IMG/VR virus record: IMGVR_UViG_3300030107_006644 | Span: 124,001 to 188,000 of that record | Length of the DNA stretch: 64,000 nucleotides | Strand: one strand, 5' to 3' | In this document: piece after piece, positions 1 to 64,000 of the stretch | Numbering within the stretch: the first letter of the stretch is position 1 | How the letters are laid out: each line of letters begins with the position of its first letter | The notes under the pieces: model-generated | The model's database searches: none | What the model was told of the DNA's origin: nothing | What the model saw: only the letters and a program-made list of their open reading frames with translations | Position numbers and translations under genes: made by a program

Positions 1-2
1 AC

Positions 3-653
3 AGTTGCCTTTCGGGGGTTCCGCTATCGGATCTGAATTCCTTTAAAGAAATGATATATGAAAAGGTGCAAGACACTCCGGGCCGACTAATTATTAAAGA
101 GTATCCAACAAAGTCTGCGTCAGCTAAGACGTTAGGGGCTCATTTAGAGAAGCTAAAACAGCGCGGCGTAGAGGTGGATATGATAATTGTTGACTACGGG
201 GACTTGCTGAGACCCAGTACCGCACATAGAGAAAGGAGGCATGACTTGCAGTCAATTTATGAAGAGTTAAGAGCTATTGCACAAGAGGTTCGCGCTCCGG
301 TCTGGACCGCTTCACAAACCAATCGCTCTGGACTTAACGCAGAAGTTATCACGATGGAATCGATTAGCGAAGCTTTCAGCAAGTGTTTTGTTGCTGATTT
401 TATCTTTTCGCTATCCAGAACAATCGAGGATAGAAACAGCAATGTAGGCAGAGTGTTCGTTGCAAAGAATAGATTTGGACCAGATGGGATAATCTATCCA
501 ATTTATATGGATACTTCGCGCGTAAAGATAAAGGTGTATCCGAGCAACGGAGATACGCCCGGGGATGTGATGGCGAAGAGCGCGAAAGAACAGTCAGAAC
601 TTCTCAAAGAGAAGTACAAAAAATTTAGAAAGGAAGAAAACGGGAGCAAATGA
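3..653 (+). CDS. dnaB: DnaB/T4 gp41-family replicative helicase, C-terminal part (5' truncated by window edge)
   Basis: Motifs IIKEYPT, MIIVDYGDLL (Walker B), PVWTASQTNRSG, ADFIFSL, KNRFG; frame is open from base 3. Confidence 0.88.
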   Translation, partial: SCLSGVPLSDLNSFKEMIYEKVQDTPGRLIIKEYPTKSASAKTLGAHLEKLKQRGVEVDMIIVDYGDLLRPSTAHRERRHDLQSIYEELRAIAQEVRAPVWTASQTNRSGLNAEVITMESISEAFSKCFVADFIFSLSRTIEDRNSNVGRVFVAKNRFGPDGIIYPIYMDTSRVKIKVYPSNGDTPGDVMAKSAKEQSELLKEKYKKFRKEENGSK

Positions 654-656
654 TTA

Positions 657-3089
657 ATGTATGACAAGCAGACTGTGATCGATAAGACACTGGAGTATTT
701 TAATGGCGACGAATTAGCGACTAACGTGTGGACTACGAAGTACGCACTAAAAGATAAGGACGGCAACTACTTAGAGCAGAGCCCTGATGATATGCACCGA
801 CGCATGGCTAAGGAATTTGCCCGGATAGAGGCAAAGTTTAACAGCGAGCGCGCACTTTCAGAAGAGGCAGTTTATGAATATTTGAAAGGGTTTAAGTATA
901 TCGTTCCCCAAGGTTCGCCCATGATGGGCATAGGAAATAATCATGTTAACGTATCCTTATCAAATTGTGTCGTGGTGGATGCCCCAAGAGACAATATCTC
1001 AGATATCATTAACGCCGGAAGAGATCTTGCTAATTTATTTAAGCGGCGTTGTGGCGTCGGTGTTGATATCAGCAATCTACGCCCTGAAGGAACAGTAGTC
1101 AACAACTCAGCCGGCACCACCACTGGAGCGTGGTCTTTCGCAGATTTTTACTCGTATGTCTGTCGAATGATAGGCCAGAATGGTCGCCGTGGAGCCCTGA
1201 TGATCACAATGGATATTCGGCATCCCGATGTTGAAAAGTTTGTAAGCATGAAGCATGATCTCACAAAGGTGACCGGCGCAAACGTCTCGGTTAAGATCAG
1301 TGACAGCTTCATGGAGGCTGTAGAGAAGAATCAGAAATTCACCTTGCAGTTCCCGGTCGACTCAGATACTCCAACTTATACGTCCGAAATTGACGCAAAA
1401 GAACTATGGAATACTATTGTCGAATCTGCTACAAAGACAGCTGAACCCGGCTTGTTGATGTGGGATAATATCGTCAACACTCTACCGGCAGAATGCTATG
1501 CCGATGATGGCTTTAAGACCGTTACCACTAATCCGTGTGGGGAGATTCCTCTTTCCGCAAATGATTCATGCAGGCTGATTTCTGTAAATCTAAAAACTTT
1601 TGTAGAGCAGAAGTTTCAAAAAACTGCATCCTTTAATTTTTCTAAGTTTTCGGAAGTCGCAGCTATGGCAATGAGGCTTTCCGATGATCTTGTTGAATTG
1701 GAGTTGGAAAAGTTAGATAATATTCTTGAGGTTTGCGATACTGATGACGAAAAGGTGCTCTGGAACAAGCTCAGAAAAGCCTGCTCTGATGGCCGCAGAA
1801 CTGGTCTCGGTACTCACGGTCTGGCAGATGCAATAGCGTGTCTGGGGCTCAAATATGACTCCAAGAAGGCCATCACAGTCATAGAGCAGATATATGAAAC
1901 ATTGCGCAACGCAGCCTATATGGAGAGTGCACGCCTCGCCGAAGAGCGCGGCGCTTTCGAAGTGTTCGATTGGGAGAAGGAAAAGGACAACGAGTATATA
2001 AAGTCGCTTCCCAAAAATATTCAAATGCTGATCAGTCAAGTTGGTCGTCGCAACATCTCGATCCTAACAAATGCCCCCACAGGCAGCGTGTCAATCTTAT
2101 CTCAGACCAGTTCGGGCCTTGAGCCGGTTTTTCGAAACAAGTATACTCGCCGAAGAAAGATAGATCGCAGCGACGAAGAGTCGGCAGACTTTGTAGACGC
2201 ACTGGGTGATCGTTGGCAAGAGTTTGAGGTCTTTCACCACAATGTCAAAGAATGGCTGGATTTACAAAAGAATCCAAACCGTGCCATTCCAAGCTTTTTC
2301 GTAGAAAGCGATCAGATTGACTGGACCAAGCGTATCGACATTCAGGCCGCCATTCAAAAAAGTATCGACCACTCGATTAGCTCAACTATTAACTTACCTA
2401 AAGATACTGACCCCTCTGTTGTGGCAGATCTTTATTTTAGGGGCTGGAAGCGCGGCCTAAAGGGTGTCACCGTATACGTTGATGGATCAAGGACAGGCGT
2501 ACTTGTCACAAAAGATGAGGAAGTGGAGGTTGTCGACGGCTTCCCGCAGAATCGAGCACCGAAGAGACTAAAGGAATTGGCGTGCGACATACATCAAACC
2601 ACAATTAAAGGTGAGAAGTGGACGATTTTGGTTGGACTACTGAACGATAGGCCTTACGAGGTAATGGGAGGTCTATCTACATTTGTAGAAATCCCCAAGA
2701 AGTACACCAACGGCACGCTTATTAAACATCCTAGAAAAACTATGAACTCTAAGTATGACTTGAAGTTCGGAGAGAATGGCGACGAGATCGTAATAAAAGA
2801 TCTAGTCAAGGTTTTTGACAATCCAAACAACTCTGCTTTTACGAGACTCATATCTTTGTCTCTTCGTCATGGCGCGCCAATTCAATATGTGGTGGAGCAA
2901 ATGCAGAAGGATCGAGATAGTGACATGTTCTCATTCGCGCGCTGTGTGGCGCGGGTCTTAAAATACTACATTAAGGACGGCACACAGGCTAGTGATAAAG
3001 CGTGCCCATCCTGCAATTCTGAAAGTGGCCTCATTTATGTAGAGGGTTGCTTAACTTGCAAAGACTGCGGCTATGCTAAGTGCGGTTAA
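657..3089 (+). CDS. nrdJ: Class II (adenosylcobalamin-dependent) ribonucleotide reductase with C-terminal TSCPD-like domain and zinc ribbon
   Basis: SLSNCVV, GQNGRRGALM, TTNPCGEIPL (catalytic NPCGE), NAPTGSVS, SISSTINLP, KGVTVYVDGSR; C-terminal CPSC...CKDCGYAKC; no NrdB next to it. Confidence 0.92.
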   Translation: MYDKQTVIDKTLEYFNGDELATNVWTTKYALKDKDGNYLEQSPDDMHRRMAKEFARIEAKFNSERALSEEAVYEYLKGFKYIVPQGSPMMGIGNNHVNVSLSNCVVVDAPRDNISDIINAGRDLANLFKRRCGVGVDISNLRPEGTVVNNSAGTTTGAWSFADFYSYVCRMIGQNGRRGALMITMDIRHPDVEKFVSMKHDLTKVTGANVSVKISDSFMEAVEKNQKFTLQFPVDSDTPTYTSEIDAKELWNTIVESATKTAEPGLLMWDNIVNTLPAECYADDGFKTVTTNPCGEIPLSANDSCRLISVNLKTFVEQKFQKTASFNFSKFSEVAAMAMRLSDDLVELELEKLDNILEVCDTDDEKVLWNKLRKACSDGRRTGLGTHGLADAIACLGLKYDSKKAITVIEQIYETLRNAAYMESARLAEERGAFEVFDWEKEKDNEYIKSLPKNIQMLISQVGRRNISILTNAPTGSVSILSQTSSGLEPVFRNKYTRRRKIDRSDEESADFVDALGDRWQEFEVFHHNVKEWLDLQKNPNRAIPSFFVESDQIDWTKRIDIQAAIQKSIDHSISSTINLPKDTDPSVVADLYFRGWKRGLKGVTVYVDGSRTGVLVTKDEEVEVVDGFPQNRAPKRLKELACDIHQTTIKGEKWTILVGLLNDRPYEVMGGLSTFVEIPKKYTNGTLIKHPRKTMNSKYDLKFGENGDEIVIKDLVKVFDNPNNSAFTRLISLSLRHGAPIQYVVEQMQKDRDSDMFSFARCVARVLKYYIKDGTQASDKACPSCNSESGLIYVEGCLTCKDCGYAKCG

Positions 3090-3100
3090 TGTAAATTTGC

Positions 3101-3129
3101 TTGACAAGCAGTAGAAATGTGGTTATAAT
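3101..3129 (+). promoter_or_regulatory. Sigma70-type promoter
   Basis: TTGACA(3101)-17 bp-TATAAT(3124); GGAGG SD precedes ATG 3158. Confidence 0.8.
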
Positions 3130-3157
3130 ATAAGTGGTATAATCTTGGAGGTGTACC

Positions 3158-3403
3158 ATGGCTGCAGATTTTGAACATTTAATGCCAAAAAGCACGCAGA
3201 AAACAAAGTGTCCAACAGGAAGAAAGCATCGCTGGACCCCATCTGGAACGATAGAAGCTAAAATTGGCGATAACATAAGAGTTGACTTTTATTGCAAGCT
3301 GTGCGAAAGGCGAGAAACCGTATTCTTGTCAAGCACTCAGTATCATTTGCATGAAGCTCTTCTCAGAAAGAACATCGAGAGGGAGCGGAGTGTCGGACGC
3401 TAA
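3158..3403 (+). CDS. Small hypothetical protein, possibly Zn-binding
   Basis: Strong SD; C..H and CKLC motifs. Confidence 0.6.
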   Translation: MAADFEHLMPKSTQKTKCPTGRKHRWTPSGTIEAKIGDNIRVDFYCKLCERRETVFLSSTQYHLHEALLRKNIERERSVGR

Positions 3404-4241
3404 GAAAAATGTTGTTTTAATCTTTTCTGGACCATGCAAACACAAATGGCATCCGGACTATGATTACTACACTTCTTTAAAGACCCACATCATAGAGCCT
3501 CTTTTGAAACGATTTGGCGTTTACATATTCATTGGCTGCGCGGAACACGAAAAAAGAGATTGGCAAAATGAACTGATATATCGCTTGTCGCCGCCGGGCC
3601 TCTCAGGCGCCGGCGCACAGATCGTATCTAAAATATTTGTTATAGAGCCGGTGCCTGAAGACGAAGACTGTCGCTTTAACGCTGAACTGACAAGGCACCC
3701 CGACAGGCTTAAATATTCGCAACAGTATGGCAAGCTCTACCAAACAGCACGCAAGGCGTTTGACTGCTTGGAGCAGCAATCGGCTGATTTTCATTACGTC
3801 ATAAAGTTGAGATTTGATCTTATATACAACTCGCTCGATTATTTTGATCCCAATTGGCTCACAGCCTTACCAGACTATACACATGTATTGCTGGCTCCTT
3901 CTACCGAGTTTCACTGTCTGGATAGATGGAAAGAACGTTCTCCATCGATGTGGCCAGATGGCATGTGTGAGCAGATTGTAGCAGGCAATAAGCGTAATAT
4001 GAAGATATATTTCGATCTCTATAAGAGTAGAGAAGTTTTCAGAAGCGACATAAAGGTTAGAAGCCAGAGCGCCGGCATTGAAAGTATCGTAGCAGATCAT
4101 CTTTTGTTAAACGGCCTAACATGTAAAACGTTCGACTTGCAGTTTTCGCAACCCGGCGGCAAACATATTCTTGGCTATCCGGATCCTTTGGATCCGACTA
4201 AGCATTTATGGTTGCCGCAAAGAGAAAATAAAATTAGATAA
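3390..4241 (+). CDS. Hypothetical protein, weakly glycosyltransferase-like
   Basis: VVLIFSG at N-terminus and YVIKLRFDL motif resemble GT-like viral proteins; GTG start inferred from overlap with upstream stop. Confidence 0.45.
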   Translation: MSDAKKNVVLIFSGPCKHKWHPDYDYYTSLKTHIIEPLLKRFGVYIFIGCAEHEKRDWQNELIYRLSPPGLSGAGAQIVSKIFVIEPVPEDEDCRFNAELTRHPDRLKYSQQYGKLYQTARKAFDCLEQQSADFHYVIKLRFDLIYNSLDYFDPNWLTALPDYTHVLLAPSTEFHCLDRWKERSPSMWPDGMCEQIVAGNKRNMKIYFDLYKSREVFRSDIKVRSQSAGIESIVADHLLLNGLTCKTFDLQFSQPGGKHILGYPDPLDPTKHLWLPQRENKIR

Positions 4242-4254
4242 TATAGGAGAAAAT

Positions 4255-4545
4255 ATGACAATTACACCAGTTAATAGGCACCTAATAGTTGGGCCTTGTG
4301 GGCAAGAGTCAAAGAAAGAAGATATTAGCATACTACTGCCTGATGACTACAAACCGAGTGAATCACAATTTGCAACAGTTCAAGTTATAGCTTGGGCGGA
4401 TAATGTTTCTTTGCCCCTTGCCTCGGGCGATGCGGCGGTAGTTAATCGCGCAATGATTCAAGAGGTGGAATGTTGTGGCGAAACATATCAGTTGATTTTG
4501 GAAAACTATGTATTAGCAATCGTCAAGGATAGAGCATCTGAGTGA
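4255..4545 (+). CDS. groES: GroES-like co-chaperonin
   Basis: ITPVNRHLIV, ILLPD loop, VQVIA, GDAAVV, C-terminal YQLILENYVLAIV; ~96 aa; AGGAGA SD. Confidence 0.7.
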   Translation: MTITPVNRHLIVGPCGQESKKEDISILLPDDYKPSESQFATVQVIAWADNVSLPLASGDAAVVNRAMIQEVECCGETYQLILENYVLAIVKDRASE

Positions 4546-5351
4546 AGGGGCATGTTTATGAAATGGGCGAAGTTGTGATTGGCGGCACCATGAGCGCAGC
4601 CATGCATTCCTACGTTAACAACTTGCCTTTGTTTTTTGCCAAGCATAGGCCACCATTTAGATTTGAATTGTACGAGGATGGAACGCCAAAGGCAGAAGCA
4701 TTTAGGCGCCTGATGTTTGTGTTGTCGCTCAAGGGACTTAACATGGCTTCAGATAACATATCATCCATGAGGTTTTCGGATGATGTGCTTAAGTTAACTA
4801 CTAAAAACTCAGCCCTGATCCGGGTCGCATTCTCGCGAGCCACCATTTTCGATGAGGCGGAATTGCACAATATAGATCCTCCAGCGCACGAAACTAAAGC
4901 GAAGTTTAAGGTTTACGACTGGTTTAGCGTCCGAAAAGGAATGGTGCACGAACATGATAAGATCGACACTGATTCAGATTTCGTTCAGCGTGTACATTTC
5001 TATCCGTCTGATCGGATCGACGGCAAACATGATAAAAAGGATTTGGTGGCCGTGTCTACGATGACAGAGGAGCAGTTGCACGATATCGATTATTCAGATA
5101 TCTATGTGAAGTTTAAGGTTGCGGATTTGATGAAGTCTGCTGGTATCCACGGCCCGCGTAACGGAGTGTGCGCTTCTACGGGTAGGCAAAAATACCACTC
5201 TATTGTTATAGAGCACGACCGTCGAGATTCCTCGCGCCTTGCGCGCCCCAAGCGACAAGACACTGAGTTTTTAACATACAACTATACAAATTATCAAGAT
5301 GATGAAGAGTTATGGAGCCAAATAAGCAAAAGCCTGCCTCATTTCACCTAG
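4542..5351 (+). CDS. Hypothetical protein with degenerate Rossmann-like N-terminus
   Basis: EVVIGGTMSAAMHS resembles a GxG dinucleotide-binding start; coupled to both neighbours. Confidence 0.45.
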   Translation: MKGHVYEMGEVVIGGTMSAAMHSYVNNLPLFFAKHRPPFRFELYEDGTPKAEAFRRLMFVLSLKGLNMASDNISSMRFSDDVLKLTTKNSALIRVAFSRATIFDEAELHNIDPPAHETKAKFKVYDWFSVRKGMVHEHDKIDTDSDFVQRVHFYPSDRIDGKHDKKDLVAVSTMTEEQLHDIDYSDIYVKFKVADLMKSAGIHGPRNGVCASTGRQKYHSIVIEHDRRDSSRLARPKRQDTEFLTYNYTNYQDDEELWSQISKSLPHFT

Positions 5352-6199
5352 CGGGGATTATTCCAGTGGCGGGACAGGAGTTGGATTTCTCTATGCCTTG
5401 GCATGACTGTATGCAGCCTCTTGCTCCGGGCTACCTAGCGATACATCATGCCGTTATGGAGTGCGCGTGGGCCGGATGCGAGACTATATGGATAACCTGC
5501 CATATAGATATGCAGCCGTTAATCCGTCATGAGATTGGCGATTACGTATATGATCCGGTGTGGTACGGAAGACACTCCGAACCGCGCCCATCAGAGGTTA
5601 GAAAAACTATTCCAATATACTATGTGCCAATACATCCGAACGATAGAGACAAGCGCGACTGCTTGGGCTGGAGCGTTCTATATGGAGCAAACGTGGCATA
5701 TTGGACTAGCAAGCAGATGAGCCGCTGGCTAACACCCAACAAGTACTATGCAGCGTTTCCATATGGTATATATGATAACGAGTTATTGCGCCAAAATCGA
5801 AAAACCATTTCATCCAGCAAGAGATTTTACTTGACATACGAAGGTCAGAACGTGTCCGACAACAACTATCTTGGTTTTACATTTGATGCGGAGGACTTTA
5901 AAAGGTTCCGCGCTCATTTGCGCGCCAACGCTACTGGCATCAAAGCCGGCTCGATAGACAAGACTTTGCCCATAGAAAAAAGATGGTCCGCAAGGCATTT
6001 TCCACTTGACAAAGTGTTTGAACTTGCTATAATAGATAATGACACAGCGCTACAAGAACTGCCATGGTACTACGATATTGGAACATGGGATGGCTACTGT
6101 GATTTCATAGCTTCAGATGAAAGAGACGAAGTGAAGAGACCATTTAAGAAGATTTTAGAATACCACGAATTTAATCCAATTGGAGTTGACAATGAATAA
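5312..6199 (+). CDS. Sugar-phosphate nucleotidyltransferase-fold protein
   Basis: LAGIIPVAG, MQPLA, ECAWAGCETIWI, C-terminal WYYDIGTWDGY. Confidence 0.65.
   Translation: MEPNKQKPASFHLAGIIPVAGQELDFSMPWHDCMQPLAPGYLAIHHAVMECAWAGCETIWITCHIDMQPLIRHEIGDYVYDPVWYGRHSEPRPSEVRKTIPIYYVPIHPNDRDKRDCLGWSVLYGANVAYWTSKQMSRWLTPNKYYAAFPYGIYDNELLRQNRKTISSSKRFYLTYEGQNVSDNNYLGFTFDAEDFKRFRAHLRANATGIKAGSIDKTLPIEKRWSARHFPLDKVFELAIIDNDTALQELPWYYDIGTWDGYCDFIASDERDEVKRPFKKILEYHEFNPIGVDNE
6006..6033 (+). promoter_or_regulatory. Internal sigma70-type promoter upstream of dnaE
   Basis: TTGACA(6006)-16 bp-TATAAT(6028) with extended TGn. Confidence 0.55.
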
Positions 6200-9100
6200 C
6201 AAAAGAACAGCATCGAAAATCAAATTTGTGGGGCTCCACGCTCATTCAGTAGCGGGCTCCATTTTCGACGCTTTAGGATATCCAGCCGATCATATGGACT
6301 TCGCCTATGAGAATGGCAACGATGCCCTAGCATTGACAGACCACGGCAACATGAACGGCTTGGCGTATCAAGTGCTACATGCCAAGAAGATGCAGGCTGA
6401 AGGAAAAGACTTCAAGCCAATTTACGGAGTGGAGGCGTACTTCATCCCTTCTCATGAAAAATGGCGTGAAGAATACGAAAAGGCAATGGAAGATAAGAAG
6501 CGCGCCCGGTCCATCGCAAAGGATTCAGCTTCCGGCGCGACGGTTGAAGACGAGGGAGCCAGCAAGAGATCTCAAGATATCCTTAAGGCCCGCCGCCATC
6601 TTGTCCTTTTGGCACAAAACGAAGTAGGTCTTAAGAATCTGTTCAAGCTTATTTCTGATAGTTACAGGTCCGAGAACTTTTATCGGTATCCGAGAGTTGA
6701 CTATGCCATGCTCAAGGAGCATAACGAGGGCATCATTGCCTCTTCGGCATGCTTGGGCGGCGTCTATGCAGGCAACTACTGGTCGGCGAGCACTTACGAT
6801 GAGGAGGGCAATCGCACAGGCTATGATGAGGAAATCGCCCTTGAGGCCATGCGCGAGACAACTCGCAACATGGTCGAGATCTTTGGAGATCGCTGGTACG
6901 CCGAAGTGCAGTGGAACAACATTCCACAACAGCATGAACTGAACCAACTTATCATTAAGGTCGCTGAGGAATTTGGAGTCGAACTTGTCTCTACTGCCGA
7001 CAGCCACTATCCGAATCCGACAGCGTGGAAGGACCGTGAACTTTACACGCGCTTGGGCTGGCTAGGCAAAGGAGGTTTGCCAGAATACATGTCGTCAGAC
7101 CTGCCAGATGGTGTGGAAGAGGTAGGGTATGAATTGTATCCGAAGAACGGAGACCAGATGTGGGCTTCCTACAAAAAGTACTCAGCCGAATGTGGGCATG
7201 AATACGATGATGATGCAGTCTTGCGCTCGATTACCAACACTCACCACATCGCGCACGAAAGAGTCGACTCTTTCTTCCCAGACAATACGGTCAGACTACC
7301 GGAGTTCGTTGTTCCTGCCGGCTTGACGGCCACACAGACCCTCGTTAAGCTGTCCATGGATGGTTTGGGTACCTTGGGGTTCGGAGACAACGAGGAGTAT
7401 ATAGAGCGCCTTAAGAGCGAATTAAAGGTTATTGATGATCGCGGGTTCTCCAAGTATTTCTTGACTATGAAGGCGGTATCCGACAAGGCCACTGATAGCA
7501 TGCTGGCCGGCCCCGGCAGAGGCTCAGCCGCCGGCTCGCTTGTGGCATATGCGCTCGGAGTTACACAGGTTGACCCGATTAAATACGGGCTTCTGTTTTC
7601 TAGGTTCTTGCGTTCGGATGCCACCGACTATCCCGATATTGATTACGATGTTGCGGATCCGATGGAGCTTAAAGAAAGGCTCATCGGAGAATGGGGAGAC
7701 GATACTGTTGTCCCTATTTCAAATTGGAACACACTGCAGCTTCGTTCTTTGGTCAAGGACATTTCCAAGTTTTACGAGATTCCCTTCCCAGAGGTAAACG
7801 CCGTTACCGGCAAGATGATTTGGGAAGCAACACCTGCAGCCAAGCAAAAGCACGGCATCAAAGCCGGCGTTTATGTGCCGACGTTTGAAGAGGTGAAAGA
7901 GTTCAGCCCATCTTTGCAGGCATTCTTGACCAAGTATCCGATGGTTGCTAACCATATCGATGTGCTTTACGGTCAGGTTCGCTCTTGTTCGCGTCATGCT
8001 GGAGGAGTTGTGATTGGGGAAAATCTCGATCACTATATGCCGCTCATCAACTCTGGTGGCGTGCGACAAACTCCTTGGAGCGAGGGTCAAAACGTGAGAC
8101 ATCTGGAGCCCATGGGGTTCATCAAGTTTGATATCTTGGGCTTGGCATCCTTAAGGATGATTGATGGAGCCATCCGGCACATCCTTCAGCGACACCAAGG
8201 TATTGAGCAGCCAACCTATGAAGACGTGAAGGCGTTCTATGATGGGAAGCTCCACCCAGATGTGCTAGACTTTGAAGACCAAGAAGTATATGAAAGTGTT
8301 TTCCACGCAGGCAAGTGGGCTGGAATCTTTCAGTTTACCGAGAAGGGAGCGCAGGAGTTTTGCACAAGGGCTAAGCCAACAAGTATTATTGATCTGTCTG
8401 CCATTACATCAATCTATCGTCCCGGCCCGCTTAGCGCCGACGTGGATGACAAGTATGTCGAGGCCAAGAACAGCCCTCAGTATATCAAGTACTTGCACCC
8501 TATTGTGCAGGAGGTTACGGAAGACACTTATGGATTCCTGATCTTCCAAGAGCAGATTGCAATCTTGGCGCATCGACTGGGGGAGGACTTGACTCTTGAC
8601 GAGGGCAACAAGCTTCGCAAGCTTCTGACCAAGAAGGGTACCGGAAAGGGTGCAACAGAAAAGAAGGTCATCTATGATAAGTTCATGAAGGGCTGCCTAA
8701 AGAAGAAGATTCACAGAGTGGATGCGCAAAACCTGTGGGATACATTTGAGTATTTTTCCGGTTATGGATTCAACAAGTCGCACGCTGTATCTTACAGTAT
8801 TCTTAGCTATCAGTGTGCGTGGCTTTGCCACTACTATACTCCGGAGTGGATCGCCTCGTTCTTAGATAAGGAGCCCGAGAAGAGAAAAGAGAAAGCCATC
8901 AACATCGCAAAGAGTTCAGGCTTTGCAATTCGCTCTTTGGATGTCAATACCTCTGGCCGCGTTTGGGAAATTAGCGAAGATGGTAACACGCTTGTTCAGC
9001 CGCTGACATCAATTAAAGGTTTGGGAGATACAGCGATTCAACAAATCGTTACAAATCGACCGTTCCAAACTGTGGAGGACTTCCTGTTTAATGAATCCAT

Positions 9101-9659
9101 CGTATACAGCAAGTTGAATAAGAAAGCTTTGGATGTCTTGATTCGAAGCGGCGCCATGGACACACTGATAGATGAGAGGTTCACCGGAGCAAAGCATTTC
9201 TGGTCAGCAGTTGCGGTTGATCGCCCTCGCAAGCCCAAGAACTTGCAGGAGAATATCGAGACTTATGCTCCCGAAGGAGACTTCTCGGAAGAGGACAAGA
9301 TCCAGTATCTCGTTGAGCTAACCGGCGTGTTCCCATTCAATCTGGTTATCGACGACAAGATTCGCCAGCGTTTGGAGAGTAAATTCATTCCGCCGATATC
9401 TGATTTCGATCCAGATCTACAACTGGCTTGGTTTATTCCCAGAAAGGTTACTCCTCGCAAAACCAAGAACGGCAAAGACTATTGGGTTGTCGAGGTCATC
9501 GATGATTCAAACAATTCGACAGTAATTCGATGTTGGGGTGTTCGACCAACACTCGATATGATACACATTAACAGGCCCTACATGGCTCGGCTAGATCATA
9601 ATGCCGAGTGGGGCTTTTCGACAAGATCTATTAGACATAATTTTAGGTTATTAGGATAA
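6192..9659 (+). CDS. dnaE: DNA polymerase III alpha subunit (family C) with PHP domain
   Basis: PHP motifs LHAHS, LTDHG, GVEAY, SACLGG, TADSHY; GPGRGSAAGSLVAY; catalytic PDIDYD and KFDILGL; YGFNKSHAVSY; no intein. Confidence 0.97.
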   Translation: MNNKRTASKIKFVGLHAHSVAGSIFDALGYPADHMDFAYENGNDALALTDHGNMNGLAYQVLHAKKMQAEGKDFKPIYGVEAYFIPSHEKWREEYEKAMEDKKRARSIAKDSASGATVEDEGASKRSQDILKARRHLVLLAQNEVGLKNLFKLISDSYRSENFYRYPRVDYAMLKEHNEGIIASSACLGGVYAGNYWSASTYDEEGNRTGYDEEIALEAMRETTRNMVEIFGDRWYAEVQWNNIPQQHELNQLIIKVAEEFGVELVSTADSHYPNPTAWKDRELYTRLGWLGKGGLPEYMSSDLPDGVEEVGYELYPKNGDQMWASYKKYSAECGHEYDDDAVLRSITNTHHIAHERVDSFFPDNTVRLPEFVVPAGLTATQTLVKLSMDGLGTLGFGDNEEYIERLKSELKVIDDRGFSKYFLTMKAVSDKATDSMLAGPGRGSAAGSLVAYALGVTQVDPIKYGLLFSRFLRSDATDYPDIDYDVADPMELKERLIGEWGDDTVVPISNWNTLQLRSLVKDISKFYEIPFPEVNAVTGKMIWEATPAAKQKHGIKAGVYVPTFEEVKEFSPSLQAFLTKYPMVANHIDVLYGQVRSCSRHAGGVVIGENLDHYMPLINSGGVRQTPWSEGQNVRHLEPMGFIKFDILGLASLRMIDGAIRHILQRHQGIEQPTYEDVKAFYDGKLHPDVLDFEDQEVYESVFHAGKWAGIFQFTEKGAQEFCTRAKPTSIIDLSAITSIYRPGPLSADVDDKYVEAKNSPQYIKYLHPIVQEVTEDTYGFLIFQEQIAILAHRLGEDLTLDEGNKLRKLLTKKGTGKGATEKKVIYDKFMKGCLKKKIHRVDAQNLWDTFEYFSGYGFNKSHAVSYSILSYQCAWLCHYYTPEWIASFLDKEPEKRKEKAINIAKSSGFAIRSLDVNTSGRVWEISEDGNTLVQPLTSIKGLGDTAIQQIVTNRPFQTVEDFLFNESIVYSKLNKKALDVLIRSGAMDTLIDERFTGAKHFWSAVAVDRPRKPKNLQENIETYAPEGDFSEEDKIQYLVELTGVFPFNLVIDDKIRQRLESKFIPPISDFDPDLQLAWFIPRKVTPRKTKNGKDYWVVEVIDDSNNSTVIRCWGVRPTLDMIHINRPYMARLDHNAEWGFSTRSIRHNFRLLG

Positions 9660-9669
9660 AGGAGGAAAT

Positions 9670-10134
9670 ATGCTATTAGAATATTACAGGGTGAGAGAGA
9701 GTGCTACTCCCCCGACTCGGGCCAATCCGAGTGATGCAGGGTTGGATATCCATTTCAGCCCAGAGGATCCGTGCACTGTTATGGCCACTATTGAGCCCGG
9801 CAGCAGCATGGTCTTGCCAACGGGGCTGAAGTTCGGAGTTCCCCACGGCTACATGCTGGAGGTAAAGAACCGTTCAGGTGTAGCCGCAAAGCGCGGCTTA
9901 TTGGTTGGAGCATGTGTGATTGATTCCGGGTACGACGGGGAGGTGTTTATTAACCTTCACAACGTAGGTTCGGAACCTCAATCGATTCTACCGGGCGCAA
10001 AGATTGCTCAAGTAGTTATGGTGCCGGTGGTACACTTTAGAGCCGTTGAGACTAGTCGGGATAATTTATATGATTGGTATCCCATTACAATCAGCGACCG
10101 AGGTGAGGGCGCATTGGGGAGCACTGGCGAATGA
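9670..10134 (+). CDS. dut: Trimeric dUTPase
   Basis: DAGLDI, KNRSG, VIDSGYDGE, KIAQ, RGEGALGSTG. Confidence 0.96.
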   Translation: MLLEYYRVRESATPPTRANPSDAGLDIHFSPEDPCTVMATIEPGSSMVLPTGLKFGVPHGYMLEVKNRSGVAAKRGLLVGACVIDSGYDGEVFINLHNVGSEPQSILPGAKIAQVVMVPVVHFRAVETSRDNLYDWYPITISDRGEGALGSTGE

Positions 10135-10604
10135 ACACAGCAACACAAAAGATAATGTTTTCTAGCAAAACTGGAGAATGGGCAACACCTCAAGATTTCT
10201 TCGACAAGCTTGATTGGCGTTTTGGTCCGTTTGACTTGGACCCCTGCGCCACTCCGTACAATACAAAGTGTGTTAATTTCTACACGGAAGCTGAAGATGG
10301 TCTGTCCAAAGACTGGTCAGGTCACACGGTATTTGTCAACCCTCCTTATGGCAGGGGTATTGACAAATGGATCCAAAAAGGTTATAATACTGCTAAAGAT
10401 GGAGTTTCTAAGGTGGTCATGTTGATTCCGGCCCGAACCGATACAAAGTATTGGCACGATTATGTGATGAATGCCTCAGAGGTTTACTTCATACGGGGAC
10501 GACTAAAATTCGGCAACAACAGCAATAGCGCGCCGTTTCCATCGGCAGTTGTGGTATTTGAAGAGAGTCGACTCCCGCAGAGATTTGGAGCGATGAACAG
10601 ATGA
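10131..10604 (+). CDS. Phage DNA N6-adenine methyltransferase (Dam-like)
   Basis: WATPQDFF, FDLDPCA, EDGL..DW, FVNPPY, VMLIPARTDT, RGRLKF, SAPFPS. Confidence 0.92.
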   Translation: MNTATQKIMFSSKTGEWATPQDFFDKLDWRFGPFDLDPCATPYNTKCVNFYTEAEDGLSKDWSGHTVFVNPPYGRGIDKWIQKGYNTAKDGVSKVVMLIPARTDTKYWHDYVMNASEVYFIRGRLKFGNNSNSAPFPSAVVVFEESRLPQRFGAMNR

Positions 10605-10885
10605 ATCGCAAACAACGCAGGGCTATGTCCAAGCTTCAAAAGAAGGGCAGCGACAAAGAAAAGGAAATGGCTCAGAAGGTTGCTCTCTTTGGCAAGTTGC
10701 CGGAAAGCTGCATGACGTGCAACAAGCCTTTTGACAAAGAAGACCGAGAGATGGTCATGGAGTGGAATGTAGTTGTGCGAAATGATAGAGAAAGTGTCAA
10801 CTTGTATTGCCCCACTTGTTGGGACAAGGCTAGACAGCTTATAGAAGAATTAAACCTTATGGAGAAGTCGAAAGATGAAGATTAG
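10601..10885 (+). CDS. Hypothetical protein with two CxxC motifs
   Basis: MNRKQRRA start; CMTC and CPTC; overlaps neighbours. Confidence 0.65.
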   Translation: MNRKQRRAMSKLQKKGSDKEKEMAQKVALFGKLPESCMTCNKPFDKEDREMVMEWNVVVRNDRESVNLYCPTCWDKARQLIEELNLMEKSKDED

Positions 10886-11924
10886 AGAAGCTTTAAGTTA
10901 TGATGATGTACTGCTTCAACCACAGTACTCAGACATTAAGAGTCGCACTGAGATAGACATTAGCAGTGCGCTGGATGATAGCCTGCTCTTGCAGTTGCCT
11001 ATTATTGCCAGCCCAATGGATACGATTAGTGGTGAATCAATGGGCAAGGCTATGGCGAAAGCAGGAGCCATGGCAGTTATTCATCGATATAATACGGTAG
11101 CAGAGCAGGGGCGCATCATAACATCAATATATGAATCTGAGCCAAATGCTGTTGCAGCAGCTGCAGTCGGAGTGACAGGAGATTTTTTGCAGCGCGCACA
11201 GATTGCCCATAAGCTCGGTGCAAAAGTTATCTGTATCGATGTGGCACACGGACATCACGTACTGATGGAGAGGGCGATAAAGAGCGTGCGTGATAAATGC
11301 GGTGATGAGATTCACATTATGGCCGGCAACGTGGCCACGCTCCAAGGCATTGACGACTTGGCCGATTGGGGAGCGGACTCGGTTCGCTGCAATATAGGTG
11401 GCGGCTCTATCTGCTCAACGCGCATACAAACTGGTCATGGCATCCCGGGCTTCGACACGATTTTGCAGTGCTCAAAAACGGATCGCGATGTAAAGATAGT
11501 TGCTGATGGCGGAATTAGAAACAGCGGCGATGCCGTTAAGGCCCTTGCAGCCGGCGCAGATTTTGTCATGGTCGGTTCCATGCTGGCTGGCACAACTCAA
11601 ACGCCCGGGGAGATTGTTTATCTTGGTACTCCCGGTCATGGCAAGGGATTCAAAACTTATCGAGGAATGGCCAGCAAAGAAGCCCAGATTGATTGGAGAG
11701 GCCGCACTGCCTCTGTGGAAGGTATGTCATCTATGGTACCAGTTAAGGGTGATGTGGCCGCCGTTTTGGAGAACTTAGAACTCGGTATTCGCAGTGGCCT
11801 TTCCTACACGGGAGCCAGAGATTTGCGTGAACTACATGCGAAAGCTAAGTTTGTTAGACAGACCCCAGCCGGCCAAACAGAGAGTGGTACGCACATATTG
11901 GGAGCCGGCGGTGTCAAACAATAA
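10875..11924 (+). CDS. guaB: IMP dehydrogenase / GMP reductase family protein (no CBS domain)
   Basis: LSYDDVLL, IIASPMDT, IDVAHGH, MAGNVAT, GGGSICSTR (catalytic Cys), ADGGI, YRGMAS; IMPDH vs GMPR not resolved. Confidence 0.85.
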   Translation: MKIREALSYDDVLLQPQYSDIKSRTEIDISSALDDSLLLQLPIIASPMDTISGESMGKAMAKAGAMAVIHRYNTVAEQGRIITSIYESEPNAVAAAAVGVTGDFLQRAQIAHKLGAKVICIDVAHGHHVLMERAIKSVRDKCGDEIHIMAGNVATLQGIDDLADWGADSVRCNIGGGSICSTRIQTGHGIPGFDTILQCSKTDRDVKIVADGGIRNSGDAVKALAAGADFVMVGSMLAGTTQTPGEIVYLGTPGHGKGFKTYRGMASKEAQIDWRGRTASVEGMSSMVPVKGDVAAVLENLELGIRSGLSYTGARDLRELHAKAKFVRQTPAGQTESGTHILGAGGVKQ

Positions 11925-12240
11925 AGAGTATGAAAAGGTGTCTTTCCATGAGCATAATAAAAGGAAGGCTGATTTGAAAATAAAGCTCCACAGCGATGGG
12001 CTGTCTCAAGCAGCATTTTTTCGAGGAGTGGTAGAGGCCTATGTAACGAGTCAGTCTTCGTTTATGGACTGGTTCAGAGACTTCAGGGAACAGAACAGCA
12101 AGATTCAGAGTAAGACCAAGAATCTTAAAACTGAAAAGCTTGAGAAAACTGGCGAGCAAATAATGTCAAAGTTTGGATTTAGCTCGACAGAGGTAGAAGA
12201 TATATTTGATTTAATTGAGCGGGAGCACACAAAGTTATGA
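11911..12240 (+). CDS. Hypothetical protein
   Basis: ORF coupled to both neighbours; start inferred. Confidence 0.55.
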   Translation: MSNNKEYEKVSFHEHNKRKADLKIKLHSDGLSQAAFFRGVVEAYVTSQSSFMDWFRDFREQNSKIQSKTKNLKTEKLEKTGEQIMSKFGFSSTEVEDIFDLIEREHTKL

Positions 12241-12476
12241 GAAGTTGCGCATACAAATGTAAGAAGGAAGAGGTTGAATGTCCAAACGAGGGCTGCAGGT
12301 TATGGATTAATTATGAAGAAGACTTAAACTGCACACTAATTAGTGTAGACAAGCATGGGTCTATGACCCTACGCGACATCGCAAAAAGAGAAGGCGTAAG
12401 TTTCGTCAGAATTCAGCAAATAGAGAAAAAGGCTACAGCTAAACTTAAGAAGAAGTTAATGGAGTGGAAATTGTAA
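12237..12476 (+). CDS. Stand-alone sigma70 region-4 HTH protein with Cys-rich N-terminus
   Basis: MTLRDIAKREGVSFVRIQQIEKKATAKLK matches the region 4.2 pattern TL.E.G....V..ERIRQIE.KAL.KL. Confidence 0.75.
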   Translation: MRSCAYKCKKEEVECPNEGCRLWINYEEDLNCTLISVDKHGSMTLRDIAKREGVSFVRIQQIEKKATAKLKKKLMEWKL

Positions 12477-12553
12477 AAGAAAAGTGCATTTAAGCTTTTA
12501 CATTACTATTTATTTGTAGAAAAACCTCATTTTTAACGGGAGTAAACAATACG

Positions 12554-13401
12554 ATGAGCAAAAAATTATTAAACGAATCTCAGGTTCGCAGATTTATGAA
12601 GCTGGCCACAATTGAGCCACTGGCTAACGGCTTCGTGCAGAGAGGTGGCAAGGTTCTGTTTGAACAGGACGAAATGGAAGACGAGATGGCAGATCCAGTC
12701 GGAGACGATGCACTGCCTCCCGGAGGCCCAGAAGAGCCTGCTGATATGATGGCTCCCGAAGATTTGGACGCTCCAGCCGGCCCCNNNNNNNNNNCCCCGC
12801 CGATTTTGACGTGGAAGAGCTTGTTATCGCAATTGCTGATGCAATTGAAGGTGTAACGGGTGTCGAGGTTGACGTTGAGGGCGAAGGCGGAGAAGAAGAG
12901 GGCGAAATGGCTCCTGTTGATGACATGGGCGGCATGGAAGATGATGCAATGGCTGCTGATATGGGTGGCGACATGGGCATGGAAGAAGAAGAGCCTCTCA
13001 TGGAACGCCGACTCCGCGCATATATTAACTCCCGTATTCGCAAAGTCATGGCTAAGGCTCTCACTGAAGGTGCAGATGCCTACGATCAGCCCGGCGCTTA
13101 TAAGAAAGAAGATGACGAAGACGAGGTGCAGGAAGAAGGTCATAAGCACATGTCTGGTGGTGAAGACATGCTCTCCAAGGGCACGAACGATGAGTTCGGC
13201 TCGGTCTCGAAAGACCCGCACCGTAGCAGCGCCGGTAAACACCATACCGGTGGTGAAGCCGCGCCAAAGTCTAAGCAGCATATGGGTGGCAACAACGCCG
13301 CACTTCCCCTTGAGGAGCAGATCACCGATGATCTACTTGAGCGCGTAACCCGTCAGGTTGCCGCCAAGCTCATGGCTGCTTCCAAAAAGCGTAGAAAGTA
13401 A
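12554..13401 (+). CDS. Acidic low-complexity protein, probably virion/scaffold related; one gene split by the N gap
   Basis: ORFs 12554.. and ..13401 are separated by 10 Ns (12785-12794); D/E/M-rich; starts MSKKLLNESQVRRFMKLA; CTATTTA upstream. Confidence 0.6.
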
Positions 13402-13458
13402 TTGAACGGATTCAAATACCGTGTTATAATAAAAGAGCCATGTTAGCATGGCTTTTTT
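13402..13458 (+). promoter_or_regulatory. Sigma70-like promoter followed by a hairpin and T tract
   Basis: TTGAAC(13402)-17 bp-TATAAT(13425); AGCCATG-ttag-CATGGCT-TTTTT at 13436-13458. Confidence 0.5.
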
Positions 13459-13471
13459 ATTAGGTGGATAG

Positions 13472-13861
13472 ATGTTTACATTAGAGAATTTCTTGATTTT
13501 TTTATTGGGATTGATAGTTGGCAAGCTAATGGCTAATTTGTTGACATTTGGCAAGTCCTTGTTAATGGTAAGGAAGACAGAGCTTCAATGTTTAAAGATG
13601 CTCGCTTCAGCCGCGCAAGATATAGCATTCATCAAGCAGATGAAGGAGCGCGCCATTGAGGTCGCCGGCGCCGACATTAACGAAATCAAGATGCAGAACA
13701 ACTTAGACGAGTATTCGGTCGACGTGTGGAAGAAGGCGGCAGTTAATAATATTGTTGCAGAGTATCCGCATGTTCTCCGTGGTGGCGTGAAGTATCACGA
13801 TTGGGAGGGTGCCATGGCACGCCTAGTGACACTGTTGAATGAGCAGGAAAAAAAGAAATAA
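13472..13861 (+). CDS. Hypothetical protein with N-terminal membrane helix
   Basis: Hydrophobic FLIFLLGLIVG. Confidence 0.6.
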   Translation: MFTLENFLIFLLGLIVGKLMANLLTFGKSLLMVRKTELQCLKMLASAAQDIAFIKQMKERAIEVAGADINEIKMQNNLDEYSVDVWKKAAVNNIVAEYPHVLRGGVKYHDWEGAMARLVTLLNEQEKKK

Positions 13862-13910
13862 ACCTTTAAATAGAAAGTAGAGCTGTTATAATATTTTCAT
13901 AGGAGAACTG

Positions 13911-14546
13911 ATGAAGTTAGGAAAGAAAGACAACAAGCCTGAAGAGGAAGAGGTGGAAACGCCGGTCAACCCGGAGGAACTATCTGCGGTTTTGTTCGGG
14001 CCCGAAGATCTCGGTGTTCGTACAATTGGCCTTTGCGGAGACGTAGAGGAAGAGAAGGTCGGCGAAGTAATAGGGATGCTATTGGGTATGAGACAATCCG
14101 GTCTATTTTTGCCCGGGAATTCACCTTCGGAGGATCCTGTAGAGTTTCTGATCTCTACTTCTGGGGGGTCCGCACATGAGATGTTTGCACTGTACGATGT
14201 TATGCGGCTCATGCGAAATGACATGCCAATTCACACAATAGGGATTGGGAAAGTGATGTCGGCAGGTGTGGTTCTGTTAGCTGCTGGGACAAAAGGCCAG
14301 CGCAAGATCACGAAGAACTGTCGAGTTATGCTTCATAGTGTAATTGGGGGCAACATGGGATCCCTACACAGCCTAGAGAACGAAATGGATGAGATTAGAT
14401 GCACGCAGGAAAGATACATTGACGCGCTAGTGCAGGAAACTGATATGACAAAGCGTTTCTTGAAGAAGTTGATTGAGAGAAAGGTAAATGTGTACCTAAC
14501 GGCACAAGAGGCAGTAGAGTACGGAATCGCAGACGAGGTAGTATAG
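13911..14546 (+). CDS. clpP: ClpP-family protease proteolytic subunit
   Basis: ISTSGGS, GKVMSAG (catalytic Ser), LLAAGTKGQR, VMLH, YLTAQEAVEYGIADEV. Confidence 0.9.
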   Translation: MKLGKKDNKPEEEEVETPVNPEELSAVLFGPEDLGVRTIGLCGDVEEEKVGEVIGMLLGMRQSGLFLPGNSPSEDPVEFLISTSGGSAHEMFALYDVMRLMRNDMPIHTIGIGKVMSAGVVLLAAGTKGQRKITKNCRVMLHSVIGGNMGSLHSLENEMDEIRCTQERYIDALVQETDMTKRFLKKLIERKVNVYLTAQEAVEYGIADEVV

Positions 14547-15472
14547 TGGACAAGGTGTTTTATAATCAATCTTCAGCAGACAAGCTTGGCTGGGATCCGT
14601 CTTGGTTTGGCGAGAAGTACAATGATGAAGATCTGGTTAAAGCAGTAAAACGTTGGCAAAAGGACAAAGGTCTAACTCAAGACGGACTGGTTGGTCCGAT
14701 GACCTATAGGAGAATCTGGACAGAGCGAGAAGCAGAGATATCAGATTATAAACCTTCTAGCCCTCTGTATTCTAGAGTGAGTAATCGATGCGATGATCAG
14801 AAACATATTGTACATAATGGTAAATTTCTTGAAATTGATTGGCCAGATGTGGTATTATGGGATGAGCCGAACGGACTAAAGATCAAGAGCGGTAACTACT
14901 ATGACTATTCCGGAGAGGAAGACAGGGAGCCAACCATGTTTGTAAACCATTGGGATGTGTGTCTTTCTGCAGAATCGTGTGCCAAAGTCTTGAACCGTCG
15001 AGGCATATCTGTGCACTTCTGCATTGACAATGATGGCACAATATATCAACTGCTAGATACTCAACACGGTGCATGGCACTGCAGCAATGGCAAAGGTAAC
15101 AAGAAGAGTGTTGGAGTTGAAGTAAGCAACGGCTATTATACAAAGTATCAAAGTTGGTATGAAAAGAATGGTTTTGGCCCTCGCCCAGTACAAGAGAATG
15201 CTTGGGTTCACGACCGAAAGCTAGACCCTTTCTTGGATTTTTATCCTGCTCAAATTAAAGCTTTACAAGCTCTGTGGGCCGCCATTCATAAAGGTCTAGA
15301 TATTCCACTAGAGTATCCAAAGAATTCCAAGGGCCATGTGGATATTGGGGTTAACAGAAGTTGCACACGCGCTACTTTCAAAGGTTTTTGCAATCATTAT
15401 AATTTCACGCGAGGAAAAATCGACTGTGCAGGCTTGGATTTGCCAACTCTTTTGGACGAACTTAAAGATTAG
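14546..15472 (+). CDS. N-acetylmuramoyl-L-alanine amidase with N-terminal peptidoglycan-binding domain (endolysin)
   Basis: AVKRWQKDKGLTQDGLVGPMT (PG-binding); FVNHW, SVHFCIDNDGTIYQL, AWH, NKKSVGVEV, KIDC. Confidence 0.88.
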   Translation: MDKVFYNQSSADKLGWDPSWFGEKYNDEDLVKAVKRWQKDKGLTQDGLVGPMTYRRIWTEREAEISDYKPSSPLYSRVSNRCDDQKHIVHNGKFLEIDWPDVVLWDEPNGLKIKSGNYYDYSGEEDREPTMFVNHWDVCLSAESCAKVLNRRGISVHFCIDNDGTIYQLLDTQHGAWHCSNGKGNKKSVGVEVSNGYYTKYQSWYEKNGFGPRPVQENAWVHDRKLDPFLDFYPAQIKALQALWAAIHKGLDIPLEYPKNSKGHVDIGVNRSCTRATFKGFCNHYNFTRGKIDCAGLDLPTLLDELKD

Positions 15473-15490
15473 GAACTAATTATTTTTGAT

Positions 15491-17260
15491 ATGGATAGAG
15501 AATTACAAAATTTATTAGCAAGCTACTACTCAGAGCCGTCCGATACGACTCTTGGGGCGAGCGAGATGTTTCGTCTCGTTGAGGAGGCGATGAGTGTACT
15601 TCCGATATTACTCGAACAGGAGCAACAGAGCGGGCCTACCGAAAAGGACTCAGATGGAGAAGACCTGCAGATTTTCATACCGCGCGTTCGGATTTCCGAA
15701 AAAATGTGGGGGAAACAAGGCTCAGAAGATCGAGAAATAATCCAGAGCCTGCTAACAAGATTAGTGGGTGAAGCTGGCGGAACAACTTTGAAAGCTAAGG
15801 TCGAGAAAATATCGGAGTTTTTGGAGTCGAGACCAGAAACGGAAGATATTTCTGAGATTCTTACGCATATTGTGCTGCTTGATACGCTTACGAACATCAT
15901 GCTACACTTTAATGCATCGGCAGCAGGTTTCACCTTTGAAGGATTCTTATCGGCGCTCCTTAGCGGTACTCAGATTCCGGCTGGCACTGCAGGAATTCAA
16001 GACTTGATTGATGCTGATGACAATCCGATCAGTTTGAAATTGCTAACCGGCGCAGGTTCGGAAGGCTCAACAGGAAACGTGCATGGAAGCTATAGAGATT
16101 TAGTCGATCATTTTATTGATCCGGCCGCCAAGGAAACGGGAGCTAGAAGATCCCAGAGAACATATGTGGACCCGCAGACGGGCGAGGAAACGGTTAATCC
16201 TCACTATGTCGGTCTTGCCGGCGCAGCCGGAACTATGACATATGTTGTAGTGCTTAAGTCATTTAGAGATATGGAATCAACCGCCAAGCTCTCGGCCGAA
16301 GAAGTTGCAGAAGGCGAGGAACCCGAAACCATTAGGTTTTTCCAGTTTGATTTTACCGCCAAAACATTTTTTGAGGCATTGGTAACTCACAAACACAACG
16401 CTAAATTATTGCTACTTCCCAAAGAAGAGTTCGGCCACCCAGAAGAACAAGCGCAAACCCAGCCAGAACAAGAGATTTACGAACCGATTTCGGATGAGGA
16501 TCTAAAGAGAATGTTTGCAGGCCGTAGCAGTGGTTACGACCCCGGAACGGCACATGCGTATCGAAAGATCATAGCAAATTATGTTCCTGAATATGCCAAG
16601 GAACTGTTAGACGACGCCTCGCTAAGCCCATCAGAAAAGAACCCAAAAAAGCTTGTACTATTGGATGCAAACGGAGAACCGATTAGATACGTCGAGTTGC
16701 CGCCGGCTGATCCGAGAAGAAGGGACATAGCTTCTGTCGCGTACACACAGAAGACTACACCAGACAGGAAGGATATAGATCCTGAAACCGGTAAAGCTCG
16801 CGTTGCTAATGTAGAGTGGCTGGATTACGCCTCATCAGTTAAGCTATTAAAGTCAAAACTATCAGGCAACGAAGAAAACCCAGTAGAGTTTTGGAACCTT
16901 ATTGCACAAACTTCTGGATATACCGGCGCCGCAGAAGAGACACAGTTTGTGGTGAGTCCTAGATATTACCGACAAAAGAGATGGGAACAGGATGGGTTTG
17001 GATACATCGGGCAGATATATGTGGGTAAAGCCGCAGTACTCGATCTAGCGAAAGCATATGCAGATATCTTAAACCAAAAAATCTACGATATGTTTAAGAA
17101 GGTTCAAACACTGTCTCAACAAATTAATGGATACTTTATTGGTGGCAATAAGGGCGATGCCCTCGCTGCAGCCAACACTGCGGATGATATTGAGCAAGGC
17201 GCAAGAGAGTATCATGAACAAGATGTAGAAAGTCAACAGGCTATAGCCGCCAAAGAATAA
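15491..17260 (+). CDS. Hypothetical protein, possible PD-(D/E)xK-like nuclease segment
   Basis: 589-aa ORF; AGFTFEGFL..L...IQDL...ISLKLL; CTAATTA upstream. Confidence 0.5.
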   Translation: MDRELQNLLASYYSEPSDTTLGASEMFRLVEEAMSVLPILLEQEQQSGPTEKDSDGEDLQIFIPRVRISEKMWGKQGSEDREIIQSLLTRLVGEAGGTTLKAKVEKISEFLESRPETEDISEILTHIVLLDTLTNIMLHFNASAAGFTFEGFLSALLSGTQIPAGTAGIQDLIDADDNPISLKLLTGAGSEGSTGNVHGSYRDLVDHFIDPAAKETGARRSQRTYVDPQTGEETVNPHYVGLAGAAGTMTYVVVLKSFRDMESTAKLSAEEVAEGEEPETIRFFQFDFTAKTFFEALVTHKHNAKLLLLPKEEFGHPEEQAQTQPEQEIYEPISDEDLKRMFAGRSSGYDPGTAHAYRKIIANYVPEYAKELLDDASLSPSEKNPKKLVLLDANGEPIRYVELPPADPRRRDIASVAYTQKTTPDRKDIDPETGKARVANVEWLDYASSVKLLKSKLSGNEENPVEFWNLIAQTSGYTGAAEETQFVVSPRYYRQKRWEQDGFGYIGQIYVGKAAVLDLAKAYADILNQKIYDMFKKVQTLSQQINGYFIGGNKGDALAAANTADDIEQGAREYHEQDVESQQAIAAKE

Positions 17261-17274
17261 ACGAGAGGTGTAAA

Positions 17275-18849
17275 TTGGCAAAGACATATGATTCTGGAAA
17301 CGCATTAAGCCAGAAAATCTTGAAGGGAGTTAACGTTTTAGCAGACAACGTGGCTTCCACATTGGGCCCCCGAGGTCGAAATGTTATTCTGCAAGAACCG
17401 GGCAAGCGCCCAATTGTTACGAAAGATGGTGTAACTGTAGCGCAATTCGTAACCCTTGACGATCCAGTCGAAAATGTCGGCGCCGAGATTATCAAGCAGG
17501 CGTCAGCCGAAACAAACAACACGGCCGGAGACGGAACAACAACGGCTACAGTGTTGTCTCGCGCAATACTTACGCAGGCGCAAGCGTTCTTAACTGCCGG
17601 CTCATCGCCTATCGAACTTAAACGTGGCATAGATAAAGCTGTCGAAGTTATAAGCGATAGACTGTATAAACAGGCAAAGCCAATTTCCAGTCAAGAAGAC
17701 ATTGCACACGTTGCCACCATATCCGCTAACGGCGATAAGGTTATAGGACAACTGATAGCTACGGCAGTGGATGCGATTGGTAAGGATGGGGCAATCACAG
17801 TAGAGGAAGCTCGTTCCTTGACTACGGCACTCGATATTGTGGAGGGCTTTCAACTAGGCAGTGGATTTGTATCCTCGTCTTTTATTACGGACGAGCGCCG
17901 TGGGGCTGTTCGGTACGAAAACAGCTACGTGCTGGTTACGGATGGCACAATCGACACGGTGGATGAGTTGCTTCCTGTGCTTGAGGTCGTGGCTCGCGAG
18001 AACAGGCCGCTAGTCGTTGTCTCCGAGAACATCGAGGGGCAAGCATTGGCCGCTCTGATAATGAATTCAGTACGAGGCACGTTGAAGGTAGCAGCTATCA
18101 AGGCGCCTAGATATGGCGAAGAGCGCCGCAACATACTTAAGGATCTGTGTTATGCTGTGGGAGCAAAGTTCGTCTCACGCGAATCTGGAGTCGGACTCCG
18201 CGAAGTAAAGTTGGAGCATCTGGGCACATGCAAAAGTATTGAAGTCTTAAAAACCAACACCACAATTGTTGGCGGCGGCGGAAACTACGAAGCTTTAGAA
18301 AAGAGGATCGAATCACTCAGGGTAGAGCTTTCGCAGACGGAGAACTTGCATGAGTGCGAGAGGTTACAAGAGAGAATTACACGTCTATCTTCTGGCGTTG
18401 CCATAATAAGGGTTGGCGCGCCAACTGAAATTGAAATGGTAGAAAAGAAGCACAGAATTGAGGATGCATTAGAGGCTGTCCGCTCCGCTCAAGAGGAAGG
18501 CATCGTTCCCGGCGGAGGCACTGCGCTAATTAGAGCGGTGACCAACTTAGAGGTACAGACCGAAAACGAGACTCAAGCTCAAGGTGTTGAGATTGTTCGT
18601 CGCGCCTGTTCAGATCCTCTACGTCAGATGGCTATTAACGCTGGAGAATCTCCCGACATTGTGCAGGAGAAGGTTGAGGCTCTAGAGGATTCCGTCAGCG
18701 GATATGATTTTGCCGCTGGAGAAATCAAAGATTTGATCGAGGTGGGAATTATCGACCCAGTAAAGGTCACGCGAACCGCACTTGAGAACGCAGCCTCGGT
18801 AGCTAGTACCTTAATTACGACAAATCATGCAATAATACAAGTTGATTAG
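17275..18849 (+). CDS. groEL: Chaperonin GroEL
   Basis: TLGPRGRNV, TKDGVTVA, AGDGTTTATVL, KAPRYGEERR, IVPGGG, GIIDPVKVTR; lacks the GGM tail. Confidence 0.97.
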   Translation: MAKTYDSGNALSQKILKGVNVLADNVASTLGPRGRNVILQEPGKRPIVTKDGVTVAQFVTLDDPVENVGAEIIKQASAETNNTAGDGTTTATVLSRAILTQAQAFLTAGSSPIELKRGIDKAVEVISDRLYKQAKPISSQEDIAHVATISANGDKVIGQLIATAVDAIGKDGAITVEEARSLTTALDIVEGFQLGSGFVSSSFITDERRGAVRYENSYVLVTDGTIDTVDELLPVLEVVARENRPLVVVSENIEGQALAALIMNSVRGTLKVAAIKAPRYGEERRNILKDLCYAVGAKFVSRESGVGLREVKLEHLGTCKSIEVLKTNTTIVGGGGNYEALEKRIESLRVELSQTENLHECERLQERITRLSSGVAIIRVGAPTEIEMVEKKHRIEDALEAVRSAQEEGIVPGGGTALIRAVTNLEVQTENETQAQGVEIVRRACSDPLRQMAINAGESPDIVQEKVEALEDSVSGYDFAAGEIKDLIEVGIIDPVKVTRTALENAASVASTLITTNHAIIQVD

Positions 18850-18872
18850 TTCTTTCTAAAACTATATATTAC

Positions 18873-19148
18873 ATGGATGAAACCACACAAACGCTCATGG
18901 AGCTTAACAGCAAGCTTGATCGCATGTTGTCTAGCGTTGAGATGCTGGCCGAAAACCAGAATCGCATGAGTGAGGATATATCTAAGATTAAGGAGGCGGT
19001 ATACAACCCAGACGAAGGATTATATGCACGACTGCGTGCATTAGAGCAGTGGAAGGCTGGCCAAGCAAAGGTACAGTGGGTCATTATTTCGGCAATTATA
19101 GCGATGGTGGCTAAACAATTCTGGGACATTGTAGTATTATCACCATGA
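18873..19148 (+). CDS. Coiled-coil protein with C-terminal membrane helix (holin/XhlA-like)
   Basis: Heptad region, GLYARLRALE, then WVIISAIIAMVA. Confidence 0.45.
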   Translation: MDETTQTLMELNSKLDRMLSSVEMLAENQNRMSEDISKIKEAVYNPDEGLYARLRALEQWKAGQAKVQWVIISAIIAMVAKQFWDIVVLSP

Positions 19149-19154
19149 AAGAGA

Positions 19155-19772
19155 ATGATTACGCCGACTCCCAATGCAGACTCGAAAATGATAGAGGAGC
19201 TTCTATCGGAGTACGATCTTGGTGCGTCAACTCGTAGATATCTTTTTTCATTGAGAAATTGGCTTTCAAGCAGGCCGCTAACATATAGGCAGCGAGGAGC
19301 ACTCCATAGAATTAGAGAGAGGGCTAGAAATAGGATGGAGCCGACTCAACAATGGATAGCAATGTGGAGCGATGAAAAGAGAGAAGCAGCATCAATATGT
19401 GCCAAATACTACATCGAAAACCCGCCCTATTTTGATTGGCTAAGTCATAATATTCTAAACAATCCAGATTTTATACCAACACAGGAAGAGTACGAAAAAC
19501 TTACCACCAACAAATACGCCATAAAAGTTCTGAACGCTTATCATTCGGATGCGAAATACAAACTTGGAGATTTGATGACTTATCGCTTGGGCGCGCCTGC
19601 AGAAGTTAAAGCTTTGTTCGAGGGCCGCCTTGCTATTATCATAAAAACAAACTTATTACCAATTACTAGCGCAGCTATAGGCGCTAAAAACTACATGGTC
19701 TTATCACTAGGCAACGACACTCCGTTTGTTGTCGAAGAAAGATTTATTAAAAAATACAAACAAAAGGCTTGA
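19155..19772 (+). CDS. Hypothetical protein, paralogue of 43772..44575
   Basis: Shared A.YY....YF..L...IL.NPDF.P....Y...T.NKYA.KVL.A....KY..G and EER.IK. Confidence 0.7.
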   Translation: MITPTPNADSKMIEELLSEYDLGASTRRYLFSLRNWLSSRPLTYRQRGALHRIRERARNRMEPTQQWIAMWSDEKREAASICAKYYIENPPYFDWLSHNILNNPDFIPTQEEYEKLTTNKYAIKVLNAYHSDAKYKLGDLMTYRLGAPAEVKALFEGRLAIIIKTNLLPITSAAIGAKNYMVLSLGNDTPFVVEERFIKKYKQKA

Positions 19773-19797
19773 CTAAGCCGTCAATATACGTTATATT
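19769..19797 (+). promoter_or_regulatory. Sigma70-type promoter
   Basis: TTGACT(19769)-17 bp-TATATT(19792); AAGGAG SD before ATG 19820. Confidence 0.65.
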
Positions 19798-19819
19798 AGT
19801 TAAAGAAAAGGAGAAAACT

Positions 19820-20218
19820 ATGCGTGTTAATGTATGCTATTCGGCAGAATTGGAGGAGCTTCCTTCTATTGTGCTTAACTTAAGTTCCGAGGTTGCCAAC
19901 AATCTCAGAGCGATTGCAGATAGTCTGGATAACGGAGTGTCTGAGACCTTGGCAGGAGGTCAATCAAAGAATCCTGAAGATCTGGTAAGGGTCGATTACG
20001 CTCTGCGTGTTGCCCGTGCCGCATTTGTGAATCTGGATACGAGGATTCAAGATATTCAGCTGATTAATAGCGGTGCTGCTGATGTGTTTGCTAACCCTGA
20101 ACAATATGAAGCAGAGATTGCTCGCCGACAAGCAGAGGCTGCAGCCGCACAAGCTCAAGCAGAACGAGAGCCCGAGGAGCCTGTCGTGGTGGAAGTTGAG
20201 GAATCCGAGGAAGCCTAA
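19820..20218 (+). CDS. Hypothetical protein
   Basis: SD and promoter upstream. Confidence 0.65.
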   Translation: MRVNVCYSAELEELPSIVLNLSSEVANNLRAIADSLDNGVSETLAGGQSKNPEDLVRVDYALRVARAAFVNLDTRIQDIQLINSGAADVFANPEQYEAEIARRQAEAAAAQAQAEREPEEPVVVEVEESEEA

Positions 20219-20219
20219 G

Positions 20220-20483
20220 TTGGTTTCGGATTTGGCGATCCGGACAGGAGACATGGTTTACCTTCCGTCCGAGGTCCGTTTGCTGCAATATAACGACAAT
20301 GGACTTGTCGTGAAACACTGTAAAACAGAGAAGCCGCAGAATGTTCTGGTCACTGGCAATCAGCAAGATCATTCTTTTCTTCTTAAAAAGATGTACAGGG
20401 TGTTTTTTAAAGGAGAGCAGTGGTTTGCTAAAACGGAAGATCTTTATCCAGTATATAACAAAGTGGAGAAACACAAGTGGTAA
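20220..20483 (+). CDS. Hypothetical SH3-like (GD.V-type) protein
   Basis: IRTGDMVYL...YRVFFKGEQWF..EDLYPV; TTG start inferred. Confidence 0.5.
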   Translation: MVSDLAIRTGDMVYLPSEVRLLQYNDNGLVVKHCKTEKPQNVLVTGNQQDHSFLLKKMYRVFFKGEQWFAKTEDLYPVYNKVEKHKW

Positions 20484-20779
20484 AGCTAATAGAAGTCTGT
20501 AAGCCCAACAACTATACAACGTTGGGCGACAAAACAAAATACACCTTGAAAGAGGTGTTTATCAATCCTCAACACGTTGTCTGTTTGCGCGAAGATAATC
20601 TAGCGCGCAGACATTTGGTTGAGGGTCGAATGCCTCCGGGCTTGGATGAGAGACAGGAGTTTACAAAGGTTCATATTAATCGAGGTCAATCTGGTATTGA
20701 TATAACCGTAGTTGGCAACCCTGTCATGATCGAACAACAACTCAATCTTGAAAAGCAGCAAGTTTTGCTGAAAGGATAA
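20477..20779 (+). CDS. Hypothetical protein, weakly FlbD-like
   Basis: EVFINPQHVVCLRE...TKVHI...ITVVG. Confidence 0.5.
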   Translation: MVKLIEVCKPNNYTTLGDKTKYTLKEVFINPQHVVCLREDNLARRHLVEGRMPPGLDERQEFTKVHINRGQSGIDITVVGNPVMIEQQLNLEKQQVLLKG

Positions 20780-20781
20780 AA

Positions 20782-21078
20782 ATGAAATACTTTATTGTGC
20801 ACGGCAGAACATCGTGCCCGTTTTGTGTTAAGGCTGTAGGTCTGTTAGAAAGCAAAAACGTGGCATATGTATTTTCGCCCGTAGATGGCGAGGTCTTGAC
20901 AGAGACTAAGCAAAGGTGGGGTCACCCGACTGTGCCTATCGTGGTAGAGCGCGATCTACATGAGTGTGAATACGAATTGCTAATTGGCGGATATACCGAA
21001 CTTAGTGAATATTTGACGGAATACGTTGAAGACGAGCAGGAAGGAGGCGGCTGTGTTTTGGACAGCAATAGCGATTAA
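20782..21078 (+). CDS. Glutaredoxin
   Basis: CPFC active site, TVPIV, IGGYTEL. Confidence 0.88.
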   Translation: MKYFIVHGRTSCPFCVKAVGLLESKNVAYVFSPVDGEVLTETKQRWGHPTVPIVVERDLHECEYELLIGGYTELSEYLTEYVEDEQEGGGCVLDSNSD

Positions 21079-21253
21079 CCCAGCCCTTGAAAAGGCCGAG
21101 CATCATGTGTTTGATAGCCTGTCGCATGACAACAGTAAAGCATACGCAGACATTCAAAAGCTTCTGCCAAATCGAGTCATTATTGCCTTGGTGAAAGGCA
21201 ACCACAGTTCGTCCACTTACGTGCCGGATAAGACCGTCCAAGTGATCTGGTAG
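21026..21253 (+). CDS. Hypothetical protein
   Basis: Short ORF filling the gap in a + strand operon. Confidence 0.45.
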   Translation: MKTSRKEAAVFWTAIAINPALEKAEHHVFDSLSHDNSKAYADIQKLLPNRVIIALVKGNHSSSTYVPDKTVQVIW

Positions 21254-21257
21254 CAGC

Positions 21258-21602
21258 ATGCCAAATATTCTTTTGGGTTGCCTGCTGTTTGTCATAGGGC
21301 AAACACTGGTCTGGTTTCAGTTAAACTCTCAGTTTGTATGGGATTGGTGGAAAGACAAGCCAATACCGGCCATTGTTCTCTTCTCTGTACCGGCCAGCTT
21401 TTGCTTTTGGTATGGAGTGAGAATGGTGGTCGGAGAAATGAACGAACTATGGGGACCGAGATTGCTTATTTTTGGCATGTCTTACTTGACGTTTCCCTTG
21501 TTAACATGGCATTTTATGGGGGAGAGTATGTTCGCGCCAAAGACGCTAATTTGTGTCCTCTTATCTTTTACAATAGTAGGAGTACAACTTTTTTGGAAAT
21601 GA
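21258..21602 (+). CDS. Small 4-TM membrane protein (SMR/DMT-like)
   Basis: Four hydrophobic segments; WHFMGES...KTLIC. Confidence 0.6.
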   Translation: MPNILLGCLLFVIGQTLVWFQLNSQFVWDWWKDKPIPAIVLFSVPASFCFWYGVRMVVGEMNELWGPRLLIFGMSYLTFPLLTWHFMGESMFAPKTLICVLLSFTIVGVQLFWK

Positions 21603-21603
21603 G

Positions 21604-21624
21604 GGAGCCACTGGCTCCTTTTTT
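21604..21624 (+). terminator. Intrinsic terminator
   Basis: GGAGCC-act-GGCTCC followed by TTTTTT. Confidence 0.7.
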
Positions 21625-21681
21625 GTTGGTATTAGGGCTTTAAATAACTATTTACATAGTAGCCGCAACGTGGAGCTTTAT

Positions 21682-24600
21682 ATGAAGAAGATTTACGAGG
21701 GCTGGCGACGTTATGTTAAGAGAGTTCAACTCGATGAGTCTCGCAAAGTTAAACGTTCGCAGCTCCAAGAAAATTTAGAAACACTGAACGAGATTTCTCG
21801 CGAAGTCTCAGACAGAATATACAAATGGATGCGCGATGCATCGGTCATGGACTATTCGTTTGATGAATTGTTTGACGGTAAGATGCGCATGGCTATGCCG
21901 TTCGACTCTGAAGATGCGTTGAACCTTAAGAAGGTCGTCCGCGCACTCAAGAAAGACGGTTGGCAAGCCGGCGAAATGGTTCCGTGGGAAGGGGGCATGC
22001 ACAGCGCCAACAAGTTCCCCACGCGCACGGTCAAACAGAAGAGACAAAGACTTGCAGACGAGGGCGGCGGCTTTTACGAAGAAGAGATCGAGGTCGCGGA
22101 TCTGGGCCTTGCCAAGAGTTATGAAAAGGAAATACCCGCAGGCCCTCGCAAGGGAGAGATCATCCAGCGTACAGACAAGCTAGGAATGGGCAAAGCAATC
22201 GCCAAACTTGTTAAGGAGAAAAAGCTAGATAAAGAGTTGCTGGATTGGTGGCTTAAGAAACAAACTTATTATACAAAAGACAGGAACTGGACAGAGATCG
22301 AGGCATTGTTCGCCAACACTGAAGTGGATTATACTGTCATTATCTCGCGCCATCCAGTCGATGTACTCCGTATGAGTGATATTGGCAGCATCAGATCGTG
22401 CCACAGCGAGGGGCATAGTCACTTCCAATGCGCTGTGGCAGAAGCTAGGGGTCATGGACCCATCGCGTACCTTGTTCCGACGACAGAGTATGATAAACTC
22501 ATGGCCGGCTTGTATGAGGAATATGATACTGCTGATGATCCTGAGTCGGCATACGATGTGAATCGATCCACCAGCAAATTACTTAAAGCACACGCAGTGT
22601 TCAAAGCAGAAGAATATATCAAAAATCACATTACGACCATACACTCTCGCTGGTCATCGATATACAAAATAATTGACAATATCAAAACTAGCAAGGACGA
22701 GGATATGCTTGAATTCGCAATCCAAGCAGTCTTCGATGCCGACCCTGTGTATGGAGAACTAGACCCTACCGTTCGCGGCTTGCTAACTGATCAAGCTGTG
22801 ATGGACGCTGTGGTTGCCAAAGCCGAGGGCAAGGAATGGTCGCTCCGTCCAGACGACACGCAGGAAGACGAACCTGACGAACCTGAAGAAATCGGAGACA
22901 TATCCAAGTTTGATGATAAGGAAATCTTCAGAGACGGGCAGCGCGGAGTTAAAGGTATCGTTGCAAAGGGTCGCGTCAGGTTTAGAAAATTTGAAGATAG
23001 CGACTCGGATATGCAATTTATTGCCCCAGAGCACAGAACATATGGTGCAGTTCCTCCCGGCTTTGTCAAGTCGATGGTCAAGTGGGCCGCAGAGAGCCAA
23101 GAGCAGACGTTTAGAGACAACGGTTTTCTAGGCCGCCACCCAGAGCAGAGAGGCTTGCACGCCCCCAACTGGTACAGCCTGACTAGATATGGAGGATCGT
23201 ATGAGGACACAGAAGATGGGGATGTGCTGACGGCACTCTTTCAGCACTATGACTCGGAATTTAGTTCTTATAAGCTGGGTTGGAATGTCGATCATCACAC
23301 CGAAGATGAGCAGGACAGCCTCGCCGAACAATATGAGCAGAGAGTCGACGATCTTAATGATTACGCGGCCAACAATTTGGGGCACTGCAGCACCCACGCC
23401 GAGGTTAATGATGACGGTGAAGAGCCCTATGTCTATGCCAGCGGAGACTTGTCAATCGAATTAAACCTTCTAGGCTGGGGCGGCTTGATGGAAGACTATG
23501 TTGGCACAAACTACTATCAATCAAGAGGCGCCGATGAGGACGGCGACCCATATATTATTCCAAAGAGTTGGGGCGGTGATTATCAAAAGAGAAGACAATT
23601 TGAAAGAGCAATCGAAGACAAGCTGGACATCTACTCGGAAGAGACGGATTGGGAGGTTAATGTTCAAAAAGGTGGAGCAATAGGTGAAAAGGGCCCAACA
23701 ACAGTTTTAGAAGTGCGATTTAGATTTAGCATGGAAGATGGTCACACTCCTGATGACTACGAGAACTTTATTGATTATCTTAAGTCCGATGTCGATGACA
23801 AATATGAGAACATTCGCGAAGGAATAAGGTTAGCACTGGTTGAAGAAGGGTACATGCTCAGAAACTACTTCGACAAGCTTAATTATGCAGCGACAGAAGA
23901 TGACGAGGGAGAAGAGATCGAGCCCGGCCCTACTCCAGCGGAGGAATTTGCTGGAAGTCTTCAGCACTTCGAATTCTATCCTCCATCGGATGATGGCGAT
24001 GGCGAAATGTTGTTCGTGTCTCGCGGGCCCGGAAAGGTTAATTATATTACAACACCCACAATGATGCCCGCCTCGCTCCGAAAGCATGACAGAGCAACAG
24101 GCTGGACGGTGGCTGATCTTGAGACAGCGTTTGGTGGCGAACGGTTCTCACTTGGATTCGGCACACCGCCGTCAGTCAAACACACAGGCCTTGGCATGCA
24201 TAAGATAGCCATGGCCCTTAGCGACATACAAGAGGAAGCGGAAGCATATGCCGGCAGGCAATTGTCGCTTGACTTTGGGGAGAGATACGAGGCACCACCC
24301 GATCAGGATGTACTTCCAGACTTTGCAAAGAATGTGGAGTTCATAACCGTTCTTGCTACACCAACTGCTTCACAACAAGCGGGACTACCAGAGACAGGCG
24401 ATAAGGACTCTAGACATTTAGGTTTTGGGATCAGGGTTAAGATTCTTTCTGTTGATTCTGAACGCGAAATTAAAGGTGCAATTGCGTTTATGGAATATGT
24501 CGATAAGGAAATTAGGACAATTGCCAGAGCATTTCAAAGTCTATGGGAACCCGCAATTGAAGAGGCTGAAGAAACAAAAAAGAAGGCGCAAGCCGCAGCA

Positions 24601-26910
24601 GTTAGCAAAGGCACGATGGAGCAGCTTACAAACGCTCTCGACACTAAGGTGAGGAACATGCTCAACACCCCTAGGCCCGGTAATCCTGATTATCAGCCAC
24701 CTCTTGTTGCTGTATTAAAGGCTTATATTGAGTGGGCCCACGCAGCATGGCCAGAAATGCACTTGCTTGAACGCAGAGTGCTTATAAATCAGTATTTGAG
24801 GCCGCTACAGCAGGGAAGTCTCGGCACATCAGCGGGTAATTTTGAGCCGAACAGCACTGGAAGCAGTCACTCTCCACTGCACTGGAAGCGAGCGGTTCAG
24901 CAAGCCCATCGCGAAGCCGGAGCCCCAGAAGCCGTGTGGGGCAGATATGATTGGTATGGTGATGCTGATTTTAGGGATATTATAGCGAAGCACCAAGCCG
25001 AGGCCGGCATTGACAGAGATGCAGAACTTGATGCAGATATTGAGCAGGCAGAGCGTGTGCAACAACAGCTATCACCTGAAGCTGACGCAGAACAGGAAGA
25101 GCCCATCGGCCTCGCACGCTTAGGTACCGCACTCGACCGAGGTGGTGGAGGGCCGATTGTCAGGAGACACGGATCCGCCAATCCCCCCGAGCCCGAGGAT
25201 TTGAGAGAGGCCATTCGGAAAGCGATAAGCGGAACTATTTACGGTAAAGGAGAAATCAAAGTGTCAAACAAAGACAAACTTAGAGAAGCAATTCGAGGAG
25301 CAATAAAACAAAAGCTAGACGAGAATTGGCTGCAGCGCGGGATGGCGTATGCAACTGGTCAAGGCGAAGAGTATGATCGCGATCAGACAGTCGCAAGAGA
25401 AAGCGAAGAAGCAAGAGAGCAAGGACTGCGTGGTCGGCCAGATCCAGATTATGAGCCACCTCCATATCTAGACAGAACATCGCAGTCAGGTCGACGCCCG
25501 AACGATATTTATGCCGGCTCCATTGCTGAACCAGATTACTTACCTGCAGAGTACGCCGGTTGGGAGCAGGGCGATGCAACCCCTTTCGAGCAAGATGTTC
25601 AAAATTGGTACCAGCTAGGCGGCCCGCTTGAAGTTGACGAATTTGGGTATCCAAGTGAAGACTACGAAGCTGGTACGAACTTCATGGCGGGCAGCGATCC
25701 TATGAGTGAATACTTTGTTGATCCTGTGGACAATCCTTACCTATACGATGCGATGACCGGCTGGTATGAAGGTGGCCTAGGCGACACTTGGACAGACCAG
25801 TTTGGAATGCAACGCGATTGGGCACCCGAATTGCTTTATGGAGATCCGCGAAGGCATTTAGAGACCACACAACCGCCCGAAACGTGGCTTGATCCACTGG
25901 GCTCTATGGAAATACCTTGGCGAGGACGAGCCCCCGCTGAAGGCGAGTCGCACGACATTACACAAAACATACTCGATCAATACTTCGGTACGCACAACGA
26001 CTTTGCCGGCCGTGTACACCCAGTGCACGGCGGCCGAAGCACTCATTTAGCTATCGATGCCGGCGGCAGAGTGGGCGATCCACTTTATGCTAGTTTGCCG
26101 GGCTACGCACACTTGCAACGGCGCTATGGTGGGGGCGGTAACACTGTTGGCATGGTGTCCCTAGTCCCAGATCCTAATGATCCGACGCAACCCTACTACG
26201 TTGATCAGCGATACATGCACATGAGGTCTCACCCCGGCGGCTATACGACAAGAGGCCAACGAGTTGAGCCCGGTCAGTTAGTGGGTGAGCTTGGAGGCAC
26301 CGGCACATCGACCACTGGACCTCATCTACATTGGAGCATGCAAGGTGGCGATCTTGGGACTGAATTGGGGGGCGGCGGAGTGAGGGTCGGGTTCGATCAG
26401 CCGGGAACCAGTCGAGCCCAGACAGACGCCTATTTCAATCCGCGAGTGGAGAGAGTTGCGCCTGTAAATCCGGGCCAACTGGCGACTCACTGGAAGTTCC
26501 CCGACAACAGCTATACCGTTCCAGATACATATCGGACTCCTTACATAAACCCTACGTTACTTAGCCCTGATATATGGAACTACTCCTATTACAACCCGCC
26601 CCCGATGCAGGGCCCTGCCCCGTACATACCGATAGGCCCCGGCGATCCGGGATGGTATCCAGAGCCGGGAGAAGAAGGCTACGGAGTACTGCGAGAAAAT
26701 GCCCAGACCTCTGACTTAAAAGACGCAATTCGAGAAGCTATCAAATTAAAGGTTTCCACGAGTGAAGAGGCTCACCATGGTGGGTGCGATGCCTGCGAAA
26801 CTTGCGGCGAGATGCATGGTCCCGAAGAGCCTTGCGAATTGCCAACCTTAGAAGAGGCGATTAGGCAGGCGATACTTCGCAAAATAGGCAAGAAGGTTAA
26901 AGATAGATGA
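21682..26910 (+). CDS. Giant multidomain virion-associated protein with C-terminal M23 peptidase domain
   Basis: M23 motifs HLAID, RYMHM, RVEPGQLVGELGGTGTSTTGPHLHW; repeated LREAIR linkers; CTATTTA upstream. Confidence 0.8.
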   Translation: MKKIYEGWRRYVKRVQLDESRKVKRSQLQENLETLNEISREVSDRIYKWMRDASVMDYSFDELFDGKMRMAMPFDSEDALNLKKVVRALKKDGWQAGEMVPWEGGMHSANKFPTRTVKQKRQRLADEGGGFYEEEIEVADLGLAKSYEKEIPAGPRKGEIIQRTDKLGMGKAIAKLVKEKKLDKELLDWWLKKQTYYTKDRNWTEIEALFANTEVDYTVIISRHPVDVLRMSDIGSIRSCHSEGHSHFQCAVAEARGHGPIAYLVPTTEYDKLMAGLYEEYDTADDPESAYDVNRSTSKLLKAHAVFKAEEYIKNHITTIHSRWSSIYKIIDNIKTSKDEDMLEFAIQAVFDADPVYGELDPTVRGLLTDQAVMDAVVAKAEGKEWSLRPDDTQEDEPDEPEEIGDISKFDDKEIFRDGQRGVKGIVAKGRVRFRKFEDSDSDMQFIAPEHRTYGAVPPGFVKSMVKWAAESQEQTFRDNGFLGRHPEQRGLHAPNWYSLTRYGGSYEDTEDGDVLTALFQHYDSEFSSYKLGWNVDHHTEDEQDSLAEQYEQRVDDLNDYAANNLGHCSTHAEVNDDGEEPYVYASGDLSIELNLLGWGGLMEDYVGTNYYQSRGADEDGDPYIIPKSWGGDYQKRRQFERAIEDKLDIYSEETDWEVNVQKGGAIGEKGPTTVLEVRFRFSMEDGHTPDDYENFIDYLKSDVDDKYENIREGIRLALVEEGYMLRNYFDKLNYAATEDDEGEEIEPGPTPAEEFAGSLQHFEFYPPSDDGDGEMLFVSRGPGKVNYITTPTMMPASLRKHDRATGWTVADLETAFGGERFSLGFGTPPSVKHTGLGMHKIAMALSDIQEEAEAYAGRQLSLDFGERYEAPPDQDVLPDFAKNVEFITVLATPTASQQAGLPETGDKDSRHLGFGIRVKILSVDSEREIKGAIAFMEYVDKEIRTIARAFQSLWEPAIEEAEETKKKAQAAAVSKGTMEQLTNALDTKVRNMLNTPRPGNPDYQPPLVAVLKAYIEWAHAAWPEMHLLERRVLINQYLRPLQQGSLGTSAGNFEPNSTGSSHSPLHWKRAVQQAHREAGAPEAVWGRYDWYGDADFRDIIAKHQAEAGIDRDAELDADIEQAERVQQQLSPEADAEQEEPIGLARLGTALDRGGGGPIVRRHGSANPPEPEDLREAIRKAISGTIYGKGEIKVSNKDKLREAIRGAIKQKLDENWLQRGMAYATGQGEEYDRDQTVARESEEAREQGLRGRPDPDYEPPPYLDRTSQSGRRPNDIYAGSIAEPDYLPAEYAGWEQGDATPFEQDVQNWYQLGGPLEVDEFGYPSEDYEAGTNFMAGSDPMSEYFVDPVDNPYLYDAMTGWYEGGLGDTWTDQFGMQRDWAPELLYGDPRRHLETTQPPETWLDPLGSMEIPWRGRAPAEGESHDITQNILDQYFGTHNDFAGRVHPVHGGRSTHLAIDAGGRVGDPLYASLPGYAHLQRRYGGGGNTVGMVSLVPDPNDPTQPYYVDQRYMHMRSHPGGYTTRGQRVEPGQLVGELGGTGTSTTGPHLHWSMQGGDLGTELGGGGVRVGFDQPGTSRAQTDAYFNPRVERVAPVNPGQLATHWKFPDNSYTVPDTYRTPYINPTLLSPDIWNYSYYNPPPMQGPAPYIPIGPGDPGWYPEPGEEGYGVLRENAQTSDLKDAIREAIKLKVSTSEEAHHGGCDACETCGEMHGPEEPCELPTLEEAIRQAILRKIGKKVKDR

Positions 26911-28949
26911 GTTATGAAAAGATAGCTAACGATTGGAAGAGGTTTATGTCCGAGGATCTGAATCCCGACATAGAGGCTGCAATAGATCGCTCAAGTTCAA
27001 CAGAGCCATCACCGGCAACGGAAGAGGACTTTGAATCGTATGCTGCTGTGGCCGATTATGTTAGTGGTCAAGGCCACGCTCCAGAGGGAATACTCGGCTT
27101 TGCCGATCAGTATGACGCTAGCAAATATCCCGATTGGAACGATAGGGTCGCTCGAACGGACGCTGAGCTGGAATCCCTGCCCGGTCTTGCTCCTCGCGAA
27201 ACAAGGTTGCCGGGCGTACATCGAGGTCCGTACAGGGAAGACGCAGCTATATTTAGCGCCGCTGAATCCGAGGCTGCAGCCGAGGAAGAAAGGTTACGTC
27301 AGCGTAGAGAAGAGAACGATTACTGGAGAGACCAGCACGCTATCTCGCAAGGCTATGAAAGCTGGAATGACATGGCAGAGAACGACGAAGATTTGAGGGC
27401 AACCCTGCAGGTCCATCAGGACCGTGAGGACGAGCGCGAGCGCAGACAAGCTTACGATGAGGAATCTATGGAACATATGATTGCTCTAGGAATGTATGAA
27501 CGCCCTGAAGAGCCGGAGCCGGGCCGTCGATATGGCTTTGAGGATTGGCGAGATGAAAACCCTAATGTTGCAAACGATTTCCGGGCCACAGAACAAGTTA
27601 TGGGCTCCTCTTTCCTGCAGACAGTCGACTGGGAAGGTATGTCCGATCAGGATTACGAGACGCTGCAAAGAGCGGAGTATTTGTTTTTGATGTTTGGAGG
27701 ATCCGGCGCCCGTCGAGGAAATGCCGGCCACGCTCATCATGAGGATTCGGAAGAAGCAGACTCAATTTTAAGAGAATTGTATGGCACAGTGTACGATGAG
27801 ATGCTTGAGCGAGAAGATTTGGGTAAAATGGTTCGACCTGTCACAACTAGGGTCAGGGATCGCGATACCGGCGTTGTCGAGAGAGTTAAGCAGTGGCAAG
27901 AGTGTTCGGATGATGATATGCAACAGCATCCGACGACTGACGGTGATCGCGCCGGTCGCGGAACAGGCTGCAGACCCCAACTTTACAACTCTGTTGACAC
28001 TAGGGATCGATACATAGACAATGCGATGGGGCAGAACAAGTATCACTGGAGTGCAGCAACGATCACCTTTCTCAACAGACATATGGCTCCGAACTTTCGA
28101 GGACATCAGGGACACTTTGCATACATGGGCGATGCTAAACGTGCTCTAGATTCTGAAGAGTACGAAGTAGGAGATTATGTAGCTCACCGGCCCGTCGATG
28201 ATGAAACCGGGACTACTCACGGACAAATAACAATAGGAGATGTCGGTGTGGGCTCTTCGTTATGTAGTCCAAGAGGAGGTACTGGTGATGGCTGGTCAAA
28301 TATTGGGTCTGCCAATCACTGTGATATTGTGATCGCAAAGGATGTAGATGGAAACCTTGTCACAATGGGGGGCAATATTGCTAACGGAAGACTGGGGATC
28401 CGCGTTTTTACTTCTGATGTTAGGGCATACCTCAAGCAGCACGGCAGGCAGCCCGGCGTAGATGTTGTTAGTTGGACTCGCCCTTCGATGGTGATCGCGC
28501 AAGCGCAACAACCCGGACCAGCCTCCGATGCATTGGCTTTAGCCGAACCTCTTCAAGAATCTAAGGACACAACAACTTTACGAACCGCAATCCGCTCTGC
28601 ACTTAAGTTATTAAAAGAAGATTATATTCAAAATGTTTACGAGGCCCAGTGTTCGCTCAACATTCATAAGAAAAAGGGTGGCGATAAAAAACAAACCTTA
28701 ACAGACATTCGTGGCATCCCCGGTGTTACAATTGTTAGTGTGGTTCCCGGTACAAGTCGAGAGATGGGGCATACCTTTATAACAACGCTGTCGGTTAAGT
28801 TTGAACTCAACAATAATCTGCCGCCGCGTAATTACATTAAGAGGGTTCTGGTTCCTCACTTACGAAGAGTAGAGGGCGTCAGCAATATTCAGGTAAAGCG
28901 AATAACTAAGTTATCTAATGTGCAGGGGGAAGAAGATTATCATGGCTGA
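26907..28949 (+). CDS. Probable virion-associated protein with DUF2272/CHAP-like domain and ACT-like C-terminal domain
   Basis: HWSAATITFL, VGDYVA, HCDIVI, MGGNI; C-terminal LTDIRGIPGVTIV. Confidence 0.6.
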   Translation: MSYEKIANDWKRFMSEDLNPDIEAAIDRSSSTEPSPATEEDFESYAAVADYVSGQGHAPEGILGFADQYDASKYPDWNDRVARTDAELESLPGLAPRETRLPGVHRGPYREDAAIFSAAESEAAAEEERLRQRREENDYWRDQHAISQGYESWNDMAENDEDLRATLQVHQDREDERERRQAYDEESMEHMIALGMYERPEEPEPGRRYGFEDWRDENPNVANDFRATEQVMGSSFLQTVDWEGMSDQDYETLQRAEYLFLMFGGSGARRGNAGHAHHEDSEEADSILRELYGTVYDEMLEREDLGKMVRPVTTRVRDRDTGVVERVKQWQECSDDDMQQHPTTDGDRAGRGTGCRPQLYNSVDTRDRYIDNAMGQNKYHWSAATITFLNRHMAPNFRGHQGHFAYMGDAKRALDSEEYEVGDYVAHRPVDDETGTTHGQITIGDVGVGSSLCSPRGGTGDGWSNIGSANHCDIVIAKDVDGNLVTMGGNIANGRLGIRVFTSDVRAYLKQHGRQPGVDVVSWTRPSMVIAQAQQPGPASDALALAEPLQESKDTTTLRTAIRSALKLLKEDYIQNVYEAQCSLNIHKKKGGDKKQTLTDIRGIPGVTIVSVVPGTSREMGHTFITTLSVKFELNNNLPPRNYIKRVLVPHLRRVEGVSNIQVKRITKLSNVQGEEDYHG

Positions 28950-29679
28950 TTATTATGATAAGTGGAAACGCTTTATAGCAGAGCGAAAACAGGCGCCGCA
29001 CCAAATCTACTGTGATATGGATGGCGTTTTGGTAGACTTCGTTCGCGGTGCTCTTGTATCTATTAACGAGGATGTTAATAACGCCAAGCTTTCCGACAAG
29101 AAAGAGACAGGCGGGATGACTGATCTTGGCCATCTTAGACGCGCCATGAAACGAGAAGGTGTGGACACCGTAACCGAAGAGCATATTGAAAAATTTGCAG
29201 GTGGACACTCTAAAGTGAGAAAATACGCCATAAGACATATGTATGCCAGCTTGTCTGATGATGTAGACTTCTGGGCTAATTTGCCTTGGATGGAGGGTGG
29301 TCGTGAGTTGTGGGACTCGATCAAAAAGTATGAACCTTATATTTTAACTGCGCCTATGGGCCCCGGCTCTGAAGAGGGCAAGAGAAGGTGGATTCGCAGA
29401 AATCTTTCTCCGTCGCCCAAAAAGATATTCATGTCTCACGACAAGTTTAAGTGGGCAACAGATAGCGGTGGAAACGCCAATATCTTAATAGACGACTTTA
29501 TGACCAATATTGGCCCATGGAGAGAGAACGGTGGCATAGCTGTCCATCACGATGCAACCGACCTGCAGGAAACTTACGCCGAACTGTTAAGAAACGGCAT
29601 TGAGGTATTGCGAGCCCCCGAGAGTCATGAGGAAGATCCCATGTCGTCTATGCACGATGACGACGAGGATGTTATATAA
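28942..29679 (+). CDS. HAD-superfamily 5'(3')-deoxyribonucleotidase-like protein
   Basis: IYCDMDGVLVDF, FWANLPWM, ILTAP, GKRRW, ILIDD...NIGPW...GGIAVHH. Confidence 0.85.
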   Translation: MADYYDKWKRFIAERKQAPHQIYCDMDGVLVDFVRGALVSINEDVNNAKLSDKKETGGMTDLGHLRRAMKREGVDTVTEEHIEKFAGGHSKVRKYAIRHMYASLSDDVDFWANLPWMEGGRELWDSIKKYEPYILTAPMGPGSEEGKRRWIRRNLSPSPKKIFMSHDKFKWATDSGGNANILIDDFMTNIGPWRENGGIAVHHDATDLQETYAELLRNGIEVLRAPESHEEDPMSSMHDDDEDVI

Positions 29680-29782
29680 AACAAATTTCTTTACCTCATG
29701 ATAAATTAGTGGAAGAAATTACGAGAAAATAAGATTTTTATAGATCCGGCTAATAGTTACTACAGAGCGGAGGCCGTTTTGC

Positions 29783-30598
29783 ATGGGTCTAATGTCGAAA
29801 GCTATCACGATTTTTACCACAGCTATGATGAGTGGTTGCGTACAAGTTGGTAGCACTGACCCCGTTGTTGTTAGCCCGACATTACCAAATGCACATTTTT
29901 GCGAAGCTGGTAGCGAGGTAAACAGAGAGGTACAATCCGCACCCTCCAGAAGACTCGCAAAGATAGCGACGAAGACAAGAAACGCAGCAGTTATGATACA
30001 CCACCTCGACGGCTCACGTCGAGGTTCTGGCGTGTATATGTCTTACGACAACCATCACTTAGTTTTAACCTCTGCTCACGTTGTGCAGGGCGGCCCACCG
30101 ATAGTGAGAGTGACCACGCATACCGGAGAGTCTGTTGTTGCACCTGTGGTTGTTGCGGCTCTTTCACATACAGAAGACTACGCCGTTCTCTTGATCGAGG
30201 AACCCTTGTCTTCTGCTACAGCGATGCCATTAAAGATCCGCCAGAACTCTAGAAGCGGGATTGTCGGCGAGTCGATAGTTTACTCTGGTTCTCCCGGCCA
30301 CCACGAACTTCTAACTCTTTACGGAAACGTGTCTGGTGTTGCTGCGAACGAGAATTTAATAGTACACTCCTATGCTTGGATGGGGGCTTCTGGCTCCGGT
30401 GTATTTGATGACAGAGGAAACCTTGTTGGCATACTGAGAGCTATAGACGTGAATGACGGCATAGTGGTGCCTCAACTGAATGAAGATATGGTCTGGGTTG
30501 CGCCACTGACAAGCGTAGACTTGCAGAGATTATCGCTGGTTCTGGAAATTTATGATCTAGCGAGTGAGGTAGATGAATTAAACATGCCGCAGAGATAG
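29783..30598 (+). CDS. Trypsin-like serine protease, probable lipoprotein
   Basis: GSGV, LTSAHVV, DYAVL, GASGSGVFDDRGNLVGI; lipobox-like MMSGC. Confidence 0.85.
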   Translation: MGLMSKAITIFTTAMMSGCVQVGSTDPVVVSPTLPNAHFCEAGSEVNREVQSAPSRRLAKIATKTRNAAVMIHHLDGSRRGSGVYMSYDNHHLVLTSAHVVQGGPPIVRVTTHTGESVVAPVVVAALSHTEDYAVLLIEEPLSSATAMPLKIRQNSRSGIVGESIVYSGSPGHHELLTLYGNVSGVAANENLIVHSYAWMGASGSGVFDDRGNLVGILRAIDVNDGIVVPQLNEDMVWVAPLTSVDLQRLSLVLEIYDLASEVDELNMPQR

Positions 30599-30618
30599 GC
30601 AGTAAAGGAGAGAAAGTT

Positions 30619-31653
30619 GTGAAACAAGTTAAAGCATTTAAGATGTTGATGATGCTGCCACTGTTGTTCTTTACCTCTTGCTTATCAGTGGATTATAGAA
30701 TGACCGGCGAAGGAGAGACATCCGGCGAAAGCCAAATTATCGAGGTGCCAGTTTACATATTGGTAGAGGTGCCGGGCGAAACTGAATATGGGGAAATCTG
30801 GGTAGACTCTTTTGACCAACCTCAGAGCGTTGACGGTGTAGACATTCTATGGGTCATCGACACATCCGGTTCGATGTATAGGTACGACCCCGAGTTGATG
30901 GCTGGTATCGAGGCTATGCTAGAGGCCTTACCAGAGACAGGATGGCGACTAGCTATGGTAAGCAACGATCCAACCAAGGCTTCTGTCGAGGCGCAGTTTC
31001 CTTTGGTGCCGGGCGACGACATTGGTGACGCGATGGATATGTACAATGCCATGGGGCGCGGAGGAAGAGAAGAAGGCTTCGATGCGGCCTATGAGTATAT
31101 CGTAAATAATTCTTATGCCTCCACATGGCTACGTCCAGATGCCGCTTTGTTAGTTGTTTTCGTCTCGGATGAAGAAGAGCAGAGCGACGATCACTTTACA
31201 GACATCGCTGATTTTAAGGCGTGGTATGGCTCTCAGCGAGGAGGCTCTGCATTTCTGGCTAGTATCAACAATGTTGCACAAGCAGACTCGGTATGTGATA
31301 ACCCGCCAAGTTCTATGGATATTGGCGACAGATATATGGAGGCAACCAATTATTTTAGTGGAGTCGTTGTAGACATTTGCGCTGAAGATTGGGCCCCCGG
31401 CGTACAGGATGCGTCAAACCGTCTGGAGCCATATGAGCATATAGAGTTAACATATGTGGTGAGCGATGAGTCCACTATCCGAGTTTTTGTCAACGGAGCG
31501 TTGAACTGGGATTGGTACTATCAGGCGTCTGACAATACCGTGTATTTCACTGTGATTCCGGCAGGCAATGATCATGTGGATGTTGCCTATCATTATGATC
31601 CGGACGATCCGTATGGAAATGGTTCGGGAGACACGGGTGATACGGGAAGTTAA
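30619..31653 (+). CDS. vWA-domain lipoprotein
   Basis: Lipobox FFTSC; MIDAS DILWVIDTSGSM; LRPDAALLVVFVSDEEEQS; GDTGDTGS tail. Confidence 0.8.
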   Translation: MKQVKAFKMLMMLPLLFFTSCLSVDYRMTGEGETSGESQIIEVPVYILVEVPGETEYGEIWVDSFDQPQSVDGVDILWVIDTSGSMYRYDPELMAGIEAMLEALPETGWRLAMVSNDPTKASVEAQFPLVPGDDIGDAMDMYNAMGRGGREEGFDAAYEYIVNNSYASTWLRPDAALLVVFVSDEEEQSDDHFTDIADFKAWYGSQRGGSAFLASINNVAQADSVCDNPPSSMDIGDRYMEATNYFSGVVVDICAEDWAPGVQDASNRLEPYEHIELTYVVSDESTIRVFVNGALNWDWYYQASDNTVYFTVIPAGNDHVDVAYHYDPDDPYGNGSGDTGDTGS

Positions 31654-32217
31654 ACCTTTGGAGACGGCCGAGATGACCGAAGAAGAAAAAAAATGCAGGC
31701 CACCATACCTTAAACTTGTTCACTCAAAGGCGTATGAGCCTCCGGCAGAACCTGAGAAAGTCGAAGAGATAGAGGTTATAGATTTTCACAAACCGTCTCG
31801 TGGTTTTCGCGACATGCTGAATCGAAAGGGCATAGATATGAAAACAATAACTATGGGCTTGGGTGCTATATGTATAATGTGTGCATCAATTGTGTTTATG
31901 ATGACCGTGCTATTGTTGGCTTCCTCTTCTTGACGATTTGCGATAGAGCGAACTATTTATATATTGTGAGGTGTAAGTTGTGGGATAGCTGTGCTAACAT
32001 TGTGTACTTCGGCTTTCGTTTGCTATGTGGCGGCGAGAATCAGGAAATCGTATATGTTGGCAGAGCAAAAAAAGAGACTGTTATCTGAGATGGAACAGAA
32101 GAGGCAACTCTTGGAGAGCTTGGAGAAACTTAAAGCTAAGGCAGCCCGCAGACGAAAAGCCAAAAAGAAAACTTAAAAACCACATCAACATAGTATATGA
32201 TATGAACTGGAGGACAA

Positions 32218-32472
32218 ATGTTTAAATGGTTGCGGCAAAAGCTAGGAATAGTTAGCCAAAAAGAGGTCGATTATTTAATTGCCGAGAACGCACTTTTGAG
32301 AGCTAAGGTGGCGATGTTAGAGAGAGATATTTCAACACTCAGAGGGGAGAATGCCATTCTGATGGAGCGCGAACGAGAACAGCAGAAGCAGGACTCCCGT
32401 GCGATGAAGTCAGTGTTGGAACAACTGGATCTGCTACTTCTCGAAACCTTAGACCCAATTGGAGATGCGTGA
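32218..32472 (+). CDS. Coiled-coil hypothetical protein
   Basis: GGAGG SD; heptad pattern. Confidence 0.6.
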   Translation: MFKWLRQKLGIVSQKEVDYLIAENALLRAKVAMLERDISTLRGENAILMEREREQQKQDSRAMKSVLEQLDLLLLETLDPIGDA

Positions 32473-32909
32473 TGGTGAGAAACAAGAAGCATGCAAAAAG
32501 CGCATGGATCGCAAATAGTTCTTGCGTAGCAAAGCCTTGGGGAGAAGAGATTTCGTGGGCCGCTTTGCCGTCAATACATGGGAAGATGCTTTATATCGAG
32601 GCGGGAACTAGAACCAGCTACAAATATCACAAGAGCAAAAATGAGGTTCTCTTTGTGTTGAAAGGTGAGGCAAAAGTACAGTTTGGCTCCGAATACACAC
32701 TTGAAGATCCGATTGGCTTTCCCTTAAAGCACGCATTACTTGAGCCCGGCCAGTGTCTTAACGTGCAGTCAGGTTGCCCATACCGCATCGAGGCGATTAC
32801 GGATTGCGAAATTGTAGAGATAAGCGATGGGCGCTCCGGAGAATCAGATAAAGTCAGGATCGAAGATGATTATGGGAGAGAAGCAACCTCCAAAGCGCGG
32901 AAAGAATAA
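32469..32909 (+). CDS. Cupin-domain protein (mannose-6-phosphate isomerase-like)
   Basis: KPWGEE, GKMLYI..G.RTS..YHKSKNE, YRIEA..DCEIVEIS, VRIEDDYGR. Confidence 0.8.
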   Translation: MMVRNKKHAKSAWIANSSCVAKPWGEEISWAALPSIHGKMLYIEAGTRTSYKYHKSKNEVLFVLKGEAKVQFGSEYTLEDPIGFPLKHALLEPGQCLNVQSGCPYRIEAITDCEIVEISDGRSGESDKVRIEDDYGREATSKARKE

Positions 32910-33245
32910 ATGAGTAACAACAGCATGGAACTGATAACAGCGGGCGACGAAGATTTAAAGCCAAAGAAGCCTAGTAATCGCGCCCCCGAAGGTATACGGA
33001 CCTTTACTGTCTGTCGCCAGCACGATGAGACTGGTATATCTGGGGAAGGCGTAGTTATTGAAGGCGCGACGTTCGCCACAGGCCATACGGTTATACACTG
33101 GCTCACTCCGGCACCCCGTGGATCAATTGCATTCTTTGATGCTTTTGATGACTTTATCAAGATTCACGTTACCAGCCATCCGAGCAACAACACCATTATC
33201 ACGTTTGAAGATGGCGAACAGACTATTTACGAAGGTAAGAGTTAG
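32910..33245 (+). CDS. Phage hypothetical protein
   Basis: RTF...RQHDETGISGEGVVIEG..F..G..VIHW, a pattern I recognise from other phage proteins. Confidence 0.65.
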   Translation: MSNNSMELITAGDEDLKPKKPSNRAPEGIRTFTVCRQHDETGISGEGVVIEGATFATGHTVIHWLTPAPRGSIAFFDAFDDFIKIHVTSHPSNNTIITFEDGEQTIYEGKS

Positions 33246-33266
33246 TAAGAGAGGTTCGTTTGCGTT

Positions 33267-33515
33267 TTGACTCAACACAACAAGTTTAATATTGGTGACC
33301 TCGTAAAGCTAGTACCGGCGGCAATAGGGTATCCAATGTTTGATGATGCAAAGGAAGCACTTGGTGTTGGCATTGTTATAGAACAGAGGATGCAGGCTCC
33401 AGAATGGGGAGATCCGTCCGGTATTCCCACCTTAATGTATCGTGTGATGTGGAGTGGTACAAATACGAAAAGATGGGAATTCCCCAGTGATTTAGTTAAA
33501 GTCATAGATAAATAG
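33267..33515 (+). CDS. GDLV-family SH3/KOW-like microprotein
   Basis: FNIGDLVKL...GVGIVIE...YRVMW...DLVKV. Confidence 0.65.
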   Translation: MTQHNKFNIGDLVKLVPAAIGYPMFDDAKEALGVGIVIEQRMQAPEWGDPSGIPTLMYRVMWSGTNTKRWEFPSDLVKVIDK

Positions 33516-33518
33516 TAT

Positions 33519-33806
33519 GTGGAGTGCGAACTTACAACTGCTACTGTCGGCATCGGAGATTTGATTAGGTGGGTAAAGCCGCTCTACTATATACAGAATG
33601 GTAAAGAGTATACATTAGAAAACTGGAACTATGCGCTCGTTATTGAGGTTAATATCAAGGTCTACTCTACTTTGGTAGTGCGAAATTTAACCTTGCAACT
33701 GCTTGGCGAACATAGCTCAATGCGTATAGACATATCTCTTGACATGTTGACTGATCTTGGGAAGATAGAGAAATTATGCGAAAGAAAATGGATTTGTATA
33801 GGTTGA
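33519..33806 (+). CDS. GDLV-family microprotein
   Basis: VGIGDLIRW...YALVIEV. Confidence 0.55.
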   Translation: MECELTTATVGIGDLIRWVKPLYYIQNGKEYTLENWNYALVIEVNIKVYSTLVVRNLTLQLLGEHSSMRIDISLDMLTDLGKIEKLCERKWICIG

Positions 33807-33887
33807 GTAGAACTACTTAAATTAAAGGTTCTCTCGAACCGCCGCGCGAAACTTCGCGGAAAATTTTTCAATGCGAGGTGCCAATGA

Positions 33888-34178
33888 GTGTCAATCAGGA
33901 GATTCCGAATCGGAGATTACATACGCTGGGAGTCTGGAATCGAGGCATTCAGCGCAAGTGCGTCGGGCATTGTCCACCCAATCGAGTTCAGATACGACTA
34001 TGGCATCGTGGTAGACATAGCAGAAGGCAATCCGAAGGAGAACGCATCGGACGTTATCATCGCGTATTGTGTCGAAAAGAGAGATTGGATTGTTGCTCAC
34101 GTTGACGATGCAGAATATCGCATGGAACTGGTCAGCCGAGCACCAGAAAAGCCCATTGGTAAAGTCGATGGGAGATGA
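33888..34178 (+). CDS. GDLV-family microprotein
   Basis: FRIGDYIRW...YGIVVDI...MELVSRA. Confidence 0.65.
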   Translation: MSIRRFRIGDYIRWESGIEAFSASASGIVHPIEFRYDYGIVVDIAEGNPKENASDVIIAYCVEKRDWIVAHVDDAEYRMELVSRAPEKPIGKVDGR

Positions 34179-34566
34179 CAAGACGATAGAAGAGAAGCCG
34201 CCTGATGTGTTCGTAGGCGACATGATAAAGTGGAAGGAAGCCGAGTTCTCATATACGCCAAGCGACTACAAGGTTAAACACTACGTCGGAATAGTCGTAG
34301 AGGTGAAGGTGCCGGAAGCTACAGTGCAGGATATAATGTGGAACATATACTATAGTCACAGCTACGACCCATTGGTAGACGAGTATTACCGCAAGAACTT
34401 CTGGGACCAAAGATATGAAGAGGTGCCATGGATTAAGGTGTTGACTATTCAAGGCAAGACCGGAAAGAAGGTGTTTCGCTACCTTTCGATGGAGGATGAG
34501 TTTGAAGTCCTATCGCGAGCTAGTCTGCTGATCCTGCCAACCACGGAGAAGGAGCATGAAGAGTAA
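34168..34566 (+). CDS. GDLV-family protein
   Basis: FVGDMIKW...VGIVVEV...FEVLSRA. Confidence 0.6.
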   Translation: MGDDKTIEEKPPDVFVGDMIKWKEAEFSYTPSDYKVKHYVGIVVEVKVPEATVQDIMWNIYYSHSYDPLVDEYYRKNFWDQRYEEVPWIKVLTIQGKTGKKVFRYLSMEDEFEVLSRASLLILPTTEKEHEE

Positions 34567-34786
34567 CCCCGATGCTTATGACATTGGCGATTACGTCGAA
34601 ATAATGGTGTGTCCGTCCATTGGTGGCGGTGTGGAAGTCTGCTACGGGATTGTAGTGGCTAGCTCATCAAAAAAAACGAGCTATTTAATATACTTGTTTG
34701 ACAAAAATCGCTGGAAGTGGTACAATGATTTTGAGCTTACACTGATGAGCGCAGCGGAAGAGGCAAATGGAACTAGGAAAAAATAG
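34556..34786 (+). CDS. GDLV-family microprotein
   Basis: YDIGDYVEI...YGIVV...LTLMSAA. Confidence 0.6.
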   Translation: MKSNPDAYDIGDYVEIMVCPSIGGGVEVCYGIVVASSSKKTSYLIYLFDKNRWKWYNDFELTLMSAAEEANGTRKK

Positions 34787-35090
34787 CGGCGAAAGGCTAC
34801 AAGTTTACAAATACACGGCAGAAGATGAGAACGGACAGATAGTGTTTTACTACACATACCCCGAGAAAAGCGAGAGAATCGTCAAGAGGGTTGAAGACAA
34901 GATTAAACAAGATGTGATCGTGTTCGATATATTTCCGGGCTTAATCAATGGTGACGAAGAACTAGAAGAGGCAATATGGGTGACAACGCAAATACAAACT
35001 CCCATGTATCTTCCGGCAGGCATGGGCGTAACTATGCATGACTTTGGAACCATACTATACGGAATCGCAGAAGATGACGAAGACTCTTGA
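34767..35090 (+). CDS. Hypothetical protein
   Basis: Preceded by TTGACA(34698)-17 bp-TACAAT(34721). Confidence 0.55.
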   Translation: MELGKNSGERLQVYKYTAEDENGQIVFYYTYPEKSERIVKRVEDKIKQDVIVFDIFPGLINGDEELEEAIWVTTQIQTPMYLPAGMGVTMHDFGTILYGIAEDDEDS

Positions 35091-35141
35091 CATGTTGCTG
35101 ACAACTTTTCCATTGACAGGCGGGTCGTGATGAGCTATATT
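35087..35141 (+). promoter_or_regulatory. Triple-TTGAC early promoter, copy 1
   Basis: TTGACA(35087), CTGACA(35098), TTGACA(35113)-17 bp-TATATT(35136). Confidence 0.85.
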
Positions 35142-35164
35142 ATTAGGGTAAACAGGAGGAAGCC

Positions 35165-35440
35165 TTGAAGGTTGGAGATTTGGTAACGCTTTCATCTTAT
35201 GGTAAGCGCATTAACTATATGGGTAAGTGCATAGCCCAGCGAAAATATAACGGAGGATTTCGTGGCCCGTTGATTGGGCTGGTTATCGCAAAAGTCGAGC
35301 CCACACATTCGTGGGAGAAGCAAATGAAGTATTCGGTTGCATGGATTGATAACTGCGAGTTCAATCCACAAGGTCGAGATAACTGGGTGAAGTATTTTCA
35401 CCGCAAAGACCTTAAGATGGTCAAAAAAGCAAAGAAGTAA
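35165..35440 (+). CDS. GDLV-family microprotein
   Basis: MKVGDLVTL...IGLVI...YSVAW...DLKMV. Confidence 0.7.
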   Translation: MKVGDLVTLSSYGKRINYMGKCIAQRKYNGGFRGPLIGLVIAKVEPTHSWEKQMKYSVAWIDNCEFNPQGRDNWVKYFHRKDLKMVKKAKK

Positions 35441-35450
35441 GGAGATAAAC

Positions 35451-35774
35451 ATGCATAGAACAATGATTATGACAATCGCAACGCTGATGGCAGCAGCAGC
35501 ATACGCAGATGAACCCCCAACAGCGGTCGAAGTGCCAGCTACCGCAACGACACAGCCAGTGCGCGTAGTTACAGGTACGGTTGTCGATTCAATGGGCGGA
35601 TCTGACCTCCACGGGGGATGGGTCAAGGTTCATTTGGATGGTCAGCCCGAAGGACTAATCAACACCTTCAGCGATATTGTCTTTCCGCACACCTGTACCA
35701 CACTCGGTGATAAGTTCTACATCGTCTTTGGTAGCGTTACAACCAGTATTACATGCGGGGAACCAACCAAGTGA
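35451..35774 (+). CDS. Secreted hypothetical protein
   Basis: Signal peptide ending AAYA; AAGGAG SD. Confidence 0.6.
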   Translation: MHRTMIMTIATLMAAAAYADEPPTAVEVPATATTQPVRVVTGTVVDSMGGSDLHGGWVKVHLDGQPEGLINTFSDIVFPHTCTTLGDKFYIVFGSVTTSITCGEPTK

Positions 35775-36073
35775 GAAAGAAACTTAACAAAACCGTGGTG
35801 TGCGCTGATGGGTTCTCCATGAGCGTGCAGGCCAATGGCACCGCTTATTGTCATCCTCGTCAGGAGCATGCAGAGCAGTACACGGAGGTCGAGATCGGCT
35901 TTCCTAGCGAGGAGGAAGAGTTGCTGATGGAGTGGGCAGAGAATCCCAGTGAGCCGACCGATACCGTGTATGCGTGGGTGCCTGCTGGACGTGTTTCGCT
36001 CGTTATCGCAAAGCATGGCGGCATGGTGTCGGGGGAACTTCCTCCCGGCATTCCGCGACTGGAAGCCTGTTGA
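35771..36073 (+). CDS. Phage hypothetical protein
   Basis: VVCADGFSMSVQA...YC.PR...YTEVEIGFPS...VYAWVP. Confidence 0.7.
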   Translation: MRKKLNKTVVCADGFSMSVQANGTAYCHPRQEHAEQYTEVEIGFPSEEEELLMEWAENPSEPTDTVYAWVPAGRVSLVIAKHGGMVSGELPPGIPRLEAC

Positions 36074-36124
36074 CATTTACTTGACAAAGTTTTCCTTGAC
36101 TTTGCGCTCACTGTAGAGTATATT
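36070..36124 (+). promoter_or_regulatory. Triple-TTGAC early promoter, copy 2 (probably leaderless transcript)
   Basis: TTGACA(36070), TTGACA(36081), TTGACT(36096)-17 bp-TATATT(36119); ATG at 36131. Confidence 0.85.
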
Positions 36125-36130
36125 ATTTGT

Positions 36131-36388
36131 ATGAAACGGAAGTTGAACATTGGCGATTTGGTGCGAGTCACCGAGGACACACACGATTCAAGGATGCCTC
36201 CCTCACGCACTGGTCTGATTGTGAGTCAGGTTTGCGAAGAGGCATGGAATGATGAAAAGGTGCCTGTCGGCGTGTTTAACGTATGGATGACGAACGGTGA
36301 AACTCTAAGGTTTCACGAAATGTTCTTGGTAAAGGTCGAAAGGGTCGAAAGGGTCGAAAGGAACGAAGATGAGAAGAGAGAAGATTAA
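36131..36388 (+). CDS. GDLV-family microprotein
   Basis: LNIGDLVRV...TGLIV...FNVW; 9-bp tandem repeat near the 3' end. Confidence 0.7.
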   Translation: MKRKLNIGDLVRVTEDTHDSRMPPSRTGLIVSQVCEEAWNDEKVPVGVFNVWMTNGETLRFHEMFLVKVERVERVERNEDEKRED

Positions 36389-36465
36389 ACGGGCGTTGCG
36401 CCAAACTCTGCGGATCCTAATCCTAGGCTATCCCGCTATTTATTTCTAAACTACTGGAGAAAATC

Positions 36466-36615
36466 ATGGAAATCGGTACTATTGTTCAACACTTTGTGTG
36501 TGATTATCGAGGTCGAATCGTGGCCATGGCCAATGGTCTGGTTCACGTCCTTGTCGATGGCGTTGGCGTTGTGGAAGATCGTGTTGAGAACTTTGTCTTG
36601 TCCGAAGCGGCTTGA
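36466..36615 (+). CDS. GDLV-like microprotein (49 aa, not in ORF track)
   Basis: MEIGTIVQHFVCDYRGRIVAMANGLVHVLVDGVGVVEDRVENFVLSEAA; GGAGA SD. Confidence 0.55.
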   Translation: MEIGTIVQHFVCDYRGRIVAMANGLVHVLVDGVGVVEDRVENFVLSEAA

Positions 36616-36666
36616 CATTTTCTTGACAGGAAACCACTTGACGAATGAGCGTTTGGTGAGTATATT
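36612..36666 (+). promoter_or_regulatory. Triple-TTGAC early promoter, copy 3
   Basis: TTGACA(36612), TTGACA(36623), TTGACG(36638)-17 bp-TATATT(36661). Confidence 0.85.
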
Positions 36667-37296
36667 ATATGGGTAAGCAGGAGAAAGCAAACATGGAACT
36701 TGATACACCTTTTGATAATGCAGCTATCGCATGCGAATGCATTGTAACATCTGTCGCCTTTGCCTCGCAGGTAATCGAGGCGCAGAAGAAACTTCAACTA
36801 CAGCCAGAAGAAAATCGTGAAATGGTTTCTATTCTACTGGAAACCTATGCTATCGCATGGCTGGAAGCAGACGGAGCAGCGCAAGCCTGATGAAGACTGT
36901 AATCGTATTCGACACCGATGATGAAGAGGGCATGCGTAATGCCTTCAAGATCGTTGATCATCTTTCAATGCAGTATCTCAACCAACGCTTGCGTGCGATG
37001 ACTCCAACGGAGATTCGTTTCGGTCGGATCGAGTTTATAAAGATGATCCGTGCATATGCGAAACATATTACAGACGCTCAAAAGGCTGACGCCAAGGTAG
37101 ACATTAACAGTCTTAGATTCAACAAAGAGTATGCTGATAAGATTTGGCAGGAGAAACGCGCAAAGGCACTGATATGAAACACAACGAAGAACCAAAAACC
37201 GATCCACTATTCACTGCATACCTGTGTGTGTGCGTGTTCTGGATGCTCGCTGCTAGTGTCGCAGCGGCAAGTTAAACCTTCCGGCGGAGAAAACCA

Positions 37297-37434
37297 ATGG
37301 CTAAGAAGAAAATCAAAACCATCAAACCTCGCAACTGGCTGGCGCTTCATGCCCGTCGTCGTCGCGGTGGTCCGATGAGGGATCGAAAGAAGGCAGCGAA
37401 CAAGAAGGCATGCCGTGGGAGAGTCCATGCATAA
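37297..37434 (+). CDS. Highly basic 45-aa microprotein (not in ORF track)
   Basis: MAKKKIKTIKPRNWLALHARRRRGGPMRDRKKAANKKACRGRVHA; GGAGA SD. Confidence 0.6.
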   Translation: MAKKKIKTIKPRNWLALHARRRRGGPMRDRKKAANKKACRGRVHA

Positions 37435-37747
37435 GAAGCTGATCGGAGCACTCGTTCGGTTCTTGCCTGTTGGCAACTATCATGAGTTTCACAATGCTGT
37501 GGGTATGGTGACTTCGCATAATAAACCTTCACATGTTCGCGTCAAGTGGATCAAGCCTGTTCACTATGCCGTTCACAGCGAACACTACAAGTTTCATGGA
37601 CCGGCGACGGTTTCGGACTTTGACCTCGACCGGCTTGAAGTGATCAGTAGCGTACTTAGTGACGAGCAGCTTGAAAGCGTTGTCGGTGGTATGAGTCCAG
37701 AAAGTTTTAGTAACTGGCGAGCGGAGAAGTTAAATGAAAGTCGGTGA
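37427..37747 (+). CDS. GDLV-like protein with a C-terminal double-glycine-leader-like extension
   Basis: LIGALVRF...VGMV...VRVKW...LEVISS followed by LSDEQLESVVGG. Confidence 0.65.
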   Translation: MHKKLIGALVRFLPVGNYHEFHNAVGMVTSHNKPSHVRVKWIKPVHYAVHSEHYKFHGPATVSDFDLDRLEVISSVLSDEQLESVVGGMSPESFSNWRAEKLNESR

Positions 37748-37904
37748 TTTGGTTTGGATTGATTGGAATAGTTACCCAGAAGAGGCGTTCACTGCATCCG
37801 GCGTTATCATTAAGGATGAGGGATTTAGCTTCTTTAGGGTCTTGTTTAACGGTGAGCAGAGGGTTTTCCATTCTGATTATCTGGAGGCACTCAATGAAGC
37901 ATAG
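37734..37904 (+). CDS. GDLV-family microprotein (56 aa, not in ORF track)
   Basis: MKVGDLVWIDWNSYPEEAFTASGVIIKDEGFSFFRVLFNGEQRVFHSDYLEALNEA. Confidence 0.7.
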   Translation: MKVGDLVWIDWNSYPEEAFTASGVIIKDEGFSFFRVLFNGEQRVFHSDYLEALNEA

Positions 37905-38082
37905 TGGTGCGCCGAGTGTGGGCGATCTCGTTGTGGCGCTCTATGACGAGCAGCGAGGACTCAAGTGTATCGGCCTTGTTTTAGATTGCCGAGGTATTGA
38001 GTGTCGAATCAAGTGGGCTTCGCGCAGCGACCCTATTGGGTGGTGGAGAAGAGATCAGTTAAGGGTTGTGCATGCCGCTTGA
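37894..38082 (+). CDS. GDLV-family microprotein
   Basis: PSVGDLVV...IGLVLD...RIKW...QLRVV. Confidence 0.65.
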   Translation: MKHSGAPSVGDLVVALYDEQRGLKCIGLVLDCRGIECRIKWASRSDPIGWWRRDQLRVVHAA

Positions 38083-38135
38083 AGTCTTGGCAATAATGGT
38101 TATTTGGATATGTTTTTGGATATTAAGGGAGAAGT

Positions 38136-38339
38136 ATGAAAGTCGGTGATCTCGTTATTATGCCTGATCAGAAGCTGCTGAAGGATGAGCCTGTACCTAT
38201 TGCCGTCGTGCTGCAAACAAAGCATGATGGCATCAACCGAGGCACAAGCCATAAGCGTGTTAGGGTTCACTGGATTCAAGATAATGAAAGATCATGGGAG
38301 CCTGTGAAGTGGCTGGAGGTAATCAGTGCGGTTAGTTAG
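38136..38339 (+). CDS. GDLV-family microprotein
   Basis: MKVGDLVI...VRVHW...WLEVISAVS. Confidence 0.7.
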   Translation: MKVGDLVIMPDQKLLKDEPVPIAVVLQTKHDGINRGTSHKRVRVHWIQDNERSWEPVKWLEVISAVS

Positions 38340-38658
38340 AGACATAAAGTTAGTTAGAGATTTAATCCCTCGCATCATCGAGGAGGAAGGAGGCACATGC
38401 AACAGTCGCACGGTTCACGGGGTCGATGAACACCTTGTCTTTCTTAGAGTCAAGATGATCGAAGAGGTGAATGAGTTTATTGTGGATCCATCTTATGAAG
38501 AGGCTGCAGACATGTTAGAGGTTCTAAAAGCCTTTTGTTTATTAAATGGCTTGGATTTTGATACCGTGGTCAGCACGGCGCAAAGCAAACAAGAGGAGCG
38601 CGGAGGATTTCATCGCGGAGTCATCTTGCAGGAGGTAACAAACAGTGAAGATCGGTGA
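38326..38658 (+). CDS. MazG/PRA-PH-like nucleoside triphosphate pyrophosphohydrolase
   Basis: KLVRDLIPRII, KMIEEVNEF, EEAADMLEV, K.EERGGF. Confidence 0.85.
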   Translation: MRLVRDIKLVRDLIPRIIEEEGGTCNSRTVHGVDEHLVFLRVKMIEEVNEFIVDPSYEEAADMLEVLKAFCLLNGLDFDTVVSTAQSKQEERGGFHRGVILQEVTNSEDR

Positions 38659-38851
38659 CTTGGTAAGATGGTGCGGAAAAATCTGCGTTGTTACGGAGGT
38701 TTATGAAAGCAAGATATGGCGCACCGACAAAATGGGAAAGATGGTGCGTTGGGGAGAGATTGAACCCGAGCCTTTCGCCCGAATCTTGCTTGGCGATGAG
38801 CTGCGTGGTGTGCCGCAAACGGACCTAGAGGTAGTCAGTGGGTGCAGCTAA
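38645..38851 (+). CDS. GDLV-family microprotein
   Basis: MKIGDLVRW...DLEVVS. Confidence 0.7.
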   Translation: MKIGDLVRWCGKICVVTEVYESKIWRTDKMGKMVRWGEIEPEPFARILLGDELRGVPQTDLEVVSGCS

Positions 38852-39090
38852 ATGTAACCATACTTCCCGGCGATCTGCTATGGCAGTTGCGACCTCCGCA
38901 CGGAGTCTGCCTATTGTTGGAGATAAAAGACCTTCCACAAGACGTTCGCTCAATGAAAGGCTGGATTTCTCAAGACTATCCAGTATACAGACTATTACAT
39001 CAAGCTGGGTTCATTTTTGAGGATCCCCATTACTATTACGAGAAGTTAAACCTTAGCCGACAGGAGAAACAAGATGGCAACTTGTATTAA
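38842..39090 (+). CDS. GDLV-like microprotein
   Basis: ILPGDLLW...YRLL. Confidence 0.5.
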   Translation: MQLNVTILPGDLLWQLRPPHGVCLLLEIKDLPQDVRSMKGWISQDYPVYRLLHQAGFIFEDPHYYYEKLNLSRQEKQDGNLY

Positions 39091-39271
39091 ATGTGAAGAA
39101 GAATATAACGATAAGCGACTAGCCCTAGGCTACCGCACATGCTTGGACTGTGGCGGTCGCGATGCCAACAGGATCAGTCGAGCGAGAACAGCACAGGTTC
39201 TCAAGTCAATGACGCCAAATCATTATGAAGGTAGTCCCGAAGACCTGTTCGATAAGCCCGACGAGTCTTGA
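39074..39271 (+). CDS. Small C4 zinc-finger protein
   Basis: CIKC...RLALGYRTCLDC. Confidence 0.65.
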   Translation: MATCIKCEEEYNDKRLALGYRTCLDCGGRDANRISRARTAQVLKSMTPNHYEGSPEDLFDKPDES

Positions 39272-39322
39272 CATTTACTTGACAACTGCACCCTTGACTT
39301 TCCCGGTCAGGGGTGCTATATT
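39268..39322 (+). promoter_or_regulatory. Triple-TTGAC early promoter, copy 4
   Basis: TTGACA(39268), TTGACA(39279), TTGACT(39294)-17 bp-TATATT(39317). Confidence 0.85.
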
Positions 39323-39516
39323 ATAGGGGTAATCAGCAAGGAGTATACAGTGAACTTGACAGAAGATGAAATCGTTGACCTGATCGACTGCGTTAACAAT
39401 CGCATTGATGACCTGATGGACTGCGCCATGTTTGGCGATGCCGTCGAGATTGAGAGCGAGATTGAGAGGATGAATGAACTATCAACTAAACTTAGCGAAG
39501 CATTGGAGGCTTAAAC

Positions 39517-39882
39517 ATGGGCTATCGTTCAACAGCTATTCTCGCGGTCAGCAAAGAGGCTCGACCGTATCTTATGCACTTTCTCGGTAAAACACCGGCT
39601 GCTATGGAACTTTGTTTCGGACCACATGCGGATCGTACCGAAGACTTCCAAGGCGAAGAAGGGTCGGTCATGTTTCGTTTCGACAGCATTAAGTGGTACG
39701 AGGGCTATAAGGAGATCGACGCTATCGAGTCCTTCATGAGCCACATGGACTGCGACGAAGCAGAAGAACTGGGCGAGGGATGCGAGCATTATCGCTTTGT
39801 ACGTACTGGCGAAGAGTACGAGGATATTGAACAGCGTGGTTATGCCTTTGACATTCACCCGTCAGTCGGTATCGAGTATTAA
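39517..39882 (+). CDS. Phage hypothetical protein
   Basis: MGYRS start, IKWY, YRFVRTGEEYEDIE; GGAGG SD. Confidence 0.7.
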   Translation: MGYRSTAILAVSKEARPYLMHFLGKTPAAMELCFGPHADRTEDFQGEEGSVMFRFDSIKWYEGYKEIDAIESFMSHMDCDEAEELGEGCEHYRFVRTGEEYEDIEQRGYAFDIHPSVGIEY

Positions 39883-40100
39883 AGTTAAAGGTTGATAACA
39901 GGATCATAACATGAAGTATACAATACCGCAAGCAGGATCGATGATCGGCGCTCTCGCTACTGGTGAGAACATCAAAGGGATTCAGATCGTTGTCGAGTAC
40001 AAGTGTGACGCGAAAGGCGAGTGGATTCGATTCATTAAAGATCCACCAGATCATTGGTGGGATCTTAGCAATATAAACATTATTTCAAAGAAGGAACAGA

Positions 40101-40373
40101 ATGGCTAACTTAGCATTTTCAGGAGAGAAGGTATCGCAGGACGAGGTGAAGAAAGCGTTGATGGCTATTTTAGCCGAGGACTGGCCCGAAGCCTTTACCG
40201 TAGACTTTCATTCAGACGGTGGAGGATCGGTGGTTCGCGCCATCGTCGAATGTCACAACACCGACGATCATTTAGACAAGTCCTTGACTGACAAGCTGCC
40301 ACTTAAGTTTATGGGATGGCGACTTGTGATATTAAAGGTTCCTATTGGTCATGTTGGAGTCTTTTACTCCTGA
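40101..40373 (+). CDS. Hypothetical protein
   Basis: ORF with SD; its stop codon lies in the next promoter repeat. Confidence 0.55.
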   Translation: MANLAFSGEKVSQDEVKKALMAILAEDWPEAFTVDFHSDGGGSVVRAIVECHNTDDHLDKSLTDKLPLKFMGWRLVILKVPIGHVGVFYS

Positions 40374-40424
40374 CATTCTCTTGACAACTTTGCTATTGAC
40401 TTCGACCCTCGCAGGTGCTATATT
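40370..40424 (+). promoter_or_regulatory. Triple-TTGAC early promoter, copy 5
   Basis: CTGACA(40370), TTGACA(40381), TTGACT(40396)-17 bp-TATATT(40419). Confidence 0.85.
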
Positions 40425-40449
40425 ATATGAGTAACCAAGGAGAGTACAC

Positions 40450-40794
40450 ATGGCCTATCTCACGAAAGACGATCTCGTAATCATTCGCACAAGCGACACC
40501 ACCATTCAGGCGCGTGTTGTAGACATGCAGTTTCGGCGCTTCAAGCGTTCATGGCAGGACAAGAAGACTGGTGAGTGGAAATACCGATGGAAGTCCGTGC
40601 CTTATGCGATTTGCGAGTGCTTCATCGGCGCTCCTGTCGGTACAGAGTTCTTGATTCCCGGCTATAAGCTGAAGAGTGAGGTCAAGAACGGAGAAAGTCT
40701 GCTTGTTCTCCGCGACAAGTATGCAGCCGAGTTCGATGGCGAGTGGGTAAGTAAGATGTTGGCCGAAAGCAAGGCCAAGCGAGCTAGTGCGTGA
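40450..40794 (+). CDS. Hypothetical protein
   Basis: AAGGAG SD directly after the promoter. Confidence 0.7.
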   Translation: MAYLTKDDLVIIRTSDTTIQARVVDMQFRRFKRSWQDKKTGEWKYRWKSVPYAICECFIGAPVGTEFLIPGYKLKSEVKNGESLLVLRDKYAAEFDGEWVSKMLAESKAKRASA

Positions 40795-40955
40795 AAGTCG
40801 GTGATCTGGTAAAGTATAGACGCAACGCGGTAGACGCTGGTGTGGGCATCGCTCTCATCGAGGGTGCCAATGCGCGGTGGACGATTCTGTGGTCAACCGG
40901 CGTGAGTGAGATCGTTAGAGAAGAAAACTTGAAGGTGATCAATGAAAGTCGGTGA
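40791..40955 (+). CDS. GDLV-family microprotein (54 aa, not in ORF track)
   Basis: MKVGDLVKYRRNAVDAGVGIALIEGANARWTILWSTGVSEIVREENLKVINESR. Confidence 0.75.
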   Translation: MKVGDLVKYRRNAVDAGVGIALIEGANARWTILWSTGVSEIVREENLKVINESR

Positions 40956-41121
40956 TATAGTAACTTGTAGCTACGGTATTGGCATGGTGGCAGCAAAGGC
41001 TTTGCAGCATGACGGCCCGCTATTCCGTATCATATTCAACGCTTTCCCAGAGCGCAAGATATGGGTTCGCCCGTGGGAACTGGAGGTAATCAGTGCAAGT
41101 CGGCGATCTGGTCAAGTTTGA
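40942..41121 (+). CDS. GDLV-family microprotein (59 aa, not in ORF track)
   Basis: MKVGDIVTCSYGIGMVAAKALQHDGPLFRIIFNAFPERKIWVRPWELEVISASRRSGQV; junction TGA is CGA here. Confidence 0.7.
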   Translation: MKVGDIVTCSYGIGMVAAKALQHDGPLFRIIFNAFPERKIWVRPWELEVISASRRSGQV

Positions 41122-41281
41122 AACTAACTCATGGGTGATGCAGCGGGACGACTATGCAAATCCCGGTGTGATCGTGGAAGACGTGTCTGGCGTGAGCACC
41201 CGACGCTACCGAGTCATGTGGGCCGATCAGAGAATCACGGTCGAACATGAAGGTTATCTTAAACCTTTGACATCTTCTTGA
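41093..41281 (+). CDS. GDLV-family microprotein
   Basis: MQVGDLVKF...PGVIV...YRVMW. Confidence 0.75.
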   Translation: MQVGDLVKFETNSWVMQRDDYANPGVIVEDVSGVSTRRYRVMWADQRITVEHEGYLKPLTSS

Positions 41282-41320
41282 CAAGATCCGCTTGACTTCC
41301 ATGCTCGCCCATGCTATATT
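41267..41320 (+). promoter_or_regulatory. Triple-TTGAC early promoter, copy 6
   Basis: TTGACA(41267), TTGACA(41278), TTGACT(41292)-17 bp-TATATT(41315). Confidence 0.85.
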
Positions 41321-41342
41321 ATATGGGTAATCAGGGAGAGAT

Positions 41343-41525
41343 ATGATTAAGGTTGGCGATTTGGTAAGGATAGCGGAGCCCTTCATGGGCTATCAGGGTC
41401 AAGTGGGTATCGTTACAAAGATCCCGCTGACCGAGCGTGGCATGTGGGCTATCCTGCTCACATCCGGCGAGCTTATCGCCACGAGGCTTATGTCACGTAT
41501 GGAGGTCGTCAATGAAAGTCGGTAA
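41343..41525 (+). CDS. GDLV/KOW-like microprotein
   Basis: IKVGDLVRIAEPFMGYQGQVGIV (KOW-like)...MEVVNESR. Confidence 0.75.
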   Translation: MIKVGDLVRIAEPFMGYQGQVGIVTKIPLTERGMWAILLTSGELIATRLMSRMEVVNESR

Positions 41526-41691
41526 TCTAGTAAGTGTGAAGCGCACTCATGGCCGAGAGCCTGTCATCGGTGTTATCATCGAGATCAAGGAAGACGAACA
41601 CAATCGAGTCGCACTTGTTGAGTCTATTAAAGGTAACTATCGGCTTTATGCTAACCCTCTCGACATCGAGGTGATAAGTGACTGTCGGTGA
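41512..41691 (+). CDS. GDLV-family microprotein
   Basis: MKVGNLVSV...IGVIIEI...DIEVISDCR. Confidence 0.75.
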   Translation: MKVGNLVSVKRTHGREPVIGVIIEIKEDEHNRVALVESIKGNYRLYANPLDIEVISDCR

Positions 41692-41896
41692 TCTCGTTAA
41701 AGTTACACGCGCATCCATCGGCGTGCCTGTTGGGACATTGGGTCTAATCATGTCCTCGCATGAAACCCGTGGAGACTATGATACTGCGTCGGGCGAGAAG
41801 ATTCACATACTGCAGCTTATTGGAGGTGATTTTGCATGGGGGCAGAACCGTCGTTATTTGGGGAGAGACTTGGAGGTAATCAATGCAAGTCGGTGA
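41678..41896 (+). CDS. GDLV-family microprotein
   Basis: MTVGDLVKV...LGLIM...DLEVINASR. Confidence 0.75.
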   Translation: MTVGDLVKVTRASIGVPVGTLGLIMSSHETRGDYDTASGEKIHILQLIGGDFAWGQNRRYLGRDLEVINASR

Positions 41897-42056
41897 TTTG
41901 GTGAGGAACCGTAACTCTGAGGGCGGCCTGCTGGGTATTATTGTGGGCTGGCAGGATCTCAGTTATGAGGGTTTGCAGCCTATTATACACTGGTTCGACG
42001 GGCGCACAAGTTGGATTATGGCGCATCGCGTGGAGGTCATCAATGCAAGTCGGTAG
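41883..42056 (+). CDS. GDLV-family microprotein (57 aa, not in ORF track)
   Basis: MQVGDLVRNRNSEGGLLGIIVGWQDLSYEGLQPIIHWFDGRTSWIMAHRVEVINASR. Confidence 0.75.
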   Translation: MQVGDLVRNRNSEGGLLGIIVGWQDLSYEGLQPIIHWFDGRTSWIMAHRVEVINASR

Positions 42057-42252
42057 TCTATACAGGTTTGACCGTATCAACGGTCACACAACAACCGTGA
42101 ATGGCCGGTTGGCGATTTATTTGGGCGAAGCCTTCATCCGTCGAGACGATGGCGTGACCATCGAGAACCACAGGGTTTTGATGGTTGGGAACACAAGCCC
42201 GACGATCATTGATCGCGGCCTGCTGAAGCACATGCGAGAGGTGACAGCATGA
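42043..42252 (+). CDS. GDLV-like microprotein
   Basis: MQVGSLYRF...LAIYLG...HRVL...MREVTA. Confidence 0.7.
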   Translation: MQVGSLYRFDRINGHTTTVNGRLAIYLGEAFIRRDDGVTIENHRVLMVGNTSPTIIDRGLLKHMREVTA

Positions 42253-42422
42253 AAGTCGGTGATCTGGTAACACAGTCGCATGCCGGGAGTAATACAGGCA
42301 TCATCATAGCCATCGATCCCGAAGAAATCGGAGATTCAAAAGAAGTGCTGGTATTCTGGGACGATGGCGAAGTTTGGAACCATTCGATGCGGTTTCTGGA
42401 GGTGATCAGTGCAAGATCCTAG
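42249..42422 (+). CDS. GDLV-family microprotein (57 aa, not in ORF track)
   Basis: MKVGDLVTQSHAGSNTGIIIAIDPEEIGDSKEVLVFWDDGEVWNHSMRFLEVISARS. Confidence 0.75.
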   Translation: MKVGDLVTQSHAGSNTGIIIAIDPEEIGDSKEVLVFWDDGEVWNHSMRFLEVISARS

Positions 42423-42609
42423 ACCTTGGAAGGTGGGCGATCTAGTCAGGATTAAACGCACTGGTGAGACTGCGTTGATATTGTACGTTGCCGATGCGTC
42501 CATCGGCTGCAAAATGATTAAGATTCATACGGGCGAGTATTTCGCCCCTTGGAAGTTAAACCTTGTTAGCAAGGGAGCTAACAAGGTCGAAGAAGGGAGA
42601 GAGGAATGA
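42409..42609 (+). CDS. GDLV-family microprotein
   Basis: WKVGDLVRIKRTGETALIL...KLNLVSK. Confidence 0.7.
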   Translation: MQDPRPWKVGDLVRIKRTGETALILYVADASIGCKMIKIHTGEYFAPWKLNLVSKGANKVEEGREE

Positions 42610-42959
42610 TGCCGATTTGGGTTTTTATGGTTCGCTACGATGGCGAAATGGCTTGCAGTACGCACTTGACGGAGAAGGGCGCGATCCTGACCGCGATTGA
42701 AGACGTGCTGCAGTACCTTGGAGTAGAAGACGAAGAGGACGCGAAGAACATATTTAGCGAACCGAGAAGATACAGTAATGTTTCCGCAGTCGAAGCAGCA
42801 CTGAAAGAAGACGAGGTTCAACCTCCCGAATGGGATATTGGAAAGATGCAGAAGATGAATCGTGAACAACTTTATCGAGTCTATGCCGGATGGTGCGAGA
42901 AGACGTGGGATCACCACATCTACGAGTGCGAGATCATGAAAACGACGGTGACCGGATGA
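42606..42959 (+). CDS. Hypothetical protein
   Basis: Coupled to both neighbours. Confidence 0.6.
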   Translation: MMPIWVFMVRYDGEMACSTHLTEKGAILTAIEDVLQYLGVEDEEDAKNIFSEPRRYSNVSAVEAALKEDEVQPPEWDIGKMQKMNREQLYRVYAGWCEKTWDHHIYECEIMKTTVTG

Positions 42960-43279
42960 AGTTAAACCTTGAAGCTGCACCCGTCGAGGTTGTCTGGCCG
43001 CCGTGTCTCTCGACTATCGGAGGCAAGCGATATGCGATCAGCGGCAACGTCTGGATCGAAGTACCGATGTCCACCGTGTTCGACGATTTGCCTCGATATA
43101 TGGTCTGTGAGGCCCGCAAAGCCCCTGTGACGGCTCCGTGTCAGTCATGGGAGGTACAGGGTAGCAAAGGCAACAAGTACGCTGTGAGGCTGTCTGAGGG
43201 TGTCTGGTCCTGCTCATGTCCCGGCTACTCGTTCCGTCGCAAATGTCGCCATATTGAGGAAAAGAAGATTGAAGTTTAA
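42956..43279 (+). CDS. SWIM zinc-finger protein
   Basis: VQGSKGNKYAV...WSCSCPGYSFRRKCRHI (CxC...CxH). Confidence 0.8.
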   Translation: MKLNLEAAPVEVVWPPCLSTIGGKRYAISGNVWIEVPMSTVFDDLPRYMVCEARKAPVTAPCQSWEVQGSKGNKYAVRLSEGVWSCSCPGYSFRRKCRHIEEKKIEV

Positions 43280-43454
43280 GGTTGGTGACTTGGTGACTTG
43301 GAGGAATGGCCTTGCTCAACCTCCCGGTATCATATTAAAGGTTTCCACCGAAAGGCGTGCGTACCTTATTTGCTTTCCGCATAAGAGCGTCACCCAGTGG
43401 TGTCCCGACGAGTTCTTGAACCAGTTGACAACCTCTTTACAAGAAAATCCTTGA
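43269..43454 (+). CDS. GDLV-family microprotein
   Basis: FKVGDLVTW...PGIILKV...YLICF; TTG start. Confidence 0.65.
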   Translation: MKFKVGDLVTWRNGLAQPPGIILKVSTERRAYLICFPHKSVTQWCPDEFLNQLTTSLQENP

Positions 43455-43479
43455 CTTTGGGCCTGAAAGACTATATATT
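43425..43479 (+). promoter_or_regulatory. Triple-TTGAC early promoter, copy 7
   Basis: TTGACA(43425), TTTACA(43436), TTGACT(43451)-17 bp-TATATT(43474). Confidence 0.85.
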
Positions 43480-43503
43480 ATAGGGGTAACAAGGAGAGAT
43501 ACC

Positions 43504-43698
43504 ATGCAACCCGTGATTCCACTTGACAAGATTCTTGAGCGCATGCGCGAAGAGCAACAGCCCGAGCGCCCAGCTTTGCGACTGTATGCACCCGAGCCTT
43601 CACCCGGTGATCCTCGCGACCATGAGTGGCCACCACGCCGGATCGAAGAAGACGAGCAGCCCGAAAGAGGGGTTGCAATCATTGATTTCACGATTTGA
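43504..43698 (+). CDS. Small Pro/Glu-rich protein
   Basis: AAGGAG SD; ends ERGVAIIDFTI; the only gene between two promoter copies. Confidence 0.65.
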   Translation: MQPVIPLDKILERMREEQQPERPALRLYAPEPSPGDPRDHEWPPRRIEEDEQPERGVAIIDFTI

Positions 43699-43748
43699 CA
43701 TTTCCCTGACATTTTAGACTTGACTTTCTCTCTTCCCTGTGAGATAAT
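43695..43748 (+). promoter_or_regulatory. Triple-TTGAC early promoter, copy 8
   Basis: TTGACA(43695), CTGACA(43706), TTGACT(43720)-17 bp-GATAAT(43743). Confidence 0.8.
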
Positions 43749-43771
43749 ACAGGGGTAATCAAGGAGATCCC

Positions 43772-44575
43772 ATGCCCCGTGTGACCTACGCCGACCGCTT
43801 CGCTGCCCTTCTCGCCCGCCCGCTATCCAGTAGCGACCGGAGATTCTGCGAAAGTCTGCGAGACTTCTACCAGCGCAAAGGTCGCCTGACCTCTGGGCGT
43901 GTGCGGTGTTTTAAGCAGCTTGAGGAGCGTTACAGTGCCGAGAGGCTAGCCGAGGCTGCAGAGCGCGGCGGGCCGATGCTCAAGCGATTGAGCGGCCTTC
44001 TGCCCCGCGTGGAGGGCAACAAATGGGCAAGCGGATTCGTGATGAGTCTATCCCAACAAGTTCAAGGAGGGCGCAATCTCTCCGACAAGCAGATTACAAT
44101 GCTTGAAAAGATCGAGCGAGAAAACAGTGATGAAGCAATCGCAGCACGACAGACATGGCATCTTGATTATGATGACGACAAGCGTTTGCGTGCGATGGTC
44201 GCGGCTCGATACTACCGGGAGAGCGGAGGCTACTTCCGCGATCTGGTTAACAAGATTCTTGAAAACCCTGACTTCGTGCCGTCCCAGCGGCAGTACAGGT
44301 CTATCACCGAGAACAAGTATGCACAGAAGGTCTTGGATGCCCATTTCGCCGCGCCTAAGTACGCGGTCGGGTCATTCGTCGCGATGCGCTCCAGCGCACC
44401 GTGGGCATGCCGTAGCGGGGCCGGAAACAAGCCTTGCGTTGTCATCCAGACCGATGCCGCTCCTGTCGTCAGTGCAGCCCGAGGAGTCAAGCGTTACAAG
44501 GTGCTGCCCATCGGATCGGCAAGGCCGATCATTGTCGAGGAGCGACACATTAAAGCTGCGAGAGGACTTAAATAA
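43772..44575 (+). CDS. Hypothetical protein, paralogue of 19155..19772
   Basis: Shared C-terminal region; internal duplicated F..SL...Q..GR.L(T/S) helical unit. Confidence 0.75.
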   Translation: MPRVTYADRFAALLARPLSSSDRRFCESLRDFYQRKGRLTSGRVRCFKQLEERYSAERLAEAAERGGPMLKRLSGLLPRVEGNKWASGFVMSLSQQVQGGRNLSDKQITMLEKIERENSDEAIAARQTWHLDYDDDKRLRAMVAARYYRESGGYFRDLVNKILENPDFVPSQRQYRSITENKYAQKVLDAHFAAPKYAVGSFVAMRSSAPWACRSGAGNKPCVVIQTDAAPVVSAARGVKRYKVLPIGSARPIIVEERHIKAARGLK

Positions 44576-44578
44576 CCA

Positions 44579-44745
44579 GTGCGGCCCCACCACATATATA
44601 ACTAAAGGTGGGATTCAATGCCTTGAGTGAATCCACTGCGCTCCACCAGTCCCTTTGCGGGATGAGGACGTGAACCCGAGAGGGAGTCGAAACAAGGCTG
44701 GCGAGGAAGACGCGGTAAGGACAGCGATCATCGGTGGGGCCGCAC
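44579..44745 (+). ncRNA. Candidate structured non-coding RNA (~167 nt); strand assumed from flanking genes
   Basis: Perfect 13-bp closing stem GTGCGGCCCCACC/GGTGGGGCCGCAC; internal stems GGATTCA/TGAATCC, CTGCG/CGCGG, CCAG/CTGG, GAC/GTC; CCC-GAGA-GGG GNRA hairpin; intergenic. Confidence 0.6.
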
Positions 44746-44783
44746 CCCCTTCAACTTAAACCTTTGAACTTTTGAGAAAACAC

Positions 44784-45182
44784 ATGAAAGTAGAACTGAC
44801 CGACATTGAGATTATCCACATTATGAACGCGCTTAAGCTGACAGCCAACAAGCTCCGCGAAAAGCACTCGATTTCTGGTGACATGGAGCAAGCCGATCTT
44901 GCCGACGAACTTGAAGAGATCGAGTTTGACTTGTTTGAGGCTGTCAATCGACGCGATGACGACTGGCTAGCCGACCGAGACGATCCCACAGACCTTATGG
45001 GCCAAACGCTCTCAGAGCCGGATGCTGCCCTTTCATTCGTGCAGGCAGGCATTGACGCCCGCGAGCAAGTTAAAGGTTCCTCAATGGCCGCACAACGCCG
45101 GGAAGAGCAGGTTAAGCGCATGATGAAAGGTACAGCCACACCACGCGATCCTGACTTCATGAATGATCCGGTGGACTGGTAA
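44784..45182 (+). CDS. Acidic hypothetical protein
   Basis: ORF ends just before promoter copy 9. Confidence 0.6.
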   Translation: MKVELTDIEIIHIMNALKLTANKLREKHSISGDMEQADLADELEEIEFDLFEAVNRRDDDWLADRDDPTDLMGQTLSEPDAALSFVQAGIDAREQVKGSSMAAQRREEQVKRMMKGTATPRDPDFMNDPVDW

Positions 45183-45194
45183 ATCAAACCTCTC

Positions 45195-45249
45195 TTGACA
45201 TTCTCTTTACAACTTTAACCTTGACTTCCTCACTCATATCGGCTATATT
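45195..45249 (+). promoter_or_regulatory. Triple-TTGAC early promoter, copy 9
   Basis: TTGACA(45195), TTTACA(45206), TTGACT(45221)-17 bp-TATATT(45244). Confidence 0.85.
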
Positions 45250-45294
45250 ATAAGGGTAAGAACGAGTTGAACCCCCTGACTTTGGAGATTTTAC

Positions 45295-46077
45295 ATGGGT
45301 AACTATTCTGGAACTATTCGATGCGGTCACTGTTACGAGCGAGGCCACAATCGGGCTGGCTGCGAGAAGCTGACCGAGCAACTTGCTACACAATGGAGTC
45401 GCATCGAGACTGCGGGGTATGATGATGACAACTATACTCATAAGCGCACCCGTCAAATGCTAGCCAAGCGTCAGGGGTCTGACCCTCTCACTGGTGAGAG
45501 CACCCGCAAGCGTCGGGCGACCTACGGAGGCCGCAAGTGCTCATACTGCGGCGAGCCGGGTCACACTCGTCGCACTTGTCCGTCGATGAAGACTGACAAA
45601 CAGAACTATCGCACGTTGACTGCAGCATCGCGCTCGACCCTCATTGAACGCATGCGCGAGCATGGTTTCGGACCCGGCTCGCTCTTGACTACCGTGTCAA
45701 AGGATTGGGAGGATGGCGAGTACAAGACCCGCACGGTCCCGATGATTGTCAAGTCCGTGGACTGGGAAGCGATCCACCAACGGACATGGGGCAGTCAGGG
45801 TCAGGGTGGCCCCGAATGTGTCACAGTGCTCCGCATGAATGATAGCCGCATCGTTCAGATTATGCTTCCTAACTGCGTTACAGGCTACGATCCTAGCTGG
45901 AATCGCGTTGAGCTTGCTGGTCGAGTAGAGGACGTGCAGCCTCCCGCTGGATGGCTCGATGCATCGGAACTCGACTCCAAGACCATGGGCCAAGTGGTCG
46001 AACTCTTTGAAACTGGGGTTGCCCGCGACTACTACTGGTGGCAGCGACAGCCCGAAATAGAAGGACAGGAAGGTTAA
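45295..46077 (+). CDS. Protein with two CCHC zinc knuckles
   Basis: CGHCYERGHNRAGC and CSYCGEPGHTRRTC, both exact CX2CX4HX4C. Confidence 0.8.
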   Translation: MGNYSGTIRCGHCYERGHNRAGCEKLTEQLATQWSRIETAGYDDDNYTHKRTRQMLAKRQGSDPLTGESTRKRRATYGGRKCSYCGEPGHTRRTCPSMKTDKQNYRTLTAASRSTLIERMREHGFGPGSLLTTVSKDWEDGEYKTRTVPMIVKSVDWEAIHQRTWGSQGQGGPECVTVLRMNDSRIVQIMLPNCVTGYDPSWNRVELAGRVEDVQPPAGWLDASELDSKTMGQVVELFETGVARDYYWWQRQPEIEGQEG

Positions 46078-46084
46078 ACCTTTC

Positions 46085-46139
46085 TTGACATTCTCTTGAC
46101 AACTTCGCTATTGACTTTTCCTCTCCCCTGTGGGATAAT
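46085..46139 (+). promoter_or_regulatory. Triple-TTGAC early promoter, copy 10
   Basis: TTGACA(46085), TTGACA(46096), TTGACT(46111)-17 bp-GATAAT(46134). Confidence 0.85.
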
Positions 46140-46168
46140 ACAGGGGTAATCGAGCAAGGAGCTATCCG

Positions 46169-46729
46169 ATGACTGACACGCCGACCACTTCTGACCTTCG
46201 CGCCCTCAAGCTGACCGAGGACGAATGGCACTCACTCATGCACATGGGTGAGTTTGATCCTATTCGCGCTCACATGGATATGCTTGTGCTGGCTGGGCTT
46301 GCCGTGCGAACGCACATTCACCCGCCCGAATGGGATCTGACCGAGGCCGGTCACGCAGCCTGCAACGCGATTGATCTCATCCTCGACTGGGATGACTTTG
46401 TATTCGTAGGCGACGGAGAGGACACCGAGCCTTTCGGCGTTATTCAGCTTGAGAACGCTTCTGATGCCTCTGATACGGTCTTCCTGAATGGTGAGCCTAT
46501 CGAGCGCAGCGAAGCCGTAGAACTGGCTTCTGAGGCCCCTAAGCGCATCGGCGTAGGATCGCTTGTGCGCCACCAGCACCACGGCGAAGGTCTAGTGACC
46601 GATCATTTCATGTGGGATGGCGACTGGGGCGGCTTCAGGATTAAACTTCTTAAACCTTCCCAAACTGGCGCTACAACCTCGATTACCGAGTTTAGTGACC
46701 GCGCCGATTCCTTTGAACTTGTAAGTTAA
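46169..46729 (+). CDS. Hypothetical protein: wHTH-like N-terminus and SH3-like C-terminus
   Basis: LVLAGLA...WDLTEAG; IGVGSLVRHQHHGEGLV...FELVS. Confidence 0.6.
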   Translation: MTDTPTTSDLRALKLTEDEWHSLMHMGEFDPIRAHMDMLVLAGLAVRTHIHPPEWDLTEAGHAACNAIDLILDWDDFVFVGDGEDTEPFGVIQLENASDASDTVFLNGEPIERSEAVELASEAPKRIGVGSLVRHQHHGEGLVTDHFMWDGDWGGFRIKLLKPSQTGATTSITEFSDRADSFELVS

Positions 46730-46736
46730 ACCTCTC

Positions 46737-46791
46737 TTGACATTTACTTGACAAGATAATCCTTGACCTTTTACCCCCACCGTGCTATATT
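46737..46791 (+). promoter_or_regulatory. Triple-TTGAC early promoter, copy 11
   Basis: TTGACA(46737), TTGACA(46748), TTGACC(46763)-17 bp-TATATT(46786). Confidence 0.85.
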
Positions 46792-46840
46792 TATAATGTG
46801 AGCGAGGGATGAACCCTCGCCTTGACCTAGGAGTCCTATC

Positions 46841-47908
46841 ATGGCTGTCGATTTCGCCACTTTCCGTTCTGTCGTTCCTCATGTCACTGCTGCCCGCTTC
46901 CCCGTGCTCTTGCGCGGTCGTCACGGTGTCGGTAAATCACAGGTTGTTTATCAGCTTGCAGGCGATCTCGATCTCCCCGTTGTGGAGCGTCGAGCTTCGC
47001 AAATGACCGAGGGCGATCTTCTCGGCCTTCCGTCTACCGATGGCGCGACCACCCGATGGAACCCGCCTGTCTGGTTTAAGACCGCGTGCGAGACTCCTGT
47101 TGTGCTCTTTCTGGATGAGGTTGACCGTGCGACGGTCGAGGTCCGTCAGGGCATTTTCGAGTTGACCGATAGCCGCAAGCTGGCTGGGTTCTCGCTCCAT
47201 GAGGACACGATCATCATCGCAGCCGTCAACGGTGGCGAACATGGCGCTCAATATCAGGTCGGCGAAATGGACCCGGCAGAGCTTGACCGCTACACGGTCT
47301 TCGACGTTGAGCCTTCCCATGAGGATTGGCTTGAGTGGGCGAAGTCTAACGTCGATGGCGTCGTTTGGGACTTCATCAACAACAATCGGAACCACCTTGA
47401 GCACGCTGGCGACTTTGAGCCGAACAAGGTTTACCCTTCCCGTCGTTCGTGGGATCGGCTCAATCAGGCTGCGACTGGTGCGGCTCTCTTTGAAGAGGGT
47501 GCCGATCTCGGTCTGCTCTACAACCTGACTTGCGCGTTTGTCGGCTTTGAAGCTGGCGTTGCGTTCAAGGACTTCGTTGAGAACTATTCCCGTCAGGTCA
47601 CTGTCGAGGATATTTTGGTCAAGGGTGAGATTGACCGTACCTCCGAGTTCACGATCAACGAGCACAGTGCTTTGGTCGAAAAGATGGAGGCAACCGAGAC
47701 TTTCGCGGATCACCTGCCTTCCGAGCAGATTCAGAACCTCGCTGATTTCTTCGTCACGCTGCCTTCTGAAGTTGCTATGAAGCTGTGGACCGTCATGGGT
47801 AACGGCGAGATCCAGAACACTGTCGATCTCCACCAGTCCACTGCGTCCGATGGTCGCTCCGTGTCTGGATACCTCGTTGAGCTTCTGACCGGCGAGGCAG
47901 CAAGTTAA
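46841..47908 (+). CDS. MoxR-like AAA+ ATPase
   Basis: Walker A GRHGVGKS, GDLLGLP, Walker B LFLDEVDRA, MDPAELDRY, PSRRSW. Confidence 0.9.
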   Translation: MAVDFATFRSVVPHVTAARFPVLLRGRHGVGKSQVVYQLAGDLDLPVVERRASQMTEGDLLGLPSTDGATTRWNPPVWFKTACETPVVLFLDEVDRATVEVRQGIFELTDSRKLAGFSLHEDTIIIAAVNGGEHGAQYQVGEMDPAELDRYTVFDVEPSHEDWLEWAKSNVDGVVWDFINNNRNHLEHAGDFEPNKVYPSRRSWDRLNQAATGAALFEEGADLGLLYNLTCAFVGFEAGVAFKDFVENYSRQVTVEDILVKGEIDRTSEFTINEHSALVEKMEATETFADHLPSEQIQNLADFFVTLPSEVAMKLWTVMGNGEIQNTVDLHQSTASDGRSVSGYLVELLTGEAAS

Positions 47909-47917
47909 ACCTTGAAC

Positions 47918-47938
47918 GTCCCCCGCTTGTCGGGGGAC
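47918..47938 (+). terminator. GC-rich hairpin after the ATPase gene (possible terminator)
   Basis: GTCCCCCG-cttgt-CGGGGGAC, flanked on both sides by TTAAACCTT. Confidence 0.5.
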
Positions 47939-47949
47939 TTAAACCTTTC

Positions 47950-48004
47950 TTGACATTCTCTTGACAACTTTGCCCTTGATTTTTTCGCTCCAGCGTGCTA
48001 TATT
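47950..48004 (+). promoter_or_regulatory. Triple-TTGAC early promoter, copy 12
   Basis: TTGACA(47950), TTGACA(47961), TTGATT(47976)-17 bp-TATATT(47999). Confidence 0.85.
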
Positions 48005-48027
48005 ATATGTGTAGTAAGGAGATTTCT

Positions 48028-49224
48028 ATGACCGACCAGCCTTCGACCTTCGACCTCAACAAGCACACTGCGCGTCTGCTTATGAACGAGCCCTTCTTTG
48101 CCGCGCTCTCGCGCCGGATCAATAAGCGCAAGTCCAGCGCGATCCCGACTGCCGGTGTGCGCGTGACCGATGATGGTCACTTTGAAATGCTTTATAATCC
48201 TGCTTTCTTTGAGGAGTTGACCGACGTGCAGCGTGCGGGCGTCCTTAAGCATGAGTTCTACCACCTTGTTTTTGAGCACGTCACTGGACGGTTGCCCGAG
48301 GCTGGTATGTCTAAAATGTGGAACATCGCCACAGACCTCGCGATCAACAGTCACCTTGTGGGCGAGTTGCCCGAACAGTGCTGTATGCCCGGTCAAGGCC
48401 CGTTCGCCGATATGGAGTTGGGCAAGTCTGCCGAGTTCTACTTTGCCGCACTGAAGAAGAAGGCAGAGGAGCAGGACGAGCAGGAGGGCGACGGTGAAGG
48501 TGGCGGATCCGGCGACCCGTCCGATCAAATGGGCGATAGCTTTGATGACCACAGCGGCTGGGGAGAGGGTTCAGGGACCGCTCAAGACATCGCGAAGGAG
48601 CGTCTTAAGGATTCGGTCAAGAAAGCCGCTGAAGAGGCTCAGAAGGCCAATAGCTGGGGTTCTGTTAGCTCCTCGTGCCGTCAAGACATCCTTGAGCGCA
48701 TCGCGACCCGCATCGACTGGCGCAAGGTGCTCCGCTACTTCATTAAAACTTCTCAACGGTCTAACCGTACTCGCACGGTCAAGCGTTTGAACAAGCGTTA
48801 CCCCTACATTCACGCGGGTTCTCGCGTCAGGCGTCAGGCCCGTATCGCGATCAGCATCGATCAGTCTGGTTCCGTTGATGATGGCATGCTTGCCGCGTTC
48901 TTCTCCGAGTTGAACAAGCTGGCCGAGCTTGCCGAGTTTACGGTTGTTCCTTTCGACACCGAGGTTGCAGAGGATCACGTCCACGTCTGGAAGCGCGGAG
49001 AGCGCCGCAAGTGGGTCCGTGTTCGCTATGGAGGCACTTGCTTCAACGCTCCGACCCGATACGTCAATGAGGGCAACTTCGACGGTCACATCGTCCTGAC
49101 GGACCTCATGGCCCCTAAGCCAATCGCTAGCCGATGCCAGCGTATGTGGATGACGACCAAGCAGTACGCGGAGCGTCCTTACTTTCAAACCAACGAGCGT
49201 ATCATCGCTATTGATACGCAATAA
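48028..49224 (+). CDS. DUF2201-type metallopeptidase-vWA protein (MoxR partner)
   Basis: IPTAGV, YNPAFF, VLKHEFYHLV (HExxH), WNIATDLAIN, DDHSGW, DWRKVLR, ISIDQSGSV (MIDAS), GGTCF, VLTD. Confidence 0.88.
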   Translation: MTDQPSTFDLNKHTARLLMNEPFFAALSRRINKRKSSAIPTAGVRVTDDGHFEMLYNPAFFEELTDVQRAGVLKHEFYHLVFEHVTGRLPEAGMSKMWNIATDLAINSHLVGELPEQCCMPGQGPFADMELGKSAEFYFAALKKKAEEQDEQEGDGEGGGSGDPSDQMGDSFDDHSGWGEGSGTAQDIAKERLKDSVKKAAEEAQKANSWGSVSSSCRQDILERIATRIDWRKVLRYFIKTSQRSNRTRTVKRLNKRYPYIHAGSRVRRQARIAISIDQSGSVDDGMLAAFFSELNKLAELAEFTVVPFDTEVAEDHVHVWKRGERRKWVRVRYGGTCFNAPTRYVNEGNFDGHIVLTDLMAPKPIASRCQRMWMTTKQYAERPYFQTNERIIAIDTQ

Positions 49225-49357
49225 ACAACACAACTTAAACCTTTGGAGGGTTTTGTGATTACTACTGCAGCAGCTATTTTGTTTTGTTCTCTTTGGGTCG
49301 CCGCCTTTTCGGTGCTTGGCTATGAAGCATGCGCCCCGCTCATTCGTGGGGTGTAAC

Positions 49358-49678
49358 ATGGCTATTTTCTCAAGAGACACGCGAGGAACCAATCAGACCG
49401 TTATTCAAGAGTGGTCCGAGGGTAGAAGTGCCAGAAATCATAAAGGTACACTGACCACAAACGGTATCTATCTTTACAGTTACACAGTGGTTATTGGTAT
49501 CAGGCTTGAGTCCGGTGTAACAATCGTCAAGGACTGCACTGCGCCCGCTGGCATGTTCCATTCTATGACCACTTCACAGCATGTAGGCGCAGCAAAGCGA
49601 GTAGCTAACACTGTCATGCATCCAAGGGTCTGGGAAGCAACGCCCGAACTGCATGAGTTCTCCGATGTGCCATTTTAA
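49358..49678 (+). CDS. Phage hypothetical protein
   Basis: LYSYTVVIG...SMTTSQHV. Confidence 0.65.
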   Translation: MAIFSRDTRGTNQTVIQEWSEGRSARNHKGTLTTNGIYLYSYTVVIGIRLESGVTIVKDCTAPAGMFHSMTTSQHVGAAKRVANTVMHPRVWEATPELHEFSDVPF

Positions 49679-49693
49679 GGGTCGAGGGTAATA

Positions 49694-50014
49694 ATGAAGT
49701 ATTATTTAACGAAAACAGACGTTAGACGCGGGGATCCTCAAAAGGGTGAACCCGCTATTGTTGCGACAGAAGTTGTGATGACCAAGCCAGCAACGTACAA
49801 GGCGACAGAAGGAGCACGCCAACGCTGGACCGCTATGGGTATTGAAAACCTGCATGTCATTGAACACAAAGCCAAGCGATACAACAGTTTGGTGAGGGAA
49901 CAGAATAAAAGACGCAAAGCAGAGAAGAAGATGACCAAGGCAGACTTGGCCGAGATTGCTGCAGCGTTCGCAGACAATGACGAGGAGAATAAGGAAGAGG
50001 GTAGTAATGATTAA
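49694..50014 (+). CDS. Hypothetical protein
   Basis: ORF with GAGG SD. Confidence 0.6.
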   Translation: MKYYLTKTDVRRGDPQKGEPAIVATEVVMTKPATYKATEGARQRWTAMGIENLHVIEHKAKRYNSLVREQNKRRKAEKKMTKADLAEIAAAFADNDEENKEEGSND

Positions 50015-50129
50015 AAAGATTATTGCTGCATTGATTGTGATACTTCTATGGGAGAATAGACACACTATTGCAGAACACATTAAGGTATTCTGGTATGAAG
50101 GTGTTACCATTTCCCAGAACGGTTAGGAG

Positions 50130-50870
50130 GGATCAGGCCCGTGGAGTTTCATCGGGTTAGGACAAAGCAAGTTAAACCTTTCTATAAAGTGAGCGAAGAG
50201 GTAACAAAATGAGGGGATGATCTAGTATATACACGATGCACCACTGTGTCAACGTGTCAAAACATATACGGTTAGCTGGGGAAGCGTATCAAAAGGTATA
50301 CGCTGCTCAAGTTAAACCTTTGTCACATAAATGTCACACAAGGCATGCTACAAGTGCGACAAGGGTGGACATGACAAGGCCGAGGGCCGAGGAGAATATA
50401 AATGTATCAGCGTAACAACAATGATGCTACAAATGCGACAGACGAGAGCGCAGGTTATAACGACCATATCAGTGACGCACTAGCATGTGTCTTTATGTGT
50501 ATCATTGTATACATCATGTGCTACATAGGGTTTGCTCTTGACGTTGCAGGAGGATACGAAAGATGAGCGAGGGTAATAAAATAAATAATGATACACAATA
50601 ATACATACAACACATGTAACACAGGTGATACAAGCAACACATAAAGGGACACAAGCATAAGGTAGGTGTAACCTATGTAACCAGTGACACATATAAAGCG
50701 TATACATTTATATATGCTACACAAAAGCATAGTAATAACAAGCACATACACTACCCCCCCTCCCCTCTCCCGGAATGTAAGTACCTGTAATCATTGGGGT
50801 TTCAAGCGACGACTAGATCAACGTGTGATCGCTATGAAAAAAACGTAGATCTTCATTTTTCAGAAAATAT
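50130..50870. other. Long non-coding, strand-skewed region (candidate origin or terminus)
   Basis: No credible ORF; A/C-rich low-complexity tract ~50570-50750; C tract 50754-50771; two GTTAAACCTT sites; reversed TGACA repeats. Confidence 0.5.
50224..50260 (-). promoter_or_regulatory. Minus-strand sigma70 promoter with doubled TTGACA
   Basis: Reverse complement reads TTGACA-cg-TTGACA-17 bp-TATACT. Confidence 0.6.
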
Positions 50871-50899
50871 TTGACAAATTTCGTAGGATAGGTTATATT
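50871..50899 (+). promoter_or_regulatory. Sigma70-type promoter
   Basis: TTGACA(50871)-17 bp-TATATT(50894). Confidence 0.7.
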
Positions 50900-50973
50900 T
50901 ATATGTGAGGGCTAAAAGATATGACAGTAAGTGAAGCCCCAAAAATTTTGCAAAGTAAAAAATCGAGGATATA

Positions 50974-52608
50974 ATGGCAGAATGCAGAGAATGTGGCGGT
51001 CCGATTCCGCCCAAGAAGACGAGCCGAGGGCCAAAGAAGAAGTATTGCAGTGAAAGATGCATGGATTTGTGGCACTACAAAAACGGAAAGCACAAATATG
51101 TGAAGAAGAACCCAAATTGGGGTAGTCTAACGCCAAAGCGAGAGGCCGAAAGGAAAAAGAGGCGAGAAGAGTACGAATGGTACAGCCAAAATTGGCTAAC
51201 AGCGACAGATCTTGGCGATCACTTGGGGATTCACCCGACAGGAGTGTTCCACAGGGCCAAAAAGCTTGGAATAAGACCCAAAATTGTGTTGTGGAGCGGT
51301 AAGAAGTCGTTCTACAGCCCAGAACAGGCCAAACAGATCGAGGAGGAGTATTTAGAAACACCGATTCCAGAAGGATTTCTAAAAAAGGTAGATGCAGCAG
51401 AGTACATATCCATGGCGGAGGGTACATTTGACTGGTATGTTCTTAAAAGAGAGATAGTACCCAGCATGGAATGGCAACAGACGCATGGTCAGAGAAATAA
51501 ATGCTTTCTATATAGCGTAGAATCGTTAGACGAGTTCCAAGAGGGTATGGATGCCAAGAGAGCCGAGAGAGCCGCTGTACGGGAAGCTAGGGCTGCTGAA
51601 AGAGAGGCGAGGGAGGTCGCCCGAGTAGAGGCTACTACGGGTAGGCTGACCATGCAACAGGTAGCTGCGCTTCATGGAGTCTCAGTAACCACTGTTCTTA
51701 AGTGGGTTAACCACGGTTTGGTGCCGTATGTTACGTTTAGCGGAGTTTATTACATCGATGAAGACGGTGTGCAAGAGAAGCCGTTTGTCATAAAGGAACA
51801 CACACCTTCTCAAACCCTCACTGATGAGGAGCGGCGATTGAACGAAATGTTCACGGCTATAGAACGTAGCAAAAACATATCTTCTGATTATGATATGGAG
51901 AGGCAACACCAACGTGAGCGAACAGAAGAGCTTAGTAGAAGGCAGAAGGAGCGTTGGAAAGATCCGAATGTCAAGTTTAGGATCCTTGTTGCAAATGCCA
52001 TTAAGGGCGATATCAAGAAAAATACGAAGGATCGGTACTTCCGCTTAGCGGTAAGAGATAGCTGGAAAGCGCTTAAAGAGAAGTGCGGGTATGACTGTGC
52101 TGCTCTTATCAAGCATATCGAGTCGCAATTTACCGATGAAATGAATTGGGATAACCACGGAAGGGTTAAAAAGGAAGGAGAAGGCTTTACATGGCAAATA
52201 GATCACATTAAGCCTCGCTCTGCTTTTAAATATACAAGCGTCGACGACCCTAAATTCGCTGAATGTTGGAGTTTAAATAACCTTAGACCGCTCGATGCAA
52301 GGCTCAACCTGTCTAAAGGTAGTGATAGTGAAGATAAGAAACCCACTTTAAAGCCCTCAAACGACAGAAAAAAATTCTCGCAAAAAAATTCGGCGCCGTT
52401 TTTGGCTTCTCCCTACAAGGATTACCTACATCCTTCGGAAGTTGCGCACAAACTTGACGTCTGTGAAGACACTGTGCGTAGATGGATACGTCAAGGAAAA
52501 ATTTCTGCCGCGAAAATTGGCAATGCGCTTTACATTCACGAAGATAATGTCGAGCGGCCGGCCCGTCGCGCGTGGGGATCGGTCCGAAAAGTCGACTACA
52601 GGTACTGA
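50974..52608 (+). CDS. Multi-HTH (excisionase/MerR-like) protein with HNH endonuclease domain
   Basis: N-terminal CRECG..KYCSERC; HTH_17-like LTMQQVAALHGVSVTTVLKWV and LHPSEVAHKLDVCEDTVRRWIRQG; HNH HIESQF..MNWDNHG..WQIDHIKP..LNNLRPL...NLSKG. Confidence 0.8.
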   Translation: MAECRECGGPIPPKKTSRGPKKKYCSERCMDLWHYKNGKHKYVKKNPNWGSLTPKREAERKKRREEYEWYSQNWLTATDLGDHLGIHPTGVFHRAKKLGIRPKIVLWSGKKSFYSPEQAKQIEEEYLETPIPEGFLKKVDAAEYISMAEGTFDWYVLKREIVPSMEWQQTHGQRNKCFLYSVESLDEFQEGMDAKRAERAAVREARAAEREAREVARVEATTGRLTMQQVAALHGVSVTTVLKWVNHGLVPYVTFSGVYYIDEDGVQEKPFVIKEHTPSQTLTDEERRLNEMFTAIERSKNISSDYDMERQHQRERTEELSRRQKERWKDPNVKFRILVANAIKGDIKKNTKDRYFRLAVRDSWKALKEKCGYDCAALIKHIESQFTDEMNWDNHGRVKKEGEGFTWQIDHIKPRSAFKYTSVDDPKFAECWSLNNLRPLDARLNLSKGSDSEDKKPTLKPSNDRKKFSQKNSAPFLASPYKDYLHPSEVAHKLDVCEDTVRRWIRQGKISAAKIGNALYIHEDNVERPARRAWGSVRKVDYRY

Positions 52609-52646
52609 AATTGCAAGGCTACTACTTAATAGAAGGGAGTGGCTTG

Positions 52647-52889
52647 ATGAACAAGGGCGATCTTGTATGGTGGTACGACTTGTATGATGATGATATCGTC
52701 AAAGACGCCGGTTCCGGAGTTGTCTTAGAGTCCAAGACATGGCGCTATGATAGTGAACCCGAGAGGGGCCCGAATTTCTCATCGAACATAATACGAACGA
52801 TTCATCGTGTGTATAAGTTTAAAACATGTAATGAAGACTGGTATACTGAATCAAATTTGGAACTTCTTTCAGAAAAAACAGAAGATTAG
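52647..52889 (+). CDS. GDLV-family microprotein
   Basis: MNKGDLVWW...GVVLE...HRVY...NLELLS. Confidence 0.6.
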   Translation: MNKGDLVWWYDLYDDDIVKDAGSGVVLESKTWRYDSEPERGPNFSSNIIRTIHRVYKFKTCNEDWYTESNLELLSEKTED

Positions 52890-52946
52890 TATAAGTTGGC
52901 CTCTAGTTACTTATGAGGCTTACCTCACATTTTATTAGGAGTGTAA

Positions 52947-53249
52947 ATGTTGTCAAACTCAGCTTCCGGTTCAATTGACATAGAAGAGCTTCTCAAAGAG
53001 ATGCTTTTAGTTCAATCGAGTGCTTCAAAAGCTACAAAAGAGCCAACACCTTATCAGGTTGTTAGTGGTTCTGGTGATGCTTGGTATTTTAGCCCCCAAG
53101 ACAGAAAAATGGTTAGAGTTCAACGTGGTTCTGAAGTATTGGTTTTGTCGAAAGAGACTGATATTCCCGGAAAGGTTTATGTTACGGACAGTAGTTCAAA
53201 AATATTTCTGATGCCAGTTGAAGAAATCATTGATATCGGATACAATTAA
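52947..53249 (+). CDS. Hypothetical protein
   Basis: AGGAG SD; CTAGTTA upstream. Confidence 0.6.
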   Translation: MLSNSASGSIDIEELLKEMLLVQSSASKATKEPTPYQVVSGSGDAWYFSPQDRKMVRVQRGSEVLVLSKETDIPGKVYVTDSSSKIFLMPVEEIIDIGYN

Positions 53250-53450
53250 ATTATAACAGGAGGCGGCATGGGTTCGCTATTGTTCACCCCTTTCGGTGCC
53301 AAACTCGTATGGATAGCTATATGGCTATTTTTTTGGTGGCTATTTAGTGCCGAGTTCGTAGTTGTGGTGCTGTTGTCGATGATCGCATACAAAAACCTGT
53401 TCCCAGAAGATTAGATAAACTTTTTCTATTTAACAGGCCTATTTATAGAG

Positions 53451-56400
53451 ATGAGTAAATTAACAAGAAAACAGCTTGAAGAATTAATCCACAAGAAACT
53501 GATGGAAACTTCGATAGCTAGTACAAATCCCAGAAGCGCTCGTAGCGCTAGCATGCCGCCGAGAGCAAGGAATCAGGCAGATCAACGAAATCCTGCCGAT
53601 GAAGAAGTGCTTAGCGAAGAAGTTGGCGAGACAGAAGAGTTCGAAGCAGAAGAAACATCTGGTGGCGATGCAATTGCTATGGCAGATCCTCCCAGCGAAT
53701 CGGAGATTGAGGATTATAGGCCGGAATTACCGGCCGAGCGACCTCCAGCAGAACCAGATTTGGAGAGATTTAGAATATCCCGTGGTGGAGGCGGTGGAGG
53801 ATCTGGCGGGAGCCAGCAAGTCTTTTCGCGTAGAGCAGAGCTTACCCCGCAAGCGCGAGATTGGCAGCGTTATGATGCAGCAATCGAACGTCGAAACACA
53901 ATTTTAGATACCTTCGGTCAAGCTGAAAGTCCGGAAGCGGCTGCTGAACAGTTTCTTCGCGGATTGGAAATAAGTCAAGAGGATATTCAGGGCGCATTCG
54001 GAGGGCAAGATTTTAGATATCTCCGCACCGCGTTAGAAGATCAGACTGAAGACATCTGGGGAGGCATCAGTGATATGCGCACCGCGTTCGCTAGTCAGAT
54101 AAATCAAGAAAGTAGTCCGACAGATAGGCAAGGGCGATCTCAATATATTGCAAATCCGGATATGCAAGCACTGATGGCAAAAATAGAACAGGGCAGCCCT
54201 CTTGATTCTAATGATACCGAACTTATTACCAGCCGCATGCGGACTTTAGACGTCGGAGATACTCAAGCTTCGCCGATGGGAGCATGGGACTTCTACGAAC
54301 AAGAAGGCCTTACTGTGGCCGGAGAGGACGGCCGGATCGAAATGCGGTCGCAACAAGATATGACTCCTTTGCAAAGTGCAACAAAAAATGTCATCCTAAA
54401 CGCCATGGCTGGTGGAGATTTTCAGCCTACCATTGGAATTGAATCAGTGCCAATGGCCCAGTATGGCGGCGGGCCCGGGCTGGCGGTCACTAGAGCCGTT
54501 GTACCTCCGGGTTCTGAAGAGTATGAACACTTGCAGAGAGTGCACGATCAAGTTCGAAGACAGGGGATTCACCCCACAGAAAGACAGGTTGGTACAGATT
54601 CTGAAGGCCGGCCAATTCTTTTAGCTATGGCGGATCTTAACCCTGAACACTTCGCATCCACTCGCCAGTCGAATCAAAACGCGCATACGATTGCCGCTGA
54701 GCGTGCCGGCTGGGGTGCGGAAATGGAAGACCTCCGGCAATACGCGGACGAACTCAATGATCAGATTAGATCAACAAACCGTAGAGGTCAAGCAACAGAG
54801 CCGCTTCGACAAGGCACTTCTATTGCGGATACCGACTTTGTTCTCCCGATGGACTTTTGGCATCCAAATATGAACAGGCCGAGAACCCGCGAGGAACTCG
54901 AAGGAGTAATGACCTCGCGAATACAAAGACGAGCAACGCGGGATCGACGGCAGATCCGCAGACGAGCGAAGATCAGACGTGGGCAGGCTGCTGCAGCAGA
55001 TGAGGGCGGGTGGGCACAACAAGCTTATACGTCAATGGATCGGGCGAGGGCAGCCGCTGGGACTGAAAGCGGGGCACGCACTATGGCCTCTGTGGGTATT
55101 AAGCGCGATGATGATAAATTTAATGAATCCCTCGACTATTCCAATTTTAAACCTTGGACGTCGCAAGGATTTGCAAATCTTGTAATGGCTGAAAGAAACC
55201 ACCATAAGAATAAAATTGACAGACAAATTGCAGAAACTCAGGAACAAATTCGCACAAAACACAGAGATCGACGAGCATTAGAGAGCAAAGTGCGCAGAGT
55301 TTTAGAACAAAAACTAAAAAAAAAGCTGAATGAAGCAGTTCCATATGGACAGCAGTTTGTACCCGGTACACTACCCTACGACTATGGCGCGGGTGGAGAG
55401 GGCAATTGGGCCCAGCCGGCGAACTGGCAGCCGACAACTGTAGCCGATACTGGAGGTGGGGGTGCGCCGGCAGCCGTCACCCCACCGCCAAGGGGCAGGG
55501 CCTCGCACCCATTAAGCGATGTAATTGGCGATAACCAAGAACGCGGAAATCTATTTAGACGATGGGTGAATGCAAATTATGGAGATTCGCTAGCAGGAGT
55601 TTTTGAAACAGACCAGAGAACTGCGGGACTTACCAACCGTCGTACCGGGCAACCAGATCGCAGCCTAGGCGGGAGCGGAAACCCCTCTAACGCCCACATG
55701 CAAGCTGCTTGGGATGCCTATGGCGACCAATTTATTAGAGCCATGTCCGCTACCGACGAAGGCGCAGATGTACATCCTAATTTAAGACCGTCTGAGGGAG
55801 ACGCTGGATATTTTAGCCAATTCGAAATGCCTACGCTCACTCCTCCGTCTGAAATTGAAACGCCCGAAACCGTAACACACACTTTTGGACAAGCCGATCT
55901 TGAGCAGCATCAAGCTGCGCTAGATAGCGATGATCAATTACCTCCAAGCTGGAGTCAGCAAAACCAACAGACGAGTCATAGTCCCGCTTATAGGGACAGA
56001 ATGCTTAGATCCCGAGGCGGTCGGACATTTGGCCAAAAATTAGCAGACCCATGGCGTAGAGTTGGTCAACAAGTACGCGACACTGCAGGAACATATATAG
56101 ATCCAGAAGATACTACGAACGCCGGCGTAGCTAGAAACGTTGCGCGCGGTATTGGCGGGGCTGCAACTCTTGGCCTTGTTGGACATCACCAGAGTACGGA
56201 AGCTAGCCCGCTTGGAGTGGTGGGCTCAACGGCAAGAGCTATTGGTAGTAATATAGGTACCGCATTGACTGAGCCTGTTAGGGCTATTGGCAATATCGGC
56301 ACAAGACAGCGTATATCTGGATTTGACGCCGAGACTGGCCGGCGAACAGACACACCAGCTGGAACTCGCACAGATGTTGGCGCTGAGCTTAGTCGTATCG

Positions 56401-56651
56401 GTACTCACTTGAATCCTTTTGACGCCCAATCAGAACGTAGTCGCGCAACAGATCGTGCTGAAGCGAGCGCGGAAAGAATGGAAAGAATTGGGGGCCAAGA
56501 AGGTATAGATAGTATAACAGATATGATCAGTCAGCGCCGAGCAGAGCGTGGTGTGCAAGAAGGCAAAACTAAAAGTAGAATAGAAACGAAAGGTCTTTTG
56601 ACAGAAGAACAACGCCACAGGTTTATAAAACTAGCATTAATTAAAAGTTGA
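53451..56651 (+). CDS. Large probable virion-associated/internal protein
   Basis: 1066 aa; MSKLTRKQLEELIHKKLME start, KLNE linker, LLTEEQRHRFIKLA end; two CTATTTA upstream. Confidence 0.7.
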   Translation: MSKLTRKQLEELIHKKLMETSIASTNPRSARSASMPPRARNQADQRNPADEEVLSEEVGETEEFEAEETSGGDAIAMADPPSESEIEDYRPELPAERPPAEPDLERFRISRGGGGGGSGGSQQVFSRRAELTPQARDWQRYDAAIERRNTILDTFGQAESPEAAAEQFLRGLEISQEDIQGAFGGQDFRYLRTALEDQTEDIWGGISDMRTAFASQINQESSPTDRQGRSQYIANPDMQALMAKIEQGSPLDSNDTELITSRMRTLDVGDTQASPMGAWDFYEQEGLTVAGEDGRIEMRSQQDMTPLQSATKNVILNAMAGGDFQPTIGIESVPMAQYGGGPGLAVTRAVVPPGSEEYEHLQRVHDQVRRQGIHPTERQVGTDSEGRPILLAMADLNPEHFASTRQSNQNAHTIAAERAGWGAEMEDLRQYADELNDQIRSTNRRGQATEPLRQGTSIADTDFVLPMDFWHPNMNRPRTREELEGVMTSRIQRRATRDRRQIRRRAKIRRGQAAAADEGGWAQQAYTSMDRARAAAGTESGARTMASVGIKRDDDKFNESLDYSNFKPWTSQGFANLVMAERNHHKNKIDRQIAETQEQIRTKHRDRRALESKVRRVLEQKLKKKLNEAVPYGQQFVPGTLPYDYGAGGEGNWAQPANWQPTTVADTGGGGAPAAVTPPPRGRASHPLSDVIGDNQERGNLFRRWVNANYGDSLAGVFETDQRTAGLTNRRTGQPDRSLGGSGNPSNAHMQAAWDAYGDQFIRAMSATDEGADVHPNLRPSEGDAGYFSQFEMPTLTPPSEIETPETVTHTFGQADLEQHQAALDSDDQLPPSWSQQNQQTSHSPAYRDRMLRSRGGRTFGQKLADPWRRVGQQVRDTAGTYIDPEDTTNAGVARNVARGIGGAATLGLVGHHQSTEASPLGVVGSTARAIGSNIGTALTEPVRAIGNIGTRQRISGFDAETGRRTDTPAGTRTDVGAELSRIGTHLNPFDAQSERSRATDRAEASAERMERIGGQEGIDSITDMISQRRAERGVQEGKTKSRIETKGLLTEEQRHRFIKLALIKS

Positions 56652-56676
56652 CATTCTGTCATTAACGCTATATAAT
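56648..56676 (+). promoter_or_regulatory. Consensus sigma70 promoter (probably leaderless transcript)
   Basis: TTGACA(56648)-17 bp-TATAAT(56671); ATG at 56683 with no SD. Confidence 0.75.
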
Positions 56677-56682
56677 ATGTAA

Positions 56683-57153
56683 ATGAGTATTTGGTTTACT
56701 GGTAGTGGTTATGAAATCAAGTTTGACGAAATGGTCAAACAAATTGAACGCCATTTAGGCAAAAACGGCAAACTCTTTATCGGTACTGATTCTTTCTTGA
56801 CCAAAAAAAGCTGTGTTTTCGCAACAGCGATATGTCTCCACGGAGCGGATGAGCAATCAGGAGGTATTTATTTTGTTCAAAAGGTTAAAACATCTAACCG
56901 ACCCTTTCGGCACCTTATGTTACGAATCTTGACTGAGGTTGAAAAGACAGTCGACACCGCGCTTAAAATATCCTCGCTATATCCTGAAGCCGATATAGAA
57001 CTGCATTTGGATATAAGCGCGTCGAACACCGGTGCTGCAACTGCTAGGTTTTCCGATGCTTTAGCTGGATATGCAAAAAGCACAGGCTTCTCATGCAAAC
57101 TCAAACCGTACTCATGGGCCGCAGCTTCTGTGGCCGATAAACATTCAAAATAA
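56683..57153 (+). CDS. YkuK/DUF458 RNase H-like protein
   Basis: LFIGTDS, FATAICLH, RILTEVEKT, ELHLDI, KPYSWAAASVADKH. Confidence 0.85.
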   Translation: MSIWFTGSGYEIKFDEMVKQIERHLGKNGKLFIGTDSFLTKKSCVFATAICLHGADEQSGGIYFVQKVKTSNRPFRHLMLRILTEVEKTVDTALKISSLYPEADIELHLDISASNTGAATARFSDALAGYAKSTGFSCKLKPYSWAAASVADKHSK

Positions 57154-57161
57154 GAGGAACT

Positions 57162-57605
57162 ATGAATTTAGATGAAAAGAGGAAATTGCTGTATGCTGGA
57201 TATTACGAAGCTATTAACTGGGCCGAAAATGCTGGTTATGAAGTAATCGAGGGTCCGGAAGAACTAGATGCATGCTGGTCCGATGTAAAACACATAACAG
57301 TGTATTCTAGTCAAGGTGTTGAAAACAGGCTTTATTCTCTCCTACATGAATGCGGACATGCCCTAATCAGGAGAAACTGGAGTAAGTTTGAGTCCGAATA
57401 CCCCGCTCATGCTACGGCTGAACTTGACCGACGCAAGATGAAAAGTGAAAAATATAAAGCTTCCCTGATCGAAGAAGAGGTTGAAGCATGGAAGCGAGGA
57501 CGGCGTTTAGCCAAGAGGCTTGGAATATATGTCGACGATGAAAAATTTAATAAATTGAAAGCGAAATGTCTTATGAGTTATTTCACTTGGGCCGTAGAGA
57601 CGTGA
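57162..57605 (+). CDS. ImmA/IrrE-like zinc metallopeptidase
   Basis: LYSLLHECGHALI (HExxH), EEEVEAWKRG. Confidence 0.7.
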   Translation: MNLDEKRKLLYAGYYEAINWAENAGYEVIEGPEELDACWSDVKHITVYSSQGVENRLYSLLHECGHALIRRNWSKFESEYPAHATAELDRRKMKSEKYKASLIEEEVEAWKRGRRLAKRLGIYVDDEKFNKLKAKCLMSYFTWAVET

Positions 57606-57731
57606 AAAGACACAAGCTTAAAGAAAGACTTTCTTCTGTAAGAGGAAAATTAGAGCTTTTACCTGTAGTTTTCTTGTTGTCTGCTGCTATTTATACTCAC
57701 GTAATATACTACGGATATCAGCGATCAAAAA

Positions 57732-57983
57732 ATGAAAAAAAACGAAAGTCTTGGACATAGCGCAACAAAGAAATTTGGAATTGGAGATCTTGTAACGTGG
57801 AAGGACCTATCTGGTCCTCAAAAATTGGGTATAATAAAAGAAATATACACAAAAATGCAAGGAGGGAGACCCGTGGCATATGCCCGGGTTTTTCTAGTTA
57901 AAGATGACAAAAAACAATCCCTTTTGCACGAAGAAGACATAATTATTATAAAGCTACGGTTGGTTTCCAAGCGATCTCGATGA
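57732..57983 (+). CDS. GDLV-family microprotein
   Basis: FGIGDLVTW...LGIIKEI...ARVF...LRLVSK. Confidence 0.65.
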   Translation: MKKNESLGHSATKKFGIGDLVTWKDLSGPQKLGIIKEIYTKMQGGRPVAYARVFLVKDDKKQSLLHEEDIIIIKLRLVSKRSR

Positions 57984-58055
57984 GAATATCGAAATTTATG
58001 CCGCTTTGCAATCACAAATATTACTTTTTTACAACAAAGCAAACTATTTATTAAT

Positions 58056-61000
58056 ATGCGTAAGCCAAAAATTATTAACAATACAGAGGCTGATCACTCT
58101 AGCCTTATCGAATTAGCAAATCACTTTTTTCCTTTTGCTCAAAAGCAGATGGGATTTTCCGAACCCGTCACCATAGTTTTGATCTCAGACGAAGAGAACG
58201 GCGCAGACCACTTAGGAAAAACAGGATATTACAACCCTTCAGACAACAACATAGGATTGTATACTGACAGTAGGCATCCAAAAGATATTTTAAGATCTCT
58301 CGCGCATGAGTTGGTGCACCATACTCAAAATGGCAAAGGTATGTTTAATTTAGATATCGATCTTGAGCCCGGCTATGCTCAGAATGATGAACATATGCGC
58401 GAAATGGAACGTCAAGCCTATGAGCTTGGGAACATGTGCTTCAGAGACTGGGAAGATAACAACAAAGAAGAGATTCGCAAATGGGATCTTAAGGAATCTA
58501 TTCGTCAAGAACTTAGAAAAAGAATGTCTGGAACGCCGGAGATCTTAGAAGAAGGTCCTCGATGGGACAAGTTTAAAGGCGCAATGGGCTCGGCTGGCAA
58601 AGGCGTGTGGGGTGGGGTCAAGGCTGCACCGGGCGCGACTTGGAGAGGGATAAAACATTCTTGGACGGGAGATCCGGTAGCCATGAGTGCAAAACCTGCT
58701 CGGGGGCCCAAGGGAGAGTATATTCCGCGCGGCGGCCCGGGCAAGGAAAAAAAGCAATTTTTCACCGAAGAAGAACAGACCACGAGCGAATTTCCCTCCC
58801 CATTTCAGCAAAAAATCACTGAAAAGTCTGATGCAGAAGCATGGGCTAAGTGGATTATGGATTTTCAAGAACCAGCTTTAATCAAAAAAGCATTTTATAC
58901 AGTGATATACGATGAAATTCTCGGTAACGATGGGGAACCGGTCAAATTTAAGATGAATAAGAAGCTCGAAATTGCCCAGCATTACACGGCAATGTTTTAT
59001 GGACCGGATGGGCCCGGGCACGAAGAGGCACCACCTGCTGAAAGCCCAGTAGAAACTGCAGCAGATACTGCCGATGCCGATGCGGAAGAATCACCAGCAA
59101 CAGCAGAGGTCGAGGATGACTCCAGTATCTATGATGTGTCTAGAGTCATGACGCCCGGTACCGACTATGAAGATCCCATCGAGACAGGATATGGAACTTC
59201 CGTAGATGATCCAACTGCTGGAGGACTTGGTGGAGAGTGGAGAGAGCATAAGGAAATGAACAGTATGAACAAAAAACTCAGTATACGAGAAGAACTAAGA
59301 CTTCGAAGTCTTATCGCCGAAGCAACACAGAGAGTAATGCAAAAACAAAGACTGCTGAGGGAGAATTCTCAAGAAGAGTTTGGCACATCTGATGTGACTG
59401 TCGACGAGCCCTCTGCACACGGAGGTCTTGAAGATCGCGGAGAATGGACAAACCCTGTTACTGATGTTACACATGAAAACACAAGAGATGATGCTGCGGC
59501 CGATCTTCAGTTCGACACATCGACTGCTTTTGGTACATCGTATACCCAAGGCGCCGGCGGTGCACCAGTAGGAAGCTGGCTAACCAATCCAGCAATGAGA
59601 CATCCAACGGCATCTTGGACAGGGAGGCAAGAAAAGATCGCGCGGACCTTAGCCGGCGAGACTGTGACCAATCGCGACGGCAGCGTCTTTGAAATTGGCC
59701 GTGGAGATCAGAGGTTCGTTGATCGTCTGCAAAGCGGCGATTTGATGGGTACCGATTTGGGCATGGTTAGACGTGGAGAACGTATTAATCCAAATGCTTG
59801 GCGCGAAGCCTTATTGGAGGCTGGAGACGTGGGTCGTGCACTTTATGAGCAGCACGATGCCGAAGGCTGGATTAACGAAGGTGAAATTAAAGATTTTTGG
59901 CAACCAGCTTACGAAAGAGAATGGCTGTCGCAATATCGTGCGAACAACGATTATCATCGTGAAAGATTTGCTAGGCAAGAGGGGTTTCAAAGCTGGAACT
60001 CCCTGCAGGCTGCTGGTGGAGCCGACCTGTTTACAGTTACGGCTGAAGATATTGATGCTGAAATGCCTACTCGATTGGAATGGGCACAGCACCACTTAGG
60101 GCTTGGAGATATTAAATCTGCCTCTGGTGCCGGCGGACTTGCAGGCGATCCTCGATTTGATATGAGGGTTAACCCCAATCTCACACAGCAACAGGCAGAG
60201 CGCAATATGCGTATGTGGGGATATGAGCCGGAATACGTAGATCTTCCCGATGGTAGAAGGATTCCCATGGCTCTGACGAGAGAACAGGCCGACGAACAAA
60301 TTGCAGAAAACGAGTGGGGAGTCACCACGTTCTTGCGGCGAAATGTTGCAGATCCAATTGTTCAGGATATCGCTCAACAAGGCCAATTTGCTCACGATGC
60401 AATATTGCGCCCGATGTTTGGCAACGTGCAAAGCGGAGAATTTATACCCCTCTGGGCTGGCTGGGGCCTTGGTGATGATCCTATAAACCAATGGGGCCGG
60501 GATGACGTATATGGAAGCGGCCGTCAGTTCGGCGCATCGATGCCGGGAACATATAGAGATCCTCGAATGCAATCAGTTTATGCAGAATACTATGGTCCAG
60601 AAGACGCTCCTAGCGAAGATATGATTGGAAAAATGAAGCCTATGGATGAATGGAATATTCCCAACAGGGGCGCGGTGATTATGAATTCTCTTAACATGCC
60701 CGAATCATGGAAGTATGCCGCGATGTATTATGGTGGCGGTGCTGCGATGAGAGGTCTTGGGGCTTTGCGCGGCATGCCAGCAGCTGCCGGCGGAGCCGGT
60801 GCATCTGGTGGAGGCGCGGCTGGAGGTTGGCTTGGTGGCTCCGTTCCAAAATGGCTTGGGCAAATTCCCGGGCGAACACCGGGGCTATGGCGAGCACCGG
60901 GCGCCGGAGCGGTTGAGTCAGGCCTTGTTAACCTAGGTTCTCGTTTGGGACCGTGGGGAACAAGGTGGGGAACAACGCTCGGCCGATGGGGAGGATACGG

Positions 61001-63872
61001 CGCCGGTGCCGGTGCGGCCGGTAGTTTGGGAATGGGCGCGCTGGGTGTCGGTGGACATTTTGGAAGAAGCCTGATGGACGACGGGCCCGGGCTCAATCAA
61101 CTGTTTGGTATCGGAAGCGGTGTAAATTGGTTAGGAGATCAGTTAGACCCGGGCAGATCGGGCTGGGGAAGAGAAGGTTGGACAAGCGATGCTAATTTTG
61201 GCCAACCACAGCCTAAATATGAGCGCGATGAAAGCGGTGAATTTGTCAGAGATGAAAGAGGTCGACGAGTAATTGCGCGGGACGAAAACGGACTACCACA
61301 ATATGAAACAAACGAAGACGGAAGTTTAGTTTATGCGCATGATCAGTATCGTTCACTTTTAAGCCAGCCGGTGGGCAACTTGGCCGGGCTTGGAGATACA
61401 GAATATCAGCCATGGGAAAGTCCGTATGAGGCAAGGTGGGCAAGAGAAGCAGATCTTGGCGGAATGGCTGCAGCTTTTAATGCTGAAGATATACAACAAG
61501 CGGAGATGGCAACAGGTTTGCGCGCTGCTGATGCCCAAGTTCAATCATTGGAGACACAACTTCTTGGAATGGCAATGGAAAATGTGGCGGACGCGCCGGC
61601 AGATCTTGTTAATCCTGATGCTGCCATGGCATTTGCAAGCGACATGGGAGTTGACAACGCTGAAGCTGTCTCGGATCAAGCCCAAGAATATGTAGAGCGA
61701 ATTGAACGTCTTAAGCAAAACTATGGATTAACTAATGCTAGCGAAGCTGATGTTGGGCGTGTGTCCGAAGAACAAATGGCCATACTTCAGCAAAATCCGC
61801 AAAGTTTAGCAGAGTTTGAATCTGGAATGTCAGAATTAAGTGCCGGGTGGAATCAGGAAGTGACCGCACTGCTTGGACCTCAAGCAGGAAGAGAGGCCGG
61901 CGGCCAATATGCTTTTGACTTTGGAGTTACCGGTACGGGTGGAAACCAATATAGAACACCAAATATGTCTCCGGCTGCAATAGAAGATTTACTTATGAAC
62001 ATTTCGTCTAACAGGGTGTCAAATGGAAACTATACAATACCTTCGGGAATTCCATTGCCAACATTGGAAGTTACCAATGAAAATGGTGAAACAGTGGAAG
62101 TTACTGCACATTCAGACCCACATCGATGGTGGAACGCTCTTCATCAAATGCAGCAAGAGAGATTTAACAGTAATTTAGATCAGGCAATTGCAGGAGACCT
62201 CGATGAAATAATTGGCGAACGTTCTGCAGCCGGTAGTTTGGCTCGATTTATCACCGGCCAAGATGGCTTCCTAATGACTCAGGGTTCCGAGGCGCCAGTT
62301 GAAGCTGGATTGGAACAGGGCGAACGCGTTGGCCGGCGAGAGATGCTAGAAACCTATTATAATACAAGAGTCGAAGAGCATGTTGCACAGATTACAGAAA
62401 ACCGGGTTCAACAGATGGTACAATACGGTAACATGAGTGAAGACGAAGCTCAGCTACAACTTCGTGGTATGCGGGATGAGATCGTAAGAGAAGCAACTGG
62501 ATATGCTATAGATGATGTAACATTAAAAAGAATTCTTACTCCTATTCCTCCGAGTAGTCAAGACGGCACTTGGAACCCTCTAGCTGGAATAGGACAGTTT
62601 GGGTTAGGTTCTGACAATCCCGATTCGGCTGGGCCTGAAGCTGAAGCATTTAACGCCGATATGACTGTCATAGCTATGCTAAGCATGCCTTCTCATAGAG
62701 ACGCAATTCTGTCCCACGAAGATGGTCTTGGAAAAGTTGCACAACTAGCGTGGGATTACGGATTTGCTAAAAACAATCCACAATTTATAGAACAGATTTT
62801 GCCCGGACCACAATATGCACAACTGAGAAGAACAATTTCCATGGCAGCATATAGAAAGTCGCAAACTCTTCTTGCGTGGGATACTGCCGGTGAGGCGACA
62901 AATCCGAGAACGGGAGAAAGGTTGGGTAACATCGATGTTCTTTCAGAAGAATCACAGCAAGCTTTTAGCCGACTCAGGAATATTAACTGGGGACACTTTG
63001 GCTTAGTAGAGGGCTCTGATGGTTCGGCGAATCTGGGCGCATGGAGAGATTACGCTGGAAACGGACATGATCTTGACCGGCTTGGTCCGGTCGGGAACGC
63101 CACAGCAACAAATCCTGATGGCGAATTAACCGTTAACGCACAAGAAATGGTTGCACTGAATGAAGAGTTTAGCGATCTCAGCGATCTAGACCGACGAACG
63201 CCGTTGTATTCTGCTGCCTACAATGCTTTGCCGGAAGAAACACAAGACAGAATATACCAATATAGCGTAACTAGATCAGATATAATAGGTCGACAATATA
63301 AAAGGCGTGGAGAACTCCTGCAGGACGAAGGGCATGCGATCCCAAGAGCAAGACAAATGGCTGGAGCATATTACGTAGCTAGTTCCGGAGATCCGGTCTT
63401 AGATCAATTAAGAGGCGTAGGGTTCCCATCAGCAGCTATTGCAAATCAGGTTGCATTAAGACTTGTAGGCGGACAACCATTGCAGGACATTCAACTAGCT
63501 ATAAACCCGGATGGGCGAGCCGCTGCAGCGATTGAGGCAGGGCGAGGAGATTTGAATGGCCCCATATGGGTAGCAGGGGAAACGCTAGACGAAGCCCGAC
63601 AAAGTGGACAAACATTGCTGTGGGCCCCTAATCTTGAAAACTCAGCTGGAATGGGCGGTGCACTACCGCAAGGCGCAACAATCAGATTCGGCAGCAACCA
63701 GACGGGAGGCGAAACTACGCAAGCTATAGAAGTTCCGCAGGCGCCCGGGGCTGGAGCTAGCGCTGAAGATCAGGCCGAATATCGTCGACAATTGCAAGAT
63801 GCAGCGCGACAACAGGTGGGCGCACAGGGAGCCCCTAGACGCAGGGGTCGAGTTGTTGTACCGGCGAGATAA
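58056..63872 (+). CDS. Giant probable virion-associated protein with N-terminal HExxH zincin-like domain and Gly-rich segment
   Basis: GYYNP...RHPKDILRSLAHELVHHTQN...MERQAY; linkers LKESIRQEL and SIREELRLRSLIAE; CTATTTA upstream. Confidence 0.75.
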   Translation: MRKPKIINNTEADHSSLIELANHFFPFAQKQMGFSEPVTIVLISDEENGADHLGKTGYYNPSDNNIGLYTDSRHPKDILRSLAHELVHHTQNGKGMFNLDIDLEPGYAQNDEHMREMERQAYELGNMCFRDWEDNNKEEIRKWDLKESIRQELRKRMSGTPEILEEGPRWDKFKGAMGSAGKGVWGGVKAAPGATWRGIKHSWTGDPVAMSAKPARGPKGEYIPRGGPGKEKKQFFTEEEQTTSEFPSPFQQKITEKSDAEAWAKWIMDFQEPALIKKAFYTVIYDEILGNDGEPVKFKMNKKLEIAQHYTAMFYGPDGPGHEEAPPAESPVETAADTADADAEESPATAEVEDDSSIYDVSRVMTPGTDYEDPIETGYGTSVDDPTAGGLGGEWREHKEMNSMNKKLSIREELRLRSLIAEATQRVMQKQRLLRENSQEEFGTSDVTVDEPSAHGGLEDRGEWTNPVTDVTHENTRDDAAADLQFDTSTAFGTSYTQGAGGAPVGSWLTNPAMRHPTASWTGRQEKIARTLAGETVTNRDGSVFEIGRGDQRFVDRLQSGDLMGTDLGMVRRGERINPNAWREALLEAGDVGRALYEQHDAEGWINEGEIKDFWQPAYEREWLSQYRANNDYHRERFARQEGFQSWNSLQAAGGADLFTVTAEDIDAEMPTRLEWAQHHLGLGDIKSASGAGGLAGDPRFDMRVNPNLTQQQAERNMRMWGYEPEYVDLPDGRRIPMALTREQADEQIAENEWGVTTFLRRNVADPIVQDIAQQGQFAHDAILRPMFGNVQSGEFIPLWAGWGLGDDPINQWGRDDVYGSGRQFGASMPGTYRDPRMQSVYAEYYGPEDAPSEDMIGKMKPMDEWNIPNRGAVIMNSLNMPESWKYAAMYYGGGAAMRGLGALRGMPAAAGGAGASGGGAAGGWLGGSVPKWLGQIPGRTPGLWRAPGAGAVESGLVNLGSRLGPWGTRWGTTLGRWGGYGAGAGAAGSLGMGALGVGGHFGRSLMDDGPGLNQLFGIGSGVNWLGDQLDPGRSGWGREGWTSDANFGQPQPKYERDESGEFVRDERGRRVIARDENGLPQYETNEDGSLVYAHDQYRSLLSQPVGNLAGLGDTEYQPWESPYEARWAREADLGGMAAAFNAEDIQQAEMATGLRAADAQVQSLETQLLGMAMENVADAPADLVNPDAAMAFASDMGVDNAEAVSDQAQEYVERIERLKQNYGLTNASEADVGRVSEEQMAILQQNPQSLAEFESGMSELSAGWNQEVTALLGPQAGREAGGQYAFDFGVTGTGGNQYRTPNMSPAAIEDLLMNISSNRVSNGNYTIPSGIPLPTLEVTNENGETVEVTAHSDPHRWWNALHQMQQERFNSNLDQAIAGDLDEIIGERSAAGSLARFITGQDGFLMTQGSEAPVEAGLEQGERVGRREMLETYYNTRVEEHVAQITENRVQQMVQYGNMSEDEAQLQLRGMRDEIVREATGYAIDDVTLKRILTPIPPSSQDGTWNPLAGIGQFGLGSDNPDSAGPEAEAFNADMTVIAMLSMPSHRDAILSHEDGLGKVAQLAWDYGFAKNNPQFIEQILPGPQYAQLRRTISMAAYRKSQTLLAWDTAGEATNPRTGERLGNIDVLSEESQQAFSRLRNINWGHFGLVEGSDGSANLGAWRDYAGNGHDLDRLGPVGNATATNPDGELTVNAQEMVALNEEFSDLSDLDRRTPLYSAAYNALPEETQDRIYQYSVTRSDIIGRQYKRRGELLQDEGHAIPRARQMAGAYYVASSGDPVLDQLRGVGFPSAAIANQVALRLVGGQPLQDIQLAINPDGRAAAAIEAGRGDLNGPIWVAGETLDEARQSGQTLLWAPNLENSAGMGGALPQGATIRFGSNQTGGETTQAIEVPQAPGAGASAEDQAEYRRQLQDAARQQVGAQGAPRRRGRVVVPAR

Positions 63873-63972
63873 TAAGATGACGAAAGTGGTAGATGACATT
63901 TACACAATAACACACTATTTAAGATAGCAGAGATTAATAACTCAATTTTTCATTTTTTAAGGAGCAAGACAA

Positions 63973-64000
63973 ATGAGTAAAAAAACAAAATTAAACAGAA
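63973..64000 (+). CDS. Start of a probable late gene (truncated by window edge)
   Basis: CTATTTA(63915), AAGGAG SD, MSKKTKLNR. Confidence 0.5.

What the first reader, a model, noticed from the sequence alone, without database searches (positions are those of the whole stretch)
7422..50320. Over-represented, strand-polarised 9-mer TTAAA(CC/GG)TT concentrated in the early region
Seen: TTAAACCTT at ~10850, 23461, 31650, 37272, 39046, 41259, 42556, 42962, 44756, 46074, 46650, 47905, 47939, 49235, 50172 and 50312, usually preceded by AAG or AAC. TTAAAGGTT occurs at ~7422, 9013, 26746, 33822, 39885, 40332, 43335 and 45070. A given 9-mer of this composition is expected less than once in 64 kb (rough estimate). 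Copies fall in different reading frames (KLNL, VKP, LKP) and between genes, so the signal is in the nucleic acid. Several abut stop codons, hairpins or the triple-TTGAC promoters. Both variants fit the quasi-palindrome TTAAA-SS-TTTAA. Inference: a protein-binding or processing site, such as a repressor or nucleoid site, a Chi/KOPS-like polar signal or an mRNA cleavage site.
Basis: partly seen in the sequence, partly recalled or inferred. Interest (0 to 1): 0.7.

Follow-up and report, generated by a model that had tools for sequence, protein, structure and literature searches.

The report
Gene-start signal in phage early region
An uncultured 205-kb marine phage repeats a 12-13-base one-directional signal (AAGTTAAACCTTt) just before genes, promoters and, in close relatives, stable-RNA genes of its early region; it is a real, selected regulatory element, most likely a phage-specific promoter class, but its reader and exact function are not established.

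Summary
The CC word is real. TTAAACCTT occurs 17+/0- in the window (0.45 expected) and 19+/1- in the 205.5-kb genome. It is the core of a 12-13-nt block, c-AAG-TTAAACCTT-t (8 exact 12-mers against about 0.01 expected).

15 of 19 copies lie outside deep coding sequence and 14 of 19 lie within 9% of the genome (each P about 2e-11).

The GG word is mostly ordinary coding sequence. It shows the same codon-context excess as TTAAAGCTT and TTAAACGTT. Strand polarity is uninformative because 212 of 214 genes are on the + strand.

The block has no -35 or -10 partner. Its 3' edge abuts whatever starts next: SD and start codon, the first TTGAC box of sigma70-type early promoters, a tRNA cluster (L093, L094) or a covarying structured RNA.

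Related uncultured phages carry lineage-specific versions (ATAAACCTT, GTAAACTT, CAAACCTT, GTTAAACTT) in the same region. The variant is imposed even on an orthologous coding site. Nine other complete relatives lack the element.

Chi/KOPS, sigma70, MotA-type and T7-type readings are rejected.

Best guess (about 0.4): a single-block promoter for host RNA polymerase reprogrammed by an unidentified phage factor. Rivals: a stoperator-like roadblock, or an RNA processing or operator site. Transcript 5'-end mapping would decide.

The parts
31647..31659 (+). Motif copy AAGTTAAACCTTt. Its TAA is the stop codon of the conserved 344-aa gene. GGAG starts 1 nt after the motif and the ATG lies 15 nt after it. 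It marks the left edge of the early region.
37269..37281 (+). Motif copy AAGTTAAACCTTc, preceded by a hairpin without a U tract, 16 nt upstream of the ATG of a 45-aa arginine-rich ORF (37297-37431).
39043..39055 (+). Motif copy AAGTTAAACCTTa, 20 nt upstream of the ATG of a 65-aa zinc-finger-like protein. Homology with L093 begins exactly at the motif.
39882..39893 (+). GG variant AAGTTAAAGGTT in a typical boundary context (3 nt after a stop codon, 18 nt before an ATG). It is the only GG copy that looks like a member.
41256..41267 (+). Motif copy ATCTTAAACCTT. Its last T overlaps the first TTGAC box of a sigma70-type promoter array. It is orthologous to L093 3556.
42553..42564 (+). Motif copy AAGTTAAACCTT inside the 3' end of a 66-aa gene (W-K-L-N-L), followed directly by a hairpin and then an SD. 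The orthologous L093 site reads AAAATAAACCTT (W-K-I-N-L).
42959..42970 (+). Motif copy AAGTTAAACCTT forming codons 2-5 (K-L-N-L) of a SWIM zinc-finger gene (42956-43276). In L093 and L094 the same gene follows a motif copy at a different genomic position.
44753..44765 (+). Motif copy AACTTAAACCTTt, 6 nt after the closing stem of the structured RNA and 20 nt before the ATG of gene 44784-45182. The unit 44734-45186 is absent from L093, L094 and a population variant in run X3.
45211..45222 (+). Degenerate copy AACTTTAACCTT overlapping the -35 box (TTGACT) of a sigma70-type promoter.
46071..46083 (+). Motif copy AGGTTAAACCTTt. Its TAA is the stop of the 260-aa zinc-knuckle gene. The first TTGAC box of a triple-TTGAC promoter lies 2 nt downstream.
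46647..46658 (+). Copy TTCTTAAACCTT inside gene 46169-46729, 71 nt before its stop. Membership is uncertain.
46723..46734 (+). One-mismatch copy AAGTTAAACCTC. Its TAA is the stop of gene 46169-46729. A triple-TTGAC promoter starts 2 nt downstream.
47902..47913 (+). Motif copy AAGTTAAACCTT. Its TAA is the stop of the AAA-ATPase gene, and a hairpin follows. In L093 and L094 the orthologous copy precedes a tRNA-Leu/Lys/Met cluster by 0 and 8 nt.
47936..47948 (+). Motif copy GACTTAAACCTTt directly after the hairpin, 2 nt upstream of a TTGAC promoter array for the VWA/metallopeptidase gene.
49232..49244 (+). Motif copy AACTTAAACCTTt, 11 nt after the VWA gene stop. GGAGG starts 1 nt after the motif and a GTG lies 11 nt after it (33-aa hydrophobic ORF). 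Relatives carry their own variant at this junction (L093, L094, L114, L124, L147).
50169..50181 (+). Motif copy AAGTTAAACCTTt in a long, largely non-coding stretch, with no clear downstream gene.
50309..50321 (+). Motif copy AAGTTAAACCTTt after a hairpin, followed by the direct repeat TGTCACA x2, 82 nt upstream of a 54-aa ORF.
10847..10858 (+). Outlying copy GAATTAAACCTT in the last 35 nt of a 94-aa gene, 17 nt upstream of the start of a 349-aa gene.
23461..23469 (+). Deep-coding copy (E-L-N-L in the 1742-aa gene). Probably background from codon-context bias and not a functional member.
55147..55155 (+). Probably background.
44583..44750 (+). Associated feature: a structured non-coding RNA candidate of about 170 nt. 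It is bracketed by the motif: a 5' copy in L093 and L094 that is degenerate here, and a 3' copy here.

Best explanation
The block c-AAG-TTAAACCTT-t is a selected cis-acting signal that marks the 5' boundary of expression units in the phage's early region. The units are a gene with its SD, an early promoter plus gene, a tRNA cluster, or a structured RNA. A trans-acting factor whose specificity differs between phage lineages reads it.

I hold that general claim at about 0.9.

The specific mechanism I rank first, at about 0.4, is a compact single-block promoter of a second (middle-type) temporal class. In this model host RNA polymerase, reprogrammed by a still unidentified phage-encoded factor, initiates at or just past the 3' edge of the block. 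Selected early-region genes, tRNAs and the small RNA would then stay expressed independently of, or after, the sigma70-type early promoters.

Shown:
- the element's existence, extent and position;
- its lineage-specific variants and its restriction to one clade.

Inferred:
- that it is a promoter;
- where transcription would start;
For: 1. Enrichment and position. 8 exact 12-mers on +. 15 of 19 copies are outside deep coding sequence and 14 of 19 lie in 9% of the genome, each P about 2e-11.

2. Three classes of boundary word. Words enriched at gene boundaries in this genome fall into exactly three classes: sigma70-type early, ACTATTTAT late-type, and this motif. It therefore behaves like a third promoter class sharing the early region.

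3. Coupling to the downstream unit.
- SD-like sequence from +1, and start codons at 11-42 nt.
- First TTGAC box at +2 in six sites.
- tRNA-Leu at 0 nt (L093) and 8 nt (L094).
- Outer stem of the structured RNA at 2-4 nt.
- Distance to the upstream stop ranges from -79 to +186 nt.

4. Lineage variants. The 5' half is lineage-specific (AAGTT, AAATA, AAAGT, AAACA, GCGTT) and the 3' half is constant (AAAC(C)TTT). The change is concerted within a genome, even at an orthologous coding site. From my own knowledge, the promoters of T7, T3 and SP6 polymerases vary in the same way.

5. Host-RNAP programme. The phage runs a T4-style programme with many TTGACA/TATATT promoters, a gp55-like late sigma and a sigma-region-4-like partner. 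A further temporal class is therefore plausible. In T4, middle promoters also lie in early regions, upstream of early promoters and tRNA genes (established knowledge of T4 transcription).
Against: - No reader was found. There is no T7-type RNAP, no MotA or AsiA, and no second sigma.
- No -10 or -35 partner and no purine-rich start position appear in 71 pooled sites.
- In about 6% of sites the SD begins 1-2 nt after the block, and in L093 tRNA-Leu begins at 0 nt. The start site would therefore have to lie at the very edge of the block.
- Copy 42959 lies inside codons 2-5 of a gene.
- Genome copy 90308 fires straight into an intrinsic terminator.
- Two copies flank a 25-nt hairpin (47902 and 47936).
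- No RNA data exist for this phage.
- Nine complete relatives lack the element altogether, so it is not essential to the family's programme.
Confidence: 0.4

Rival explanations
1. RNA-level signal. Either a 'punctuation' cleavage site at which a sequence-specific endoribonuclease cuts polycistronic early transcripts into mRNAs, tRNAs and the structured RNA, or an operator on the mRNA for a translational repressor (RegA-like).
For: - The motif brackets the tRNA cluster precisely in L093: it ends at 11077, the tRNAs span 11078-11321, and the next copy starts at 11324.
- It brackets the covarying structured RNA.
- It lies 1-20 nt upstream of SDs.
- Most units have no intrinsic terminator between them, so read-through transcripts must exist.
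- All copies are in the transcribed sense.
- An RNase H-like (PF04308) protein is encoded at 56683-57150 and is shared with the CCTT-type relatives.
Against: - The motif is no more single-stranded in predicted transcripts than same-composition control words (0.51 against 0.53, P 0.74), and it has no consistent flanking structure.
- From my own knowledge, a 13-nt unstructured recognition site with lineage-specific variants is unusual for known bacterial or phage endoribonucleases.
- Cleavage at 42959 would destroy the mRNA of the gene it lies in.
- Copies directly upstream of promoters lie 80-110 nt from the next start codon, too far for a translational operator.
- No nuclease or RNA-binding reader has been linked to it.
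Confidence: 0.25
2. DNA site for a phage-encoded protein that blocks or insulates transcription, stoperator-like. The bound factor would stop read-through from the upstream unit into the next gene or promoter, giving conditional control of early operons.
For: - A 12-13-bp asymmetric site, about 17 copies, in short intergenic spaces and overlapping stop or start codons, all oriented with transcription, with lineage-specific variants. These are the features listed for Cluster A stoperators (PMC6550527, read).
- It occupies the slot between gene end and early promoter that a terminator stem-loop fills in T4-type PeSLs (PMC4122927).
- At the three triple-TTGAC promoters without it, the upstream TGA stop lies inside the first TTGACA box, leaving no room.
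- This reading tolerates every odd position (inside a gene start, before a terminator, flanking a hairpin).
Against: - No binder was identified. The 544-aa double-HTH protein is unique to this phage. The 186-aa neighbour is strongly acidic, net charge -23.
- Copies are clustered in one region and are not spread over the genome as stoperators are.
- A block placed 0-8 nt before tRNA and RNA genes would prevent their synthesis.
- The site lies upstream of early promoters at about -68 and does not overlap them, so it could not shut them off.
- No sign of a temperate lifestyle was seen (not searched exhaustively).
Confidence: 0.2
3. A passive by-product with no regulatory role: a short junction sequence spread and homogenised by recombination or duplication of gene cassettes in a hyperplastic region (PeSL-like shuffling).
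For: - The early region is a shuffled mosaic relative to L093, L094 and L095.
- The cassette 44734-45186 is bracketed by motif copies and is absent from relatives and from a population variant.
- The SWIM gene travels with its 5' motif copy.
- Three motif-plus-promoter units are clearly duplicates.
Against: - Synteny breakpoints are just as common at gene boundaries without the motif (22 of 25) as with it (9 of 12).
- The flanks of the exact 12-mers are unrelated, so the copies are not remnants of a longer repeat.
- The lineage-specific variant is imposed on an orthologous coding site at the cost of an amino-acid change.
Confidence: 0.05
4. Translational enhancer upstream of the SD, like the epsilon element of the T7 gene 10 leader or an S1-binding sequence.
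For: - The variant GTTAAACTTT (L114, L124, L147) differs by one base from the T7 gene 10 epsilon sequence TTAACTTTA (recalled from my own knowledge, not tested).
- Many copies sit 1-20 nt upstream of an SD.
Against: - It does not explain copies directly before tRNAs, the structured RNA, promoter arrays or hairpins.
- It does not explain strict 12-mer conservation with lineage-specific variants.
Confidence: 0.05

Closest known systems
Stoperators of Cluster A mycobacteriophages (L5 gp71 type repressor sites)
   Same: A 12-14 bp asymmetric site with tens of copies, lying in short intergenic spaces or overlapping stop and start codons, all oriented with transcription. The motif sequence differs between lineages (PMC6550527).
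   Different: Here the copies are confined to one 19-kb region and are not spread genome-wide. No repressor or binder was found. The phage shows no sign of lysogeny. The copies abut the 5' ends of tRNA and RNA genes, which a roadblock would silence.
Start-associated sequences (SAS) of Cluster K mycobacteriophages
   Same: An asymmetric motif of about 13 bp in one orientation, restricted to the non-structural part of the genome, just upstream of gene starts. The stop codon of the upstream gene is sometimes inside it. Function is unknown (PMC3203893).
   Different: A SAS contains the Shine-Dalgarno sequence and sits 3-7 bp from the start codon. This motif lacks an SD, lies 11-42 nt from starts with a separate SD in between, and also precedes promoters, tRNAs and a structured RNA.
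Phage-specific single-block promoters (T4 late TATAAATA read by gp55; T7/T3/SP6 polymerase promoters)
   Same: One short conserved block without a -35 partner, tied to one temporal gene class. The 5' half is lineage-specific and the 3' half is constant. The block is placed directly upstream of the transcribed unit.
   Different: No cognate polymerase or sigma was identified. The family's gp55-like sigma most likely reads the separate, family-wide ACTATTTAT word. The SD or a tRNA can start 0-2 nt after the block, closer than a T4-type -10 element allows.
PeSLs / PmSLs of T4-type phages (promoter-early or promoter-middle stem-loop cassettes)
   Same: Repeated regulatory cassettes at the borders of variable small ORFs in a hyperplastic early region. 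The arrangements hairpin-motif-promoter (47920-48004) and motif-promoter resemble them (PMC4122927).
   Different: A PeSL is a composite of 50 bp or more made of a stem-loop and a sigma70 promoter. This element is a 13-nt unstructured block that also occurs without a promoter or hairpin. Its copies are no more associated with synteny breaks than other gene boundaries.

Membership tests
Sigma70-type promoter | -35 (TTGACA) and -10 (TATAAT) hexamers about 17 bp apart | tested here: not met
   Pooled alignment of 71 sites shows no conserved partner from -22 to +45 and no TAnnnT at a fixed offset. The genuine sigma70-type promoters of the region are separate elements.
T4 middle (MotA-dependent) promoter | MotA box at -30 plus a sigma70 -10 element 11-13 bp downstream | tested here: not met
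   No -10-like element lies downstream. Start codons lie 11-42 nt after the motif, which would be upstream of such a start site.
T4 middle (MotA-dependent) promoter | Phage encodes MotA and AsiA | tested here: not met
   PF09158 (MotCF) and PF09010 (AsiA): no match at E <= 1 in six frames of the genome. Divergent analogues cannot be excluded.
T4-type late promoter (gp55-dependent) | A single -10-like block upstream of late (structural) genes, with a gp55-type sigma encoded | tested here: not met
   A gp55-like protein exists (phrog_234). However, late genes are preceded by a different, family-wide word, ACTATTTAT, 16-31 nt before the ATG. The motif is confined to the early region.
T7-type single-subunit RNAP promoter | Phage encodes a T7-like RNA polymerase | tested here: not met
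   PF00940: no match at E <= 1, although none of the control genomes rang either. Catalytic motifs A, B and C are absent in six frames.
T7-type single-subunit RNAP promoter | Conserved block reaching the start site, with a lineage-specific upstream half | tested here: inconclusive
   The pattern of a variable 5' half and a constant 3' half is present. The start site is unknown.
Stoperator (Cluster A mycobacteriophage) | 13-14 bp asymmetric site, many copies, oriented with transcription, mostly outside promoters | tested here: met
   12-13 nt block, about 17 boundary copies, all on the transcribed strand's sense, none inside a promoter core. Orientation is uninformative here because nearly all genes are on +.
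Stoperator (Cluster A mycobacteriophage) | Sites distributed across the genome | tested here: not met
   14 of 19 copies lie in 9% of the genome.
Stoperator (Cluster A mycobacteriophage) | A cognate monomeric repressor that binds the site and co-varies with it | tested here: inconclusive
   Two candidates were rejected: the 544-aa HTH protein is unique to this phage, and the 186-aa protein is acidic. The protein-DNA complex job was not folded. No binder is known.
Start-associated sequence (Cluster K) | Contains the SD and lies 3-7 bp upstream of the start codon | tested here: not met
   The motif has no SD. A separate SD follows at +1 to +20 and starts lie at 11-42 nt. Copies also precede tRNAs and promoters.
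PeSL (T4-type mobile regulatory cassette) | Composite of a stem-loop and an early promoter, preferentially at indel or replacement borders | tested here: not met
   The element is an unstructured 13-mer. Breakpoints against L093's genome are as frequent at boundaries without the motif (22 of 25) as with it (9 of 12).
Chi / KOPS-like polar genome signal | Dispersed along the chromosome with strand skew tied to replication, independent of gene boundaries | tested here: not met
   Clustered and boundary-bound. The skew is explained by gene orientation.
Intrinsic terminator | G+C-rich hairpin followed directly by a U tract | tested here: not met
   The motif is unstructured. Hairpins occur upstream of only about 6 of 15 copies and lack U tracts.

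The most novel reading that the evidence does not exclude
The motif is an RNA 'punctuation' signal. A phage-encoded, sequence-specific endoribonuclease, or a guide-dependent host nuclease, would cut long early transcripts at a 13-nt unstructured site. This would release individual mRNAs, a tRNA cluster and a novel structured RNA, and the site and nuclease specificity would co-evolve between phage lineages. That would be a previously undescribed mode of phage transcript processing, with a programmable-looking recognition sequence.
Probability: 0.15. Interest if true: 0.75.

Novelty: new member of a known kind. Interest (0 to 1): 0.5.

Why it matters
The phage belongs to a large, cosmopolitan and entirely uncultured family of marine phages of about 200 kb. 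More than 200 related IMG/VR contigs were found, and no cultured relative exceeds about 31% polymerase identity.

Defining its regulatory vocabulary gives a first map of its expression programme: sigma70-type early promoters, a family-wide late word, and this clade-specific third signal.

If the motif is a promoter, an unknown factor that retargets host RNA polymerase awaits discovery. If it is a roadblock or an RNA cut site, it extends those rare mechanisms to a new phage group.

In all cases it marks gene-unit starts, which helps annotate small ORFs and non-coding RNAs in these genomes.

Tried and rejected
- **Chi/KOPS or other replication-linked skew.** Rejected: clustered, boundary-bound, and polarity is trivial.
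- **GG word as the same element.** Rejected: mostly deep coding, and the same shuffle excess is seen for TTAAAGCTT and TTAAACGTT.
- **AAGTCGGTGAT as the relatives' counterpart motif.** Rejected: it is the 5' coding end (MKVGDLV) of an amplified small-gene family.
- **Sigma70, MotA/AsiA, sigma28, sigmaE or ECF -35 readings.** No partner element; no MotA or AsiA.
- **T7-type RNAP.** None found. The giant ORFs look structural or gave no hits.
- **RNA accessibility or flanking structure.** No difference from controls.
- **Motif as a recombination junction.** No specific association with synteny breaks.
- **Integron attC-like core** (GTTAAAC fits GTTRRRY). Rejected: no inverse core or palindrome, and the variant ATAAACC does not fit.
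- **544-aa double-HTH protein as reader.** It is unique to this phage.
- **186-aa protein 46169-46729 as reader.**
  - It co-occurs with the element in 6 of 8 loci that carry it.
  - Its model shows a helical-plus-hairpin N-domain and a Tudor-like C-domain.
  - Rejected because the N-domain is strongly acidic and its putative recognition helix is hydrophobic.
- **Protein-DNA complex prediction.** The tool did not fold it, so it gives no evidence.
- **Population microdiversity over the sites.** The output was truncated to 40 of 627 differences. None of those shown falls in a motif, but this is not a test.
- **RNA runs.** None holds this phage, and contigs of distant relatives say nothing about transcript ends.
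- **Literature search by sequence.** Only primer hits.
- **Phyletic profiling.** 18 proteins are restricted to the CCTT-type genomes, but this is confounded with phylogeny.

Full report
**What the window is.** The window is bases 124001-188000 of a 205,517-bp IMG/VR virus record rated complete.
- It is a myovirus. It encodes tail sheath, baseplate wedge, portal and major head proteins, a DnaE-type polymerase, RNR and GroEL, and a T4 gp55-like late sigma (phrog_234, genome 12220-12984).
- A 79-aa ORF at window 12237-12476 carries a sigma-region-4-like domain.
- No GenBank phage is close. There is no megablast hit and polymerase identity is at most 31%.
- IMG/VR holds more than 200 related contigs from marine samples, several of 185-204 kb.
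- My own gene caller places 212 of 214 genes on the + strand, with 94% of the genome coding.

**The assembly gap.** The gap at 12785-12794 lies inside one gene for an acidic low-complexity protein. In L009, L087 and L013 one frame spans both flanks. Here the flanks are in different frames, so the 10-N length is nominal and the two ORFs (12554-12784 and 12796-13401) are probably one gene. No motif copy lies within 1 kb of the gap, so it does not affect the finding.

**Checking the observation.** All listed coordinates are right.
- TTAAACCTT occurs 17 + / 0 - in the window (0.45 expected) and 19 + / 1 - in the genome, where it is the commonest + strand 9-mer.
- Aligning the copies gives one block, c-A-A-G-TTAAACCTT-t, with unrelated flanks. 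The exact 12-mer AAGTTAAACCTT occurs 8 times on +, never on -, all between window 31647 and 50320.
- 15 of 19 copies lie outside deep coding sequence (P 1.8e-11) and 14 of 19 lie in window 31.6-50.4 kb (P 2.1e-11).
In-CDS counts of all four TTAAA-SS-TT words exceed a synonymous-codon shuffle: CC 8 against 1.2, GG 8 against 1.5, GC 12 against 1.7, CG 4 against 0.6.
- The GC, CG and most GG copies are ordinary coding sequence in two frames, far from gene ends: (I/F/V)-K-A-x, L-K-L, L-K-V, x-K-G. This general excess is codon-context bias.
- The four deep-coding CC copies fit that background. The roughly 15 boundary copies are the real signal. Of the GG copies only 39885 has a boundary context.
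- Strand polarity says nothing on its own, given the gene orientation.

**Anatomy.** The region 31.6-51 kb is the early region. It holds about 60 small ORFs and about 14 strong sigma70-type promoters on the + strand. Seven of those are 'triple TTGAC' arrays with an extended -10, TGcTATATTAT. The motif occurs in four recurrent contexts:
- Overlapping or just after the upstream stop codon. The motif's TAA is the stop codon at 31650, 46074, 46726 and 47905.
- 11-42 nt upstream of a start codon with an SD in between (10850, 31650, 37272, 39046, 39885, 42556, 44756, 49235).
- 0-3 nt upstream of the first TTGAC box (41259, 46074, 46726, 47939). At the three arrays without the motif, the upstream TGA stop lies inside the first TTGACA, leaving no room.
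- Next to hairpins that lack U tracts. At 47902-47947 two copies flank a 25-nt hairpin.

Two further points follow. Distances to the downstream feature are tight, while distances to the upstream stop range from -79 to +186 nt. Copy 42959 forms codons 2-5 of a SWIM zinc-finger gene.

**Relatives.** The exact word is not enriched in relatives at about 70% polymerase identity. The closest ones carry the core in the same region:

| Source | Motif variant | Copies |
|---|---|---|
| L093 | (A/T)TAAACCTT | 9/0 |
| L094 | (A/T)TAAACCTT | 5/0 |
| L095 | (A/T)TAAACCTT | 5/2 |
| G010 / L099 | (A)AAGTAAACTT | 12 in its last 17 kb |
| L134, L137, L145 | AACAAACCTT | 5-7 each |
| L114, L124, L147 | (C)GTTAAACTT | 4-7 each |

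- Several sites are orthologous. One example is the junction after the VWA gene. Another is 42556 = L093 6546, where the T-to-A switch turns W-K-L-N-L into W-K-I-N-L.
- Pooling 71 sites from 12 genomes gives a single block from -13 to +1, s-A-A-n-w-T-w-A-A-m-C-T-T-t. The 5' half is variable and the 3' half is constant. Information content is below 0.2 bit everywhere else. SD-like sequence starts from +1, and the first TTGAC is at +2 in six sites.
- In L093 the motif ends at 11077, a tRNA-Leu/Lys/Met cluster spans 11078-11321, and the next copy starts at 11324. In L094 the spacing to tRNA-Leu is 8 nt.
- In L093 and L094 the motif also ends 2-4 nt before the outer stem of a conserved structured RNA.
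- De novo analysis of words enriched at gene boundaries in 13 complete or near-complete genomes finds the early and late classes in all of them. It finds a sharp third class only here, a weaker one in G010, and nothing in nine others. The element is therefore a derived, clade-restricted feature, most expanded in this phage.

**Tests of mechanism.**
- *Promoter.* There is no partner element, no T7-type polymerase, and no MotA or AsiA. The family-wide ACTATTTAT word lies 16-31 nt before the ATGs of structural genes and fits the gp55-like sigma. A promoter reading therefore needs a single block with the start site at its 3' edge and an unknown factor.
- *RNA site.* Predicted accessibility of the motif equals that of same-composition control words (0.51 against 0.53, P 0.74).
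- *Recombination junction.* Many homology blocks with L093 begin or end at copies. A motif-bracketed cassette (44734-45186) is missing in L093, L094 and a variant in run X3. However, boundaries without the motif are breakpoints just as often, 22 of 25 against 9 of 12.
- *Reader, 544-aa candidate.* The 544-aa double-HTH protein and the neighbouring 1049-aa ORF are unique to this phage.
- *Reader, 186-aa candidate.* The 186-aa protein at 46169-46729 is restricted to the CCTT genomes. Homologues of its N-domain occur in 8 of 80 loci, and 6 of those carry the element. Its model (pLDDT 71) has a helical-plus-hairpin N-domain and a confident beta-barrel. The barrel matches the PcrA/UvrD Tudor domain (5dma, TM 0.76 over the target), Mfd and Spt5 KOW. 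The protein has net charge -23 and a hydrophobic invariant 'recognition' helix, so I reject it as a nucleic-acid reader.
- *Direct tests that gave nothing.* The protein-DNA complex job was not folded. No RNA run holds the phage, and contigs of distant relatives are uninformative.

**Interpretation.** The element is real, selected at the nucleotide level, and read by something whose specificity differs between lineages. It marks the start of expression units in the early region. I hold this general statement at about 0.9. My ranking of mechanisms is below.

| Mechanism | Probability |
|---|---|
| Single-block, phage-specific (middle-type) promoter | about 0.4 |
| RNA processing site or RNA operator | about 0.25 |
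| Stoperator-like DNA roadblock or insulator | about 0.2 |
| Passive recombination scar | about 0.05 |
| Translational enhancer | about 0.05 |

Reasons for putting the promoter first:
- It behaves as a third boundary-word class alongside the early and late classes.
- It is tightly coupled to downstream units, including tRNA and RNA genes.
- Its pattern of a variable 5' half and a constant 3' half resembles phage polymerase promoters.
- From my own knowledge, most polar intergenic phage motifs of this kind have turned out to be promoters.

The weak points are the missing reader, the very short distance to some SDs and to tRNA-Leu, and a few copies in positions that make no sense for a promoter.

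**Comparison with known systems.** The closest analogues are the following:
- Cluster A stoperators share size, asymmetry, copy number, intergenic position and lineage variation. They differ in genome-wide spread and in having a known repressor.
- Cluster K start-associated sequences share restriction to the non-structural half and a position just before starts. They differ in containing the SD.
- T4-type PeSL/PmSL cassettes share the hyperplastic-region context. They differ in being composites of a stem-loop and a promoter.
- T4 late and T7-group promoters share the single-block, lineage-specific design.

The element fails at least one defining feature of each family (see the membership table). 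I file it as a new member of the general kind 'short, oriented, lineage-specific regulatory motif of a phage temporal gene class', not as a member of any one named family.

**Verdict.** Observation: partly confirmed. The CC word is confirmed. The GG word and the significance of polarity are not. Novelty: new member of a known kind, in an uncultured phage family without any experimental data. Interest: 0.5.

Noticed in passing
window 44583-44750 (+); L093 8262-8437; L094 2459-2625: A structured non-coding RNA candidate of about 170 nt lies between gene 43772-44575 and the motif at 44753. The outer stem covaries completely among three genomes and the internal core is nearly invariant. 47 pairs are predicted, 12 with compensatory changes. 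There is no Rfam match, so it may be a new phage RNA family.
   Followed up: partly
whole genome, e.g. window 12505, 21647, 31952, 58043, 63914; genome 66386, 78400, 90365, 90662, 98980, 193564: The word (A)ACTATTTAT is strongly polarised (about 24 + / 3 -) and lies 16-31 nt upstream of the ATGs of structural genes. It is conserved in all relatives examined; G006 and G001 also use ACTAATTAT. It is probably the late promoter read by the gp55-like sigma (genome 12220-12984).
   Followed up: partly
window 12237-12476 (+): A 79-aa ORF matches Sigma70 region 4 above Pfam's cut-off (E 2.4e-6) and is conserved across the family. Together with the gp55-like (sigma-region-2-type) protein it suggests a T4-like split late sigma (gp55/gp33 analogy).
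   Followed up: no
window 36070-36124, 36612-36666, 39268-39322, 41267-41320, 46085-46139, 46737-46797, 47950-48004: Seven 'triple TTGAC' promoters of the form TTGACA-N5-TTGACA-N9/10-TTGAC-N17-(TG)nTATATTAT. The two extra upstream TTGACA boxes are unexplained. They could be extra RNAP or regulator sites, or tandem promoters.
   Followed up: partly
window 37739, 38141, 40796, 40947, 41888, 42254; L119 (23 copies), L130, L168 and others: A tandemly amplified family of small genes begins ...GGAGGTGATCA-ATG-AAA-GTC-GGT-GAT-TTG (MKVGDLV...), translationally coupled. There are 6 copies here and up to 23 in 19 kb of relatives. One early-region protein gives a weak KOW-domain hit; I did not identify which one.
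   Followed up: partly
window 46169-46729 (+): A very acidic (net charge -23) early protein of 186 aa. Its confident C-terminal beta-barrel resembles the RNA-polymerase-docking Tudor domains of PcrA/UvrD and Mfd. It has 66 unannotated homologues in marine metagenomes. It may be a host-RNAP-binding or DNA-mimic protein.
   Followed up: partly
window 50127-50973: About 850 nt are almost non-coding and rich in ACA-type short repeats (TGTCACA x2, GTGTCAA x2, runs of ACACA/ATACA). The stretch ends at a sigma70-type promoter for the 544-aa double-HTH gene. It could be an origin, an iteron or operator field, or the border of an inserted element.
   Followed up: no
window 50974-52608 and 53502-56651: A 544-aa protein with two HTH_17/MerR-type domains and a 1049-aa ORF without any family match are both absent from all 12 compared relatives. 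They look like a lineage-specific insertion.
   Followed up: partly
window 56683-57150 (+): A 156-aa protein of the RNaseH_like family PF04308 (YkuK type; E 2e-25). It is present in G006 and G001 and absent from G010 and G003.
   Followed up: no
window 37297-37431 (+): An unannotated 45-aa arginine- and lysine-rich ORF (MAKKKIKTIKPRNWLALHARRRRGG...) lies directly behind a motif copy. Part of it is conserved at the DNA level in L093 and L099.
   Followed up: no
window 12785-12794: The assembly gap lies inside the gene for an acidic low-complexity protein. The reading frame differs across the gap here but is continuous in three relatives, so the gap length is wrong by a non-multiple of three.
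   Followed up: yes
window 42000-50000: G+C is 53-54% and GC skew is near 0, against 45-48% and +0.1 to +0.17 elsewhere. The genes there (AAA ATPase, VWA/metallopeptidase) are nevertheless conserved core genes of the family.
   Followed up: partly

What the first reader, a model, noticed from the sequence alone, without database searches (positions are those of the whole stretch)
12554..63872. Shared targeting/cleavage motifs suggest processed polyprotein cargo in the capsid
Seen: otherwise unrelated late proteins share short amphipathic motifs. Three consecutive genes begin with W(K/R)R(F/Y): MKKIYEGWRRYV (21682), MSYEKIANDWKRFMSE (26907) and MADYYDKWKRFIAE (28942). Inter-domain linkers recur: LREAIRKAI, LREAIRGAIKQKLDE, LKDAIREAI, LEEAIRQAI, LRTAIRSALKLLKE, LKESIRQEL, SIREELRLRSLIAE, VRRVLEQKLKKKLNE. 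LLNESQVRRFMKLA (12554 N-terminus) matches LLTEEQRHRFIKLA (53451 C-terminus). Established: the T4 prohead protease cleaves internal proteins after (L/I)-x-E. Inference: these are packaging tags and cleavage sites that release separate enzymes (M23, CHAP-like, zincin and even a HAD nucleotidase) from head-packaged precursors.
Basis: partly seen in the sequence, partly recalled or inferred. Interest (0 to 1): 0.65.

Follow-up and report, generated by a model that had tools for sequence, protein, structure and literature searches.

The report
Capsid-targeting-like leader peptides, marine jumbo phage
Many unrelated proteins of this uncultured 205-kb T4-like marine phage start with the same 14-residue peptide, which looks like phage T4's capsid-targeting and cleavage tag, so the phage may pre-pack a changeable set of enzymes in its head; this has not been shown by experiment.

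Summary
The N-terminal W(K/R)(K/R)(F/Y) motif is not limited to three genes. Twelve proteins of the 205,517-bp phage genome start with a 14-residue leader, M-K-L-L-x-E-N-W-R-K-F-(L/I)-x-E, and it never occurs internally here. It is conserved as protein, not as DNA, and sits on unrelated enzymes: HAD nucleotidase, NUDIX, kinase-like, nucleotidyltransferase-like, M23 and DUF2272.

The strict pattern hits more than 119 IMG/VR contigs. In those ORFs the unconstrained positions 12 and 14 are L/I (87%) and E (85%), which is the T4 gp21 cleavage motif. The genome encodes a gp21-type protease and a gp23-type capsid protein. All 7 near-complete leader-bearing relatives also have the protease.

A close relative carries in-frame fusions with internal leaders in front of its HAD and NUDIX domains.

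The assembly gap is false: one 277-aa ORF crosses it.

The tag idea is well supported by inference. The polyprotein idea is not shown for this window. A ClpP-linked role is a rival. There is no proteomic proof.

The parts
12504..12512 (+). Promoter-like motif (A/T)(A/T)CTATTTA, about 50 nt upstream of the 12554 gene. Further copies lie at 21646-21654, 53424-53432 and 58042-58050, upstream of the 1746-, 1066- and 1938-aa genes.
   Evidence: ACTATTTA occurs 24 times on the + strand and 3 times on the - strand. The longer motif occurs 22 times on the + strand, 14 of them 14-90 nt upstream of a start. These include head and tail genes outside the window (g66413, g70807, g90689, g99004).
12554..13401 (+). 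One ORF of 277 aa across the false gap. It is an acidic, Met/Gly/Asp/Glu-rich protein. Its N-terminus MSKKLLNESQVRRFMKLATIE is the 'class 3' motif (12566-12607). It ends in an amphipathic helix and a basic tail.
   Evidence: The first residues MSKKLL.E match the N-terminus of the phage's gp21-like protease. Orthologues in G003, G007 and L058, and a protein of Flavobacterium phage immuto, carry the same N-terminal motif.
12782..12795 (.). False assembly gap: 10 N plus a 4-base duplicated overlap. The true sequence lacks these 14 letters.
   Evidence: tables 4 and 8: X1 record 1 (6191 nt), X2 record 5 and X4 record 15 all bridge the site with a 14-letter deletion.
13911..14546 (+). ClpP-family protease paralogue. 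It is not the head protease. A second copy lies outside the window at genome 197854-198468.
   Evidence: PF00574, E = 1e-30; ClpP in 8 of 8 complete leader-bearing genomes.
21682..26910 (+). 1742-aa conserved giant protein. It has a W-type leader without the cleavage half (MKKIYEGWRRYVKR, 21682-21723). An M23 peptidase domain lies at about 26041-26343. LxEAIR-type helices lie at 25201-25227, 25279-25323 and 26716-26742. A fourth, at 26848-26874, is at the very C-terminus.
   Evidence: 89 homologues of about 970-2000 aa, with W8..F11 kept at the N-terminus. More than 20 of them end in an ..LREAIRRAVLKRL-type helix; the helices are conserved in G003 where the flanking sequence is not.
26907..28949 (+). 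680-aa protein. Its leader is MSYEKIANDWKRFMSE (26907-26954, W at residue 10). It has a DUF2272-like domain (about 28023-28385), the helix LRTAIRSALKLLKE (28578-28619), and a C-terminal domain (about 28602-28946).
   Evidence: (DUF2272 E = 1.4e-5, below Pfam's cut-off). The C-terminal domain is the one that ends the G003 homologue of the 1746-aa protein.
28942..29679 (+). 245-aa HAD 5'(3')-deoxyribonucleotidase. Its leader is MADYYDKWKRFIAE (28942-28983), ending in the same FIAE as T4 IPII and IPIII.
   Evidence: AF2 shows a leader helix at residues 2-16, a lower-confidence linker, and a core with pLDDT 96-98.
53451..56651 (+). 1066-aa protein of unknown function. It has an aliphatic (class 2-like) N-terminus, MSKLTRKQLEELIHKKLME. 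Its C-terminal motif LLTEEQRHRFIKLA (56595-56636) matches the 12554 N-terminus.
   Evidence: No homologue in G003 or G007. No Pfam, PHROG or PDB match.
58056..63872 (+). 1938-aa protein. It has an N-terminal HExxH (zincin-like) module (HELVH at 58305-58319). The helix LKESIRQEL (58488-58514) sits at the end of the only part conserved in relatives (residues 6-159). A second helix lies at 59280-59321.
   Evidence: The G003 homologue (2273 aa) ends in ..NLESVIREQIIAKLKGAK.
63973..64000 (+). Start of the next gene (285 aa, runs off the window). It has a class 2-like N-terminus, MSKKTKLNRRQLEALVRSKLQE.

Best explanation
The shared N-terminal peptides are capsid-targeting propeptides of the T4 kind.

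Proposed mechanism (inferred, not shown):
- A 14-residue amphipathic helix carries two hydrophobic 'targeting' positions, 8 and 11 (W and F/Y in the W type, L and I in the aliphatic type). These dock the protein onto the scaffolding core while the prohead assembles.
- Positions 12-14, (L/I)-x-E, are the site where the phage's gp21-family serine protease cuts off the tag. The cargo is left free inside the head and is ejected with the DNA.

Cargo: a fast-changing cassette set of enzymes (nucleotidase, NUDIX, kinases, nucleotidyltransferase, RNA-repair-type HAD and CPD enzymes, cell-wall hydrolases).

The related LxxAIRxxI helices, found at C-termini and at module junctions of the giant proteins, are read as the same kind of core-binding helix. 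They are mostly not read as cleavage sites.

Shown here: the motif, its strict N-terminal position, its selection at the protein level, its spread, the conserved L/I12 and E14, and the T4-type head genes.
Inferred: binding to the core, packaging, cleavage and ejection.
For: 1. Twelve strictly N-terminal copies, no internal copy.
2. Codons differ synonymously and the upstream DNA is unrelated, so selection acts on the peptide.
3. The carriers are unrelated folds. In relatives the carriers include HAD_SAK_1, Pkinase, AAA_33, Zeta_toxin, NUDIX, tRNA_lig_CPD, NT5C and RNase_T.
4. A DNA pattern that fixes only residues 1-11 hit more than 119 IMG/VR contigs, against about 0.05 expected by my own estimate. 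In 150 such complete ORFs the free position 12 is L/I in 130 and position 14 is E in 128 (p = 3e-88 and 3e-111).
5. gp21 cleaves after L/I-X-E. In the T4 CTS, residues 4 and 7 target and residues 8 and 10 are needed for processing (PMC9026906). T4 IPII and IPIII start MKTYQEFIAE. This maps residue for residue onto W8, F11, L12 and E14.
6. The genome has Peptidase_S77 (E = 2.9e-31) and Gp23 (E = 6e-61). The protease keeps the GELDHP and GISSRGLGS motifs. The capsid protein has a T4-like delta domain with ..LLRE|AST.. aligned to T4's ..FLTE|AEI...
7. S77 is present in 7 of 7 leader-bearing records that are at least 90% complete.
8. HAD homologues in HTVC008M and phage immuto lack the leader, so it is an add-on.
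9. In G003, internal leaders that keep LTE or LKE precede the HAD and NUDIX domains in fused ORFs.
10. The same motif sits at the C-terminus of the 878-aa protein and is conserved in G003. T4 Alt also has propeptides at both ends.
11. A class 2-type motif heads a conserved head-module gene next to the protease (g73251 and its G003 and G007 orthologues).
12. About half of the leader proteins have no homologue in a relative whose core genes are 70-80% identical. This resembles the T-even internal-protein loci.
13. Only 7 hits in 596 Gb of prokaryote genomes, all on short MAG contigs.
14. A promoter-like motif is shared with structural genes.
Against: - No virion proteome, N-terminome or expression data exist for this uncultured clade. 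No cultured phage carries the W leader.
- The residue after E14 is mostly E or D (76 of 167 ORFs). The T4 sites checked here, and this phage's own predicted capsid site, have Ala there.
- ClpP co-occurs with the leader as well as S77 does (8 of 8 genomes). ClpP is absent from the two leaderless T4-like phages tested, which do have S77. The head protease alone therefore does not predict the leader.
- Some leaders lack the cleavage half (1746-aa family, g60194, g122424).
- T4 internal proteins are small and basic. Here the presumed cargo includes proteins of up to about 1,750 aa.
- A 7-position pattern match to the T4 CTS cannot prove homology.
Confidence: 0.55

Rival explanations
1. The leader is a recognition tag for regulated proteolysis or remodelling by the phage's own ClpP (with a host or phage unfoldase). 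It would give timed removal of early enzymes, not packaging.
For: - ClpP (PF00574) is in 8 of 8 complete leader-bearing genomes, often in two copies. It is absent from HTVC008M and immuto, which lack the W leader.
- M-K-L-L-L-x5-F fits the loose ClpX 'N-motif 2' (Met-basic-phi-phi-phi-X5-phi). I recall this motif from Flynn et al. 2003 and did not check it here.
- ClpP and a GroEL homologue lie in the window next to the class 3-tagged protein.
Against: - Conserved W8, E6, L/I12 and E14 are not explained by that motif.
- Copies kept at a C-terminus and at internal junctions do not fit a tag that needs a free N-terminus.
- The co-occurrence is confounded by clade: 8 related genomes against 2 outgroups.
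- The aliphatic leader also occurs in phage immuto, which has no ClpP.
Confidence: 0.1
2. The leader is a docking helix for some other phage-encoded hub, such as a multi-enzyme nucleotide or RNA-metabolism complex, a membrane site or the chaperonin. The proteins are gathered in the infected cell and are not packaged.
For: - The carriers are mostly nucleotide- and RNA-acting enzymes.
- AF2 shows a separate amphipathic helix on a flexible linker.
- The motif works at either terminus and at junctions.
- The motif is found only in viruses.
Against: - It does not explain why the helix ends in the exact gp21 cleavage motif in about 85% of copies.
- It does not explain why a head-module gene next to the protease carries the aliphatic version.
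- No candidate hub has been identified.
Confidence: 0.18
3. One reading: the giant window proteins are polyproteins, and the internal LxEAIR-type 'linkers' are cleavage sites that release separate enzymes.
For: - Four copies flank the M23 region of the 1746-aa protein, and they are conserved in G003 where the flanking sequence has diverged.
- LRE|A is also the predicted capsid-protein cleavage site.
- Fused ORFs with internal leaders exist in G003 and G007.
- The helix at 58488 marks the end of the conserved zincin-like module.
Against: - Only one recognisable enzyme domain per giant protein.
- Glu is in the leader register in only 1 of 6 linkers.
- In homologues the helix is mostly the extreme C-terminus, where nothing downstream could be released.
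- L/I-x-E is frequent by chance in these K/E/L-rich proteins.
- A PSSM from N-terminal seeds does not separate the linkers from ordinary helices.
Confidence: 0.12
4. The shared peptides are only a by-product of recombination or gene duplication (a shared 5' cassette, or a paralogue family) and have no function of their own.
For: - Cassette turnover occurs between relatives.
- One protein's only match in G003 is the leader itself.
- T-even internal-protein loci are thought to shuffle through their conserved leader. This is from my own knowledge (Repoila et al. 1994) and was not checked here.
Against: - Synonymous codon differences and unrelated upstream DNA.
- The peptide is conserved across hundreds of diverged contigs on unrelated folds.
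- Free positions 12 and 14 are under strong constraint.
Confidence: 0.03

Closest known systems
Capsid targeting sequence (CTS) of phage T4 internal proteins IPI, IPII and IPIII, removed by the gp21 prohead protease
   Same: - A short N-terminal peptide is the only thing shared by otherwise unrelated proteins.
- The layout is the same: aromatic, x, x, aromatic, L/I, x, E.
- The phage has gp21-, gp23- and gp20-type head genes.
- The carrier genes form variable cassette loci.
- HAD's ..KRFIAE compares with T4's ..QEFIAE.
   Different: - The leader is 14 residues, not 10, with an extra MKLL-x-E start and Trp in place of Tyr.
- Two flavours exist (W type and aliphatic type).
- Copies also occur at C-termini and at junctions.
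- The cargo is mostly recognisable enzymes and very large proteins, not small basic proteins.
- The residue after the Glu is usually acidic.
- Nothing has been shown by experiment.
Propeptides of head and ejection proteins in giant phages (phiKZ gp175, SPN3US gp245 substrates)
   Same: - A gp21-related protease cleaves after Glu in many head-internal proteins, which are later ejected.
- Large numbers of packaged proteins, including enzymes (PMC9026906; abstracts of PMC5694885 and PMC10052503).
   Different: - To my knowledge, those propeptides have no single conserved targeting peptide.
- To my knowledge, their cleavage motif has a small residue at P3 (recalled as S/A/G-x-E; not read here).
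- This phage is on the T4 side (Pfam Gp23 and Peptidase_S77 hits are direct).
T4 Alt and gp21 terminal propeptides; T4 prohead core proteins gp67 and gp68
   Same: - Alt is processed at both ends, as proposed for the 878-aa protein, which has the motif at both ends.
- T4 gp67 is a small protein with an ..IDLIKEEK.. helix and an acidic tail. It resembles the small class 2 proteins and the acidic 277-aa protein.
   Different: There is no detectable sequence homology beyond these short stretches.
Encapsulin cargo-loading peptides
   Same: A short terminal peptide directs unrelated enzymes into an HK97-fold shell.
   Different: Those peptides bind the shell protein itself, are usually C-terminal and are not cleaved. 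No similarity was seen. This is an analogy only.

Membership tests
T4-type capsid targeting sequence / gp21-processed propeptide | Sits at the extreme N-terminus of proteins that are otherwise unrelated. | tested here: met
   12 of 12 HMM hits are N-terminal, on HAD, NUDIX, kinase-like, NTase-like, M23 and DUF2272 proteins.
T4-type capsid targeting sequence / gp21-processed propeptide | Two targeting residues three apart, directly followed by an L/I-x-E processing site. | tested here: met
   W8 and F/Y11 are followed by L/I12-x-E14. In 150 complete ORFs from IMG/VR, L/I12 occurs in 130 and E14 in 128. T4 rule from PMC9026906. Exceptions: the 1746-aa family, g60194 and g122424.
T4-type capsid targeting sequence / gp21-processed propeptide | The phage encodes a gp21-family (Peptidase_S77) prohead protease and a T4-type head. 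| tested here: met
   PF03420 E = 2.9e-31; PF07068 E = 6e-61; portal phrog_213. S77 is present in 7 of 7 near-complete leader-bearing records.
T4-type capsid targeting sequence / gp21-processed propeptide | The tagged proteins are incorporated into proheads or virions. | not testable with these tools
T4-type capsid targeting sequence / gp21-processed propeptide | The tag is removed by cleavage C-terminal to the Glu. | not testable with these tools
   Needs N-terminomics or an in vitro protease assay.
T4-type capsid targeting sequence / gp21-processed propeptide | Sequence homology to the T4 CTS MKTYQEFIAE. | tested here: inconclusive
   Only the pattern is shared. The peptide is too short for a statistical test of homology.
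Viral polyprotein processed into separate enzymes | One ORF encodes several enzymes, separated by protease sites. | tested here: not met
   In the window M23, DUF2272 and HAD are three genes. Each giant protein has at most one recognisable enzyme domain. The architecture does exist in relative G003 (719-aa and 471-aa ORFs).
ClpXP N-terminal degron (N-motif 2) | Met-basic-phi-phi-phi-X5-phi at a free N-terminus (rule recalled from memory). | tested here: inconclusive
   Most of the 12 leaders fit the pattern by eye. ClpP co-occurs in 8 of 8 genomes. Conserved internal and C-terminal copies, and conserved W8 and E14, are not expected for this tag.
Peptidase_M23 (1746-aa protein) | Match to the M23 domain above Pfam's cut-off. 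| tested here: met
   PF01551, 35.4 bits against a cut-off of 28.7, residues 1458-1558. PDB M23 chains match at E = 6e-6.
DUF2272 (the 'CHAP-like' domain of the 680-aa protein) | Match above Pfam's cut-off. | tested here: not met
   25.4 bits against a cut-off of 27, E = 1.4e-5. It is a lead only. The CHAP relation was not tested.

The most novel reading that the evidence does not exclude
The 14-residue leader, in its W-type and aliphatic versions, is a sequence-readable address label. It marks the whole injected proteome of a widespread, uncultured clade of marine T4-like jumbo phages. That proteome would be a rapidly exchanged arsenal of pre-packed enzymes: nucleotidases, NUDIX hydrolases, protein and polynucleotide kinases, RNA-repair modules, zincin-like proteases and wall hydrolases. 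They would act in the host before any phage gene is expressed, probably in takeover and counter-defence. The label would work at N-termini, at C-termini and at junctions of fused modules.
Probability: 0.35. Interest if true: 0.82.

Novelty: new variant of a known kind. Interest (0 to 1): 0.66.

Why it matters
If the reading is right, one short peptide lets anyone list, from sequence alone, the proteins these abundant ocean phages inject along with their DNA. In T4 this class of proteins holds anti-restriction and host-takeover factors, and it is otherwise invisible in metagenomes.

It would extend the T4 CTS principle from a few small basic proteins of coliphages to dozens of enzymes in uncultured marine phages. 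It would point to new candidate counter-defence enzymes, such as nucleotide-signal hydrolases and RNA repair enzymes. It would also offer new targeting tags for loading foreign proteins into capsids.

If it is instead a ClpP-linked or hub-docking tag, it is still an undescribed virus-specific sorting signal.

Tried and rejected
No verdict.
- **Function of the giant proteins.**
  - PHROGs and Pfam gave nothing for the 1066- and 1938-aa proteins.
  - phmmer against PDB gave nothing for them.
  - An AF2 model of residues 1-720 of the 1746-aa protein (pLDDT 75) had no PDB match at E <= 0.001.
  - It matched only uncharacterised viral proteins in BFVD, best E = 1e-20.
- **C-terminal domain of the 680-aa protein.** jackhmmer and a regex against the phage's own proteome found only the protein itself.
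- **Class 2 HMM.** hmmsearch recovered the 8 N-terminal seeds but none of the internal 'linkers'. A PSSM placed the linkers within the background of ordinary helices. I therefore do not treat them as equivalent to the leaders.
- **Literature.** Full-text search for the motif strings, and for CTS in marine phages, found no description.
- **Cultured relatives.**
  - tblastn of a leader protein and of the 589-aa protein against the 50,697 GenBank phage records found no match.
  - The nearest capsid proteins are about 45% identical.
- **DNA-level element** (promoter, RNA or recombination box) as the cause of the shared start: rejected because of synonymous codon variation.
- **A false positive to note.** The LKQIIKE pattern hit in HTVC008M appears to be the N-terminus of its UvsX-like recombinase (my reading of the translation). 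Single aliphatic-pattern hits are therefore not diagnostic.
- **tRNA scan** of the window: none found.

Full report
**Where the window lies.** The window is bases 124001-188000 of a single 205,517-bp IMG/VR virus record that CheckV rates as complete. Nearly all genes are on the + strand. Outside the window the genome carries a T4-type head module:
- large terminase;
- portal (phrog_213);
- a Peptidase_S77 (gp21-family) prohead protease at genome 72634-73254 (PF03420, E = 2.9e-31);
- a scaffold-like protein;
- a Gp23-family major capsid protein (PF07068, E = 6e-61).

The protease keeps the GELDHP and GISSRGLGS motifs of T4 gp21. The capsid protein has a T4-like N-terminal delta domain, in which ..LLRE|ASTMAGGD aligns with T4's ..FLTE|AEIGGD. 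The nearest cultured capsid proteins are only about 45% identical: Flavobacterium phage immuto, Microcystis phage Mel-JY01 and Rhodothermus RM378. Sequencing runs that hold this DNA are marine metagenomes.

**The gap.** I tested this first in importance, as asked. Contigs of three runs span 12785-12794: X1 (possibly the source), X2 (a different study) and X4 (a variant strain). All three lack 14 letters there, namely the 10 N plus a 4-base duplicated overlap. Removing 12782-12795 joins the two sides in frame. The result is one ORF, 12554..13401, of 277 aa. The 648-aa homologue in the close relative G003 is colinear with both sides of the gap.

The W motif is much more than three genes. Twelve proteins of the genome begin M-K-L-L-x-E-N-W-[KR]-[KRQ]-[FY]-[LI]-x-E.
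- An HMM of this leader finds exactly these 12 in the six-frame translation, all at N-termini. The next hit scores 8.3 bits.
- Codons differ synonymously and the upstream DNA is unrelated, so the peptide is what is conserved.
- The carriers are unrelated: an M23 giant protein, a DUF2272-like protein, a HAD nucleotidase, NUDIX, a kinase-like protein, a nucleotidyltransferase-like protein and several proteins of unknown function.

**Spread of the leader.** I estimate about 0.05 hits by chance.
- In the 150 complete ORFs, the free position 12 is L/I in 130 and the free position 14 is E in 128, against background frequencies of 0.14 and 0.087.
- Of the top 120 marine homologues of the HAD nucleotidase (1329 at E <= 1e-5), nearly all start with the leader. 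The same enzyme in Pelagibacter phage HTVC008M and in phage immuto does not.
- The Pfam families behind the leader in relatives include HAD_SAK_1, DUF2608, Pkinase, AAA_33, Zeta_toxin, PGDYG, NUDIX, tRNA_lig_CPD, NT5C and RNase_T.
- In 596 Gb of prokaryote genomes the pattern occurs 7 times, always on short MAG contigs of unrelated phyla. I take these for mis-binned phage DNA.
- Each complete relative tested has 1-9 strict copies, all but one on one strand.

**A second leader.** Eight proteins here begin with an aliphatic version, for example MKLTRKQLEQQVRE and MKIDRKTLMRILRE. In relatives this is the very common MKLTKSQLKQIIKEEL. It has the same skeleton as the W leader: a hydrophobic residue at 8, a basic residue at 9, hydrophobic residues at 11 and 12, and Glu at 14. 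It heads a conserved gene right next to the protease (g73251, with orthologues in G003 and G007). It also occurs in phage immuto. T4's core protein gp67 has a similar ..IDLIKEEK.. stretch.

**Comparison with T4.**
- gp21 cuts after L/I-X-E.
- The 10-residue CTS of IPIII is enough for packaging.
- CTS residues 4 and 7 matter for targeting, and residues 8 and 10 for processing.
- Asp at residue 10 blocks cutting but not targeting.
- The CTS is the only part shared by diverse internal proteins (PMC9026906; PMC3012670).
- T4 IPII and IPIII start MKTYQEFIAE.

Y4, F7, I8 and E10 of T4 map onto W8, F11, L12 and E14 here. The HAD protein even ends its leader in FIAE. On this reading, the 1746-aa family keeps W8 and F/Y11 but not L12 or E14 in many members, so it would be targeted but not trimmed.

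**The internal 'linkers'.** The LxEAIRxAI strings resemble the aliphatic leader.
- They are absent from 32 kaa of enzymes and structural proteins apart from one hit.
- They are conserved in G003 where the surrounding sequence is not.
- Among 89 homologues of the 1746-aa protein, more than 20 end in such a helix, for example ..LREAIRRAVLKRLNA.
- In G003 the homologue switches, exactly at this helix, to the C-terminal domain that ends our 680-aa protein.
- The 878-aa protein outside the window has the W motif at both ends, and so does its G003 orthologue.

- Only one of the six has Glu in the leader register.
- A PSSM built from N-terminal seeds does not separate them from ordinary helices.
- A helix at the very end of a protein cannot release anything downstream.

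I read them as binding helices at termini and module junctions. I do not read them as proven cleavage sites.

**Polyproteins.** In this window the three enzymes are separate genes. The relative G003 has core genes 70-80% identical to ours, and it has two fusions:
- a 719-aa ORF: leader, zincin-like module (HEYGH), acidic linker, internal leader KIFNNWRKFLTE without Met, then HAD;
- a 471-aa ORF: leader, zincin-like module (HETAH), leader, then NUDIX.

G007 has a 284-aa ORF with a second, complete aliphatic leader inside it. If the protease cuts after the Glu, the fused and unfused forms would give the same mature enzymes.

**Cassette behaviour.** Ten or eleven of the 21 leader proteins have no homologue in G003. 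One matches G003 only through its 16-residue leader.

**The rival.** ClpP is in 8 of 8 complete leader-bearing genomes. It is missing from the two leaderless T4-like phages, which do have S77. This could be a clade effect, but it keeps a ClpP-linked role alive. The conserved E14 and W8, and the internal and C-terminal copies, speak against a free-N-terminus degron.

**Other checks.**
- AF2 shows the HAD leader as a helix (residues 2-16) on a lower-confidence linker in front of a core with pLDDT 96-98.
- A strand-biased motif, (A/T)(A/T)CTATTTA, lies just upstream of several head and tail genes and of the 12554, 21670, 53451 and 58056 genes. This hints at co-expression with the structural genes.

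**Verdict.**
- Observation: confirmed and widened.
- Tag-plus-cleavage reading: the best explanation (about 0.55), resting on inference from T4.
- Polyprotein reading for this window: weak.
- Novelty: a new variant of a known kind.

Noticed in passing
window 12782-12795: The assembly gap is false. Three independent contigs close it by dropping 14 letters (10 N plus a 4-base duplicated overlap), leaving one in-frame 277-aa ORF.
   Followed up: yes
window 12504, 21646, 53424, 58042 and 18 other + strand sites in the genome: The strand-biased motif (A/T)(A/T)CTATTTA occurs 22 times on the + strand, and its core ACTATTTA 24 times on + against 3 on -. It lies 14-90 nt upstream of many structural genes and of the tagged giant genes. 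It is a candidate late promoter, and it is not the T4 TATAAATA.
   Followed up: partly
window about 33267-42609, also 52572 and 57732: A tandem swarm of at least 12 small ORFs (55-110 aa) that all begin with (M)K(V/I)GDLV. This is a third shared N-terminus, probably part of a small beta-barrel fold. None has a Pfam match.
   Followed up: partly
window about 42000-50000: An island of higher G+C (0.52-0.54 against about 0.45) with flat or reversed GC skew. It holds a zinc-knuckle protein, a MoxR-type AAA_5 ATPase (46841-47908) and a DUF2201 metallopeptidase/VWA partner (47995-49224). It may have been acquired separately.
   Followed up: partly
window 13911-14546 and 17275-18849; genome 197854-198468: The phage encodes two ClpP paralogues and a GroEL-type chaperonin. 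The window copy of ClpP seems to lack the Asp of the catalytic triad, while the second copy has Ser, His and Asp (judged by eye).
   Followed up: partly
L004:4009-6642 (genome 115009-117645): The 878-aa paralogue of the 1746-aa protein has the W leader at its N-terminus and a second copy, ..RMYKKWRSFIK, at its very C-terminus. The G003 orthologue keeps both.
   Followed up: yes
G003 4844-7003 and 38915-40330 (loci L145, L147): These are in-frame fusions of two tagged modules with an internal leader between them. The upstream modules are HExxH zincin-like domains with no homologue in our phage.
   Followed up: yes
window 29783-30598 and 30619-31653: Two genes right after the tagged trio start with lipoprotein-like signal peptides and have no leader: a trypsin-like protease (PF13365) and a weak VWA protein. 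G003 keeps both.
   Followed up: no
window 56683-57153 and 57162-57605: An RNaseH-like protein (PF04308, E = 2e-25) and a 147-aa protein with an HECGH motif lie between the 1066- and 1938-aa genes.
   Followed up: no
L167-L173 (GTDB MAG contigs): Seven short contigs binned into Woesearchaeota, Undinarchaeota, Opitutia, Isosphaeraceae, Niabella and Gammaproteobacteria MAGs carry the exact phage leader. They are probably mis-binned phage DNA.
   Followed up: no
L174:1489-1620 (Pelagibacter phage HTVC008M): An apparent UvsX-like recombinase (my reading of the translated N-terminus) starts MANFLKQIIKE. A single aliphatic-pattern hit at an N-terminus can therefore be a coincidence.
   Followed up: yes

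What the first reader, a model, noticed from the sequence alone, without database searches (positions are those of the whole stretch)
33267..57983. Expansion of about 25 divergent GDLV SH3/KOW-like microproteins
Seen: about 25 ORFs of 49-130 aa share the pattern (K/Q/I)(V/I)GD(L/Y)V...G(I/V/L)(I/V)...(Y/V)xVxW...(D/E)LE(V/L)(I/V)S, with hypervariable loops. Six are below the 60-aa cutoff of the supplied track (36466, 37734, 40791, 40942, 41883, 42249). Most sit behind early promoters. Inference: a small beta-barrel scaffold diversified into a repertoire of binders, possibly anti-defence or host-takeover effectors.
Basis: partly seen in the sequence, partly recalled or inferred. Interest (0 to 1): 0.7.

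Follow-up and report, generated by a model that had tools for sequence, protein, structure and literature searches.

The report
Phage array of tiny beta-barrel genes
An uncultured ~205-kb marine phage carries about 25 very different copies of one tiny KOW/SH3-like beta-barrel protein, packed as interchangeable, overlapping gene cassettes behind host-type promoters. The family is widespread in related ocean phages, has no name in the family libraries searched, and its function is unknown.

Summary
Profile searches find 23 solid members, 3 probable ones and 2 copies fused to larger proteins. All lie on the + strand inside window 33267-57983, and none lies elsewhere in the 205.5-kb genome.

AlphaFold2 gives a confident five-strand SH3-like barrel (pLDDT 93). 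Its closest solved neighbours are Spt5/NusG KOW domains and PsaE.

One of the six sub-60-aa ORFs (36466) is not supported, and neither are 38842 or 40450.

New findings:
LEV-I-N-E-S-R-stop is co-encoded with the next gene's Shine-Dalgarno site, start codon and M-K-V-G-D, in a conserved 14-nt overlap.
- The family is clade-wide. There are about 2,100 domains in 2.3 Mb of related marine viral contigs, 894 clusters at 50% identity, and 10-20 copies in each of five complete relatives.
- Orthologues are under purifying selection (dN/dS 0.05-0.37). Loops are not hypervariable within orthogroups.
- Cassettes are reshuffled between close relatives, with block ends exactly at the junctions.

Function is untested. 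The best guess is a set of host-directed single-domain binders expressed from host-RNAP promoters. No Pfam, PHROG or PADLOC family matches.

The parts
33267..33515 (+). family member, 82 aa (TTG start)
   Evidence: HMM E 1e-15; independent HMM 9e-9
33519..33806 (+). possible divergent member, 95 aa; only the N-terminal half matches
   Evidence: HMM E 0.2-0.75; hhalign prob 73 over 30 columns
33888..34178 (+). family member, 96 aa
   Evidence: HMM 7e-14; 0.014 with the independent HMM
34168..34566 (+). family member, 132 aa, with a long insertion; start overlaps the previous stop by 11 nt
34556..34786 (+). family member, 76 aa; 11-nt overlap with the previous gene
35165..35440 (+). family member, 91 aa, basic (pI 10); first gene after the promoter at 35084-35151
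36131..36388 (+). family member, 85 aa, with a (VER)n tail encoded by a 9-nt tandem repeat
37415..37747 (+). family member, 106-110 aa, with a C-terminal extension (ATG at 37427)
   Evidence: independent HMM E 0.0012; hhalign prob 97
37734..37904 (+). family member, 56 aa; 14-nt overlap junction
37894..38082 (+). family member, 62 aa; 11-nt overlap
   Evidence: independent HMM 1e-6; hhalign prob 98
38136..38339 (+). family member, 67 aa; its tail carries the SD and start of a non-family gene at 38326
38645..38851 (+). family member, 68 aa
39911..40108 (+). probable divergent member, 65 aa
   Evidence: hhalign prob 82 over 49 columns; HMM E 0.78
40791..40955 (+). family member, 54 aa
40942..41121 (+). 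family member, 59 aa; 14-nt overlap
41093..41281 (+). family member, 62 aa; 29-nt overlap
41343..41525 (+). family member, 60 aa; first of a translationally coupled run of seven (41343-42609)
41512..41691 (+). family member, 59 aa; 14-nt overlap
41678..41896 (+). family member, 72 aa; 14-nt overlap
41883..42056 (+). family member, 57 aa; 14-nt overlap
42043..42252 (+). probable divergent member, 69 aa; same junction, but only the N-terminal half aligns
   Evidence: hhalign prob 96 over 33 columns; dN/dS 0.13 against its orthologue
42249..42422 (+). family member, 57 aa; the one modelled
   Evidence: AlphaFold2 pLDDT 93
42409..42609 (+). family member, 66 aa; 14-nt overlap
43269..43454 (+). family member, about 61 aa (start uncertain, TTG)
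52647..52889 (+). outlying family member, 80 aa
57732..57983 (+). outlying family member, 83 aa, basic
43772..44575 (+). 267-aa conserved protein: helical N-terminal domain plus a C-terminal barrel of the same kind (residues ~200-262)
   Evidence: hhalign prob 91; AlphaFold2 pLDDT 92.6; fold matches for residues 192-267
46169..46729 (+). 186-aa conserved protein whose C-terminal ~60 residues resemble the family
   Evidence: hhalign prob 96 over 35 columns
41870..41902 (+). example of the conserved junction: ..GGAGGTnATCA-ATG-mAA-GTn-GGT-GA, holding the SD, the next start and the previous stop in 14 overlapping nt. Other copies at 37722, 38314, 40779, 40930, 41081, 41500, 41666, 42031 and 42396
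35084..35151 (+). conserved promoter module (TTGACA x3, N17, TATATTATA-GGGTAA). Other copies at 36066-36124, 36602-36666, 39265-39332, 40367-40434, 41263-41330, 43422-43489, 43719-43761, 45192-45259 and about 46731-46791
36466..36615 (+).
   Evidence: no HMM hit; hhalign prob 13 and no homologue in related loci

Best explanation
The region is the hyperplastic, host-RNA-polymerase-transcribed (probably early) part of an uncultured ~205-kb marine myophage. It holds a clade-wide multigene family of 54-132-aa single-domain KOW/SH3-like beta-barrel proteins.

The genes are built as plug-in cassettes. Short operons start at a conserved sigma70-type promoter. Inside an operon, each gene's last codons (L-E-V-I-N/S-x-S-R-stop) also encode the Shine-Dalgarno site (GGAGGT), the start codon and M-K-V-G-D of the next gene. 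The upstream TGA stop sits inside the GGT-GAY codons of the invariant Gly-Asp.

This 14-nt overlap couples translation. Because it is shared by all cassettes, it also gives a boundary at which recombination swaps whole genes without breaking either neighbour.

The paralogues are old, separately conserved lineages under purifying selection. Each has its own loops and charge.

Shown: family membership, fold, junction, promoters, selection, shuffling and wide distribution.

Inferred: each barrel is a small binder that docks on a different host (or phage) macromolecule during takeover or counter-defence.
For: - **Family and strand bias:**
- **Fold:** AlphaFold2 pLDDT 93. Structural neighbours are Spt5/NusG KOW, PsaE, PetP, HspQ and Tudor/PWWP.
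- **Junction:** 14-nt overlap in the window. The same register occurs in 307 adjacent family pairs. 1,178 of 2,020 members in related loci have an upstream TGA inside GGT-GAY.
- **Dual coding:** the LEV-like motif falls from 74% to 59% to 26%, and SD-like sequence from 71% to 56% to 12%, as downstream coupling is lost.
- **Promoters:** 25 sigma70-like sites on the + strand against 1 on the - strand of the genome. The triple-TTGACA form occurs only at 35.1-46.8 kb. In relatives the counts are 501 against 12 and 151 against 0.
- **Coding and selection:** dN/dS 0.05-0.37 against orthologues.
- **Diversity:** 2,063 members fall into 894 clusters at 50% identity, and every window member is in a different cluster. 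The best within-genome paralogue is at most ~38% identical over the full length, and it is adjacent in only 2 of 22 cases. pI ranges from 4.3 to 10.1. Loops are orthogroup-specific and conserved.
- **Shuffling:** gene order differs from a relative whose ATPase is 86% identical, and blastn blocks end at the junctions. Cassette dS is 0.02-0.47 against 1.1 for core genes.
- **Spread:** 1,345 representatives at E<=1e-3, at least 120 IMG/VR stretches carrying the junction, and 10-20 copies in each of 5 complete relatives.
Against: - No functional evidence of any kind was obtained. No Pfam, PHROG or PADLOC family matches, no RNA run was listed, and the host is unknown.
- Strong purifying selection and conserved loops do not look like an ongoing arms race.
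- The MoxR ATPase-vWA pair, thought in other jumbo phages to help virion assembly (PMC7824862), sits behind the same promoter type. The promoters may therefore not be strictly early.
- The fold rests on one standalone member modelled with the family alignment, plus one fused domain.
- The junction as a recombination site rests on one pairwise genome comparison plus dS heterogeneity.
Confidence: 0.55

Rival explanations
1. The barrels act like true KOW or bacterial Tudor-like domains. They bind nucleic acid, RNA polymerase or the ribosome and retune host transcription or translation, as NusG/Spt5 KOW, CarD/Mfd/UvrD Tudor-like domains or the KOW-like N-terminal domain of T4 MotB do.
For: - The best structural neighbours are Spt5/NusG/eS4 KOW domains, the UvrD C-terminal domain bound to the RNAP lobe, and the Mfd RNAP-interacting domain.
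- The G-D-x-V ... G-I-V pattern resembles the KOW motif.
- One member scores E 1e-4 to KOW6_SPT5, and multi-domain relatives hit Pfam KOW.
- T4 MotB is an early, non-essential KOW-like DNA/H-NS-binding protein (PMC7827196).
Against: - No member reaches a Pfam KOW threshold.
- Charge is not uniformly basic: the median pI of the family is 6.5, and 42% of members have pI<6.
- Twenty-five or more different copies would be excessive for one conserved target.
Confidence: 0.2
2. The barrels are adaptors, substrates or co-factors of the phage MoxR AAA+ ATPase / metallopeptidase-vWA pair or of host AAA+ proteases. This would resemble the SH3-like HspQ, which tunes Lon. They would then serve in assembly or targeted proteolysis.
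For: - The arrays lie next to the ATPase-vWA pair in the window (46841-49224) and in most related loci.
- The protein just upstream of the ATPase ends in a family-like domain.
- HspQ is the top Foldseek PDB hit.
- The same promoter type drives the ATPase.
Against: - Synteny may only reflect the layout of this genome region.
- The outlying members at 52.6 and 57.7 kb and the shuffled order argue against a fixed module.
- No interaction test was possible.
Confidence: 0.1
3. Translationally coupled neighbours are subunits of one hetero-oligomer, for example an Sm/Hfq-like ring of different barrels.
For: - Seven genes are coupled in a row at 41343-42609.
- Sm/Hfq proteins are also small SH3-like barrels (established knowledge).
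Against: - Neighbours differ between close relatives. For example, 42249 and 42043 sit elsewhere in the relative.
- Copy number varies from 10 to 20 among complete relatives.
- The one complex prediction gave no answer and counts neither way.
Confidence: 0.05
4. The ORFs are non-functional filler or selfish DNA spread by junction-mediated recombination, and the motif reflects only repeated DNA.
For: - The junction and promoter are repeated DNA.
- Comparable small-ORF regions can be lost in culture in a cyanophage (PMC4503421).
Against: - dN/dS is 0.05-0.37 outside the overlaps.
- The fold is confident.
- Paralogues share protein-level patterns at 17-42% identity with no DNA similarity outside the junction.
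- All matches lie on one strand and in frame.
Confidence: 0.03

Closest known systems
KOW domains (NusG/Spt5, ribosomal uL24/eS4) and other SH3-like small beta-barrels (PsaE, PetP, NdhS, HspQ, Tudor/PWWP)
   Same: - Five-strand barrel with a short 3-10 turn before the last strand.
- G-D-x-V in strand 1 and G-I/V-V in strand 2 recall the KOW motif.
- Like PsaE, PetP and NdhS, they are free-standing ~60-aa barrels, a size and form that usually docks on a larger complex.
   Different: - No member passes a Pfam threshold.
- No conserved basic patch or aromatic cage is evident.
- The genes are phage-encoded and present in 10-25 divergent copies per genome.
PeSL (promoter-early stem-loop) mobile regulatory cassettes in hyperplastic regions of T4-type phages (PMC2839356, PMC4122927)
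   Same: - Small, mostly unknown early genes.
- A conserved promoter motif repeated many times.
- Insertions, replacements and reordering between close relatives, with boundaries at the repeated motif.
   Different: - Here the main shared boundary is a coding overlap (stop/SD/start inside two ORFs), not an intergenic promoter-terminator.
- Only one of ten promoters carries a stem-loop.
- The cassettes all belong to one protein family.
Lineage-specific expansions in jumbo phages, e.g. ~35 zinc-ribbon copies in Bacillus phage G (PMC7824862)
   Same: One tiny domain is amplified to tens of copies in a large phage genome, with function guessed to be binding or regulation.
   Different: - A different fold.
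- The expansion is shared by a whole clade with a very large pan-repertoire (894 clusters at 50% identity in 2.3 Mb), not private to one phage.
T4 MotB N-terminal KOW-like domain (PMC7827196)
   Same: An early, non-essential-region phage protein with a KOW-like barrel that acts on host nucleoid proteins.
   Different: - MotB is a single-copy two-domain protein (KOW plus OB fold).
- No sequence relationship was detected here.
Host-takeover module of Bacillus phage SPO1 (from my own knowledge, not checked here)
   Same: A block of about two dozen small genes behind strong host-type promoters and strong ribosome-binding sites.
   Different: SPO1 takeover genes are unrelated to each other and are not overlapping cassettes of one fold.

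Membership tests
Pfam KOW (PF00467) and SPT5 KOW families | Sequence score at or above the curated gathering threshold | tested here: not met
   0 of 21 members pass. The best are KOW6_SPT51-2 at E 1e-4 in one member and KOW4_SPT5 at 12 bits against a cut-off of 27.
Pfam KOW (PF00467) and SPT5 KOW families | SH3-like five-strand barrel with the Gly-rich strand1-strand2 hairpin | tested here: met
Pfam KOW (PF00467) and SPT5 KOW families | Binding to ribosome, RNA polymerase or nucleic acid | not testable with these tools
   The host is unknown, and no interaction data could be obtained.
SH3-like small beta-barrel fold (general) | Five antiparallel strands forming a closed barrel of ~55-65 residues | tested here: met
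   The C-terminal domain of 43772-44575 has the same fold.
Tudor / PWWP readers | Conserved aromatic cage | tested here: inconclusive
   The alignment has only G4 invariant and D5 and V7 at >=90%. A Trp after strand 3 is frequent but not invariant. Side-chain geometry was not examined.
PeSL-type mobile regulatory cassettes | Repeated conserved early-promoter motif at gene-block boundaries | tested here: met
   Ten copies of a 43-68-nt promoter module. The promoter stretch 40371-40447 matches five places in the relative.
PeSL-type mobile regulatory cassettes | Stem-loop terminator joined to the promoter | tested here: not met
   Only the promoter at 39288-39316 holds a strong stem-loop. Terminator-like sites are not above the shuffled expectation (13 against 11.2).
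PeSL-type mobile regulatory cassettes | Rearrangement breakpoints between close relatives coincide with the motif | tested here: met
   blastn blocks against the relative end at the coding junctions (41512, 41907, 42042, 42270, 42239, 42415, 42396), and the blocks are in a different order. This rests on one relative only.
Known defence-system proteins (PADLOC) | Profile match | tested here: not met
   0 of 21 members match. No anti-defence library was available.
PHROGs phage protein families | Profile match | tested here: not met
   Only one of 10 members has a weak hit (phrog_9830, E 0.008, unknown function).

The most novel reading that the evidence does not exclude
The shared 14-nt stop/SD/start overlap is an evolved universal connector. 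It would turn the early region of a whole clade of ocean phages into an integrase-free cassette library. Any barrel gene could be inserted, deleted or reordered by homologous recombination at the connector and would at once be translated in the new operon. This would let phage populations mix a pan-repertoire of hundreds of host-targeting binders.
Probability: 0.3. Interest if true: 0.75.

Novelty: new variant of a known kind. Interest (0 to 1): 0.6.

Why it matters
Small early phage proteins are the main source of host-takeover and anti-defence factors, yet most are orphans. Here one simple, confidently folded scaffold accounts for 10-25 genes per genome across an abundant, uncultured clade of ~190-205-kb marine phages. 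It has at least 894 sequence clusters and no entry in Pfam or PHROGs. That gives a large natural library of stable ~60-residue binders to screen.

It also gives a clear example of a protein 'motif' being partly a nucleotide-level device: translational coupling plus a recombination-safe boundary. This matters for annotation, because many members fall below 60 aa or are mis-started by ORF callers. It also matters for understanding how hyperplastic regions of large phages are rebuilt.

Tried and rejected
- **GenBank phages:** blastn of 8 kb of the region found no match. tblastn of two members also found none, even at E<=1. No cultured phage was found to carry a recognisable close relative.
- **Family libraries:** Pfam, PHROGs and PADLOC gave no family.
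- **The search for related loci with the family alignment:** It was replaced by a DNA pattern for the junction.
- **The search for homologous proteins:** gave only unnamed marine metagenome proteins.
- **Junction scan of cellular genomes:** only 7 MAG contigs from unrelated taxa, probably mis-binned phage DNA, so there is no host clue.
- **Sequencing runs:** marine DNA metagenomes hold the region, but no RNA run was listed. Transcription therefore could not be checked, and read laying was not used.
- **Complex prediction for the conserved neighbour pair 41512+41678:** the verdict was 'no answer', so it is not evidence either way.
- **Recent tandem duplication:** rejected. Paralogues are at most ~38% identical, and nearest paralogues are rarely neighbours.
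- **Rejected as members:** 36466-36615, 38842-39090 and 40450-40794.
- **Fold searches with the 267-aa fusion protein:** they gave no informative match for its helical N-terminal domain.
- **Rfam:** no match in the window.


Full report
**What the window is.** The window is bases 124,001-188,000 of a single 205,517-bp virus record. All 62 ORFs of 300 aa or more lie on the + strand. Recognisable genes include ribonucleotide reductase, a DnaE-type polymerase, a GroEL-like chaperonin, a MoxR-type ATPase with a vWA partner, a baseplate wedge protein and a large terminase. It is therefore a large tailed phage of the myovirus type. The nearest cultured relatives by terminase are Flavobacterium phage immuto (45%) and Microcystis phage Mel-JY01 (41%). 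The polymerase is at most about 30% identical to that of any GenBank phage. The DNA is held by marine metagenome runs.

**Checking the observation.** The short motif [VIL]GD[LYIMF][VI] occurs 23 times on the + strand of the window and never on the - strand. Genome-wide the counts are 24 and 1.
- An HMM from 17 seeds, iterated on all stop-to-stop ORFs of the genome, gives 21 members at E<=0.01. All are on the + strand and within 33249-57983.
- A second HMM built only from related contigs, and so independent of this genome, recovers 23.
- Profile-profile comparison adds 42043-42252 (prob 96, N-terminal half), 39911-40108 (prob 82) and 33519-33806 (prob 73). It rejects 36466-36615, 38842-39090 and 40450-40794. 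Four control genes score below 1.
- It also shows the domain at the C-terminus of two larger conserved proteins, 43772-44575 and 46169-46729.

'About 25' is therefore right. Five of the six sub-60-aa ORFs are solid, and one (36466) is not supported.

**Fold.** AlphaFold2 on member 42249-42422, using the 21-sequence family alignment, gives a five-strand barrel with mean pLDDT 93.
- In AlphaFold DB and BFVD the neighbours are unnamed marine and phage proteins, together with small DUF families of the same fold.
- The 267-aa protein at 43772 models as a helical domain followed by the same barrel.
- No member reaches a Pfam threshold. No PHROG or PADLOC family matches, apart from one weak PHROG hit of unknown function.

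**The junction.** Refining the start codons shows that most neighbours overlap by 14 nt. The sequence ..CTG-GAG-GTn-ATC-AAT-GAA-AGT-nGG-TGA reads L-E-V-I-N-E-S-R-stop in one frame. In the next frame it reads ATG-AAA-GTn-GGT-GA.., which is M-K-V-G-D. GGAGGT, inside the L-E-V codons, lies 5 nt before the next ATG and serves as its Shine-Dalgarno site.
- The same register is found in 307 adjacent family pairs in related loci.
- In 1,178 of 2,020 members from related loci, an upstream ORF ends with a TGA inside the GGT-GAY codons of Gly-Asp. In uncoupled members the Gly codon is free (GGT 51%, GGC 28%, GGA 16%).
- The C-terminal 'LEV' motif is present in 74% of members coupled to another member, in 59% of members overlapping some other ORF, and in only 26% of members with no close downstream ORF. 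SD-like sequence falls in parallel from 71% to 56% to 12%.

So the Glu of LEV and the N/S-x-S-R tail are largely nucleotide constraints. The alternating hydrophobic pattern of the last strand and the N-terminal G-D-x-V are protein constraints.

**Promoters.** A 43-68-nt module (TTGACA, 5 nt, TTGACA, 9 nt, TTGACT, 17 nt, TATATTATA-GGGTAA) occurs ten times between 35.1 and 46.8 kb and heads the operons.
- Genome-wide, sigma70-like sites number 25 on the + strand and 1 on the - strand.
- In 203 related loci the counts are 501 against 12, and for the triple-TTGACA form 151 against 0.
- This supports transcription by the host polymerase. 'Early' is inferred, and the MoxR ATPase gene sits behind the same module.

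**Distribution.**
- The family profile finds 1,345 cluster representatives at E<=1e-3 among 1.84 billion proteins. Most are 52-90 aa with the same ends, and some are tandem fusions.
- The junction pattern hits at least 120 IMG/VR stretches.
- With loci around the MoxR ATPase (63-86% identical, many contigs of 185-204 kb), 2.3 Mb of related DNA holds about 2,100 domains, always on one strand per locus.
- Five complete relatives have 10-20 matches each to the window-derived profile.
- Homologues come from Tara Oceans and other marine samples.

**Evolution.**
- The 2,063 single-domain members fall into 894 clusters at 50% identity, and every window member is in a different cluster.
- Within the genome the best paralogue is at most about 38% identical over the full length, and it is a neighbour in only 2 of 22 cases. 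The array is therefore a collection of old lineages and not a recent tandem duplication.
- Against the closest relative (ATPase 86% identical), orthologous cassettes show dN/dS 0.05-0.37, which is clear purifying selection. Several cassettes have much lower dS (0.02-0.47) than the core ATPase and vWA genes (about 1.1), which points to recent exchange.
- Gene order differs between the two phages, and the blastn blocks end at the junctions.
- Within orthogroups, loop (insert-state) positions are 53% identical against 56.5% for core positions. Each orthogroup has its own conserved loop motifs.
- pI ranges from 4.3 to 10.1.

**Interpretation.** Shown: a real, translated-looking, clade-wide family of KOW/SH3-like barrels organised as overlapping cassettes behind host-type promoters, reshuffled between relatives. 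Inferred: each paralogue binds a different macromolecule during host takeover or counter-defence.

The rivals, none of which is excluded, are KOW-like action on RNAP, ribosome or DNA; adaptors for the neighbouring MoxR/vWA pair or for host AAA+ proteases; and hetero-oligomer subunits. The hetero-oligomer idea is weakened by variable neighbours and copy number. The single complex prediction gave no answer and is not used as evidence. Non-functional filler is disfavoured by dN/dS and the confident fold.

**Comparison with known systems.**
- The fold is that of KOW and SH3-like barrels, but sequence membership of Pfam KOW fails.
- The genome behaviour resembles PeSL-mediated modular shuffling in T4-type hyperplastic regions (PMC2839356, PMC4122927). 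Here, however, the shared boundary is a coding overlap and the cassettes are one family.
- Expansions of a tiny domain in a jumbo phage have a precedent in phage G zinc ribbons. The MoxR-vWA-peptidase pair has been described for T4-like jumbo phages (PMC7824862).
- T4 MotB is an early KOW-like protein acting on H-NS and DNA (PMC7827196).

I rate this a new variant of known kinds: an unnamed family and an unusual connector, but familiar principles.

**Limits.** There are no expression data, the host is unknown, only one standalone member and one fusion were modelled, and the breakpoint analysis rests on one relative.

Noticed in passing
window 35084-46791 (ten copies; e.g. 39265-39332): The promoter module has three TTGACA-like hexamers (starts 11 nt and 15 nt apart) before N17-TATATTATA-GGGTAA. 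It is conserved across the clade: 151 copies on the gene strand and 0 on the other strand in 2.3 Mb. The two extra hexamers could be a regulator site or tandem -35 elements.
   Followed up: partly
window 46841-49224: A MoxR-type AAA+ ATPase (355 aa) and a vWA protein of the metallopeptidase-vWA kind (409 aa) lie just downstream of the arrays. They sit behind the same promoter type (-35 at 46763). The same pair lies next to the arrays in most related loci.
   Followed up: partly
L213 7888-8224 and 9763-11744 (genome about 195.9-199.7 kb, outside the window): The phage carries a tmRNA gene (tag peptide ending in LAA) and four tRNAs (Arg-TCT, Leu-TAA, Lys-TTT, Gly-GCC).
   Followed up: no
window 39288-39316: A 12-bp GC-rich stem-loop spans the -35 hexamer and spacer of one promoter copy. 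The other copies lack it.
   Followed up: no
window 36334-36361: A perfect 9-nt tandem repeat (3.1 copies) encodes the (V-E-R)n tail of member 36131-36388.
   Followed up: no
window 42239-42415 vs L126 2884-3060: One cassette is 97.7% identical in DNA to a relative whose core genes have dS of about 1.1. In the relative it sits in a different operon, which suggests recent lateral exchange of a single gene.
   Followed up: partly
window 12785-12794: A run of 10 N (genome 136785-136794): an assembly gap or masked stretch.
   Followed up: no
window 21670-26910, 53451-56651, 58056-63872; genome 27552-39830 and 15087-23465: Very large ORFs (1,746, 1,066, 1,938, 4,092 and 2,792 aa). Several have low-complexity Gly/Ala/Gln-rich stretches. 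Their function was not examined.
   Followed up: no
window 42890-43279 and 45295-46077: Small zinc-binding proteins lie among the cassettes: a SWIM zinc finger (E 6e-4) and a protein with CCHC zinc knuckles.
   Followed up: no
window 50015-50973: About 1 kb has no convincing + strand ORF and lies in a relatively AT-rich part of the window (GC 0.44 for 50001-52000), just before the 544-aa HTH/excisionase-like gene. Rfam finds nothing there.
   Followed up: partly
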